Origin: Eledone cirrhosa
Taxonomy: Eukaryota
Assembly (NCBI GenBank): GCA_964016885.1
Contig: OZ024742.1
Coordinates: 78,616,001 to 78,680,000 of the forward strand
DNA length: 64,000 nucleotides
Direction of reading: 5' to 3'
Positions 1-64,000 of the stretch are shown piece after piece (the first letter of the stretch is position 1; each line of letters starts with the position of its first letter). The notes beneath the pieces were generated by a model, which was not told the DNA's origin, searched no databases, and saw nothing but the letters and a program-made list of their open reading frames with translations. Made by a program: the position numbers and the translations under genes.

Positions 1-61
1 AAATATATATATTTTTTAAAAAAATAAGACTTCAGTTGCATTTTCAATTTCATCCCTTTTT

Positions 62-68
<7 letters not shown>
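1..68 (+). mobile_element. Terminus of a second copy of the hammerhead-bearing inverted-repeat element seen at 58207-59428
   Basis: 1-68 is nearly identical to 59361-59428 (about 2 differences) and runs into (TA)n at the same nucleotide (...catcccttttttcttt-ATATA). Confidence 0.85.
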
Positions 69-138
<70 letters not shown>

Positions 139-519
139 TACATATATAAAAAAACATTTTAAAACAAATAGTTTTGTATCATGTAACTAGAGTCAGTTTT
201 AAAAAGTTTAGTATCAGAAGAGTTAAGGCAAATAACAATCTCATAGAGAGTTGTGGTTAGTATATGTTGTAGTGCACGTGAGCACTGTACACAATAGTTT
301 TCATTATATTATATTAAGGTTGATTTTTCATCCTTACAGGGTCGATAAAATAAAGTATCAGTCACGCACTGGGGTTGATTTAATCGACTTTCCCCTCCCA
401 CAAAATTGCTGGCCTTGTGCCTATATAAGAAACCATTATATTAAGATTGATTTTTTAAATTTACATTGTTTCTTAAAACATTTTTTGCAGTATATGTTGA
501 GAATCACCAGAAAATGTTA

Positions 520-830
520 TCTAATAAAAATAAAACACATTACTAAAGGGAACAGAAAAGGAAGAGAAAAGAAAATGAAAAGGAGAAAAAAGAAGGATCA
601 AGCAGTGAAAAAAAGGGAGAGGGAGGTGGACAGCCATTGCACATAAATCTGAGCAGTGCCTCTGCACACAAAAACAAAAGACCTGGTAACAAAGTGAATT
701 CTCTTATAAGCACTCAAGGGACATTTGTTGGCATTGCCCCAGACAATGGAATTAAGACTGTCATCCTAAAACAGAGGATGTTAAGAGCTGGAACAACTGC
801 CACACTGTGTCTCATCCAACACTTGAACAA
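520..830 (-). mobile_element. Decayed 3' end of the same retroelement family as 43960-44950 (CRE-like)
   Basis: Shares aaaacaca...aaatgaaaaggagaaaaa...gagcagtgcctc with 43960-44065; the minus strand gives IVWGNA, a weak match to the C-terminal IQRGNA motif of CRE-type elements. Confidence 0.35.
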
Positions 831-1009
831 TCATGCTACTTAATTTTATCAGCTTTGAAATGTAGAAAACAAAGTTGGACATAGCAGTGTTTGGACTCAG
901 AGAGCATAGAAAACCAGAATAGATAATATGAGGCATTTTGTCGTATGCTCTAACAACTTTGCCAATTCACTGCCATTTGTTGTTTTATTTTGTATTTTGC
1001 CTTTATACC

Positions 1010-1256
1010 ATATTCAAGATGTTTTTGTGACCAAATTATTCAGGATTGGTGGGGTACCTAAGTCACCCCTGGGTCGTCCACCCGCTATAGGAGAATTTAT
1101 TTTGTTATATTTATGCATAGTTTATTTTATATTTTTTATATCTTCATTGTTTTAGTCTTGCCATTGTGCACTTTTACTCGACCTTATTGTAAACCCCCAC
1201 TGTTCCTGTCTTTGTATTGTCCCCTACATGTTGGCCCTTGTGGCTAATAAATGAAA

Positions 1257-1292
<36 letters not shown>
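1010..1292 (+). mobile_element. Probable 3' end of a non-LTR retroelement with AATAAA and (ATT)n tail
   Basis: T-rich UTR-like stretch, AATAAA at 1246-1251, then (ATT)n to 1292. Confidence 0.35.
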
Positions 1293-1293
<1 letters not shown>

Positions 1294-1981
1294 GGATTGG
1301 CAGTATTGGTAGAAAGTAAGACAACATGCTTTATGGCATATAGCTACATCCCTTAACATTCTGAGTTCAAAAGCCACCAAGGTTAGCTTTGCCTTTCAGC
1401 TCTACGGGATCGATAAAATAAAGCACCAGTAATCCACTGGGGTTGATTTAGTCGACTTTCCCCTCTACCCAAATTACTGGCCTTGTGCCTAAAGTAGAAA
1501 TTATTATCATTGTGGATTGGCAGTATCGGTAGAGATTCAGAGAACGTGCTTTGTGGCAGATAGTTACATCCCATAACATTCTGAGTTCAAATGTCACCAA
1601 GGTTAACTTTGCCTTTCATCCTTACAGAGTTGATAAAATAAAGTACCAGTAATGCACTGGTATAATTGCTGGCCTTGTACCAAAAATAGAAACAATTATC
1701 TCTTCACACTCTCTACTACTAACGCACTGGAGTCAATTTAATCGACTTTTCCCTCCCCACAAAATTGTTGGTCTTCTAAATCAGAAACCATGTTGAATTG
1801 GCAGTATCGATAGAGGGTCGGACGCCATGCTTTCCAGCATAGTTACGTCCCTTTATGTTCTGAGTTCAAATCCCACCAAGGTTAACTTTGCTTTTCATCC
1901 TGACGGGGTCGATAAAATAAAGTACCAGTAATGTACTGGGTAATTGCTGGCCTTGTGCCAAAAGTAGAAACAATTATTATT
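1293..1981 (+). mobile_element. Head-to-tail cluster of tRNA-derived SINEs (family 1): about 1293-1508, 1512-1698, partial 1721-1790, 1793-1981
   Basis: Each has A-box-like tggcagtat(c/t)ggt, B-box gagttcaaa, central gcctttcatcct...ggtcgataaaataaagtaccag (resembles the Deu/Nin-type SINE core) and 3' ggccttgtgcc...agaaacaattat. Confidence 0.9.
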
Positions 1982-2119
1982 ACTGTATAGAACTTTTGTT
2001 AGTATTTATAGCTATGTTTCTTTTTCTACTTTGTTTAGTTTCATAATATGCATTATATTTTCTCTTCTGTAATAAGTAGTGTTACGCATGTGAGCATGTC
2101 TTTGAATATGCCTAAGTGT

Positions 2120-2255
2120 CTGTACACACACACATATATATATATTCACACACACAAATATATATACATACATATACACATACACATATATACACACATA
2201 TATATATATATACACACATATATACACATACATATACACACACACATATATATAA

Positions 2256-2296
<41 letters not shown>

Positions 2297-2335
2297 TATA
2301 TATATATATACATATATATACACATATATATATAG

Positions 2336-2404
<69 letters not shown>

Positions 2405-2431
2405 TATATATACACATATATATACACACAT

Positions 2432-2485
<54 letters not shown>

Positions 2486-2585
2486 CACACACACACATAT
2501 ATACACACATATACACACAAACACACACATATATATATATATATGTATGTATATATATATAGAGAGAGAGATATATATGTATATA
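2120..2585. repeat. Compound (TA)n/(CA)n microsatellite
   Basis: Directly visible; source of the Y/I/C/V pseudo-ORFs. Confidence 0.95.
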
Positions 2586-3519
2586 TGGTGGTAGTATGGG
2601 TAAGTATTTGAATGTGTGCTCAATTGTAGGGTGTGCATGCATGCGTGAGTGTATTCTTTCTAGAAATGCCAACTCATTAAAATTTGCAAACACAACTAGA
2701 AAAACACAAAAAAGCATCCTGAACAACACCAACACAACCTCCACCACTACACAATTACTGACAGACTGGAACTGCTGGTGGTGGTAGTGGTGGTGGTGGT
2801 AGTAGTAGTAATAGTAGTAGTAGTAGCAGTAGTAGTCAGCACTTTTGCACACAATATCATGGTGGTGAGATATTTTTGTGCCCTTTCCAATAGATCCCAG
2901 GATATTGAAAACCTAATAATGGCCAGCAATGGTGGGATCATTGAGGAGATGGTGGATGAAAGTTTTATAGTTGTTGTTGTTGCAACACCTCCTGCAGCTA
3001 TGCTCCTGTCTACTCTTACCATTTGAGAGGATGTAATACAGTTGTAGCTAGTGAAATCCTTAAGGAGCTGCTACAGCTCTTGCACACTTGTTACATAGAT
3101 TTGTGATGTCTGCTGTGATGTTGTGTCATAACTGGGCTACCCAGGGGCTATCTAAACTTTATTACAGGACATTTTGTCCCCATATGTAAAGGTTGAAACA
3201 TATGGTCTCCACTTAATTAACAATGAGGGGTTTGTTGTTGTTATATATATGTACATATGCAAGGGTGGAAAAATGAATGTTAAAACGATGATGATGATGA
3301 TGATGATGATATATAGCTATTTATATTGAACATGGGAGAATGCTTAGGATGTTTGCTTCCCAATTATGATGACCTGTGTTCAATCCCACTTCATGGCATC
3401 TTAAAGTTGACACAACCTTATGAGTGAAATTAAAAGGAAATATTTGGAAGCTTGTAGGTTGAATTGTTGTTGTTGTTATCGGACCTCAATGATTTTTTAT
3501 GAGTGTCCCATTTGTTTAT

Positions 3520-3790
3520 ACAACAAATTAACCTGCTCATGAAATTAAAGTGTAAGTAGCTGAACATTCCACACACATGAGCACCCTTAATGTAATTCTC
3601 AGGAAAATCCAGCATGACAGAGTATGACAAGAATGGCCTTTTGAAATACAGATACATTTCATTTTTACCAGCTAAATGAACTGGAGCCACCTGAAATAAA
3701 GTGTCTTGCTCAAGGTCACATCACACAACCAAGAATCAGAGTCACAACCTTACAAACACCTTATCCACTAAATCATGTGCCCTCATGGAT
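3520..3790 (-). mobile_element. Second tRNA-derived SINE family (related copies near 51330-51590 +, 52425-52550 +, 57790-57930 -, 50025-50270 +)
   Basis: Shared aactggagc...aaataaagtgtcttgctcaagg segment and decayed A/B boxes across copies. Confidence 0.6.
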
Positions 3791-3858
3791 GTGTTGAAAA
3801 TGTAATTTAAATGCCCATCTTCGTCATATTGTGTAACAATGATTCATTCTGAGAATTA

Positions 3859-4069
3859 CTGTATATACTCAAATATAAGCCATTCTGAATATAACCCGAC
3901 TTCTTCCCCTCATTTTATGCCTGAGAAATGGGCAAAAATCAAAACCCCATTTATAACCTGAGACAGCTAATCAACACATTATGTTCAGATGGCAAATATA
4001 AGTTGACCACCCTATTTTACTATCAATTTTTTTGTCACATGTTCCTTGGCTTTACTCAAGTATATACAG
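3859..4069. mobile_element. Tc1/mariner-superfamily MITE
   Basis: TA|ctgtatatactcaaatataagcc ... ggctttactcaagtatatacag|TA imperfect TIRs with TA TSD; a related right end lies at about 51075-51231. Confidence 0.75.
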
Positions 4070-4743
4070 TAAATTAAAAGTATATATGTCTTTGGAACAT
4101 TCACCCACTTACACATTAATTTAATGAGACGCATGTTCAATTTATTAAACAACTAAAAGTTCACCATTGAAACAAATAGAAGATCCATCAGTGAGTGCCA
4201 CCTTCAAAAAAATAGAACCCCTTACAAAATGTAGTTTTAGATACAGCATGTTTGAAGGGATGAATGCATTTCATTATGAGTGGATCTGCAGCATTCGGAA
4301 TGACTAACATCAGTAAAAAAGGTGTACCAACAACATACAAAGGTATTCCAGCCACACCCCTATGACCACAGGTGTTCCAACCACACACCTGTGATCAAAG
4401 GTGTACCAACAACAAACCTTGGTCAGAGAAAGTTATGTTAAAAGATGTGCAAACTATAACCATATCATCTCTGCTTAGTGCATTCTGAATACATACATCT
4501 TCTTCCCTTTTTTAAGATGGAAGGGTAAATTGAGAAAGATTTGGCTGCTATTTCTAGCGAGTCCAGTGGCGACATTGAACACTTCCTCTGTGACTTGTGA
4601 AAGAGGGTGCTATTTAGCTCCAAGTCAGACATGATTGAACAGACATATGATCCAAAACATTCCTGCATGGTCCTAACATTTTATCAGCCATTGTTGGAGA
4701 CTCTGAATAGTGTTATGGTCACTGCTTTCTCCTCCACTACTAG

Positions 4744-4920
4744 TAATTGTTTTTACATTTGGCACACGGCCAGCAATTATCCCAGCGCATTATTGGTACT
4801 TACTGGTACTGCAAGGATGAAAGGCAAAGTTAACCTCGGCGGGATTTGAACTCAGAATGTAAAGAGCCATATGCTGGAAAGCATGGTGTCTGACGCTCTA
4901 CAGATACTACCAATCCACCA
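4744..4920 (-). mobile_element. tRNA-derived SINE family 1, internally deleted
   Basis: Reverse complement of the family-1 consensus (ggatgaaaggcaaagttaacctcggcgggatttgaactcag). Confidence 0.85.
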
Positions 4921-5287
4921 CCCCTAATAATATATAGGGACTTCAGCAACGAACACATCATTTCTGTTTAATCCTTTGTCTTTGGATTGGATTGCCTCAG
5001 AAATGTAACCTTATTACATAAGATGTGTCTGATGATATCATGTGACTGGTTGCATGATTGAACCATCATATAGCCATGATTGTCAGTGAAATATGTATCA
5101 CAGCTTTGTTAATAAAAGATGTTTTTAACACCGAACTTCACATTTCCTTATTCTCTCTCTCAATATATATATTGTTTAACCATGGAAAAGCAGACATAAA
5201 AACGACGATGATGATGATATATATATATGTTCTCATCATCACCATTTAACAGCCACTGTCCTTGCGACCAATATATATATATATACA

Positions 5288-5980
5288 CATCATCATCATC
5301 ATCACCGTTTTACGTCCGTTCTTCCACGCTAGCATGGGTTAGACGGGTTGTCCTGTTGTGGGCAGTGTCTGGTCGGCTGACCATGCCTTGCTCATACAGG
5401 AACTGATTTGGCTTGATTTCTACAGCTGGATGCCCTTCCTAACACCAACCTCATTTACAGTGAGTGCTGGGTGCTTTTTCGTGGCGCCTACATATCCACT
5501 TTACAGTGTGGGCTGGGTGCTTTTTTGCCGTGGCACCTCCACGACCTATATGCTTCAGCTTCTACCCATGGGAGGTCGGGTACTCTGTATTACTGCGTGA
5601 CGCCAGAGGTCACGGTCGTGTGTCATTGCCTTTGAGAGGTGTAATTGGGTAAGGTCGGCTTTTATCACCTCATCCCAGGTCATCTTGGGTCTCCCCACTC
5701 CGCGGTTTCCATCGACTTCTAGTGCTCTGCACCTTTTTATGCAGCTGTCATCCTTCATACGCATCACATGTCCATACCAGCGCAACCGCCTCTCCTGCAC
5801 ACAGCATTTGATTCCTCTTATGCTCAGTCTCTCTCTCAATTCATTTATGCTTTGTCGTTCACGTATATTACTGTTACACATCCATCGGAGCATGCAGGCT
5901 TCGTTTCTCTCTAATCTACGTAAGTCTTCCACCTTCAGCGCCCAGGTCTCGCTACCATGCAACATCGCTGTTCGGACACA
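5288..5980 (-). mobile_element. 5'-truncated RTE LINE copy (ORF C-terminus, 3'UTR, (TGA)n tail)
   Basis: ORF 5555-5965 MLHGSETW...ERRLRWYGHVMRM...GRPK.TW is homologous to 20231-21199; both ends abut (TA)n. Confidence 0.93.
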
Positions 5981-5981
5981 C

Positions 5982-6015
<34 letters not shown>

Positions 6016-6104
6016 TTCTTTTAATCCAGTAGTGTGTGATTCTAAAGAAATTTGGCTGTTATTTCATGCACCCTGAACGACCTCATACAGCTCTCCTCTT
6101 GGCT

Positions 6105-6172
<68 letters not shown>

Positions 6173-7175
6173 ATGAGGATTCTGGCAATTGCAGTCTAAA
6201 GCGAGGTAACAGGTTGTAAAGTTAGTGGTGATAGTGAAAATTACAGATGCAAGCATACTGTTAATAGTGGTAGTGGTCATAGTGGTGGGAAGAGGAGATA
6301 TGTTGTGATAGTGACTCACTGTTTACTTTGATGAGAAAGTCATTCTGAAGACAGCTTGCTTTAATTTGTGGTTTGCCTGCCTACACCACCCCTACCTGCA
6401 TGAACTTTTTATAGAGCATGCATGTGTATTTATGTATATATGTGTGTTTGCATGAAAGCAAGAGCCAAGAGGGTTTGTGTGTATTTAATTGAAATGGGTT
6501 AGGGACCCGTGTTTGATAATGAGAAGAGGGAGGGGTGTGTGTGTGTGTGTCTATAATTGAACATAAGTATTTGAGAATGTGTTTCTGTATATTTATATTT
6601 TTGTACATTTTTTAAAAAACTATATATAGCTCGGGGCAAATGTGTGGATGTCTTTTTTTTTTCTTTTATGCATGCATGCATTTGTGTTAATATATGCATG
6701 TGTTTTATCTCCAGAAATATGAGTGTATGTGTTTAAGTAATTGTGTCAACATGCATATGTATGAGACTTTGTATTTGTGTATTTTATGCAGATTATTTTT
6801 TAGATGTGAATTGTGTGGGTGTGTTTAAGACTATCTATATGCAAACACATTTATATGTGAAAATCATCATCAAAAATCATCATTCAACATCCCCTTTTCC
6901 ATGCTAGCATGGTTTAGTTGAGTTGTCTCATTCTGAGACAAGCTGAATCAGGAGACTGTCTTGCTCATATAAAACTGTTTCTGGCTTGGATTCTACAGTT
7001 GGATACCCTTCATTAAATGGTGGCCAGGCAATCAATATACACATCATCTGATAAAAACTATTCCAAATTTAACCACAGTAACAGGCAAGCTCTGGTTAAG
7101 AAATTCAACAAGGGTCATTTATTTATTTGATTGCAAAAGGAGGTGTAATATATTCAGTTGTGTTTTATTGTTATT

Positions 7176-7818
7176 TTAGTCTGTTGAAAGGAGTTGTGAC
7201 CATAGCACCTCTCAGTCTGTTGAAAAGAGTTGTGACCATAGCATGTCTTAGTCTGTTGAAAGGAGTTGTGACCATAGCATGTCTTAGTCTGTTGAAAGGA
7301 GTTGTGACCATAGCATGTCTTAGTCTGTTGAAAGGAGTTGTGACCATAGCATGTGTTAGTCTGTTGAAAGGAGTTATGACCATAGCATGTGTTAGTCTGT
7401 TGAAAAGAGTTGTGACCATAGCATGTCTTAGTCTGTTGAAAGGAGTTGTGACCATTGCACGTCTTAATCTGTTGAAAGGAGTTGTGACCATAACATGTAT
7501 TAGTATGTTGAAAGGAGTTGTGACCTTTGCATGTCTTAATCTGTTGAAAGGAGTTGTGACCATTGCACATCTTAATCTGTTGAAAGGAGTTGTGACCATT
7601 GCACATCTTAATCTGGTGAAAGGAGTTGTGACCATAACATGTATTAGTATGTTGAAAGGAGTTGTGACCTTTGCATGTCTTAATCTGTTGAAAGGAGTTG
7701 TGACCTTTGCATGTCTTAATCTGTTGAAAGGAGTTGTGACCATAGCATGTCTTAATCTGTTGAAAGGAGTTGTGACCATAACATGTCTTAGTATGTTGAA
7801 AGGAGTTGTGACCATAAC
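7176..7818. repeat. 36-bp minisatellite, 18 units
   Basis: Unit ttagtctgttgaaaggagttgtgaccatagcatgtc, contiguous with no spacers. Confidence 0.95.
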
Positions 7819-7872
7819 ACTCTACATCATCTGAGACTGGTTAGGCAGATACCACTAACATTAAAATTCCCC

Positions 7873-8292
7873 TTAACCCTTCTGATATCAAACTGTCTGG
7901 AAAACATCTCTGAGTTTATGGTCCAAAACTGTCCTTCTCATGAGTATTCATAATTAAATCTAAACTTTCTTATGTAAGAATCACTTTTTAAGATATATTT
8001 TAAATATCAATGCATCAATAATGACAAAGTAATTTATTTTACTATATCTCTCCAAATTTTTTGTTATTTTGACAATTAATTATCAAGATAGTATATTTCA
8101 TTTGAAATGTGGTCATGAAATATTTCAGCTGTGTATTCCATTAGATATATAGTCATGAAATGCTTAAGCTGTAAATTTCCTTAGAAATGTGGTCATGAAA
8201 TATTTAAGCTGTGTATTCCATTAGATATATGGTCATGAAATATTTAAGCTGTATATTTCAATAGAAATATGGTCATGAAATGTTTAAACTGT
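7873..8292. mobile_element. TTAA-type (piggyBac-like) MITE whose right end is amplified into a 40-bp tandem repeat (8101-8292, about 5 units)
   Basis: Starts ttaacccttctgatatc, the reverse complement of family ends such as gtatcaaaaaggttaa near 22815; the 40-bp unit resembles the family's other terminus. Confidence 0.55.
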
Positions 8293-8620
8293 TGCAAATC
8301 AACAGCTACAGGAAAACCTGAAGAACAGGGATTTGAGAGGACTAAAATTTAAGGAAGGAATGATTGGCATATAGTTAGTGCAGGGCCTGGAGGGATGGCC
8401 AAAATATGAGTTGAAGGACAAATAAGTTGAGAGTGTCTGTGTACATGTGGCAGAAGACCAACCTGCTCCTATTTAAAAATATAGAGATGTGCCTTCCATA
8501 TCACACAAATAAAAGTTATAACTTTACAGCAAGGGATGGAAGGGTTTACATAGACCAAGTCAGTATTGAGGTGGAGTCACTGATCTCCCAGGCAGACCAA
8601 GGATCTCTGTCTCACTTATT

Positions 8621-8691
<71 letters not shown>

Positions 8692-9140
8692 TTATATATT
8701 ATTAAAAAAATCATGTGGGAGAAATACAGGAAACAGAAAAATTGGAAGATATAATAAACATAAGGAGAAATCCCGCTCATCAGTTGTCTTCTGGAGATCA
8801 TTATAGTTTGGGATGCTATATAAGACATGACTATTCCCCATAGAGCATCAATAACTATCCACGGATAGCTATTTGGGAAGAAAATATAATGGACTTTGGA
8901 TGAAAAAAAAAAACAACAAAGAAATATTGACATACTGATATAGAACAGGAAAATTGTTACATTTGAAAGGAGGACACATAAGTGAGGGTAGTAACCTTAG
9001 GAAGGAATGAAATAAATTAATACAAGTTGGTTAAGACATTACTCCTAGAACCAGTATTAATAGGCAGATGTGAAGAGTGATGGAACTGGTCAGTGGTCAG
9101 ATCACAAAATGAGGAAACAGAAGCTTGAATGAAAATGTTG

Positions 9141-9538
9141 GGTGGTGCGGCAGTATTGCTAGAGAGTCGGACACCATGCTTTGCAACATAGAGTTACGGC
9201 CCTTTATGGCCTGAGTTCAAATCCCGCCGAGGTTAACGGGGTCGATAAAATAAAGCACCAGTAATGTACTGGAAGTTGATTTAATTGACTTTCCCCCCCC
9301 CACAAATTACTGGCCTTGTGTCTATACTAGAAATCATTATTAAGAACTGAGACGGTGAATTGGCAGTTTCGGTAGAGAGTCGGACATGCCTTCCAGCATA
9401 GTTACGTCCCTTTACAATCTGAGTTCAAATCCCGCTGAGGTTAACTTTGCCTTTCATCCATACAGAGGTCGATAAAATAAAGTACCAGTAATGTACTGGG
9501 TAATTGCTGGCCTTGTGCCAAAAGTAGAAACAATTATT
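9141..9538 (+). mobile_element. Two tandem family-1 SINEs (9141-9340, 9352-9538)
   Basis: Consensus motifs present; the second copy is flanked by the 17-bp TSD attattaagaactgaga. Confidence 0.9.
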
Positions 9539-9649
9539 AAGAACTGAGAGAGTGGGAGAAAACAAGATAGATGGGGGGATATTAAGGGAGGAATAGTGAT
9601 AGATAGAGTAAGAGAGGAGAAATCAGTATGTGTAACACTGGCATGCCTT

Positions 9650-10070
9650 GTCATTTAGCCCTGAATGAGCAAACATGAAGAATCATCCATGACCCTTCTG
9701 TATCTTTAAGAAGTATATCAAGGGCTATATTACCCAATGTGCCCTTCACTTTCCCAAGATAGTTGTGATATGATGGAGCTTTAACTGCTATGTCCAAGAT
9801 GTTAAGCAACAAGGTAGAGCCCCTCATGTTGACACATACAAGCTTTCTTAGAAAGGTGAAACAAAAGAGAGCAGACAATGCTACATTCTATGTTGAAATT
9901 ATTCAGGTTGATGCCTGTAGAGAAAATATTGGTTTGGTAGAGTCTCAGAGGGTGTTGACAGCGATGGGGTTATTGAATGATATAACTGACTATAGAATAT
10001 TGTGTTTCTCCATCGTAGAGGAACCTTTTAGAAGGTTTAATAAGATGATGGAAAAGGTAAGGTAGGCTGC
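9650..10070 (-). pseudogene. Highly decayed CR1/Jockey-like LINE RT fragment
   Basis: Minus strand gives RGSTLLLNILDIAVKA, reminiscent of the HIWGGS..LLD.IQ.KA segment; many stops. Confidence 0.3.
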
Positions 10071-10438
10071 GTGGTAGTAACAGTGAGAAGCACAGATTGT
10101 TAGTTTAGAGGAATAAAAACTGGTGTAGTAGTAGTACAGTAAAAGAGATATATCAAGGGAATAGCAAGTAGCTGTTGTAGTTGTTGTTAAGCCCTCAAGT
10201 CATTCATGATCAATCAAACCTATGGACTGGTGTGATAGTACAATAAAAGAGACATATGGAGGGAATAGCAAGTAGCTGATGTTGCTGATGTTGTTTAACC
10301 CCCAAGTCATTCATGATAGATCAGACATATGATCAAATGGTTTTCCATCCATGTTGAATCCATCAAATTTTCAGACATTTCGGTGCCATCTAGAAAAACA
10401 TTATCTTATATATTTTTCTATCTTTAAGATGATAAGGT

Positions 10439-10711
10439 AAGTGGTTCTCAACCTTTTGACTTTATGGTAGAGTGGAAACAAATAAAAATGATTGGTGCAC
10501 ATCACATGGAGAGTTTAAAAAATATCTTTGTTTGAAAGCTAAAGATTTAATTAAAAAAAAATATAGAAAACTATTGCTTACCTTAGTTTATTAATCATCC
10601 ATGTATATAGGAACATTTGTGAATGACATGTTTGTCAAGAGGCTCAAGTATTAGTATGGATTTTCTAAAGCTTTGAATTATAGATTGTGCCATGTCATTT
10701 GAGAACCATTG
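10439..10711. mobile_element. hAT-like MITE
   Basis: Imperfect TIRs aagtggttctcaa ... ttgagaaccattg; interrupts another dispersed repeat. Confidence 0.6.
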
Positions 10712-11395
10712 TGGTGGGGTGTAATTTGAGAAAGACTTAGCTCCTATTTCTATCATATCAAGCAACAAAGGAGAGAGGGGGAGGAGAAAGAAAAGGAGAA
10801 GAGAGAGAGGGGTATGGGTGTGGAGGGCAGAAAGAGAGTGCAGAAAGAAAAGGAGAAAAAAGATAGAAAAAGAGAATGAGAGGGGGGGGGGGGTCTCCTT
10901 AGCTCATGGACTGTAATATATATAACATGCTGGAGAAGTAAATACTTTTTTTTTTCCAATCAGTCAAATTGCTTCTTTCATGATGCAATCTCCAATATTT
11001 GTGTATGTCTACAATATTTAAGGAGCTATTCAAAAACATCACATGTTCTTTCAATAAAAACTGGTGAGATGCTGCCCTGGAGAAGACCTGCCCATCCCAT
11101 GTAAGCATGAAAAACATACAAAAAACATGTAAAATAATGATGATAATTTTATTTATGTATATATATATTTAAAAGGGTCAAAGTAAGTGTTGCAGCTTAT
11201 GTACAAACTTCATTTGCATATTATAATTGTTTCAATATCAACTCTCACAGTGTAAATCTATTTACACACTGCACACTACAGTCATAACACGGGAATACAA
11301 CCCAAAGGAAATGGATCTCGTAACAGCATTGAGTGCTTCGAATTGTGCCACCTGTAACTATTGTTACAAACCTAACTAACATACATACATACATA

Positions 11396-11991
11396 CTAAG
11401 CATAAGAGGTATCAAATGTTGTGTTCTGGAGAGGAGATTGCGTTGGTATGGACATGTGATGCTTATGAAGGAAGACAGCGGTATAAAAAAGTGCAGGGCA
11501 AAGAAAATTGATGGAAGCTGGAGAGTGGGTAGACCAAGAAAAACCTGGGACGAGGTGATAAAAACTGACCTTGCCCACCTACACCTCTCTCAGACAATGA
11601 CACTGGATCGAGACCTTTGGCGCCATGAAGTTGTACATAAGACCCGACTACCATTGCATACAAACCTACAGTTAGTAGGCACCTCTTAACTCAATGTACA
11701 CTGCACCCTACCCCACCCTCCCTCTCCTGTTCTGTCCACTGTGTCGATGACACAACAGTCCACACTGCAAGGTGGCCATGTAGGAGACACGGTGAAAAGG
11801 CTCCCAGTCCATACTGTAAATGTGGTTGGTGTTAGGAAGAGCATCCAGCTGTAAAAAAAGACCTGCCAGAGACGCTTCCGTGTGAGCGAGACATGGTCTC
11901 CCGACCATTCCCGCAATCAAATGGGACAAAACCGTCTAACCCATGCTAGTGTGGAAGATGGACGTTAAACGATGATGATGATAATGATGAT
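11396..11991 (+). mobile_element. 5'-truncated RTE LINE copy (distinct subfamily)
   Basis: LSIRGIKCCVLERRLRWYGHV...GRPRKTWDEVI, 3'UTR, (GAT)n tail. Confidence 0.92.
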
Positions 11992-12696
11992 ACTTATGTA
12001 CTGAATCTGACACGGCAAAGACATTTTCTAAACAGTCTTCTCGTTTGAAGCAGGTTTTTAATATCTTTTACAGCAAGTCTTTCTCAGATAATAAACCAGT
12101 ATCTAAATCATTATTTGCTCATTAAAATGATATAGTTTAATTATTGCAAATAAAGATCAGAGGCAAGACTATATGTAAATAATGGATTTCTTTTTTGTTG
12201 TTAAAAATTTAAATATGGTTGGCATAATATTCTCAAAGAAAGAACAAAAAAATAACTAAAATAAGTGCAAAAAAAAAAAAAAAATCTAGCACACTAATTA
12301 ATGGTTTAGAAAAACTGAGGACATGTGGTACACCAGATGATGTATGTATGTTTGTATATATAAACAGGTGGTGTTTTACTTGTATAGAAACAAAATTTGA
12401 TTCTGTATGTTATCATGTAAGACGGTGTATTTGTGTAGGGGTGTATGCGAGCATACACACATTCTTAAATGTGCACAGGCACACACTTATGTATATGTAT
12501 AGGAATGAACGTGCAAGTGTATATACATATACATGAACCCATACACAATCAAACATGAATATGTATATGTATGGGTGTGCGTGTGTAACTGTCTGCGTGT
12601 TTGTAAATGAGATGTTAATTGAGCAAACAACACAGAATCTAAAGTAAATATATATTTAGTTTATATGGTATACAGACATATATACACACACTCATA

Positions 12697-12732
<36 letters not shown>

Positions 12733-12820
12733 CATACACATATGTGTGTGTGTGTGTATACATATATATATATAGATATACACACACACATATATATATA
12801 TAAATATATATATAAAATAG

Positions 12821-12864
<44 letters not shown>

Positions 12865-13232
12865 GTGTGCGTATGTATACATGTATAAATATATATATAA
12901 TTATTTTGTCGAGTATTCAACACACATACACATACACATCATCCAAAATGTTAGATCAAGCTGAAGAAAGAAAATGTTTTCTTTGGACATCTGACTTAAT
13001 ACTTCTTTCTGTCCCATCACACGCACATGCACACACACACACACACACACACATGCACATACACACACACGGGCAGATAAACGTAGACAGATTCTGAGAA
13101 TTATCTACTCTGACAAGCTCCATGAAGTCGGCTCAAATTTGGAGTGTGTCCAGCCTGTCCAGAATATGTTGCTTCCACTCTACCTGCTCTCCCCCACCCG
13201 ACCCAACTTATATTATTACCATTTCAATATTG

Positions 13233-13470
13233 ATGGTGATTGTTATCATTATGGTGGTGATGGTGGCTGTTGTGTTAGTGGTAATGGTGGTTGTGGTGGT
13301 GTTCATGGTGGTGGTGATGGCAGTGGTGGAGGTTGTGTTAATGGTTTTGGTGTCGGTGGTGGTGATTGTGGCTCTTGTGTTGGTGGTAATGGTGGTTGTG
13401 GTTGTGGCAGTGTCCGTGGTGGTGGTTGTGTTAATGGTTTTGGTGTCGGTGGTGGTGATTGTAGCAGTGT
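13233..13470. repeat. GGT/GTT-rich low-complexity tract
   Basis: Directly visible. Confidence 0.9.
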
Positions 13471-13579
13471 TTGAAATTGAAATGAATATAATAACAGTTA
13501 CTGTTTGTTCTGAAAAGGAATTAAACTGACAACTTTAACATGAGAGAAGGAACACATCATCATGAACATCATCGAACCA

Positions 13580-14415
13580 ACATTATCAACATGTACAGTT
13601 TATTATGAAGAAAAGGAATAGGCATAAACTCCATATGATATGCATAATGTAAATCTTGGGCACCCAAGAGATGTAGGGGTATAACAGGTAGAGAAACAAG
13701 AAAGGAAGTCTTTGTATGTAAATAATGGTTTCTTATATAGGCACAAGGCCAGCAATTTTGGGGGAGGGGAACATCAATTAAATCAACCCCAGTGAGCGAC
13801 TGGTACTTTATTTTATTGACCCCATAAGGGTGAAAGGCAGCGGGATTTGAACTCAGATCACAAAGGGCCGTAACTCTATGCTGCAAAGCATGGCATCAGA
13901 CCCTCTACCGATACTGCCAACCCACCGTATGTAAATAATGCACAGGGGTAATCAAGGAGAAGAGTGTCAGTGATATAAACCTTTACCGATCACATGAGGG
14001 ATCCATAGAAGTGGTTGATAGATTCTATCTAGGTGACCTAATTAGCAGCAGAGAAGGATGCAATGTAAATGAGAGAGAAAGACAGAGCATGGATGAACTG
14101 AGGGAGAAACTGGGTATAAGAGGTAGCAGAAGTAGTGTTGAAGAGAGAAGACTGCATTGGAACGGACATGTGATGTACGTGGATGATGATCCCTGGGCGA
14201 AGAAATGCTAGAAAATCTCAGAAGGAAGCTGCAGTAGAGGTAAGCCAAGGAAGACCTAGGCAGAGGTAGTGAGAGCTGACCTTAAATCGCTTAGACTCAC
14301 GGTGGAAATGACAAAAGAACACAATGAATAGAGAAATAATGTGTTGAAAAGGACCCATCCAACCCATGCAAACATGGAAGAAACAGATGTAAAAATGATG
14401 GAGATGATGATGACG
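13580..14415 (+). mobile_element. Old decayed RTE copy interrupted by a family-1 SINE (13723-13926, minus)
   Basis: Remnants of the PHD region and ERRLHWNGHV; SINE flanked by the 14-bp TSD gtatgtaaataatg. Confidence 0.8.
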
Positions 14416-14499
14416 ATCATCATCATCATGATAAACCTATTCACTACATCTATCTCATCCTCACCAGTCATCACTATCATCAATATCCTTAACACAATC

Positions 14500-15165
14500 A
14501 TCATCCTCATCACTATCATTGCTACCACCATTGTCACCACCACCACCACCAGCACCATTGTCACCACCACTATCATCCCTACCACCATTTTCACCACCAC
14601 CACCACCATCATCACTTTCATCACTACCACCATTTTCACCACCACCACCACCACCACCATCATCACTTTCATCACTACCACCATTTTCACCACCACCACC
14701 ACCACCACCACCATCACTTTCATCACTACCACCATTTTCACCACCACCATCATCACTTTCATCACTACCACCATTTTCACCACCATCACTACCACCATTT
14801 TCACCACCACCACCACCACCATCATCACTTTCATCACTACCACCATTTTCACCACCACCATCACCATCATCACTTTCATCACTACCACCATTTTCACCAC
14901 CACCACCACCACCACCACCATCATCACTTTCATCACTACCACCATTTTCACCACCACCACCACTACTACCACTATCATCACTACCAACACCACCACTACC
15001 ACCATCACCACTATCATTACTACCACCATTTTCATCACCACCACCATCACTTTCATCACTACCACCATTTTCACCACTATCATCACTACCACCATTGTCA
15101 CCACCACCATCATCATCATCATTATCATCACTATCATCATTGTCACCACGACCACCATCATTATC
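14500..15165. repeat. ACC/ATC-based minisatellite of variable unit length (about 36-51 bp; core accaccattttc...atcactttcatcact)
   Basis: Directly visible; source of the long T/P/V/G-rich pseudo-ORFs. Confidence 0.92.
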
Positions 15166-15469
15166 TAAAAGGAATCTTCTTTCTTCCATTGCTCAGTTTG
15201 CTAGAAATAATAACCAAGTGTTGAACAAAAACAACCAAAATCAATATCACAACCATCACCCCCATTACCATCATCAATAACACCAGCAACAGTTCTCTCT
15301 AGAGTCTATTTAGTTACTGCATCTTCACAACTGTAATAGTAGTAGGAGCGCAGCAGTTTCTTTGCTGTCCAGTGGATAGTGAAGTATCAATATATCTTAC
15401 GTGTTGTGGTTTCAAAAGTCGGCTATTATCTTTGATACATTGTTAGTGTATGAGTGTGTGTCAGTATTA

Positions 15470-16400
15470 TTGAATTGGCAGTATCGGTAGATACGTCCCT
15501 TTACAGTTTGAGTTCAAATCCAGCATAGAGTTACATCTCTTTACAGTTTGAGTTCAAATCCAGCCGAGGTTAACTTTGCAATTCATCCTTACAGGGTCGA
15601 TAAAACCAGTAAAGCACTGGGATAATTGCTGGCCTTGTGCCAAAAATAGAAACAATTATTAACCTTTTTTCTCTGAAGAATGTCACGCTACTCCTACCCT
15701 AATGGTCTCAGCTGACATGATAGAGAAGACATTGCCCCAGAGGACAGCGAGGGAGATTTACTGGAAGAGCTACTTCCCCTCGCGTGGCTCACACATGTTG
15801 ACAGAAAACTCTGCTCTGATAGTAGTGAGCAGGCATATGGCCCAGGGGCAAGAACGGGGTAAGTCTCCACTGTTACAGGTTCAACCACAAACATCTCATT
15901 GTCATAACCATCAGCATAGGTGTCTTTAAAATCTCACTATACTACGACTACTCGAACCACTACCACCACCACTACTATACCACTTCTATATCACCACAAC
16001 TATTACCACCACTATACTACTACTACTACTACCACAACTATACTACTATTATTACTACTACCACCTCATCCTTACGTGGTCGATAAAATAATATACCAGT
16101 AATGTACTGGGTGATTGCTGGCCTTGTGCCAAAAGTAGAAACAATTATTACTACTACCACCATCACCACTGCACTACTACTACTACTGCTACTACTACTA
16201 CTACTACTACTACTACTATTACTACTACTACCACCACAACAACCACAAATATACTACTATTAGTTACGTCCCTTTACGATCTGAGTTCAAATCACGCCGA
16301 GGTTGACTTTGACTTTCATCCTTACGGGGTTGATAAAATAAAGTACCAGTAATACACTGTGATAATTGCTGGCCTTGTGCCAAAAAGTAGAAACAATTAT
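15470..16400 (+). mobile_element. Three family-1 SINE copies or fragments (15470-15660, 16065-16150, 16260-16400) among (CTA)n tracts
   Basis: Consensus motifs; the 15470 copy has an internal duplication of the B-box segment. Confidence 0.8.
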
Positions 16401-16499
16401 TACCACTACCACCATCACCACTGTACTACTACTACAACTACTACTACAACCACTACCACAACTAAACTACATTTATTACCACTACCACCACCACAACGA

Positions 16500-17507
16500 T
16501 ACTACTACTACTGGCACCACCACCACAACTATACTACTACTACTGTCACCACCACCACCACAACTATACTACTACTACTGGTACCGCCACTACCACAACT
16601 ACACTACTACTGGTACCACCACCACCACAACTATACTACTACTGGCACCACCACCACCACAACTATACTACTACTCGCACCACCACTAACACAACTATAC
16701 TACTACTGGCACCACCACCACCACAACTATACTACTACTCGCACCACCACTAACACAACTATACTACTACTGGCACCACCACCACCACAACTATACTACT
16801 ACTCGCACCACCACTAACACAACTATACTACTACTGGCACCACCATCACCACAACTATACTACTACTACTGTCACCACCACCACCACAACTATACTACTA
16901 CTGGCACCACCATCACCACAACTATACTACTACTACTGTCACCACCACCACCACAACTATACTACTACTGGCACCACTACCACAACTATACTACTACTAC
17001 TGTCACCACCACCACTAACACAACTATACTACTACTGGCACTACCTCCACCACAACTATACTACTACTACTGTCACCACCACCACCACAACTATACTACT
17101 ACTGGCACCACCATCACCACAACTATACTACTACTACTGTCACCACCACCACCACAACTATACTACTACTGGCACCACCATCACCACAACTATACTACTA
17201 CTACTGTCACCACCACCACCACAACTATACTACTACTGGCACCACCATCACCACAACTATACTACTACTACTGGCACCACCACTACCACAACTATACTAC
17301 TACTGGCACCACTACCACCACAACTATACTACTACTACTGGCACCACCACCGCCACAACTATACTACTACTACTGGCACCACCACCACAACTATACTACT
17401 GGCACCACTACCACAACTATACTACTACTACTGGCACCACCACCACCACCACAACTATACTACTACTACTGGCACCACCACCACCACCACCACAACTATA
17501 CTACTAC
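16500..17507. repeat. About 30-bp degenerate minisatellite (ccaccacaactatactactactggca)
   Basis: Directly visible. Confidence 0.92.
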
Positions 17508-18050
17508 TGGCACCAACACCATTACAACTAGACTACTACTATTAACACTACCACCATCACCACTTAAGTACTACTACTACTGGCACCAACACCATTACAA
17601 CTAGACTACTACTATTAACACTACCACCATCACCACTTAAGTACTACTACTACTGGCACCAACACCATTACAACTAGACTACTACTATTAACACTACCAC
17701 CATCACCACTTAAGTACTACTACTACTGGCACCAACACCATTACAACTAGACTACTACTATTAACACTACCACCATCACCACTTAAGTACTACTACTACT
17801 GGCACCAACACCATTACAACTAGACTACTACTATTAACACTACCACCATCACCACTTAAGTACTACTACTACTGGCACCAACACCATTACAACTAGACTA
17901 CTACTATTAACACTACCACCATCACCACTTAAGTACTACTACTACTGGCACCAACACCATTACAACTAGACTACTACTATTAACACTACCACCATCACCA
18001 CTTAAGTACTACTACTACTGGCACCAACACCATTACAACTAGACTATTAC
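17508..18050. repeat. 73-bp homogeneous tandem repeat, 7 full units plus a partial
   Basis: tggcaccaac recurs at 17508, 17581, 17654, 17727, 17800, 17873, 17946 and 18019. Confidence 0.95.
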
Positions 18051-18551
18051 TATTACCACTACTACTATTACCACTATTACTGTCATCACTCTCCTACTAC
18101 TGTTACTATAGTTCTTCTTACAGATTTCAACCCAGCAGTTTATATAGGTGTGGTAATGGTGATGAGGAGATTCAGGCACATAAAACTAATATCACTGACC
18201 AACTACAAGAATAACAACAATAAACCTCATTATCTACCAAACATACCAACATTACCTTTACTACCAACATCACCAGACTGCTATTATTAATGATCATGGT
18301 TACCACCACCACCATCACTACCACCACCCATTCTACTACTACCACCATCACCAGTACCATCAACACCTATCTACTTGTGTTTACTGGCTGAAACTTTTCT
18401 ACTTAATATGGATTTCTGCCAAATAATAATAATAATGATAATAATAATAAAAATAAACAATATCGAAGCCTAGTTTTTATATGGTGACCAAATAAATATT
18501 CTAAATACAGTCAGACAAAATTGATGTTTGACATCCAAAAGTAGACAGAAG

Positions 18552-18581
18552 ACGAGAGAGAGAGAGAGAGGGGGGAGAGAG

Positions 18582-18655
<74 letters not shown>
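18552..18655. repeat. (GA)n microsatellite
   Basis: Directly visible. Confidence 0.95.
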
Positions 18656-19163
18656 GCATGATAAAGAAAAAGAGAGAATGAGAGCTCATGAGAAAAAGAG
18701 AACTGACATGAGAATGAAAGAGAGAAAGAGAGAGATTGAGAATGTTAGACAGAGAGAATGAATAGGATAATGAGAGTGGATAAGCTAGGGAGGGGAAGAG
18801 TATGGTGTGAGAAACAGCATGAGTGCAATAGGAAAGGAGAGGACAAAAACAGCAACAGAGATAATAAATTAGTCTTTAGATAAATTATTAGTTAATAAAA
18901 TACACACACACATATATATATATATATACTGCCAATGAGTTACAACTTTTTATACTGAAGACATGTGGCCAAGTAGTTAGAACAGTGTTTTTCAACATTT
19001 TAATCCTTGTGGAACCTATGAAATAGTTTTCATGTCTCAGGGAAACCCTGCATAAAAATGATTATATACCTTTATTAATATATATCTCTTTTAGAGGTTG
19101 AAGCCTTTATTAGAATAACCAAGGATTTTCCTACATGTCATATATATATATATATATATATAT

Positions 19164-21199
19164 GAGTCAATTAAGGCCAAAAAGCAGGCTTGGAAAGTAT
19201 GGCGGGATGGGGGAAGTAGAGAAGACTATCAAGTGGCCAGGAGGGAAGCTAGGAGACAAGTGTACTTCGCAAGAAGGGAAGCAGAGGAAAGAAAGTTCAA
19301 GCATGTTCTACAACGTGAGGACCAAAAACGTGAGGTGTTCAGGATTGCCAGGCAATGTGTCAAGGAAAACCGTGATATTGTCGGGGAGAAGTGTGTACTT
19401 AACGATGATGGCATACTTGCCATCACCGACGCTGATAAGAAGGTAGCTTGGAAGTGTCACTACGAAAGGCTTCTAAATGAGGAGAACAAATGGGAGAAAG
19501 ACAGTCTCCCCCAGATCGATCCAATAGAGGGACCAGCAGTGTTAGTTGAAGGTAGTATAATAAGTAAGGCAATCAAAGATATGAAGACGGGTAAGGCGGC
19601 TGGGCCTTCGGAAATAGTTGCTGAGATGCTGAAGGCATCTGGTTCGGTGGGACACACCATGGTCACCCGGATAGTTAACCAAGTCGTACAGAATGGGGTT
19701 GTTCCGAAGGAATGGCGTAGCAGCATCATCGTTAACTGCTATAACGGAAAAGGAGATGCCCTAGATAGGAGTAACTATAGAGGCATTAAATTAATCGACC
19801 AGGTCATGAAGGTCACGGAAAAAGTAATAGCGCAGCTAATCAGAGAGAGAATTGATCTAGATGAAATGCAGTTCGGGTTTGTGTCAGGCAAAAGTACCAC
19901 AGACGCTCTTTTCATTGTACGACAACTACAGGAGAAGTACCTAGCTAAAAGTAAACCCCTAAACTTAGCTTTTGTCGACTTGGAGAAAGCCTTCGACAGA
20001 GTCCCCCGTTCCATTATCTGGTGGTCTCTTAGAAAACTAGGTGTTGACGAATGGCTTGTGAGAGCTATACAAGCCATGTATAAAGAAACAGTCAGTAAGG
20101 TTAGAATTAACAACGAATATAGTGAAGAGTTTAGCGTAAATGTTGGTGTCCATCAGAGCTCTGTACTTAGCCCCCTACTATTTATTATTGCCCTTCAGGC
20201 TATAACAGAGGAGTTCAAGACCGGCTGCCCATGGAACTCCTATACGCAGATGATCTAACGCTCATAGCTGAATCAATGACCGAACTAGAGAAGAAATTCC
20301 AAACGTGGAAGCACGGCCTAGAATCAAAAGGCCTTAAAATTAACCTGGCTAAGACTAAAGTTCTAGTTTGTAGGAAAGAAAATAAGGCGGCGGTCCCATC
20401 GGGGAAATGGCCATGCTCAGTGTGTAGGAAAGGCGTAGGTAGAAACTCCATTTTATGTCCCAAATGCAAAGTATGGGTGCATAAAAGATGTAGTGGGATC
20501 ACAGGTAAGCTAACTAAGAACATAGATTTTACATGTGGCCGGTGCTCTGGTGCAATAAGTAGCAGCAAGTGCCCACAAAATACTAGCTCCTTCAACTGCG
20601 CAGAGGGTTCTATAGAAATAGTGGACAGCTTCCGTTATCTGGGTGACAAAATCAGCAGTGGGGGAGGGTGCTCTGAAAGTACAGTAGCTAGAGTCAGAAC
20701 TGGATGGAAAAAGTTCAGAGAGCTTATACCACTATTAGCCGCTAGAGGGTTCTCCCTAAAAATGAAAGGCAGGTTATACGATGCCTGCATACGAACAGCA
20801 ATGCTGCATGGCAGTGAGACCTGGGCATTGTGTGCAGAGGATATACGCAGACTAGAGAGGAACGAAGCTTGCATGCTCCGCTGGATGTGCAATAGTAATA
20901 TACGTGAACGGCAAAGCATAAACGAACTAAGGAAAAAATTAGAAATAAGAGGGATCAGATGTTGTTTACTCGAGAGAAGGCTACGTTGGTACGGTCACGT
21001 GATGCGCATGAAAGACGACAGCTGTATAACAAAGTGCAGGGCAATAAAGATAGACGGTAGCCACGGAGTAGGCAGACCCAGAAAAACATGGGACGAGCTG
21101 ATAAATTCCGACCTCACACGCTTACACCTCTCCAAGACAATGTCACTGGACCGAGACCTTTGGCGGTACTCAGTAATAGAGAAGACCCGCCTTACCTAA
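19164..21199 (+). pseudogene. RTE reverse transcriptase ORF, split by a 1-bp frameshift near 20232; no endonuclease domain
   Basis: Motifs KAAGP, NYRGIKL, QFGF, FVDLEKAFDRV, VHQSSVLSP (QG to QS), ELLYADD, FRYLG, RRLRWYGH; frames join if CCA TGG AAC is read as CCA TGG GAA. Confidence 0.93.
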
Positions 21200-21594
21200 A
21201 TACAAAGTAAAAACCTACTACAGTCAGTAGGCACCTCTATCAAAACACACCCCCGTCCCACCACCTCCACCCCACCCACACCGCCCCTTTCAATGTAAAG
21301 TTATGTTGGTCCCACAACATCCAGGCCGAAACAAATGAGATCGTGTAGGTGTCACGACAAAAAACACACAGTCCACGCTGTAATGTGGCCGTGTAGGCAA
21401 CACGGTAAAAACCTCCCAGCCCCACACTGTAAATGTGGTTGGTGTTAGGAAGGGCATCCAACTGTAGAAAACCCGCCAGACAGTCCTATGCGAGCAAGAC
21501 AACCACTCTTGCCTCAAGTGGGAAAACCCCCGTCCAAACCCATGCAAGCGTGGAACACGGACGCTAAACCTGATGATGATGATGATGATGATGA
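19164..21594 (+). mobile_element. 5'-truncated RTE-clade LINE, 2.4 kb, with 3'UTR and (TGA)n tail
   Basis: RT ORF, 3'UTR 21200-21570, (TGA)8 at 21571-21594; 5' end abuts (TA)n. Confidence 0.95.
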
Positions 21595-21931
21595 TATATA
21601 GTAAAATTATGAATATGAAATTAAACAAAAATTACTAAAGGAAGCATTAGCTTTTTTATCACTCTTTCTTGTGGAACCCCTAGTGACCAGTTGCAGGACT
21701 GTGGGGTTCTGAGCAACACTGGTTGAGAAACACTGAGTGGTGGATTTATGATCATAATGTCATAGGTTTGATTCCTGGACTAGCTATTGTTGTGTGTTCT
21801 CGAGCAAAACACTTTGTTTCATGTTACTCCAGTGTACTCAGAAGAAAATAAGTACTAGCAGTAGCTGAGGTATTAACCCTGTTGGACTGGCATCCTGTCC
21901 AGGGGGATGTCTTGTACTTTTAGTCCCTTAA

Positions 21932-22152
21932 CCCTTTAGCATTTACATTACTCTATATATACTATTGTATTTTTGTGGTAAAGGCTTTATCTTACATAAT
22001 TATCAGATATAATATTGAATTTATGAGATTTTGATGTTATTTATTTTGAGAACAATACTTTAACATCAGTATGAGGGGCCAGTTACAGCCAGTTTGAAAA
22101 GAAAGAGGTGAGAGAATTCTGGCCGGATATGGCCAGTTTAAATGCTGAAGGG
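21932..22152. mobile_element. piggyBac-like MITE with TTAA TSD
   Basis: TTAA|ccctttagcatt ... aatgctgaaggg|TTAA. Confidence 0.85.
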
Positions 22153-23070
22153 TTAATGCAAAGAAACCAGGATAAGAAGCAGCTTAATGAGCCTCTGAAC
22201 TTACTACAGACTTTAGACTGTTATTGCTTTAGCCCCAGGCCAACCTTAATCCAGTAGACATATTGTTTACTCTTTCATTACCATATTTCCAATGTGTCTC
22301 AATTAATTTTGAAAATAATAAAAAATGAGAGGGAACTTAGTAAAATATTTAACTTTTTTGTGATCAAGTTGATGTTTGGAATATAACAAAAAGTTCTTAC
22401 ATAAAAGTATGGTAGCAGGTTTTAATGTAAAGAACACATTGAAATTGGCAGTTTTGTATCAGAGATCAAGGCATGGTTTCAGGCACATTGGTATCAAAAG
22501 TGTTAAAATCATTCTAGTTCTCTTTTCTTCAGCAATATCATACCTTTCACAGCATCATCTACTGTGTCCTTTTTGAAATGGTAGAATGTCATATTACATC
22601 CTTTCATTTAGAAAAGATGGCCACATTTGATAATAAAAGTCCTAGATTCACTATTTCTGGAGGAAATAGACCAAAGTTTCACTCTTGAGAGGCATTTGTT
22701 TGTAGGTTATTTTGGACATAACTGATAGGGTTATCATGGAAAGTTAAGATAAATATAAACACTATAAAACAAAGTTTTGAACCATAGAACTAGGGTGGTA
22801 TCAGGCAGTTTTGTATCAAAAAGGTTAACGGTTAGAATCAGAGATACTCGAGAGACTTTTTCTGGAACACAATACTAGTCATGAGCTATGCTCCTTTGAC
22901 CCTTCAGCAATCAAGCTCCTGCCATCTCAACACTGTCAGTTACAGATGAAAGAAACATTTATGTATCGACTCTAAGAAAATCTTTGAAAAACTTGACTCA
23001 TGTCATCGCAGTATACTTTTCTTTTCAAATTCTTATTCAAATATGTTTATCTCTAGGTCTGATAAGCCTC

Positions 23071-23912
23071 TGTAGTGACTAGCGCCACCTTGCCCGGGGA
23101 GAAAAAAATAATTGGAGTTACTTCCCCGTGGCCAGTATATAAGGGAGTATTCTGACGTCTCTCGACCTCTCTTGCTCACTCACTCTCTTTTTGACGGCAC
23201 CTCTCAAACTGGTCACATCAAGCGCAAGCATGCTAACCTTTTTCAACCATATCTTATAATTCAGGATTATACCTTGTCATGCCACGAGACACATTTGTTT
23301 ACCACATATGTAATTCACAGACTACAATAAACGCAAGTTATTTTGATACTCGTTTTGAGAAACTTATTATGCTTCAGTTATTATTTCAGATGTATTGAGA
23401 GATTATTCTCACACGGCATGAAATTGTATGAACATTCTCCTATCTCTTATTTCTATTAAATTTAGTAGTTCGGTTCCGGTGGTACTTACTGGAGGAAGTA
23501 ACCCTGGGACCAACTCACTAAATTTAATAGAAATAAGAGATAGGAGAATGTTCATACAATTTCATGCCGTGTGAGAATTATCTCTCAATACATCTGAAAT
23601 AATAACTGAAGCATAATAAGTTTCTCAAAACGAGTATCAAAATAACTTGCGTTTATTGTAGTCTGTGAATTACATATGTGGTAAACAAATGTGTCTCGTG
23701 GCATGACAAGGTATAATCCTGAATTATAAGATATGGTTGAAAAAGGTTAGCATGCTTGCGCTTGATGTGACCAGTTTGAGAGGTGCCGCCAAAAAGAGAG
23801 TGAGTGATCAAGAGAGGTCGAGTGACATCAGAACACTCCCTTATATACTGGCCACGGGGAAGTAACTCCAATTAGTTTTTTCTCCCCGGGCAAGGTGGCG
23901 CTAGTCGCTACA
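23071..23912. mobile_element. 842-bp foldback element, TGT...ACA termini, 4-bp TSD (Ginger/integrase-type non-autonomous)
   Basis: Near-identical 396-bp inverted arms 23071-23466 and 23517-23912; CCTC at 23067-23070 and 23913-23916. Confidence 0.85.
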
Positions 23913-24614
23913 CCTCTTTACTCTCACTCGTCTCTTGTAATTGTGTTTTATACAGGTCCAGGTGTGATGTGTGTTTATATGTTCATTTGATGTGTATATG
24001 CTTATAAGCATATATAGTAAAGGACCCTTAACTCATGATTGACCTGTAGGGGTGCTGTCAAGACACACAGAGTGCCTTGGGCATTTTTTCAACTAGAGTG
24101 CTACTCCTTCTCCAGGTTGAAATACAGCCGATTTCAGTGCAAGGAGGGGGCAGTGTCAGCCTCCATAGTGAAAGGCAAAGCTGACCTTGGCATGGCTTCA
24201 ACCCATAGTACAGTTAGCCAGAACAAATATCTGATCTGACACTCTAATGACTTAGCTAATTTGCCATCTTATATGCATACACATACTTAAATGTGTTTGT
24301 GGCTAGGCTTCAATTTATATATATATATATATAGACAGCTATTCTGAATCTTAATTCTTTTTTGATTTCTAATCCTCTATTAGATAGATATATATGTGTA
24401 CATGTATGTATGAATGCCTGTACTATTTATACATGTGTATAAGTTGCACTGGTAGACATCCATAGTTCAATATCTTAATTCTTAGAATCTTTTACTATAA
24501 TTTTTACTCATTTTTTCCGTTTTACTTTGTCTTGTTTTTTACTTGCAACCACCCATTATTACTGGGGCATAGAAAAATGTCACAAATACCTATGTGGTAT
24601 CAATAACAACAAGC

Positions 24615-25030
24615 TTCTACACAGTTTCCATCTCCCAGCTTTCACTCATAATGTATTGATCAACCCAACATTATAATAGAAGACATTTGCCACTCATGAT
24701 GCCATAGTGGGATCAAGCCTAAACCACATGGTAGGATCAAGGGTGAATCACTTTGTGGGAACCACATAGTGGGATCAAGTTTGAACCACATAGTGGGATC
24801 AAGCTTGAATCACAGTGTGATCAAGCCTGAACCACAGTGTGATCAAGCCTGAAACACAGTATGATCAAGTCTGAACCACAGTATGATCAAGTCTGAACCA
24901 CAGTGTGATCAAGACTGAACCACAGTGTGATCAAGACTGAACCACAGTGTGATCAAGACTGAACCACATACTGGGATCATATCTAAATCACATAGTTGCA
25001 AAGTGAACTTCTTAACCACTCAACCATAAC
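24615..25030 (-). mobile_element. SINE containing a 22-24-bp tandem amplification (about 24700-24995)
   Basis: Flanks match the family near 47545-47705 and 62650-62765; unit accacagtgtgatcaagactga. Confidence 0.75.
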
Positions 25031-26340
25031 TACACCTATAATTTGAACTTTGTATTCTATTATAAATATTTTGTGATTTTAATTAAATCTTATAAAGTAA
25101 GTCATACATAAAACAGAGTTTGCATAGTCAAGAGGAAACATTAGTAGCAAATGAATTATTGCATAGTTTAAACACGTGTCAATGGTTAGATGTTTTACAA
25201 TTTTTCTGATCTTGTTTATACAAATTCTTATTAACCGTTTTCAAATTTTTGAAGAATGTATTATCTGAATAATGAATGAGTTATCTAAATAATGTGTTTG
25301 ACTATTGCACTTAGATAAAAAAAAATACATATTTCTAGTATAATGGATTTTTGTATGTTAGGCTTTATCAAAAAATTACTTTCCGATTTCTTCACTTTCA
25401 TATTGGTAATTGCACTGTCTGATAAGCTCTTAGCCTATATTAAACATTGTCGCTTCAATATGTACATTATAAAAGACATAAGATATTTGTCAATTGTTAA
25501 TTTTCCTTTCATAGAAGTAAAATAACAAAACAACAGTATTAAAATTGAATGCTAGCTAATCTTTTGCATTTAATATTAAACACAAAGTACATCCATTCAC
25601 TCATTACAGAATGATGAATGCCATAGGAAATTGTGCATCTTATTCCTTCCCAGATAATCCTACCCATCAGCACAGGGATGATGTATGTATTGTTGCAGCT
25701 GTTTAGTCCCAAACCAGCTCTGATTAAGCAACATTATTATTTAAAGAAACTCCAGTTATGACCATGGTGTATCAAAAACTACATTGTGCAATGTCTACTT
25801 TCATTTTATTATGTTTTAGGGAAAGGATGAGCAGTTGTTGTTTTGTAGCTATGTCTCACATCACATAGCTTTAGTTAGCCTATTATGTGATCTTGAACCT
25901 CAGTTAAAGTTCATTCAATTTGGAGGACCACACATCCCTTTATAGAACTCTTCTTACCACCCAGAATGTTCCTTCCACTACATATGCATGCATCACAACC
26001 ACACTAATGACATGATTGCTACCAACATCAACAACCCCAAATTAATTTTCCACATTTGATTCTTTAAACATTTACATTTGAATCTTAAAGTTCAATAGCC
26101 TCCTACCCATACCTCTAAGAACTTCTTCCCTGCTAGTATTCTTTAACATGAAAAGTATTACACAACAATGAGGAAACCTTACATACTCATTGAAACTGCT
26201 AGAAATATCACTCTTTCAAATTTCTCCCATCTTAGAAAAAAAAATACAAATATTGGATATTATGATCCTATATTCCCTGCACATATGGAAAAGAAAACAG
26301 GATGATCACATCTGGAATGATAATAAAGTAAGAATAATAA

Positions 26341-26500
26341 TTGTTTCTACTTTTGGTACAAGGCCAGCAATTACCCAGTGTATTACTGCTACTTTATTTT
26401 ATCGACCCCATAAGGATGAAAGGCAAAGTTAACCTTGGCGGGATTTGAACTCATAATGGCAAGGGTCGTAACTCTATGCGTCGAAGCATGGCGTCCGACC
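26341..26500 (-). mobile_element. Family-1 SINE flanked by a 131-bp direct repeat
   Basis: 26211-26341 equals 26506-26637 except for one A in a run. Confidence 0.9.
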
Positions 26501-26989
26501 CAAATCTCTTTCAAATTTCTCCCATCTTAGAAAAAAAAAATACAAATATTGGATATTATGATCCTATATTCCCTGCACATATGGAAAAGAAAACAGGATG
26601 ATCACATCTGGAATGATAATAAAGTAAGAATAATAATGGTTTCTAATTTAGGCAGAAAGCCATCAATTTGGGACTTTATTATATTGATCTGCCCCCACCT
26701 CCTCCATAGATGATAAGCAAAGTTGACTTCAGAGGGATTTTAACTCAGAATAACCCAAGACCACTGGTAAGATGACAAAAAAAAAATAGAAAAAAAAGGA
26801 AAAAAGGAAAAAAGTGGGGGGAGCCATTGAATGAAAAGACCCCAGCAAAATCCAAATTAATATTAAAGGACAACAATAAAAAAATAAGAATAGAGAATAA
26901 TGAATATAATAGTAAGCAGGAAATTGTAGGATTAATATGGGTGTAGGTTTGTGTGTGGTTGTAGTGTGTCTGTTTGAAAGGTTGCCTTA

Positions 26990-28191
26990 TCACCACCAAT
27001 AACAATACCACCAAAAACAACACCACTAACACCACCACCACAACACTTCCACCATCAACACAACCACTGCCAGTACCACTACAAGTGCTGCTACCACCAT
27101 AACCTCCACCATCAACAATACCACGACCACTGCCACCAATAAGCAGCACTACTACCAGCACTACTAACAGTGTCAGTATTACTACCACCACTAGCATTGC
27201 TACCACCACCACCAACATAGCCAACATCAATACCACCACAACAACCACCTCCTCTGCCACCACCCCTATCACTGCAGCAATCACCACCACAACCAAAACC
27301 ACAACAGCCACCACCACCACCAGCAACACTGCCACCACCCCTATCACTGCTTCAGAAACCACAACAAACACCACCACCAATATCACCACAACCAACAATG
27401 CCACCACAACCACAACCACCACCACTAATGTCACCACAACCACCAACACCACCACCACCACCAATGTCACCACAACCACCACCACCACCAATGTCACCAC
27501 AACCACCACCACCACCACCACCAATATCACCACCACCAATGTCACCACCACCACCACCACCACCACCACCACCATTAACAGATAATACAGAAAAGTCAAC
27601 AATGAAGTGATAATAGACTGTGTGAGGAAATGAAGGATAATAGAAGCAGATAAAAAGAAAGATGATGTGTATATTGTTTACATAATTCTGAATGGGAGGG
27701 CGGGAATCTTTGCTAAACAAAACAACAACAAATGACTCATATTTGAACAACGATGATGATGATGATGATGATGTTGATGATGGTGGGATGGAGAGTCATG
27801 GTCTCTGGTTATTATTCTTTGTATCTTTCTATTCCTATTATCTTTCTATATCTCTCTACTCTCCTTCTCTGTCTCTCTGTCTATATACTCTCCTTCTCTC
27901 TCTTTCTATATATAATCTCCTTCTCTCTGTCTATATACTCACTTCCTCTCTCTGTTTATTCCTATACTCTCCTTCTCACTGTCTATCTCTATACTTTCCC
28001 TCTCCTATGTCTGTCTATTTCTATACTCTACCCCTATCCTGATACTCTCCTTCTCTCTCAGTCTATCTCTATACTCCCACCCTCTCTCCCACCCTCTCTC
28101 GCTATACTCCCACCCTTTCTCAGTCTATCTCTATACTCCCACCCTCTCTCTCAATCTCTATACTCTCACCCTCTCTATCTCTATACACCCA

Positions 28192-28258
<67 letters not shown>

Positions 28259-28260
28259 TT
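26990..28260. repeat. ACC-rich (26990-27575) and CT-rich (27840-28225) low-complexity tracts
   Basis: Directly visible. Confidence 0.9.
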
Positions 28261-28960
28261 CGTTTAACGTCCATTTTCCACGCTAGAGCAGAGGAGGGTA
28301 TAGAGGTAGACTGAGAAAGAGGGTGGGAGTATAGTTTTGTCTATCTATTGTTTGTTCATTTAATCTGCTCTCCATACACAATCACCTATATAAGGTAGAA
28401 GCCACTTATTGGGATCACATTGGGACAGAAGAGGGAAAGGTAGGTGGAAGCTTTAGATAACATTAAGCAGCTGATAATATTAAGTGGAAAGATATAGCGA
28501 TCTACTGAACATTTATAGAACAGTTTCTTTAGAGTTTCTTTAGAACAATAACTGTTTGATAACTATATTTATGATAATATGTTTGATCAATCATATGAGT
28601 GTGTGTATGTGTGTGTATGTGTGTGTATGCATGTAATGTGTATGTATGTATGTGTGTATGTAATGTGAGTATGTATGTATAGTTGTTTTATTTTGTGTTC
28701 CAGTTGATATCCACCCAACAATGTGGTACTTTCGTGAGGTGCTCCTTTTGAGAGATACCATTTTTGGTAAGTAAAACACCACAAGGTATTTTGTCCTCTG
28801 GACCACGAAGACCCCAAATCAAAGAGGTACTCGATGCATGGTAAGATGCAGAGTGTGTATATTAGTGGAAATAGGGGATCTACTGTGAGCTCAGTGGTTT
28901 CAGTTAGTTACCTCTTAGCGTAACCACCGAGCTCACAGTAGATACTCTATTTCCAATAAT

Positions 28961-29329
28961 ATCATCATCACCATTTTATGTCCATTCTTCCACACTAGCA
29001 TGGGTTAGACAGGTTGTCCTGTTGTGGGCAGTGCCCAGTTGGCCGACCTTGTCTTGATCATACGGGAACTGATTCTGGCTTGATTTCTACAGCTGGATGC
29101 CCTTCCTAACACCAACCTCATTTACAGTGGGTGGTGGGTGTTTTTTTTCCGTGGCGCCTACACGACGACTTTACAGTGTGGGCTGGGTGCTTTTTTGCTG
29201 TAGCACCTCCATGACCACTTTGCAGTGGGAGGGAGTGAGGGCATATTGTCTATATGCTTCAGCTTTGGTTTGTACCCATGGGAAGTCGGGTCTTCTGTAT
29301 TACTGTGTGATGCCAGAAGTCACGGTCCT
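28961..29329 (-). mobile_element. RTE 3' fragment (same subfamily as 5288-5980 and 39311-39885)
   Basis: 3'UTR identity and (CAT)n tail. Confidence 0.9.
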
Positions 29330-29545
29330 GAGAACTCAATATAATATATGTCGCTCCTAGTAGTAAATGTAATCAAAGTTTAATCCAACATTTGATAAAG
29401 TAGATGTGAATATAAATTTATATGGCGGTTAACTCTTTTACTCTTTTACCTGTTCCAGCCATCCGGCTGAGGCCACCTTAAATATATATTTATATAAATA
29501 AACTAGTTAATTACATGACCATGTTAATTCCCATTATCTCTTAAG

Positions 29546-29737
29546 GGTGGTGGATTGGCAGAATTGGTAGAGCATCGGATACTATGCTTTGCAGCATAGA
29601 GTTATGGACCTTTACGTTCTGAGTTCAAATCCTACTGAGGTCAACTTTGCCTTTTATCCTTACGGGGGTGATAAAATAAAGCACTAGTAATGCACTGGGA
29701 TAATTGCTGGCCTGGTGCCAAAAGTAGAAACAATTAT
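29546..29737 (+). mobile_element. Family-1 SINE
   Basis: Full consensus; TSD attatctcttaa. Confidence 0.9.
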
Positions 29738-29914
29738 CTCTTAACACTCTGTAAAGATTTGGCAGAAAATATCTAAAAAGAAGTATATAAATACAAATAT
29801 TTATAATATCTTTAATAGTAGACAGATTGTTGTGAAAATTTAGAGTATTAGAACAAAGACTTTAATTTTAAATGTGATACAATCATATGAGCTGCTTTAT
29901 ACTTTTAAAAAGGC

Positions 29915-30205
29915 AGTGAATTGGCTGAGTCATTAGAATGTCAGAATTCTTTGCAGTATTTATTCTGACTCTTTGCTCTCAGAGTTCAAATCGTGCCAAT
30001 GTCAACTTTGTCTTTCTTCCATTTAAGTTCAATAAAAAAAAGTCTATATCTCTTTCTCCCTTCCTTTCCTTCCATGAAAAAATCTGCTGTATTCAGACCT
30101 GGAGAAGAGATGGGTTCTTCCAAGTTTTAAAATGTCCTAGAAACGCTGTATGTGAATATGGTACCCCTATGGCTACCTCAGGTGTTAAGGGTCCATACAT
30201 ACATA
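29915..30205 (+). mobile_element. SINE variant with a family-1-like head and a different 3' tail (also about 31740-32065 and 49165-49530)
   Basis: Three copies share ttca(g/a)acctggagag...aaatg(c/t)c...tcaggagtta...ccatacat. Confidence 0.7.
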
Positions 30206-30685
30206 TACTTTTAAAAAATGCTTAGCTAAATCAGTTTCTTGTAGTACAGAACGTCCAACCATTTCAAAAATACCAACTTGACATGAATATATAGACCAGT
30301 GTTCAAATCCAGCAAGAGTTAATAGTTCTTCTATCCAGTGCTTGTAAAATTAATATATTGCTGTCAATGAAACTGATTCAATTCATTTTCCCCACATAAA
30401 AAAAAAAAATGGCTTCCTGCCAAGTGAAAAAGAAGTCATTAATAGTAGTATTATCTCATGATAAAAATAGTTGCTATAATCTTCAGATCTACAGAGAGAT
30501 GGCCAAAACTGTGATTGTTTGAATTCTAGTGAGAGATGATGGTTGTTAATACCAGTTTGAGAGCAACACACAAACAAAATGGAAGATGACTGCAGCAGGT
30601 GCATAGGTGCAGTCTTTTGTTTAACTAGACAGACAGAGGTCAGATATCTAGTCATTTATTTTATTGTGTGTGTGTGTGTATATAT

Positions 30686-30753
<68 letters not shown>

Positions 30754-32990
30754 TCTATGGTACTGAGACCACAAATCATTGGAGTAATCACAAGCTCAAG
30801 CTGCTTGGTGGTTTTGCAGTGAAGTTCATGCCTCTCTCTCTGTTTGGTGGCACTCATTTCTAACCATCCACAGAGTAATCATGTATCCCTCAAATTGCAA
30901 GTTATTGTTTGAAATAAACAATGGTTCCTTGAACATGTGTGATCTCTGCTATCATCATCATCCTCATTTTCATTTTCATTTAGCATCCATTTTCCTACCT
31001 AGCAAGGGTGGGATGTGTTTTCACTGACCAGGTCAGTTCTCAAGAAAATGACCCTGCACTCAACCGAGCACTCAGATGGGCTGGATACCTGATCACACTT
31101 ATGTACATTTCTGCACTCTACTGAGTGCACATCATGGAATCGGTACTAGGGAGAGTGTCAGATGATTGGTGCAGTTGAAGTGTCATCCAATAATTTTTTT
31201 TTGTGGGGGTAGGGCAGAAAGTCATTTAATTCAACCCCAGTGTGTTACTAGTACAATATTTTATCGATGCCATAAGGATAAAAAGCAAAGCTAACCTCAG
31301 AGGAATTTGAACCCAGAATTTAAAGGGCTGTAATTCTACTGAGTGCACTTATCATTGAATCAGCATTAGGGAGAGTGGCATGTCATTGACACAGCTTCAT
31401 CAGGGCAGACCTGTGTCTAAACAGTAAGAAAAACAAAGATTTGTATGAGTATGAGCGTGTGTGTGTGTGAGGGGGGGGGGATAGAGAGAGGAAAAAGAAA
31501 GAGTTTACAAATAAAACAAAATCAATAATCTAATACCATACCCTTACACCCTACCCTCAATTCTCAATAACCTTTGCATTGTAAGACTGTTTACCAGGAC
31601 TGACCTTTCCATTGAAGTTTGTGGTGTGAGCTCACAACTGGCCCATAACATTCCTTTTGATATCAATTTGCATGAAACCACTCCTGGTTTTAGGATACAA
31701 AACTGTTTATTTTAAAGTGTTTATATTTATCTAAGGCAGAATCATTAAAACATTTGATAGAATGCTTCTTGTTATTCATTTTGGATCTCTGATCTCTGAG
31801 TTCAAATCCCGCTCGGTCAACTACACCTTTCATCCATTTAAGGTCCATAAAAAAAGTACCAGTCTAGTACTGTGATTGATTATTCTTTTATATCTCTTTC
31901 ACACTTCCATTCTCCCACACTATCCTTTTCTGGAAGAAATTTGCTGTATTCAACCTGGAGAGGAGATGGGCTCTGCCACATAAAAACAAAAAAAATGCCC
32001 TACAAATGCCATATATCAGTGCAGTACCCCTATGAATCCATCAGGAGTTACAGGACCATACATACATACACATTTATCAAAAATCCTTCCATTATAATTT
32101 TATGTAAGAACCTTTGTTAAACTGCTTGAAACACCAAGTTAATGAGAATATCAATATGAAATTACCTTTATTAGTTGTTATTGTTTACTTCATAAAAGAC
32201 AAGATGGAGTAAGAGATTAAGATGAAAAGGATAGTCATTGATAGACATTGAGGAGGTCACAGAATGTATGACAAAAGAACTTTGACAAACAAACCAATAA
32301 CTAGTAATGTGAAATTAGTTATATTACTAAAACCTTCCACATTCTTGTTTATTTTCAAAATGATATGAAAATCATAGGCAGTGTCTGGAATTAGAAATAT
32401 AGTGACAAAAGGATTAATAACAGTCAGAAACACCATCCAAATATCACTCTACCCACACACTATTGTCTTTTTTAAGGAAAGGAAGCAAAGCTGAAATATC
32501 TTTTAATATAGGCTTGCCACAATGAAAATCAGTGAGTAGTATTGGTGTTAATTGTGGTAGTAGTAGTGGCAGTGGCAGTGGTGATGATGGTATTATTATT
32601 ATCATTAGTAGTAGTATTAGTAGTAGTAGTAATATAAACAGTATCTGTAACAATAGATGCCGCAACAGCCCAAAAAGCCAAGAAAAAAGATAAATAAATA
32701 AAAAGCCAAATAATAAATAATAAATAGAAACAGACACCAACAATCATTATGGCAACGATAACAACAAGAACAACAACAACGACAGTAAATCAATTATTTA
32801 TTACTCAACAGTAGACTAAATAATCTAGTGTTATTTTAACAGGCCCAAAGGGCTCTGTTAATCTTGTTTTCTTTTTCAAGACACACACCCACTACCAAAT
32901 TATCATGACTTACTTCAAAGTTTAACATGAACAAAAGTTATTTCAATAGCAATATAGATTTTTTTTTCCTCATTAGTAATATTACTATTG

Positions 32991-33027
<37 letters not shown>

Positions 33028-33167
33028 AGTATCATGAGCTATACATTCAGATTACATCTAGCCAAACTGCCATCCACTCACTCATACATATATATTTTGT
33101 TTTTCCAGGCTCTATTGTATTATTAAAGACTAACTCTTTTGTATAATTTCTAACATTTAGCTCAATT

Positions 33168-33426
33168 TAATCCTTTTGTTACCATATTTAAAAGAAAATA
33201 CACTGCCAATGATCTTCAAACCATTTTGAAAATAATCAAGGATTTGGAAGTTTTTCACAATATAACTTTATATAACTAACTTTCTCATTATTATGCTGAT
33301 GTTTCAAATAAAACTTAACAATGGTTCTTACATACAATTATAAAGGAAGGCGTTTATATAAATGCAAACACTTTTATATCATAGAGCCAGGGTCAGTTTC
33401 AGGCAATTTGGCTTCAAAGAGGGTTA
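33168..33426. mobile_element. About 250-bp TTAA-type MITE (relatives near 22265-22506, 41476-42301 interrupted, 42540-42732, 44990-45076)
   Basis: ttaatccttttgttaccatattt ... aaagagggttaa ends; shared internal ttttgaaaataatcaag. Confidence 0.6.
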
Positions 33427-33735
33427 ACAACAATGCCTGTCCATTTGATTGGAACCATTTGCACCAGATATCCATCCTCATTTCACCTTCATGCCCATTT
33501 TGCATCCCTCACAAATAGTGACCTACAATTGTTCTATTTCACCATCCATCACATCAAACTCACCGGTCAGAGAAGAACTGCAAAGGTAATTGTCATGAGG
33601 ATTCCTCAGACCAACTTATATCCAGCTGTAGAATACTTGTCAAAGAAGGGTACAGAGGACTCATAAGTTATATCAAGGACATGACCACCTCCCTAGGACC
33701 TGTGTCATGGTAAAATACTGGTGCACTCTTGAGAG

Positions 33736-34045
33736 CAGTCATGGACAACCTGCAGCCCGCAGGCCGCATGCAGCTTGTGAAGCTTTCTGAATAGCTCGCC
33801 TAAGTCACCTTAGTGAAATCTTTCTGATTTTTTTACCTCAACTTTTCAATCGTAATTCATCTTTCTATCATTGTTATGATCGAGGAAAACAATGTCGTGT
33901 ACACATTCTGAAGAAACAAATCAAAACAACCTGAGTTACCGCCCTTTTTTTTATGTGGGCACGAATGTAAATTAGCGCTTGCGGCCCACCTGATGAAGAG
34001 CCATATCTTATGCGGCCTGCTTCTCGAAAAAAGTTCTCTGTGCTT
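33736..34045. mobile_element. hAT/Charlie-like MITE, decayed
   Basis: cagtcatggacaacctgcagcccgcaggccgcatgc left end; gcggcc subterminal motifs near the right end. Confidence 0.6.
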
Positions 34046-37000
34046 TCTATAGAGTGAGGGAGCGTTTGTAAGTAAAGAATTGCCCCAACACATCTGAACG
34101 ATCATTAGCCCTAATTAAGTACCTCTTGCAGAGATGATAAATGATGGTGATGATAATAATATATATATAATACTGACTGAAAAATAACAACTGTCTAAAA
34201 CAAAAATAGATATGCCATGCTAGTTAAATCAAGTGATTCAGCCAGTGAAATCATATCACAAATATGGTTACCTAGTAGTGAAACTTTAGTCTAATGTAAG
34301 AGTTCTATACTACAACCAGGATCAGATTATTAAAGAAAACTGATGCCAGAAGTACAACCCAACAATGGTACTCCTTTCACTATTCTACTGTCTAACTGAC
34401 AAGGACATGAAAACATAATAGAAACTGACTGTGAAATAACAAATTAAACAAACAATGTACATAGCCATAGATTGGACTTTGAAGCACTGAGAATATAGAA
34501 TTAATATAAAGAATGGTGTGCTCATGTGCAGAGATGCTATAAAATAGCTTTTAAGCTATTTTATAGCATCTTTACATGAATAAATTAAAAATACTTTTTT
34601 CTTACTAGTCATCATCCTACAGGCCATACCCAATATCTATATTTATTTATCCAAAACTTATAGCAATAAGCAATATAAACAAATTGTTTACTTATAATTA
34701 GGGCAACAAGAAAAGAAAAAAGCAGAAAATATTCCACACTTTTTTTATTCATAAAAAAAAAAAAAAATCATAATTTGCCATTTGCAGCATAGTAAATCTG
34801 GCAGTGGGGAAAAAAAACTCTGTGGTGCTCCCTTCTTTTGGTACACTATTCATATGCATAATTTGTTAAAAGGTTATTCCATCCCTGTCATTACTAATAA
34901 AAATATTGTGCACAAATGGCAAGCATCGTTACACTAAATATGCAAGGCATTTCACCCAAGACTCAACTGATTCTGCCAATGTAATCACTATTAATCATCC
35001 GTTAAAGCTGACAACTTAAAGACCATTTAAATTTTCCCCAAGCACACATTATGGTTTTTTTTCAATTCGTTGTGAGGAAAGGTGCTCAAATAGTTGCAGC
35101 ACTGTGGACTCTGTTAAAGGCACCCAAGGGAAAGGTTACGTTATGAAACTAAGTGACAGATTAAATCTGCCATTCATATAGGCCACAACAAAGAGCTATA
35201 ACAAATACAGTAAGACATCTAATATGATCTTTTAATAATGCCACTTATCCACTGCTATTTGCTGGTACTTTATTCATATTGATCCCAGAAAGTTGAAGGA
35301 TAAATTTGACCTTGGCAGGATCAGAATTAAGAGTGTATGGAGCTGGAATATATTATGCAGAGCTTTTTGTCCAATACTCTTAACACTTCTACCAATATGC
35401 TGCCTGACCACGTTATAATTTAACGTGGGATATATATCTTAATTTCAACTTGCGATAGTAGTGGTTTTAGGGTTGGTGGTGGTGATAGTAATAGTAGCAG
35501 TAGGGTGTGGATCATTCTGATGGTATTTTGTGATGGTAATGGTATTGGTAATGCCTGACCATTTTGAAAATTAAGCTTCCAACATACCTGGAACTCTACA
35601 ACCACCATTCTTCTTTTACCCATGCCTTAAATCTTCCTGATCCCCATGCGTTTGCTTCAATAAATAAAGCTGCCTACATTATATATATTCATCACTACAC
35701 TACTATCATATATCTACCATTTTACCATAATACACCACCACATCATCAAGGCTAAGATGATTTACTACCACCACATCTACAGTATCAAATCAACTACAAG
35801 AGTCACCCATATTTGTACAGCATAACCAATTAAATTACCAACAAACAGACCACACTGCCACCAGCTCTACTGCAACAATAACATTCACAAGCCCACACCT
35901 ATTATAATTATACCCAGAGTCTCTGAGAGGAGAAAAACAAATGAATGATAGGTTATTTTTCTTTGGTGAACCAATTAAAACTGCTTATATTAAAACTACT
36001 GCCAACAACAACAAATACGACTCACCACCCAAATCGCTATGAACAATAAGAAAACACCAACATTAACCAAGTCCCCAACACCACAACTGATACCTGTCAT
36101 CATCATCACCTACAACAAATGAGATAATGAGGGAGTCCCAATATGGCCAATCAATTTGCTAGAAATAGCAGACTAATCTCTCTCAAATCAAGAGCCGATG
36201 AGGGAACATTTATCCTCAGCTTCATCATCATCAGCATCATTTCAATGTCATCTTTCCCTGCTAGCAAGAGTTGGATGGGACTACATAGACCATGTCAGTA
36301 CTGAAGTAGTGGCTACTGCTTTCGCAGACAATCCAGGGATCTGCCATTTTGCTTACATACAGTCTCTATGTTGTTGTTATCTAAAAAGGAAGGGTACATA
36401 GTACATTTATTACTACATTATCCCATGTCTGAAATTAAGAAGGATGTTCATACCTGAAACACCTTTGTCCACAGGTTTTCTCAATCAAGTCTGACATAAG
36501 ACCCAACAACAAGGGAACTTCTATAAATTTGCCCAAACTGGTAAAAATAGCAACCCAATTTCTCCTCAAATCACACTAACTAATAACAAAACCATACATT
36601 AGATAATGTAGTTCTAAATATAAGAACACTGGATGGTCATGGCTGGAATCACTTTAGCCATAGGTCTACTTAAGGTTGACCTTGAACTAAACAAAAACAG
36701 TATCAGCAGCAGCATTCACCCAATATATCAATACCAGTAACTATATCAATATTAGAATTAAAAACATTCTATGTGATCACTTGACCTGCTAGCGTTAGCA
36801 GTTATATCATATTCTACTATCTCAAAATGGGTGGAACACATTGGGTAAGATAGTGGTAGATATGTAAATGTGGTTGGCGTTAGGAATAGCATCCAGCTGT
36901 AGAAACCAAACCAGAAACAGTTTGGAATGAGCATGACATGGTCACCTATTCTGACTTGCTTCAAATGGGATAACTCATCTAATCCAAGCTAGCATGGAAA

Positions 37001-37208
37001 AATGGACGTCAAACAGTTATGATGATGAAAGAGAGAATGGTCAACATTGAAAGAAGTTCTTCTCAGTTGGGCTGCCAAATGCCTAAATAACAATACTATC
37101 AATTCTTTTCCACATAAAACTAACACCTGGTTCCACTTAACAACACTATCCATTATGTCAACACAATAAAAGCCCTACTAATTCTACCCACACAACAACA
37201 CAAACACA

Positions 37209-37410
37209 TGTGCCCACTATACATTGTCAACATACCAGCATCACCACCAATTCTACCCACCCATCAACAACCACGCTAACAACTGTGCCCACTATGTCGA
37301 CATACCAACAGCACCACCAATTCTACCCACCCATCAACAACCACGCTAACAACTGTGCCCACTATGTCGACATACCAACAGCACCACCAATTCTACCCAC
37401 CCATCAACAA
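37209..37410. repeat. 70-bp tandem repeat, about 3 units
   Basis: ccatcaacaa at 37261, 37331 and 37401. Confidence 0.9.
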
Positions 37411-37668
37411 CTGCAACATAAACAGCTATTACATTATACTACATTACTGCTACTGTAGCTATTACTACATGCTACAATACAGCTACTACCACTACCCATT
37501 ACATATCCACCTCTATGTCTGCCCATCTTCAGTATTATATTATCACACATCATTCATATAGCAATCACCACAATTAGCTTAGCAACACTAAAATTCAAGA
37601 CAAGAGATAATTATTCCTGTCAGTCAATGGTTTGTGTATATATATATATATGCATGCCAATGTGTGTG

Positions 37669-37727
<59 letters not shown>

Positions 37728-37939
37728 TTATCTATATATATATATATATACATACACACAAACACACATACATACATACGCACATATATATATATATATA
37801 CACACATGTGTGGGTTTTTTTTTTGTGTAGTGTGTTAAGTTTGATTTCAGACGCTTTCTGTTTTTGTTTTAGTCTTGCAGCCGTTTTAACATATTTGTAT
37901 TGACTGGTGAAGAGCAGTAGACATAATCATCATTTTAAC

Positions 37940-38315
37940 CAACAACAGTAACACCAACACCTCCCAGACACACCACCAACAACACCACTGCACAACACTA
38001 CCACCACCACCACCACCACAACCAACAACACCACTACACAACACTACCACCACCACCACCACCACCACCACCACAACCAACAACAACACTACCACCACCA
38101 CCACCACCACAACCAACAACAACACTACCACCACCACCACCACCACAACCAACAACAACACTACCACCATCACCACCACCACTGGTATAATAGCACTTGT
38201 CACTACCAAAACTAATATTGCCTTCATCACCATGGTAGCCCAGTGTTAATAAGACCAACTAACACTGTCTGCTACCATCAACATCATCATCACAATCCTC
38301 ATTGCTGTCCACTAC

Positions 38316-38346
<31 letters not shown>

Positions 38347-38700
38347 TTCATCATCATCATCATCATCATCATCTTCATCACAATCCTCATCACTGTAAAC
38401 TATTGTCATATTAATCACTGTCATAATTACTATGTAAACATTTCTATCATCATTATCACTAGAATTAATATCATCATCATCACCATCATTTGAATCGTCA
38501 TCATCATGACTATCATTATCTTCATAATCATCATTATCATCATCACCACCATCACTTGAATCCTCATCAACAACATCATCATCATCATCATTTTCATCAA
38601 CATCATCATTATCATCATCATCATCACCACCATCACTTGAATCATCATTATTATCATCATCATCCCTTGAATAATCATCATTAGCATTATCATCACTGCC
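37940..38700. repeat. (ACC)n-rich and (ATC)n-rich tracts
   Basis: Directly visible. Confidence 0.92.
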
Positions 38701-39310
38701 ATGTAGGAACATTATTATCATTGTTAAGCCCTTTGTCATCACTGTCATCCCTCATCACAAGTGAAACTGCCATAAACAATGGGCAATGTAGCCCAAAGCA
38801 ATGTAGCCCATGCTGTCAGTCATGAAACTCCTACCAAAGATACTGCTATTGGCTAAAATACCATAATCATCTTTCCTTCTTGTGTCCCTCATCACCATCA
38901 GTAGCATAACAGAAATAGTAACATATATCCTAAACAACCTAACAACTTTCATTGAACACCACAAAACCACAGGGGGTTATACATGATACTGTAACATTGG
39001 GAAATATGTTTTTAAATGTGTCCAATATTCTCAGTGATCAGTGAAAGACATTCCACTGGAAGAAGGTTGCAAATAAAACAATAAGTAAATAAAATAGACT
39101 AATAAACAGTTCTATCTGGCTGCTGTTCTGTCTACGAGCAGCAAGTCTATTTAATAACATAATGGTGTCAATTTTCTTAAAAAAAATTCTTTAAGGAGAC
39201 AGCAATAATGGTAGTTTAACTTTATATAAAGGTCTTACTTTCTGCTGATATCCATCAAGTAATTATAAACAAACTCAAAAATAAGCATACATGTATGTAT
39301 ATATGTATAT

Positions 39311-39885
39311 ACTGAGCATAAGAGGAATCAAATGCTGTGTGCAGGAGAGGCGGTTGCGTTGGTATGGACATGTGATGCGTATGAAGGTTGACAGCTGCAT
39401 AAAAAGGTGCAGAGCACTAGAAATCAATGGAAACCGCGGAGTGGGGAGACCCAAGAAGACCTGGGATGAGGTGATAAAAGCCGACCTTACCCAATTACAC
39501 CTCTCAAAGGCGATGACTCACGACCGTGACCTCTGGCGTCACGCAGTAATACAGAGTACCCGACCACCCATGGGTACAAGCTGAAGCATATAGACAATAT
39601 GCCCCCACACCCTCCCACTGCAAGGTGGTCGTGGAGGTGCCACAGCAAAAAAGCACCCAGCCCACACTGTAAAGTGGACATGTAGGCGCCACGAAAAAGC
39701 ACCCAGCACTCACTGTAAATGAGGTTGGTGTTAGGAAGGGCATCCAGCTGTAGAAATCAAGCCAAAATCAGTTCCTGTATGAGCAAGGCATGGTCAGCCG
39801 ACCAGACACTGCCCACAACAGGACAACCCGTCTAACCCATGCTAGCATGGAAGAACGGACGTAAAACAGTGATGATGATGATGAT
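39311..39885 (+). mobile_element. 5'-truncated RTE LINE copy
   Basis: LSIRGIKCCVQERRLRWYGHV...; near-identical to 5288-5830; (GAT)n tail into (TA)n. Confidence 0.93.
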
Positions 39886-40121
39886 ATATATATATATATA
39901 AATATGCATATATGTTTGTATGCATTCATATGTATGTATGCATACATATATACATACATACATATGTATACATACATGTATACATATATACATACATATA
40001 TATACATATATATACATAGATACATATATATATATATATACATACATACATATATATATACATACATACATATACATACATACATATATATACATACATA
40101 CATATACATACATACATATAT

Positions 40122-40153
<32 letters not shown>

Positions 40154-40156
<3 letters not shown>

Positions 40157-40414
40157 TGGTGAAGGGTAACCTGGAAAGCAGGGCATGCAGTTCAATCGCC
40201 ATGGTGGAAAGTAGAGCTGTGCAGCCTTATCTACCCCCCCATTCCCTCTAAATGACCCTCCCGGTCAAATCCGCATGTAGTGTTATCTAGTGTGTGTGTG
40301 TGTTATCTTTTTATGTGTCTACGATTTAGTAAGCAGCCAAAATTCTGCTTGTTTCAACCGACGCAATTGTTCAACTCAAGATTCTATAATGCATGCATGC
40401 ACCCTTCGCCCCTG
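40154..40414. mobile_element. MITE with about 14-bp TIRs inserted in (TA)n
   Basis: cagtggtgaagggt ... acccttcgcccctg (12/14 match), (TA)n on both sides. Confidence 0.6.
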
Positions 40415-40595
40415 ATATATATATATATATACACACGCATATATATAAATATATATATATATATCGGCCTGCCTGCCCAGCTAGTGTGATGGCGTCATCG
40501 TATGGCTAAAACAGCACGTGCTGTGACCAGCGGCGCCAAATGGCGCCCGACAGACAGGTCGATCAAGGTGATCAAGGTGATATATATATATATAT

Positions 40596-40963
40596 GACAA
40601 GTAAAATATGTTTTGAAACAGTGAGCAGGCTTGAAATTAGAAAATAGAATAGCTTTCACCGTATTTTTTGACTAAAGAAATTTTAGTCTGATAATGGGGT
40701 TTAGAACCCTCAGATAAATGGAAAAAGATGAGTATTGACGTAGATGGGAATCGAACCCACATCTTTGGTTATCCAGACCACTGTGCTACCATTTACAACA
40801 ACATATCATGTTGGTGTAAATGGTAGCACAGTGGTCTGGATAACCAAAGATGTGGGTTCGACTCCCATGTATGTCAATACTCATCTTTTTCCATTTATCT
40901 GAGGGTTCTAAACCCCATTATCAGACTAAAATTTCTTTAGTAAAAAAATACGGTGAAAGCTAT
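40596..40963. mobile_element. Asymmetric palindromic element with back-to-back tRNA-like heads
   Basis: Arms 40649-40804 and 40808-40963, 53-bp one-sided tail 40596-40648, (TA)n on both sides. Confidence 0.8.
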
Positions 40964-40989
40964 ATATATATATATACATATACACACAT

Positions 40990-41029
<40 letters not shown>

Positions 41030-41061
41030 ATCTATATGTGTGTGTGTATGCATGAATGTAC

Positions 41062-41092
<31 letters not shown>

Positions 41093-42040
41093 TACAGCCA
41101 ATTATTTTTTGACCTAGGAAAACAGGAGGAATGACTGATGCTCTTACCATCACTACCACTTCCTGCCCATAAAACATTACAATATGATGAGATAAGAAAA
41201 CTGTGAAGTGCCAATATGAAAGGCACATGCCACACAAGAAAAGAGGTACAACCCAAGAATAAAAATTAAGAAATGTAACTTCTCATTATCTTGATCTTTG
41301 AAGTAAGTTTTGAATGCAGATTTTCTACCTTATCAGACAAAAAAAACAAAAAAACTAATTGCCTATTCTGATTGAAGGTTAATTAGTTATGTAGAACAAA
41401 GTATGAGACAGTCTAACATGAAGTCATTTCTTGTTGAGTTCACTTCACATTCTACTACATCCTGTTCAGTCAAACTTAACCTTTCCATTAGCATATCTCT
41501 GAAAAGATATTGCCTATAATTTTCAAATAATTTTGAAAATAATCAAGAATTTGGAAGATATTAATAATGATTTCTCCTATAGGCAGAAGGCCAGCAATTT
41601 GGGGCAAGGGAAAATTTGATTAAATCGACCCCAGTGCGTTACTGTTACTTTATTTTATCAACCCCATAAGGATGAAAGGCAAAGCTAATCTCAGCGGAAT
41701 GTGAACTCAATAATACAGCTACTAATTATTATTTTCGTGATTAATCTGTAAAGTGGTCTTGTTGGTGACATGACAAAAAGCACCCAGTTTACCCTGTAAA
41801 GTGGTCATTTCAGTGCTGTGATAAAAAGCACCCAATCCACACTGTAACATGGTTGGGTTTAGGAAGGGAATTCAACCATAGAAGCCAAACCAAAATACAG
41901 ACCCATATGAGCAAGATGTCGTTTCTGGACCTAACTTGTCTCATAATGTGACAACCTATCTAACCAATGCAAGCATGAAAAATAGAGGTATGATGATGAT
42001 GATGATGATGATGATGGTAACAAAAGTTCTTACATAAATT

Positions 42041-42202
42041 ATAATTGTTTCTACTTTTGGCACAAGGCCAGCAATTATCCAGTGCATTACTGGTACTTTA
42101 TTTTATCGACCCCGTAAGGATGAAAGGCAAAGTTAACCTCGGCGGGACGTAACTATGCTGGAAAGCATGGCGTCCGACTCTCTACCGATACTGCCAATCC
42201 AC
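42041..42202 (-). mobile_element. Family-1 SINE with the B-box region deleted
   Basis: Consensus motifs; TSD attataat. Confidence 0.85.
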
Positions 42203-43959
42203 ATTATAATGGAAGGTTTTTAGATAAATATAAACACTTTAAAACAGCTTTGTATTATAGAATCAGAGATAGTTTTAGACAGTTTGGTATAAAAAACATT
42301 AAAGATAATTTTCTGCATTTTCATTGTATGATGCAAAGATCATAATATACACAGAATGGTTACATTAGGGACCAAAAGGTGTTTCATAACTTATGGCTCT
42401 CTACCACAATCAAACATGATGTTATTAAAAGAGAAGTATAACTTCTATAGAGTATTTCCTTGGATAAATGAAGCCTTAGAGTCAGAGTGAATTATAACCA
42501 AGCAATAATTTATGAGTCAAACTAATGAAAGGCTGCCTGTAATTTTCAAATTATTTTGAAAATAATCAACAACTTGAAGGGATTTAATAAAATAACTATA
42601 ATAATTTTCTCATTGTTAAGCTGAGTGTTTGGAACATAAAGTTCCTTTCATAAAATTACAGTGGAATGTTATTAGATATATATATTGTAGAACCAAGGGT
42701 GGTTTCAAGTGAAATGGTATTAAAAGAGTTAAGTTCAGCTTTATTCCCAAACAGTTATTCCAGTTTAAGACCAGAAAGAAAAGAGGTACAAAAGAGAACA
42801 GATAGTCATTGAGGAGATCACAGAATGTATGATAAGAGAACTTTGATAAATGAATGAATGACAAACAATAAAGATAAAGGGAACATCATATGGTGCATGC
42901 ATTTCTTTATTGGGAATACTGGCAAAATGACCATCCCCAATATAAAAATACAATGATCATACAATTTTCAATAAATTATTGTAGGATAAAGATATTTTAT
43001 AAAATACGGTATAAATATGTGAAACAACAAACTTGGTTTTACATTGTCATTGTTTAACATATTGTTTAACATATTTCAAAAAAGATCACAGTAAAAGGAA
43101 AATACATCACTTGTGGCTTGCAGATAGCTAGGGGCTAGACCCTGACCATGTACTATAGTAAATGATTTACATGAATATATTTCCACTGTGATAACTCTAT
43201 TAATAACAGATGTTAAACGATGATGATGATGAACTACCATACAGTATTAATAGCTATAAATGATGATGATGATGAACTACCATACAGTATTAATAGCTAT
43301 AATTGTGCACATAAAATATAGATGGTCCCATTAAATTAAATGCCTTGTGGTATTTGCTCTGGTTCTCTGTGCTCTGAGTTCAAATCCTGCCATGGTCAAC
43401 TTTGCCTTCTTCTATTCAGGGTTGATGAATAAATCCAGGACAGTAGATTTGCAGAATTGCTAGTGTTGGACTTGCTGGAGTCTTGTAGAATTTGTATCAG
43501 TTCTATGTGTTCTTAGGTGAAACCCCACCTCATTTACTCACAACAATACTAGCATGACAAGAATGAGGCCTTTATCTTGACAACACAAAAGAAACCTTCT
43601 GTGAGAAACAAGCTAAGCCTGTACACATGTGAGCTATAACTACAACAAAACAACGAAAGTATTGAAACCTCTATTTTACTACTTTTGATAGAGAAGATTC
43701 AGAAACAGTATTTGTTTTACAAATACTAAATTTGCTTTTGCTGTTTTGTGATACAAATCTGTCTATCTTAAGGTATTTTGACTTTGCCTTTCATCCTTAC
43801 GGGGTCGATAAAATAAAGTACCAGTAATGAACTGGGTAATTGCTGGCCTTGTGCCTAAAGTAGAAACAATTATCATATTATGTAAGACCTTTCAAGTGTA
43901 CTAATGATCAAATTAATCATTGTAAAGTACAAGCACATGTTGAGTAGTTTCTAAGAAAA

Positions 43960-44950
43960 ACAAAACACACTATCAAAGGAATAAAATAAAGGAAATGAAA
44001 AGGAGAAAAAGAAAAGGAATGGGGGGAGGGACAGACACTACACTCCAGTCAGAGCAGTGCCTCAGCTGCATCCTGCAGTCAAAATAACAAAGCAAAAGCA
44101 AACTTAGGTCTTGGAGGTGGCTCAGTTGGAGAGAGCATCCACTGCACCATGTGCCCTGGGAAGGATCTCAGGGCTGCTGTCACATCCTCGTTGGACATGG
44201 CAGCAACACTGTCAGGGATCTGGAAGTCCCTGATATTGGCCACTAGATCTGGGTGCTTGAAAGAGAGAATGGCCAGGACCTCCAGTGCAGGTAGGAGTAC
44301 CATGTCACTCAAGGCTAGCACACACACTACAGATAAAACTTTGCGTTGATTAGTTTCCAATTGACTCAGTGACAAAGTCATTTCACACAATCAGAAAGGG
44401 ATTACGCATGTGGCCTTAACATATGTTGGCAGAGTGGGAGAAATGAGTTGATTGGTGAGGGGTGGTCGAAGGAAGTGTGTAGCTTCTGAGCCTCGAAGAC
44501 AAGGAGGGAACAGAATCCTCCCCCGACATTGGGATCACAAGTATGAGTGGCACAAAATTGAAGAATTTATTCCAGTCTTGCAGGCTGTTGGTGTGGAGCA
44601 CCTGGTCGATGGATGACGCTAGCACTTCAGCCATGAAAGTGCAGGAAGCCTGGGGGATCCTGATAATGACTCTCTGTAACTGTCTGAGGTGAGTCGCTAC
44701 CAAGACCTCGTCTGAGATGAGTGTGGTTAGAACCTAAGTCTGTCCTGACTCTGTGTCCACATAAGCATCCAGATCAATCTGTGGGGTTGAGGGAGTTGAG
44801 CATCACAATCAGTGCCACCGATGCAAGGATTGTGACATGTGTTGAGATAGTTTGATGCAAGAAAATGGAAGAAATTGTTACAGTTAAAACACTTCTTCCT
44901 TTCTTCTGCCAATTGCATCTGGCACACATTGCTTGACTTATGTTCCAAAC
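43960..44950 (-). pseudogene. Decayed CRE-like (RLE-type) non-LTR retrotransposon fragment
   Basis: RIPQAS...LASSID...QDWNKFF and AV..L...L..KHP...EDV.AALRSFP resemble the pre-RT region of CRE-clade ORFs; stops and frameshifts present. Confidence 0.55.
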
Positions 44951-45353
44951 ACAAGCTTAATAAAGAAAAGAATTAGCTTATTTTAGTAAATCACTCAAAA
45001 TTCCTGATTATATTCAAATTGGTTTGAAAATCATAGGTAGTGCCTTTCATCAAAAATATAATAACAGAAGGGTTAATCAGTGAACGTTTTATAAATGAAA
45101 CTGTTTGATTGTTGATACATTTAACAAGCTATTCTTCCTTCCTATAATTTCCTAAGCTTGTAGCTAGATACAATTCATGTAGACAGAGCCAGTCTATATA
45201 GCAGTCTTTTGTTTTATGTCTTTCTCAATGATATATGACAGTAATACTATATAAGAATCTCACTGACAACTAATCCACTCAGTGGGAGAGAAAGACAACT
45301 TGAAACAAAGAAAATATAACACATACATACACACATATGCATATATATATATA

Positions 45354-45389
<36 letters not shown>

Positions 45390-47340
45390 CATGTGTGTAT
45401 GTGTGTATATGTATGTATGTATATGAACAATAAATTTATCATCTTGTATGGATCGTTTTAAAAGTGGTGCAGTAGAATTAATGTGGATAGAATGTCAACA
45501 TTTGTGTTGTTAGTTTGCAGCCTGGATACAGCATCCTCCACAAGCACGTGCAATCTCTACCACCACCACCACCACCACCACTACATAACAAACACACAGC
45601 AGCAAGCAATAAATCACTTCTACAACAATCAGCAAACATTAACAGCACAATAGATCTATAACTATTCCTTCTCACCCACCCATAACACAAGTCACTTCAA
45701 ATAATCCTCTCATTTCAGTTTCTTATCTTATATATGTTTTATTTTTATGTATGGTCATCCAGTTAATAAGCAAAAGAAAAAGGTCTCCATTGAATGGAAA
45801 GAGATCCATGTTATGAAGGGGATTAATCTCACATTTGTAATTCAATGAAACAGATAAGCTCTTATATAGTTAAATCCTCCTTTCACTATGAAACTGAAAG
45901 TAGACTGTGATTAAGTATTGATTTATTTTTCTAATGCAACCATCAATACTGTGTGTATCTGGTTTAGAATAGGTAAACAGCAAACCTGTATGTGGTAAAA
46001 GGTGGCTAAAAGGGTTGGCACCAGGAAAAGCATTCTGTTGTAAAATCTTGCTTAAAAAAAGACCCTGTGCCATGGGGGCCCACAAAATTATAACCTCCTG
46101 CTTGTAAAGCCAGTAAAGAATGCAACTATGGATTTATAATAGGACAGAAAAAATAGAAGTTATCAGTTGTATTACTTTTCAGAAAGTCACTAGCAGTATA
46201 ATTGAGATAGCTTTGATTTTTACCACTGAGTGAAGAGAAAGGGCAGTGTCATGGTTATTATTTTTCCAGGATTGGTGTGAGAAAAAGAGGAAGGTCACAT
46301 CAGTGACCAAGGATGAATACTTGTTATGGAATGAACTATGCTAAAGGGACTCAAGAGACAGGTATTGGTGTTGAGGTAGACAACCTCATGTATACGATGG
46401 TGGGCTGAAAAAATCATAGGCTGACAGTGAAGGAGAGCTAGAGTTGTGAAATCTTGCATGCATTAATAAATGTATTCAGCTGACCCTCATACTACCCAAG
46501 TGATTCATGGTAATGCTTGAACTTAAAATGCGAAGTGCTTGACTAAATGATGCAAGTCATCCTGATCTACGCTCTAATGATTTCACCACTCCATTGTCTT
46601 ATACTATTAGTTTATTCATCAATCTCAGAAAGATGGAAAGCAAAATTGACTTCAGTCGGATTTGAACTCAGAATACAAAGAACCAGAATAAATCTGAATA
46701 TAAAAACAAGGTCATAGATTTTGTTTTCTTACTCTACATAATATGCTACAAACATTTGAGGAGTATTGATGCTGATAGCATATTAGAAGAAATTAGATCA
46801 ACAACACAAGTTACATTAGGTCAATAATAATTTGTCCTAATTTTTAACATTGGAATTCTTTCTCCTAATCATATTAGTATTAACACAGATTCAGTTCTAC
46901 AGAATTCACTTTCTCCCTCCACATTCTTCTGCTGTAGGTAATTCCAAATCATTTAGAATGGTAACAGATGAATTTCAATCCTCCTGATGCCCTGACATGT
47001 TGTACCAACAGAACAAATTCAATATTGAATTACACATCAATCCTACGTTTCATCATCATCTCTATTATGATCATCATTGTTTTTACATCTCCTTTCCACA
47101 TGGGCTCGTTGAAACTTTTTGAGGCAGATTTACTATGTCCTGATGCTTTTTATTTGATAAGTATGGTATATACAGCTCATCTTCATTGATTGCTATTTTG
47201 CAGGATGTATTGCTTACACAGGACATAAACAAATGACATCATTTACTTTAAATGTTGCAAATAAATGCATGTAAAAAAAACTGACACATAAACACATCCA
47301 CAAAACACACAAATTGACACACACACACATATATATATTG

Positions 47341-47530
47341 GGAAGCCACAATAGAGGTAAACCAAGCAAGACCAGAGCAGAAGTAGTAAGAACTGATCTC
47401 AAATTTCTGAGACTCACAGGGGAGATGACAAAGGAATGTGGTGAATGGAGAGATGCTGTGCTGAAAAGGACCTGTCTAATCCATGAAAGCATGGAAAAAT
47501 GGATATAAAAACGATGGTGATGATGATGAT
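47341..47530 (+). mobile_element. Old short RTE 3' fragment (others near 36862-37028, 41745-42015, 48670-48862, 6864-7010)
   Basis: RGKPSKT...EWRDAV, then catggaaaaatgga...(GAT)n. Confidence 0.8.
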
Positions 47531-48361
47531 ATTCTGCATACAAAGTTCACTCACAAGACAATGGTTGTTTGGCTGACTGGCTGGCTGGTCAGTTTCTTGA
47601 TTGACATGAGTCTAACTTGCTCAAGGTGCTGCACAGTAGGATAAACTTTGAAATCACAAATACATGGTTATAAGACAAGCTTCTTAATCATATAAACTTG
47701 CCTGTGACTATGATTATTAATTACTTAAATCCTGGTTCAATTATTTATCTTTGTTCTTCCTTAAGCAAACCACAATTATTCCAACAGCCAAAACTGATCT
47801 ATCTCTAATTACAGACTAATAAGACAACTCATCTTCCATTTCAACAGTATAATTAAGATTATTGTATTTTTAATAGCTGAGAGGCCATAACCTACCAAGG
47901 TGAACTTATTAGAAGCAAGCTTTTTTCATTATGCATAGAATGTAAGTTGCTTCTTTTGAAAGACAATTTTAGAATTGTTTGCATGTTTTTGACTTGCTAT
48001 TCTCTGCCACTTGGTAATCAATAATAGCCATTATGTATTCTGCAAAGGAAAAACTTGATTGATGCTTTTATAAAGTTTTCTTATCTTGCCTATTAACATA
48101 TATGAATGCTGTCTAGATGATGACCGAGACAAATTGAAAGATTCTCTGATTTATCAACTCGATTTCAGTCTGACATTATATCTAAAGTATATATCAAATC
48201 ACTTTTTTAACATTTTACTGTGAATTCATTTTCGAAGAAACATATATGCATGCACACAAACACACACGTATATATTTAACATATACATTATATATATAGA
48301 AATTACTTATACAAGACTAGAACTGTTTCAATCATATGATATCATACAAATGAAACAGTTC

Positions 48362-48553
48362 TATAATAATTGTTTCTACTTTTGGCACAAGGCCAGCAAT
48401 TATCCCAGTGTATTACTGGTATTTTATTTTATCGACCCCGTAAGGATGAAAGGCAAAGTTAACCTCGGCGGGATTTGAACTCAGATCATAAAAGGCCATA
48501 ACTCTTTGCTGCAAAGCATGATGTCCGGCCCTCAACCAATACTGTCAATCCAC
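48362..48553 (-). mobile_element. Family-1 SINE
   Basis: Full reverse-complement consensus. Confidence 0.9.
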
Positions 48554-50451
48554 TGAATGATGACTATACTCTACCAATGTATTGAGTATTTTTTTAACTG
48601 TTGTTACCCCCGGCACAACTCGGGAATCTACATATTTTATATATATATATATATACATACGTACATTCGTTGTAGCACCAAGGTGACCATCTACCAGTCC
48701 ACACTGTAATGCCATTAGTGTTAGGAAAGGCATCCAGTCATAGAAACTTAACCAAAATACAGATCTGTATGAGCAAGAAGTGGTCACCTGACTTGATTTG
48801 TCTCAACATAATAAAGTGTCTAACCCTTGCAAGCATGGCCATTAAATGATGATAGTGATGATATATATCCACACATATTTCTATTATGATTTGAACTCAG
48901 AATGCATTTAATCAGAATAAATAATAGTGCAAAGTATTTTCATCTGATATGCTATTGCTTCTGCCAATTCATCACCTTGAACAGATGAAAGACAAAGTCA
49001 ACCCAGGTGTGATGGTGAGTGGGTGAACAATCTTTAAGGAGCAATATTTATGGAGAAATACTGCATCTCAAGTAAGCTGGTTTCAAAGTGTTCCAAATAT
49101 TTTCATTGGAATGTCCTATTTCACCTTTGTCAACAAACATTAACTGACATTATTTTCTAAATGGCAGTATATTGGCAGTCATTAGGAGCGTGGATATAAT
49201 TTGTGTTGTTTTCATTCCAGCTGTCTGTGCTTTGAGTTCAAATCCCATGGAGATCAAATTTGCCTTTCATCCTTTCAAAGTTGATTAGGTATCAGCCCAG
49301 TATTGTGTGAGGTAAGATTGATTCTTCTTCTATATCGTTTCTCACTCCACTCATCTCTCTCACTCTTGTGTTAAACAGATGTAAAATGATGATGATGATG
49401 ATGATGATGATAAAATCAACTGTGTTCAGACCTGGAGAGGGATAGGTACCACCAAGTTTAAATGCCTAAGGCAAGACGTATATCAGTACGGTGTATCTAG
49501 AATTCTGTCAGGAGTTAAGGACCCGTACATGCATTTTCTAAATAAAATATATTTTACCCTGATCACAATACTGATCAATAACCGAGTTCTACAATCAGTT
49601 TTGTTCATCACTATCGACATGGTCATTTTCACCAACCTCATTGTTGTTGATATCATCACTGTTGTTATATTTCTTTACAGAGAACTCAATTTGTTGACCA
49701 TGCAATTTAACTAACACAATTAATTAAAATTGTATTTTTAGAAATACAATAAACTGCCCATTTTATTTATGTTGTCATCTTCACCATCATCATCATCAAC
49801 ATCATCATTCTTCCTGTAGTAATATCTATACAGATGACCAATTACATAGCTTGACTTCAAACTGACAATAACTTCCCTTTGGGGTCAAAGAGCTGTGGTT
49901 AAGTGATTTAATAATCTTCGTTTCTTAGATGTAAATATACAATATTGATTTTTAACATTGGTACAAGGCTACACGTTAGGTAGTTGCTGGGGGAGTGACT
50001 TTAAATTAAGTCCAGTACCTAAAAGGCATACAGCCTATTAGTTAAAACTGTTGGCTTCATAACCCTAAGGTTGTGTGTTTGATCGCTGTGCCTTAAGGCA
50101 CGCTGTGTCTTTAAGAAAGCCAATCCATTTTCATTGCTCTAGTCCACTTTGCTGGAATGAGTATCCTCAGCTGCTGGAGTTAACCTTTTGACAAACTGAA
50201 AGGAGTTTTGTAATTTCAGTCACTTAATGCCATATGAAACATTAGATCAATCATGACAAACCACTTGGCTCAAGAAAGACTTTCTTTTTTAATACGACTA
50301 CAACATTATTTTATCAATCCCAGAATGTTGAAAAATAAAGCTGACCTCGGCAGGAGTTAGACATTCTCTAAAGAGACAGAACTAATATGACAAGGCATTT
50401 TTTCTGACACTGATGATTCTATCAATGCCCTACCCTTCTAATAATAATAAT

Positions 50452-50790
50452 AATAATAATAATTGTTTCTACTTTAGGCACAAGGCCAGCAATTATCCAA
50501 TACATTACTGGTACTTTATTTTATCAACCCTGTAAGGATGAAAGGCAAAGTCAACCTCGGCAGGATTTGAACTCAGATCGTAAAGGGACGTAACTATGCT
50601 GGAAAGCATAGCGTCCGACTCTCTACCGATACTGCCAATCCACCTAATAATAATGGTTTCTGATTTAGGCACAAGGCCAACAATTTTGGAGGGAGGAGAA
50701 AGTCAATTAAATATAACTATGTGCATTACTGGTAATTTATTTTATCAACTCTGTGAGGATGAAAGCCAAAGCAAACCTCAGCAGAATTTG
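50452..50790 (-). mobile_element. Young family-1 SINE (50452-50643) adjoining the tail of an older SINE
   Basis: Consensus motifs; taataataat on both sides. Confidence 0.85.
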
Positions 50791-52138
50791 ACCTCAGTAT
50801 GTTCTACCACTACTGTCAACGCCCCACCCTTTTATCTCTTTTACATTCATCAACATCATCATCATCACCACATTGAGTATCAGAAATGCACTCTTTTAAA
50901 ATATAGGTTTAATGACATAGCTCGCAAATAATTCATTGTTTATGTGGACATTTGTTCAGGAATTTAGAAAAACATACTTTAGAGAAACACACTAACACTA
51001 TTACATTATACACTTGAATATAAGACAGAGAATATGTGATGAAAAAGAAAATCGATCGTAAGGGGTGGGAGGGGATTCGGCTTATATACGCCATCTAACA
51101 CTATGTTGATTAGCTGCTTTGGCTTATAAAGGCGATTTTGTTTTTGCCCATTTCTCAGACAAAATAGGAGAGGGGTGACTTATATTCGAGTCAGCTTATA
51201 TTTGGATTGGCTTTCATTCGAGTATATATGGTATATTCTCTGTGGAGCATATTTGTATGTCATGTTACCAACTATGAATCCATGTATATCAGGACTTATA
51301 TATATGTATGTATATACGTATAAATGTATGCATGGATTTACTGGTTAGGGTGTTTGGCTCATGATCGTAAGGTCATGAATTTGTTTCTGCACAGAACATT
51401 GTATCCTTGAACAAGACTATTTATTTGATGTTAAAAATGAGCTGCACCTGTATTTCAAAGAGCCAGCCAACGACAGATGGTGTCAAACTGAATCTCCCTG
51501 AGAGCTATGTAACTTACAGTTGCACATATATGTAGAATTTTCTCAGTCACATACATGTTAATTATATGAGTAGAATGCTTCATTGTTCACACAACTAGGA
51601 CAATCAACAGAGGTCCACCACACACACACACACTCACTCATACACATGTATAACACCATTTTTATGTTTATATTCCCATGATTGCATTGGGAGTACAGTT
51701 TTCAGATATACATCCACGAAAATATAAATATATATATATAAATGTGTGTGTATATATGTATATATATATATATATAAATATATATATAAATGTGTATGTG
51801 TACTGAGATGAATTACAACAATAACACCACCGACCACCAAAAATAACAGAACATGTTTGCATTTTCATTTAAACCATTTTCTTTTTCTAACAGTCTTTTC
51901 TCACTTTTTTAGTGTTCTGTAATACTTGTTCTGTAATAATATCATATATTTACATCTGGATGATAAAATATAATATTCAAAAAGAAACAATTGCGAAAAC
52001 AAAGAAATAAAAATGAGAGAAAGAGAAGACAAAGAAAACTATAGTAATGTAGAGTGTAAAAAAAAACAAAAAAAACCTACATACAAAGGCACAAAAGTAC
52101 ATGTGTGTGTGTATGTATATATAAATATATATATATAT

Positions 52139-52394
52139 TGCTAGAATGTATGGTTGTAAACACTAAAGAAAGAGCCCTGAATTGAATAAAATACATGGCA
52201 AACTGGTACCTTCTAAGGTACTCAGAGTTTCCTGAAGTTGTTTTCACCACTGGTAATAATACTTCAGAGGACACCCTCCTGAAGTATTACCAGTGGTGAC
52301 TTTCTGAAAGCTGAAGAATGATGTGAAAACAACCTCAGGAAACTCTGAGAACCTTAGAAGGTTTATGCCAATTTGCCATATATTTTATTCAATT
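52139..52394. mobile_element. Asymmetric palindromic element in (TA)n
   Basis: Arms 52180-52270 and 52275-52394 (right arm has about 27 extra bp), left tail about 41 bp. Confidence 0.8.
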
Positions 52395-52619
52395 TATATA
52401 TATATATATATTCATTGTGTGTGTGAAGGCACATGGATTAGTAGTTAAAGATTTTAGATCATGATCTTAAGGTTTGAATCTGATTCTTGGTGGCATGCTA
52501 TGTCCTTGAGTAAGACACTTATTTCATATTACTCCAGTCCACTCAGTTCGAAAAAATGTCATGGAACCAAGATATTTGAAATCATGCACTACAGCCAGCT
52601 CATAATTTTTGATAGTAAT

Positions 52620-53580
52620 GGCAGGAGGGTATTCAGAAATTGACCAACACTGGCTTTTTCAGAAAAAAAGCTGAGCTGAAGTCTTGGCACGATCTTGAAA
52701 AGTTATCCAACATGCATTGTAGCCACTCCTGTTAGTGTGTGGTCAGTGCCAGTTCATCTGCTAACATGTTCCTGACAAATACTTCACATTACCTTGGTTT
52801 TCATCATCAGTGGAGACAAGCTGAACAGTTCCTTCTGAAATCTTGGGTGAAGGTAGACACTGTCAGTTGATGTGTTAAATGTGTGGTTAAGCATTATGGT
52901 GAAGGAGATGCCAAAGAAGGTAGGAGCAAGCACATATCCCTGTTTCACACTGTTTAAGATGTTGAAGCCTTCAGAAGAAGAATTGTCAAGCTGAATGACT
53001 CTCTTCATAATCATGTGAAATAACTAAACTATACTGAGGTGCCTCAGGGTACAGCCAACCCTGGCAAGAAATTTAAACAATTTCTACACACAAGGATAAC
53101 AACAGCGATATAAAGTGGTTGTCTTTGCTTTCTTCATTTCTCCAGTAATTGTTAAAGGGAAAATAACATATTGGTTATGGAGTGTTCTGGCTGGAATTGA
53201 ATTTCAGCAGTTTGATCAGAACTACCAGAGCAAAGGCTTTCACAAAAAAGCTCAGCAAAAAGCTTCATTGGTAGTTGATAAAATTATTTCTCTTATAACT
53301 TGAAGTGCTGCTCTCAGTCTCTCTCTCTCTCTCTTCACATCACTGACACAGGACAGCCTTTGCACACTTAATAGCCATTGGTATGATGCCATCCAGTCTT
53401 GGTGCTTTGTTGAGCAAGTGGTCAATGGCTGTGTTTCCCTCTGCAACAGTTGGTAATACACCAAGTTCCTCCATGTCAAGCAGGCATTCAAAAGTGTCAA
53501 GCATGCTGTCTGAGAGGCTGTATATTTGGGAGTAGAATTCAAAGTCATGCTCTACTTATCTCACCATCTGTTAGCCTTCG
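52620..53580 (-). pseudogene. Decayed BovB-like RTE reverse transcriptase fragment
   Basis: SSEGFNILNSVKQGYVLAPTFFGI...VYLHPR...LFSL.PL..KTKV matches the BovB-type GVKQGCVLAPTLF...LFNL.RL.AKTKV region. Confidence 0.75.
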
Positions 53581-53726
53581 TCCCTGATAGTTTTGTCTGT
53601 TGTGGTCTTCAGTGGTATTTTACACATAGAAATGCACACATACATGTGCATATAAATATAAATACAGCTACCTAAATATCACACATACTATTGATTGACT
53701 ATCTAATTTATAAATACACATATATA

Positions 53727-53882
53727 GTGGTGTAGTTAATACAAAGCATTGTGATGTATATAGTAAAAGATTGATCACTTTCAAAAAGCTGGTACAATGC
53801 TGGAGAAAAATATGAAGGGCAAATGAGGACATCATTTGATCTTCATATTTTTCTACCAGCTTTTTGAAAATTATTGGACGTT

Positions 53883-53891
<9 letters not shown>
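53727..53891. mobile_element. Small asymmetric palindromic element in (TA)n
   Basis: Arms 53757-53826 and 53832-53891, 30-bp left tail. Confidence 0.7.
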
Positions 53892-53924
<33 letters not shown>

Positions 53925-56319
53925 TTTTAGCACAAAGATGGTGTTAAATATGTTAATATATTCCTATAAAGATGAAGTTAAAATAAATATTCAAATATAT
54001 AAAAGATAGATACCCATGTGATTAGATTGTTCTTTTAATTACTACTGAATATAATATATCAGCAAGACCATGCATGGGTTGGTTTCTGATCAAACAGTAT
54101 TGTCTTTGTACTGGATTAAGTCTCCAGTTTGTAATTAGTGTATATATGTGGGAACATCTTATATAAGTATAAATCGTATAAAATTAATAAAAATAATATC
54201 AAAATATACATACCATAAATAGTAAAGATATTGCCATGTTATATATCCAGTTTAGCTATATATATATATATGGGCATATATTTACATCTGTATATGCTTT
54301 GTATGAGTAAATATATCCTCAGAAGTCAACAAGGATGATCCTGTAATTAAAAGAAAAGAAAGATTTATAAACAACCGTGAATAAATGAAAATGTATATAT
54401 TGAAAAAATTAGTCAATCTATGAACAGCAGTGAATTAGGAGATTTGGTGACATTTACAGTCTTTTGTTTTTAATTAGACTTGGGTCAACACTGATAGAGA
54501 AGTCCTATGTTCAAAATTCATATTGTTTTTTTAGAAGTAATTAAGACATTATCTAGTATGTCCTCTTTTTTAAGACAGTAGATTAAGGTTAGAGGGTATT
54601 GGGGGTTGGGGCAGGGGGTAAGGTGAGGTGTCTAACAGGTCAAGTGTGCACCAGAATGTAGCTAGAGTTTGTGTCATATGAGGTGGTCCATGATTTGCTA
54701 CTCTATACCTGACAATAAACACAATACAATACACATCAATCCTACCTAAACTGTTAAACAATAAAAACTTCTCAAAAAGTGTCATTTGTACTAAACAACC
54801 CCAACTCACATAGCTAACCTTTAGGTGCCTACATAGAAATTCCTTCATTTGATAGAATACAACTTATTAGCAAGGATAATTCCTGACCATCCCATGCATA
54901 ATACAGATAAACTATAATTCAGTCACAAACTGATCAATGCTTTATGAGTGAATTTGGTAGAAAGAAACTATGAAGAAACCTGTTTTTTGTGTGTCTGTGT
55001 GTATGTATGTATGTATGTATGTGTGTGTGTGTGTGTGTATGTATATATGTGTTTGTGTGTTGGCATCAGATAGGGCCTGTGGCTGTAGAAAGAAACATTC
55101 GAACATGCGAGCGATGGAAAAGCAATCATGAAAACGAACATGATTATGAGAGAGAGAGAGAGAATCAATGCATTGTACAAAGTGTGGTTGGTTAGAACTG
55201 TGCAGCCAGAGATAGAACATATCTTCCTCTCTAAATTCCATGACAATACTTTCCTATTCTGTTAATACAGTTCCAACAAAAGGGAGGTGGGAAAAGAAGA
55301 AAAGTGTGGGGAGAGAGAGCAAGAGAGAGAGAGTCATTTCATTGAACAATGGTCTATGGATGTGTATGGACAGTTAAAGCTTTGTGGTCAGAGATGGAAA
55401 AGTCTTCCTCTGCTCCATGTTTCATGCCAATATTTCCTTCTTTTGTGTAATAATTTCCAAATTCATCAACAACAAAAATATGAACGAAATATCAATGTGT
55501 TAATAAATCCATTTAAATATTTCCTCAGGGAATGCTAATATTAAAATTTTCTTTTAAAACCTGTATGTATATGCAAGCGTGTGTATACATGTATATGTAA
55601 TATATATATATATTACTCTGCATATGCGAAAAGGGAGGATTTTGTTTACAATTGCTGATTTCTTTGTCTTTCTTCTGTCAATGACACCCCTCCCTCTATA
55701 ATTTACTAATTCTATATGATTAAAATATACATATAGACAGATAGACACATATATGTGAGTGTATTGTTCTACAGATACACACACATATATATATATATAT
55801 ATATACATATATGAATTACAAAAATATATATGAATTACAAAAAAATACTCAATATTACTGTTTCATGGTGGATTTAAGTGAAATCCTCTAGGGAGAGTGT
55901 TTCATTAAAATTAAAAAGCTCATTAATGAAAATTTCCAAAGTAGAAATAGTCATCTAAAACAGAAAGATAAATTTCATAGCTCCATCTCATCATCTTTAT
56001 CACTTGCCAATTCACATTGTCCATCTCTGTCACTTATACACACAAATTTACACATATGTATAGACGTGCATAAACATATATTTGAAAAGTGATACATATA
56101 TATATATATTTCGTTTCTGAATTTGTTTAGCAAGATTCTTTATCTGAAAACGTGTGTTGAAACCGATATTGTTATACTTTGGGAGGGTCATGTTGCTAAT
56201 AAGAAACACACGCACCAGTTGCTTTCACTTCAATTTATTATAAATTGAATTTATAAATTTAGGAATTTATAAATTTCCGGTTGGTTGGTTGGTTCCACAA
56301 CCAGACGATTGCTCATATA

Positions 56320-56365
56320 TTGTCAAAGTTCTTTCGTCACACATTCTGTGACCTCTTCAGTGATG
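56320..56365 (-). ncRNA. Minimal hammerhead-like motif in the PLE pseudo-LTR
   Basis: Minus strand: UCA-CUGAAGA-G-GUCACA gaaug UGUGAC-GAAAG aa CUU-UGA; decayed copies near 32245-32290 and 42805-42850 (+). Confidence 0.6.
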
Positions 56366-56555
56366 GGATTCTTTTCTTTGTTTTTGTGCCTCTCCTTTGT
56401 TCTGTCTTACGCCATCTTGTTTTTGTTGTGTGCTTAGTTTGCGCATGTGTTACATCCAGGTATCTGTGTGTGTTTATATTTGTTTATTTATTTTTTTATT
56501 TACATGTTACTGGTTGGTTGTTTGTTCTATGTGTGTGTGTGTTTTCATTTTGTCC

Positions 56556-57042
56556 TTAATTGTAAGTTGTGATGTTGCTATTCCATTCATGTTTTCTATT
56601 TAATTTTGGTTGGAGTTCATTTATGTTTATTGCCTCTGTGATTTGTCTAAACATTGCATCTTTTCTGTGTGTAGATTCTATTTTTATTTCTATGTTCTCT
56701 AATTTACCCTTATTATATCTAATGTTCTATTTTAGCATGTTGGTGGAGTACAGATGATTCTTTACTATCTTGAAGCTCTCGCCAGTGTTCATTTATCCGT
56801 TCCCCTATACTACGAGCTGTCTCACCTATGTACACTATATTCTTATCTCTACATTGTCCTTCAGTACATCTTATGCTATATACTACATTTCTAGTTTTAC
56901 AGTTAATATGGGGGCTTAGTTTACAGATTATACATTTCTTATCTATACAGGGAGGTCTTTGAAAGGGGTATGTATTGCTAATAAGTGTTTTTATGGAGGT
57001 ACCTGGTCGTTTTACTATCTTAATATTGAGTTTATGTTTATC
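56556..57042 (-). pseudogene. GIY-YIG endonuclease domain of a Penelope-like element (stop/frameshift near 56720)
   Basis: Manual translation: PPCIDKKCIICKLSPHINCKTRNVVYSIRCTEGQCRDKNIVYIGETARSIGERINEH...VLHQHAKIEH* then, in a new frame, ...FRQITEAININELQPKLNRKHEW. Confidence 0.9.
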
Positions 57043-57050
57043 TATATATA

Positions 57051-57090
<40 letters not shown>

Positions 57091-57092
57091 CT

Positions 57093-57119
<27 letters not shown>

Positions 57120-57123
<4 letters not shown>

Positions 57124-57513
57124 TATTCAAAATATTAACAAATGAAGATATTCACATAATCCAAGTTTTTTCAGAACATCCTTGTCAGATAAAATATATG
57201 ATTTGGTATATGACATACCTCTACAGTCTTGATATTTCAATTCCTGTATTGGCAGGATATTGAAATATCAAGACCGTAGTGGTATGTCATATATCAAATC
57301 ATATATTTTATCTGACAAGGACGTACTGAAAAAACAACACAGTACCTTCAAAATATATATAATAAAGCATATACTTTGATTATGTGAATATCTTCATTTG
57401 TTAATATTTTGAATAATATTAAAAACCCAAGAAAAACTCTATTGTTGAGTGCTTTTAATCTATTGTAAAACTATATTCATTGAGTAATCAATGAACCATA
57501 TTAATCTTTGGTC
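57120..57513. mobile_element. Asymmetric palindromic element in (TA)n
   Basis: Arms 57120-57246 and 57253-57419 (about 40 extra bp in the right arm), right tail 57420-57513. Confidence 0.8.
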
Positions 57514-57543
57514 ATATATATATATAGAGAGATAGATAGATAT

Positions 57544-57768
57544 ATCATCATCATCATCATCACCGCTTTTCGTCCATTCTTCCATGCTAGCATGGCTTAG
57601 ACAGGTTGTCTTGTTGTGGGCAGTGTCGTCTGACCTCGTCTTGCTCATACGGGAACTGATTCTGGCTTGATTTCTACAGCTGGATGCCCTTCCTAACACC
57701 AACCTCATTTACAGTGAGTGCTGGGTGCTTTTTTGCCGTGGCACCTCCACGACCACTTTGCAGTGGAA
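57544..57768 (-). mobile_element. RTE 3'UTR fragment
   Basis: Identity to 5288-5545; (CAT)n tail. Confidence 0.88.
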
Positions 57769-58181
57769 TGATAGGGATCCCAGTCCTATCATCTCATTTC
57801 TACAGCTGAGTAAACTGGAGCAATGTAAAATATAGTGTCTTGCTCACGGAAACAACACATCACCCGGTCCGAGAATTGAACTCACAACCTTTCGATTGCA
57901 AACCCAATGCTCTAACCACTAAGTCATATGTATGTATATATATATAGATTGGAATTATATTATTTAAACTAGTGAGACCATAATTCAGTGGAGTACTCAG
58001 TACTTTGGATAGTAGTGTGTAAATATAGTAGAGTTAGGGCCCGACAGTTGAGCTCTTGCTGTGTCGACTGCAAATTCCAAACTGGAATTTGGTGACTCTC
58101 TACTATATATATATATATATATATATAATAAAGGTGTGGTAAGATACCAGGTGGACCATAATGCACCAGAGTACACTTGGG

Positions 58182-58212
<31 letters not shown>

Positions 58213-58344
58213 GTGAGGTTTTTTTTACAAAATGAAAAATAACCGAGGTGTCCTACACGAGTGGAAGTATAAAGAAAAAGGGATGAAATCGAAAATGCAA
58301 CTGAAGTCTTATTTTTTTTTAAAAATATATATATTTATTTGGTT

Positions 58345-58382
58345 CCTTTACCGGTTTCGCAGTTCTTCTGCTTTTCAAAAGG
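58345..58382 (-). ncRNA. Minimal type-I hammerhead ribozyme (left arm)
   Basis: Exact reverse complement of 59315-59352. Confidence 0.78.
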
Positions 58383-58763
58383 TGAGTTGAGATGGAGGGT
58401 CTGTGGTTTTTCTCACATCTGGTTGGTCTCTAAATGTTACTTGTTTTATATGGAAAAACTGGCTCGAAAACCAGGTTTTTCGAGAAGTAATTTGATTGGT
58501 TTGTCAATAATTATAATAAATTTCGCGCCAGTTCGCGTTACAATAGTTCTTAAAATAAGAGAGGGGGGGAGGGGTTGTCACAGGTTGTTTTTTCATATAT
58601 GAGTGTTTGAATTTCTTTTTACTTATATATATACACACACACAAAAAAAAAATATATTCTCTCTATCTAACATACTCGCACACACACACATAACACCCAT
58701 ATACACACACACACAACTCCCTCCCCCATCTCTACTAATAGAATCATCTTCCAATACACACAT

Positions 58764-58800
<37 letters not shown>

Positions 58801-59314
58801 AGCACACAAATAAACACATATCTTCAGTCTCAATAGAAAATCTGAACTCTGACACCTGAACTCTGACAGCTGGCCATATTCACTGAACCAGAACATTTCT
58901 CCCAATCCCTTTTCCCTTGACCACTATCTCTCCATTGTCATAACATTCACTATAAAGACTACAGAATAGTTTTCCAAATAAGGGCACACAAATTTAATGA
59001 AAACTTGTTCACGTGACAGCCATAATTTCATTTATAACCAACCAAAAAAAAGCCTTCGTGAGCCTCATTTTTTCAAGTAAAAAGAAATTCAAACACTCAT
59101 ATATGAAAAAACAACCTGTGACAACCCCCCCCCCTCTCTTATTTTAAGAACTATTGTAACGCGAACTGGCGCGAAATTTATTATAATTATTGACAAACCA
59201 ATCAAATTACTTCTCGAAAAACCTGGTTTTCGAGCCAGTTTTTCCATATAAAACAAGTAACATTTAGAGACCAACCAGATGTGAGAAAAACCACAGACCC
59301 TCCATCTCAACTCA

Positions 59315-59352
59315 CCTTTTGAAAAGCAGAAGAACTGCGAAACCGGTAAAGG
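59315..59352 (+). ncRNA. Minimal type-I hammerhead ribozyme (right arm)
   Basis: CCUU-UUGAAAA-GCAG aagaa CUGC-GAAACCGGU-A-AAGG: stems I and II pair, stem III is the palindrome ACCGGU, cleavage triplet GUA. Confidence 0.78.
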
Positions 59353-59443
59353 AACCAAATAAATATATATATTTTTAAAAAAAATAAGACTTCAGTTGCA
59401 TTTTCGATTTCATCCCTTTTTCTTTATATATATATATATATAT

Positions 59444-59748
59444 AAAGTGGTCATGTAGGGGTCACGACAAAAAGCGCTCAGGCCACACTGTAAAATGCTT
59501 GTGTAGGTGTCACGACAAAAGGCACCCAGTTCATGCTGTAAAGTGGTCGCATAGGCGACACGCAAAAACACCCAGCACACACTGTAAATGTGGTTGGCAT
59601 TAGGAAGGGCCTCCAACCATAGAATCCAAGCCAAAATCATTTCAGTGTGAGCAAATCACGGTCCCCCGACCAGATGTCTCACAAAGGGACAGTCCATCCT
59701 ACCCATGTTAGCGTGGAAGATGGATGTTAAATGATGATGATGATGATA
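59444..59748 (+). mobile_element. RTE 3'UTR fragment
   Basis: Internal about 40-bp repeats, gtggttggcattaggaagggc, (TGA)n tail; TA-rich flanks. Confidence 0.85.
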
Positions 59749-60058
59749 TATACATAAATATACATATAGTGAAGACTTAGAATCCAGACCACGCACCCAC
59801 AGGTTTTAGCTTATTGTCTCAAGCTTTCTCAAAAGTACCTATTTGGCAATTCCATCATGCCGGATAGGTACTTTGAGTACTTCACTGATTTGTGGTCTTC
59901 CTGGTTTTCATACTGCATAAACTCCACACACACCTGTATATAGTTATTTCTCATTCTTTGTCTTACCCTTATTTTGTATATATGTGTGTATGCATGTGTG
60001 TGAGCATACCTGTTAACAGAATAAGAAAAGAAAGGTTTTATGATTATATATATATAGT

Positions 60059-60278
60059 TGGTGGATTAACTGTATCAGTAGAGCATCGAATAACATGCTT
60101 TATAGATTTGAATTATGTCCTTTTACATTCTGAGTTCAAATCCCACTGAAGTTAGCTTTGCCTTTCATCTTTACAGGGTCGATAAAATTAAGTACCAGTA
60201 AAGTACTGGGGTCAATTTAATTGACTTTTCCCTCCCCAAAAATTGCTGGCCTTGTGCCTAAATCAGAAACCATTATTA
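60059..60278 (+). mobile_element. Family-1 SINE (long 3' variant)
   Basis: Consensus including the ggggtcaatttaattgacttttccctcc segment. Confidence 0.85.
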
Positions 60279-60850
60279 TATGAGGGTGGGGGATTGGAAA
60301 ACCCATTAGAACATCTGATATATATTATGCTGTAGTGCTTTTCCTTATGAACATTTACTTTCTAGGTTCAAATTTTGCTGAGGTCCACTTTGTTTTTCAT
60401 CCGTTCTGGGGTTGGAAGTATTAAATGTGTGTGTGTGTATATTTGTCTGTGAGTGAGTAAGTGTGTATGTGTGTGCATATGTGTGTATGTGTTATGTGTG
60501 TGTGCATTCATGCACATATGTGTGAATGGGATACACTTCAGAACTGTCCATATTTTAACATATATCAGAGTGGCTCTTTTAGAAACTATAAAACTACTAA
60601 TGATAAACACTGTGACTGTGTGTGTACATATATTTACACATACATTTATTTATATGTGTATGAGTGCCTGTATATATGAATTAATATATATCTATAATGG
60701 GAGACAGGGAGACTGTATGTATGATGACAGCAGGGTTTAAGGGCATTGATTATAATGAGATTTTAATTCTAAAAACAAACAAAGGCAGTGGTAAGAGAAG
60801 AATAGGGATATGGAATTATGGAATGATGTTTGTGAGCAAACAGATGAGAC

Positions 60851-60907
<57 letters not shown>

Positions 60908-61114
60908 TTTTTCATTAGTGTGTATATATGCAATATATACATATATATTTGCAAGCAGGGAAAAGCAGACGTAAAATGATGATGATGTTTATATATATAT
61001 ATATACACGATTTTTATTTTATATCTGGTTTTTCATTAATGTGTATATATGCAATATATACATATATATTCGTATTATATATATACACACACACACATAT
61101 ATATTCGTATTATA

Positions 61115-61300
61115 TGTGGATTGGCAGTATCGGTAGAGGGTCGGACGCCATGCTTTCCAGCATAGTTACGTCCCTTTGCGGTCTGAGTTCAAATCCCACC
61201 GAGGTTAACTTTACTTTTCATCCTTATGGGGTCGATAAAATAAAGTACCAGTAATGTACTGAGTAATTGATGGCCTTGTGCCAAAAGTAGAAACAATTAT
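61115..61300 (+). mobile_element. Family-1 SINE (short 3' variant)
   Basis: Full consensus; attatat on both sides. Confidence 0.92.
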
Positions 61301-61314
61301 ATATATACACACAC

Positions 61315-61352
<38 letters not shown>

Positions 61353-61415
61353 CAAGAGATACAGAAACGATTGTTAAATGATATATATATATATATATCA
61401 TCATCATCACGTAAA

Positions 61416-61447
<32 letters not shown>

Positions 61448-61539
61448 ATACACATGTGCGTGTGAGTGTGTGGATGTTTAATATCATATAAATATATAGT
61501 GTGTCAACACAATAGTATGAAAATGTGACAATGAGCCAC

Positions 61540-61606
<67 letters not shown>

Positions 61607-62981
61607 GAGTGAAACATGACTATAAGCACTCAATATTCCACTTTATTAGTTTTTAATTGCTTAATAATCCCTCAGAATCAATATTTAAACACCAACAAGT
61701 GTTCCTATAATTTATATTGTTGCATTTCATCATCAATGTTAGCTTCTTCATTATTAATATTATTATCAGGATAATTATCTTTATCATTCCCACTCATATT
61801 ATTATTATCACAGCTATTATATCAATGAAATAATAACAATATTATTAATAACTATTATTATTATTATTATTATTATTATTAGTTGAATGTTAGGAGATAG
61901 GGGGTTATTATTTAGGTGCTTTTTGTCTTTGTTATTTTTCTATTGTTATTTTTTTCCTGAATAATTTTTTTTTTTTTTTGTTGCTTTTGCATAAATATTA
62001 TCTTTTGAAATTCTTTCCATTAATTTTAGAAACTGTGTGCGTTTGGGATCTGCCTTTTACTGTGTTTCTCTAATGTACAAATTACTTGGTTTTATTGTTG
62101 TTGCTGTTCCTATTCATATTGTTGTTTTTGCTGCTGCTCCTGTTGATGTTATTGTTTTTGATATAGTTTTTGTCGTTGCTGTTGATGATGATGTTTTTAT
62201 TATTTTAACAAGAATAGTATTTTCTTTGCTTTTACAATTCATCTTGCATTGAAAAATTTATATATATACAGTATATGTTTAAAGCCATTCTTTTGCCAGA
62301 ATGACTCATTCAATATTTGACCAACAATGCTTTTTGAAACTCTTGGAAAGATAATCCATTACGAGGTTGCGTATAATGCAAGAAATAGCAGGCATATCAC
62401 TCACAGATAACACTACCATTTCAAGAAGTGAGGGAAAGGTACATTGGATAAAGGTGTTCTAGGTGATGGATCCAACATCACATTTGACAATGAGCATACC
62501 ACTGTCATCTCAACTGAAAGTTATTAAAGTAACATCTAATTATATTTTATTGGCACATGTAGCTTTAATGTAATTTTCAGGCAGAATCTGCATGATAATA
62601 TGTAACAAGACTTGATCTATTAATTACAGGTAAAATCCAGCTGACAGACTTCCACACAATTTCTATCTACCTAATTTCACTCACAGATGCAAGATGCCAC
62701 AGACTGCAGCCAAACCCAGAACCTCATGATTATGAAGTAGATTTCTTCACTACTCAGCTATGTCTGCATCCACAGAATCCTGTATACATTATAACTTGGT
62801 AAATAACAAGATAGTCATTGCTTCATGTGTATCTACTTGATGAAAGACAATCTGGGGATAAACACAGTAACATACTAGTTTTGAAAGAGTGGGAGTATGG
62901 GCCCAAAATGCCCAAGAATGACACACTGCTGAAGATGTGTGCCAAGCAGCCAACATATAATATATATATAAATATATATAT

Positions 62982-64000
62982 ATCATCATCATCATCATCA
63001 TCATCAACGTTTAACGTCCGTGTTCCACGCTTGCATGGGTTTGGACGGGGGTAGTCCCACTTGAGGCAAGAGTGATTGTCTTGCTCGCATAGGACTGTCT
63101 GGCAGGTTTTCTACAGTTGGATGCCCTTCCTAACACCAACCACATTTACAGTGTGGGTCTGGGAGGTTTTTACCGTGTTGCCTACACGGCCACATTACAG
63201 CGTGGACTGTGTGTTTTTTTGTCGTGACACCTACACGATCTCATTTGTTTCGGCCCGGATGGCGCGGCACCAACATAACTTTACATAGGACGGGGTGGTG
63301 TGGATGGGGTGGGGGTGGTGGTGGTGGGACGGGGTGTATTTTGTTAGAGATGCCTACTGGCAAGGCGGGTCTTCTCTGTTACTGAGTACCGCCAAAGGTC
63401 TCGGTCCAGTGACATTGTCTTGGAGAGGTGTAAGTGTGTGAGGTCGGAGTTTATCAGCTCGTCCCAGGTTTTTCTAGGTCTGCCTATTCCGTGGCTACCG
63501 TCTATCTTTATTGCCCTGCACTTTGTTATACAGCTATCGACTTTCATGCGCATCACGTGTCCATACCAACGTAGCCTTCTCTCGAGTAAACAACATCTGA
63601 TCCCTCTTATCTCTAATTTTTTCCTTAGTTCGTTTATGCTTTGCCGTTCACGTATATTACTGTTACACATCCAGCGGAGCATGCAAGCTTCGTTCCTCTC
63701 TAGTCTGCGTATATCCTCTGCACACAATGCCCAGGTCTCACTGCCATGCAACATTGCTGTTCGTATGCAGGCATCGTACAACCTGCCTTTCATTTTTAGG
63801 GAGAACCCTTTAGCAGCTAATAGTGGTATAAGCTCTCTGAACTTTTTCCAACCAGTTCTGACTCTAGCTACAGTACTTTCAGAGCACCCTCCCCCACTGC
63901 TGATTTTATCGCCCAGGTAACGGAAGCTGTCCACTATTTCTATAGAACCCTCTGCGCAATTGAAAGAGCTAGTATTGTGTGGGCACTTGCTGCTACTTAT
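62982..64000 (-). mobile_element. RTE LINE copy, same subfamily as 19164-21594, running off the window end
   Basis: ORF 63344-63934 is nearly identical in protein to the C-terminal part of 20231-21199; 3'UTR and (CAT)n tail. Confidence 0.95.

What the first reader, a model, noticed from the sequence alone, without database searches (positions are those of the whole stretch)
28683..59940. A recurring architecture: unrelated 'asymmetric palindromes' (arm, inverted arm, one-sided tail) embedded in (TA)n
Seen in at least seven elements with unrelated sequences: 28683-28962, 40596-40963, 48299-48363, 52139-52394, 53727-53891, 57120-57513 and 58207-59428, plus weaker cases at 57948-58105 and 59768-59940. 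Arms range from 13 to 355 bp. One arm ends at (TA)n or another simple-repeat junction, while the other continues 20-175 bp further before the microsatellite. In most, the short arm stops at an internal TA/ATA/TATA of the element. Ordinary MITEs are symmetric, so they do not explain this. Established: PLE insertions often have inverted pseudo-LTRs with a 3' tail extension on one copy. Inference: a diverse population of miniature PLE-mobilised fold-back inserts targeted to TA microsatellites, probably under-annotated, and a rich dsRNA source if transcribed.
Basis: partly seen in the sequence, partly recalled or inferred. Interest (0 to 1): 0.8.

Follow-up and report, generated by a model that had tools for sequence, protein, structure and literature searches.

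The report
Penelope palindromes, one carrying tRNA mimic
The lopsided palindromes are real, repeated across this animal genome, and have the known insertion shape of Penelope-like retrotransposons, and one of them is a short non-coding repeat with a tRNA-shaped fold and no detectable ribozyme that is likely copied by the same machinery.

Summary
The architecture is real. The seven main palindromes beat their shuffles; six searched are genome-wide repeat families. It is the published signature of Penelope-like element (PLE) insertions: two 5'-truncated copies joined head to head, with a tail between two internal reverse-transcription start sites on one copy, in (TA)n. Two elements trace to protein-coding PLEs: 58207-59428 is the 3' UTR of a Neptune-type element, 57120-57513 that of a Hydra-type element. 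These two are truncated ends of long elements, not miniatures. Hammerhead motifs lie upstream of the short-arm end in five families. Some boundaries need correcting (28683 tail about 60 bp; 48299 element split by a SINE). The new part is 40596-40963: a 260-272 bp non-coding unit in tandem arrays and palindromes, with no hammerhead, a conserved tRNA cloverleaf and a covarying stem spanning the tail. It is likely a PLE-mobilised, retrozyme-like passenger; its partner and expression are untested. The dsRNA claim is untested.

The parts
58207..58267 (-). Tail (about 62-65 nt) of the Neptune-type PLE, ending in (TA)n
58268..58624 (-). Tail-bearing 5'-truncated copy of the Neptune-type 3' UTR; hammerhead variant at 58349-58378
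58625..59428 (+). Second 5'-truncated copy (800 nt of 3' UTR) ending at internal site X, then (TA)n; hammerhead variant at 59319-59348
57120..57513 (+). Hydra-type PLE 3' UTR palindrome: inverted short arm 57120-57246 (about 44-bp deletion), sense arm 57253-57419 with decayed hammerhead about 57312-57360, tail 57420-57513
40596..40963 (-). Palindrome of the 260-272 bp non-coding tandem unit: tail 40596-40648, arms 40649-40802 and 40810-40963
40805..40876 (+). tRNA-like cloverleaf, GGA anticodon, short variable loop; mirror copy at 40736-40805 on the minus strand
52139..52394 (-). PLE-type palindrome; tail 52139-52179 shortened by an internal deletion; decayed hammerhead core about 52311-52351 (+)
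53727..53891 (-). PLE-type palindrome from the 3' end of a longer family; tail about 30 nt on the left
28799..28962 (-). Short PLE-type palindrome, arms 28859-28899 and 28922-28962, tail about 60 nt; fold point inside a hammerhead-like core
48299..48640 (+). Hammerhead-bearing PLE-type palindrome (arms 48318-48363), interrupted by a SINE at 48363-48561; tail about 48562-48640
57948..58105 (-). Decayed member of a very abundant family of about 170-bp palindromes with tail
58128..58181 (-). Tail-only fragment of the same family, between two (TA)n runs
59768..59930 (+). Decayed relative of the 28799 family (shared tail; left part matches one other locus)
1..64 (+). Right end of a second Neptune-family palindrome with tail that begins about 280 bp before the window
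   Evidence: L259

Best explanation
These elements are head-to-head pairs of 5'-truncated Penelope-like element 3' ends, likely made in single insertion events in which both strands of a cut (TA)n site prime reverse transcription at two internal sites of the element RNA. One cDNA would start at the tail end and the other at site X, 30-95 nt upstream, so only one arm carries the tail. Each cDNA stops early and the two 3' ends are joined, preferentially at short self-complementary words, which gives the fold point. Shown here: family membership, fixed 3' ends, variable junctions, (TA)n flanks, ORF links for two families, hammerhead motifs. Taken from in vitro work on another PLE (PMC11167929): both-strand priming at two internal sites. 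Inferred: end-joining of two cDNAs. The 40596 family is a non-coding 260-272 bp tandem unit that inserts the same way. It is likely a passenger of an unidentified PLE enzyme, its covarying 3' stem-loop would be the docking and priming signal, and its tRNA cloverleaf would supply a Pol III promoter and/or RNase P/Z cut sites in place of the hammerhead.
For: ORF links: a 775-aa stop-to-stop ORF with RT and C-terminal GIY-YIG lies directly upstream of the 58207 sequence; copies of the 57124 family run up to 1.4 kb upstream into a Hydra-type endonuclease frame. Two discrete 3' ends: of 32 Neptune ends, 19 stop at or beside X and 13 at the tail end; the Hydra short arm ends at -94 in 11 of 16 inverted copies and at -96 to -106 in 5. 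Variable junctions: Neptune inverted pairs of 0.3-5.2 kb; 16 of 29 Hydra and 21 of 28 tRNA-family loci chosen by tail have an inverted arm, and either arm can be the longer. (TA)n follows 29 of 32 Neptune ends, 25 of 29 Hydra and 25 of 28 tRNA-family tail ends, against 8% background. The two arms of one insertion share variants: 51 versus 8.7 under permutation, and 47 versus 4.9. Hammerhead motif in 18 of 19 Neptune, 35 of 61 Hydra and 10 of 25 48299-family regions, shuffles at most 0.5%, antisense 0. tRNA family: tandems up to 9 full plus 2 partial units; RF00005 at 36-51 bits; cloverleaf plus extension stem 102 of 108 columns identical between subfamilies versus 125 of 165 elsewhere; one 3' stem pair is T-A in 67 of 68 subfamily A and C-G in 32 of 33 subfamily B contexts.
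Against: No empty sites, long reads or RNA were examined. Rfam finds no hammerhead in the window or in 11 loci; the motifs come from my relaxed descriptor and were found in only 1 of 17, 2 of 19, 0 of 9 and 0 of 36 regions of the 52139, 53727, 28799 and 57948 families. A predicted hammerhead core upstream of the 57948-family stem had 0 genome matches. Five families have no ORF link. Shared arm variants could come from later arm-to-arm conversion, and unequal arms from later deletion of the apex. Snap-back self-priming (proposed in PMC3846280) is not excluded. For the tRNA family no partner was found, the covariation is one event, one change between subfamilies breaks a pair in the extension stem, and a T5 run just after the cloverleaf should stop Pol III before the tail.
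Confidence: 0.85

Rival explanations
1. PLE origin, but the inversion arises by snap-back of one cDNA on itself at a natural hairpin or microhomology, with later deletion at the apex, not by joining two cDNAs.
For: Fold points cluster at near-palindromic words and, in the 57948 family, keep a non-palindromic loop; arms share private variants; self-priming was proposed in PMC3846280.
Against: The tail-less arm often reaches further 5' than the tail-bearing arm (450 nt in the window; L178, L186, L193, L196), which one tail-primed cDNA cannot template; the test for a native hairpin context found 0 matches. This rival differs only in the joining step, so its weight overlaps with the best explanation.
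Confidence: 0.25
2. The tRNA-bearing unit is an ordinary LINE-dependent SINE or a Helitron/Helentron-type tandem repeat that merely sits in (TA)n.
For: It has A- and B-box-like motifs and no hammerhead; no PLE ORF is linked to it in 90 loci.
Against: The tRNA-like part is internal, not at a fixed 5' end; arrays are 5'-truncated at variable points; one end stops at X and the other at the tail end, also in tandem-plus-inverted loci, as in the Neptune and Hydra families. Helitron ends were not formally tested.
Confidence: 0.08
3. The palindromes are MITE or Foldback DNA transposons that move as whole units with TA duplications.
For: Palindrome-shaped queries return copies with nearly the same centre.
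Against: That constancy is largely a ranking bias: tail-only queries give solo, tandem and unequal-arm copies; two families continue into PLE ORFs; variants are shared across the arms of one insertion.
Confidence: 0.03
4. Assembly fold-back artefacts.
For: The 58207 arms are 99% identical; reads were not examined.
Against: Arms differ by up to about 25%, one element carries a later SINE insertion, and the same two 3' ends recur on many contigs.
Confidence: 0.01

Closest known systems
Neptune-clade PLEs (features as summarised in PMC8557442)
   Same: [quoted passage not shown]
   Different: Tail about 62-65 nt rather than 30-40; the hammerhead core starts with U and lacks G8, so activity is uncertain. 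No tree was built.
Hydra-clade PLEs (PMC8557442 section 11)
   Same: CxCX5C linker, no CCHH, CxxC and CxH motifs near the C-terminus, hammerhead, (TA)n insertion.
   Different: Tail 94 nt; only broken or partial ORFs were seen; abundant here (861 first-look candidates for the tail).
Poseidon PAc of Anolis (PMC11167929)
   Same: Two internal RT start sites bounding the tail, both target strands cut and extended, AT-rich target, start in a stem-loop.
   Different: PAc primes without homology to the target; here both sites coincide with short TA/AT overlaps with the (TA)n flank.
Metazoan non-LTR retrozymes (PMC7761336; bioRxiv 10.64898/2026.07.22.740005)
   Same: The 40596 family is a non-coding unit of about 260-272 bp in dispersed tandem arrays, plausibly moved by PLEs.
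   Different: No hammerhead, which defines retrozymes; it has a tRNA cloverleaf with promoter boxes, whereas retrozymes are described as lacking promoters; it also forms inverted, tailed insertions.
Schistosome SINE-like repeats Sm-alpha / Sj-alpha (PMC6765202 figure legend; tRNA ancestry recalled)
   Same: Short tandem or dispersed retroposon with an internal promoter.
   Different: They carry a hammerhead; this family does not, and it keeps a full cloverleaf on a 17-bp extension stem.
Non-autonomous Chlamys such as MRC1 (PMC8557442)
   Same: Non-autonomous PLE forming pLTRs and multicopy head-to-tail insertions without a canonical hammerhead.
   Different: Green alga; those share 3' sequence with autonomous families, none found here; no tRNA-like part is mentioned in the passage read.

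Membership tests
Endonuclease-positive PLE (58207 family) | Single ORF with RT and GIY-YIG endonuclease | tested here: met
   RVT_1 E=1.3e-6 (just under cut-off) and GIY-YIG E=3.1e-6; ORF
Endonuclease-positive PLE (58207 family) | 5'-truncated inverted or tandem copies with optional tail | tested here: met
Endonuclease-positive PLE (58207 family) | Hammerhead motif in the terminal repeat | tested here: met
   18 of 19 regions with a relaxed descriptor; variant core; not found by Rfam; cleavage untested
Neptune clade | C-terminal endonuclease with CX2-5CxxC linker and CCHH | tested here: met
   read from the translation against the features
Neptune clade | RT phylogenetic placement | not tested
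   no reference PLE proteins on hand
Hydra clade (57124 family) | CxCX5C linker, CCHH absent, CxxC and CxH motifs | tested here: met
   L256 ORF against PMC8557442 section 11; Pfam gives no match
Hydra clade (57124 family) | Hammerhead and (TA)n insertion | tested here: met
   35 of 61 regions; 25 of 29 tail ends
Hydra clade (57124 family) | RWK and DKT motifs in a full-length RT | not tested
   no full-length copy fetched
PLE (52139, 53727, 28799, 48299, 57948 families) | Link to a PLE ORF | tested here: inconclusive
   no ORF link within 1.5-kb flanks of the 52139, 28799 and 53727 loci; the 48299 and 57948 families were seen only as bystander copies; assigned by shape and hammerhead-like motifs
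Non-LTR retrozyme (40596 family) | Non-coding tandem unit of about 150-300 bp | tested here: met
   periods 260 and 271-272
Non-LTR retrozyme (40596 family) | Type I hammerhead in each unit | tested here: not met
   0 of 40 subfamily A and 0 of 40 subfamily B regions, either strand; Rfam none
Non-LTR retrozyme (40596 family) | Circular RNA intermediate | not tested
   no reads obtained
tRNA-derived SINE (40596 family) | tRNA-related region with A and B boxes | tested here: met
tRNA-derived SINE (40596 family) | tRNA head at a fixed 5' end and a single LINE-type 3' end | tested here: not met
   internal position, variable truncation, two alternative 3' ends
Decoding tRNA-Ser | Long variable arm (recalled feature) | tested here: not met
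   short variable loop in the ARAGORN and Rfam folds
MITE | Symmetric termini, moves as a fixed unit | tested here: not met

The most novel reading that the evidence does not exclude
The 40596 family is a ribozyme-free retrozyme analogue: a tRNA-mimic passenger of Penelope-like elements in which host tRNA-processing enzymes (RNase P and RNase Z) or Pol III take over the job of the hammerhead, releasing unit-length or circular RNA that a PLE enzyme primes at two sites in a conserved stem-loop. It would be a SINE-like class driven by PLEs instead of LINEs, and a 270-nt natural minimal substrate for the PLE two-site priming mechanism.
Probability: 0.35. Interest if true: 0.72.

Novelty: new variant of a known kind. 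Interest (0 to 1): 0.45.

Why it matters
The general architecture is known, so that part mainly shows how densely PLE ends, probably poorly annotated, fill (TA)n tracts in this genome: about ten in 31 kb from at least seven families, giving thousands of natural junctions with which to test the two-site priming model. The tRNA-bearing passenger matters more. SINEs are defined as LINE-dependent and retrozymes as hammerhead-dependent, and this unit fits neither definition while inserting exactly like a PLE. It offers a minimal cis-acting template, with a covarying stem that points at the recognition signal, and would inflate tRNA-Ser(GGA) calls in genome annotation.

Tried and rejected
Fixed fold point as proof of whole-unit transposition: seen with palindrome queries, rejected as ranking bias after tail-only queries; the query still held 47 nt of arm. 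tRNA head as the 5' end of a plain SINE: rejected, because the unit continues upstream into its own tail. Rfam: no ribozyme family in the window or 11 loci; microRNA hits are hairpin noise. Predicted hammerhead core upstream of the 57948-family stem: 0 matches. Partner search for the tRNA family: tblastn of three PLE protein pieces against 90 loci gave three short hits that I read as bystanders, and blastn against all other loci only sister copies. Pfam on Hydra fragments: nothing above cut-off. First stem-count script matched nothing through a pattern error, repeated. No sequencing-run data were obtained, so expression, circles, editing and read support stay open. Earlier scan findings: none. 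One hammerhead paper was not held.
Full report
Setting. The window lies on a 379-Mb contig of a 3.0-Gb animal genome, G000. Its SINEs and microsatellite load look like those of an octopod; this is recalled, not tested. The window is dense in (TA)n and dispersed repeats.

Observation. The seven main elements are true inverted repeats with unpaired sequence on one side, and each beats its dinucleotide shuffles. Six were searched in the genome and are repeat families; the seventh has many relatives among fetched loci. Boundary corrections: the 28683 element begins near 28799; the 48299 element is split by a SINE and has its tail on the right. The two weak cases are decayed family members, and 57948-58105 is not significant as a palindrome on its own.

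58207-59428 is the 3' UTR of a Neptune-type PLE. Other copies carry the same 800 nt downstream of an ORF. [quoted passage not shown] Inverted pairs are 0.3 kb (L259), 1.2 kb (window), 1.8 kb (L064), 2.4 kb (L063) and 5.2 kb (L061), so the junction is set per insertion. The 3' ends are not variable: of 32 distinct ends, 19 stop at or beside internal site X and 13 run on through a 65-nt tail, and 29 of 32 are followed by at least three TA units. A minimal hammerhead variant lies about 76 nt before X in the sense strand, in 18 of 19 distinct regions.

57120-57513 is the 3' UTR of a Hydra-type PLE. A palindrome query returned 30 loci with almost the same centre, which suggested a fixed unit. A tail-only query removed most of that bias: 16 of 29 loci have an inverted arm and 13 have none within the locus, either arm can reach further 5', and four loci continue 1.2-1.4 kb upstream. 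There they enter a frame with the CxCX5C linker, no CCHH, and CxxC and CxH motifs, the Hydra features given in PMC8557442 section 11. The short arm ends 94 nt before the tail end in 11 of 16 loci and within 12 nt of that in the other 5. A hammerhead motif is found in 35 of 61 regions; the window copy has decayed.

Other families. The 48299 family has a near-canonical type I hammerhead motif in 10 of 25 regions. The 52139 and 53727 families are old and match in only 1 of 17 and 2 of 19. The 28799 family folds inside the core, so none of 9 regions is complete. The 57948 family shows only the 3' half of a hammerhead-like motif, 0 of 36 complete, and my predicted upstream core was absent from the genome. 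That family is very common: 21 matches to its tail motif turned up as bystanders in loci fetched for other reasons. None of these five was tied to an ORF, so they are assigned to PLEs by shape, target and motif only.

Mechanism. In full palindromes the two arms of one insertion differ less than arms of different insertions (2.5% versus 4.8% in 24 of 25 tRNA-family loci; 3.5% versus 5.8% in 25 of 30 Hydra loci) and share 51 and 47 variants against 8.7 and 4.9 under permutation. This fits both arms being copied from one source, though later conversion between arms would look the same. PMC11167929 (abstract, main text, part of methods) shows a purified PLE protein cutting and extending both target strands and starting at two internal RNA sites that bound the tail. 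That accounts for arm, inverted arm and one-sided tail. PMC8557442 (passages and section 11) draws this structure and reports (TA)n bias; PMC3846280 (passages) describes inverted pLTRs with a tail and proposes self-priming. I favour joining of two cDNAs because the tail-less arm often reaches further 5' than the tail-bearing one, but snap-back plus later deletion is not excluded.

The 40596 family is the new part. Its unit is 260 bp in subfamily A and 271-272 bp in subfamily B. In most of 30 loci chosen by the upstream segment, that segment is preceded by the unit's own tail, in the rest by an inverted piece of the unit or by unrelated flank, and never by a longer shared body; no PLE ORF is linked in 90 loci. 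One B array has 9 full units between a 5'-truncated unit and a unit stopping near X. Of 28 loci chosen by tail, 18 are inverted, 3 inverted plus tandem and 7 neither; fold points cluster at unit positions 57-69 (8 loci) and 123-124 (7 loci). Subfamily B behaves alike in 23 loci. No hammerhead is found in 40 A or 40 B regions. Each unit holds a full cloverleaf (RF00005 36-51 bits in tandem loci; ARAGORN tRNA-Ser GGA) with a short variable loop, so it is not a normal serine tRNA. It sits on a 17-bp extension stem (z = -2.0 for the whole unit). This part is 102 of 108 identical between subfamilies, the rest 125 of 165 (Fisher p = 3e-5, gaps counted, B taken from one array). A 7-bp stem that encloses X and much of the tail has one pair switched from T-A (67 of 68 A contexts) to C-G (32 of 33 B contexts); contexts were de-duplicated by flank, not by genome place. 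The cloverleaf lies upstream of X, roughly where other families carry the hammerhead. I infer a PLE passenger in which the tRNA fold serves as promoter or processing site. Against this: a T5 run follows the cloverleaf, one change between subfamilies breaks an extension pair, no partner was found and there are no RNA data.

Literature on novelty. Searches for Penelope with SINE, tRNA-derived, non-autonomous and palindromic (0 papers), and four looser ones (listings only unless named) showed no description of a tRNA-bearing, hammerhead-free PLE passenger. The retrozyme preprint 10.64898/2026.07.22.740005 (first fifth read, then term search) has no mention of tRNA, tail or promoter. PMC7761336, PMC6765202, PMC4209133, PMC8969392, PMC8490949 and PMC6962438 were read as passages. 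PMC13282606 (first third and passages) lists 893 unclassified SINE families among recently active insertions in an octopus; its supplements, and Repbase, were not seen and may contain this unit.

Verdict. The finding is real and mostly a known PLE signature, which alone would score about 0.25. The tRNA-bearing passenger is a new variant of non-autonomous PLE cargo and lifts the score to 0.45. The dsRNA suggestion is plausible for copies inside transcribed introns but was not tested.

Noticed in passing
window 23071-23912: Symmetric palindrome with 420-bp arms, 96% complementary, TGT...ACA ends and a 4-bp duplication CCTC; not in (TA)n. The ends resemble Ginger-type DNA transposons (recalled). 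A non-palindromic 90% relative of one arm is in L110.
   Followed up: partly
window 20555-21616 and 62962-64000: Inverted pair of about 1.07 kb at 92% identity, 41 kb apart, members of a dispersed repeat family.
   Followed up: no
L260 (G000:C4, about 61009600-61012400): The ten-unit subfamily B array is inserted directly at the tail end of a Hydra-family copy; L173 has another sister copy beside a Hydra tail. This may be shared (TA)n targeting or a hint at the partner.
   Followed up: partly
L039:2647-2749 (-): A third, 69% identical relative of the tRNA-family unit keeps the 3' stem with a G-C pair where A and B mostly have G-T.
   Followed up: partly
L062:339-1223 (-): An RT fragment of a second PLE family (Hydra-like) adjoins the Neptune-type copy; PLE families nest in each other's (TA)n flanks.
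   Followed up: no
window 7176-7816, 14507-18059, 24759-25008, 37225-37411: Minisatellites with periods of 36, 51/67/73, 22 and 70 bp.
   Followed up: no
window 34522-34579: Small unlisted palindrome of about 58 bp, 87% complementary.
   Followed up: no
window 28799, 48299, 57948 and 59768 families: Otherwise unrelated tails share a short motif around GAGTAC, possibly a common recognition signal of related PLE enzymes.
   Followed up: no
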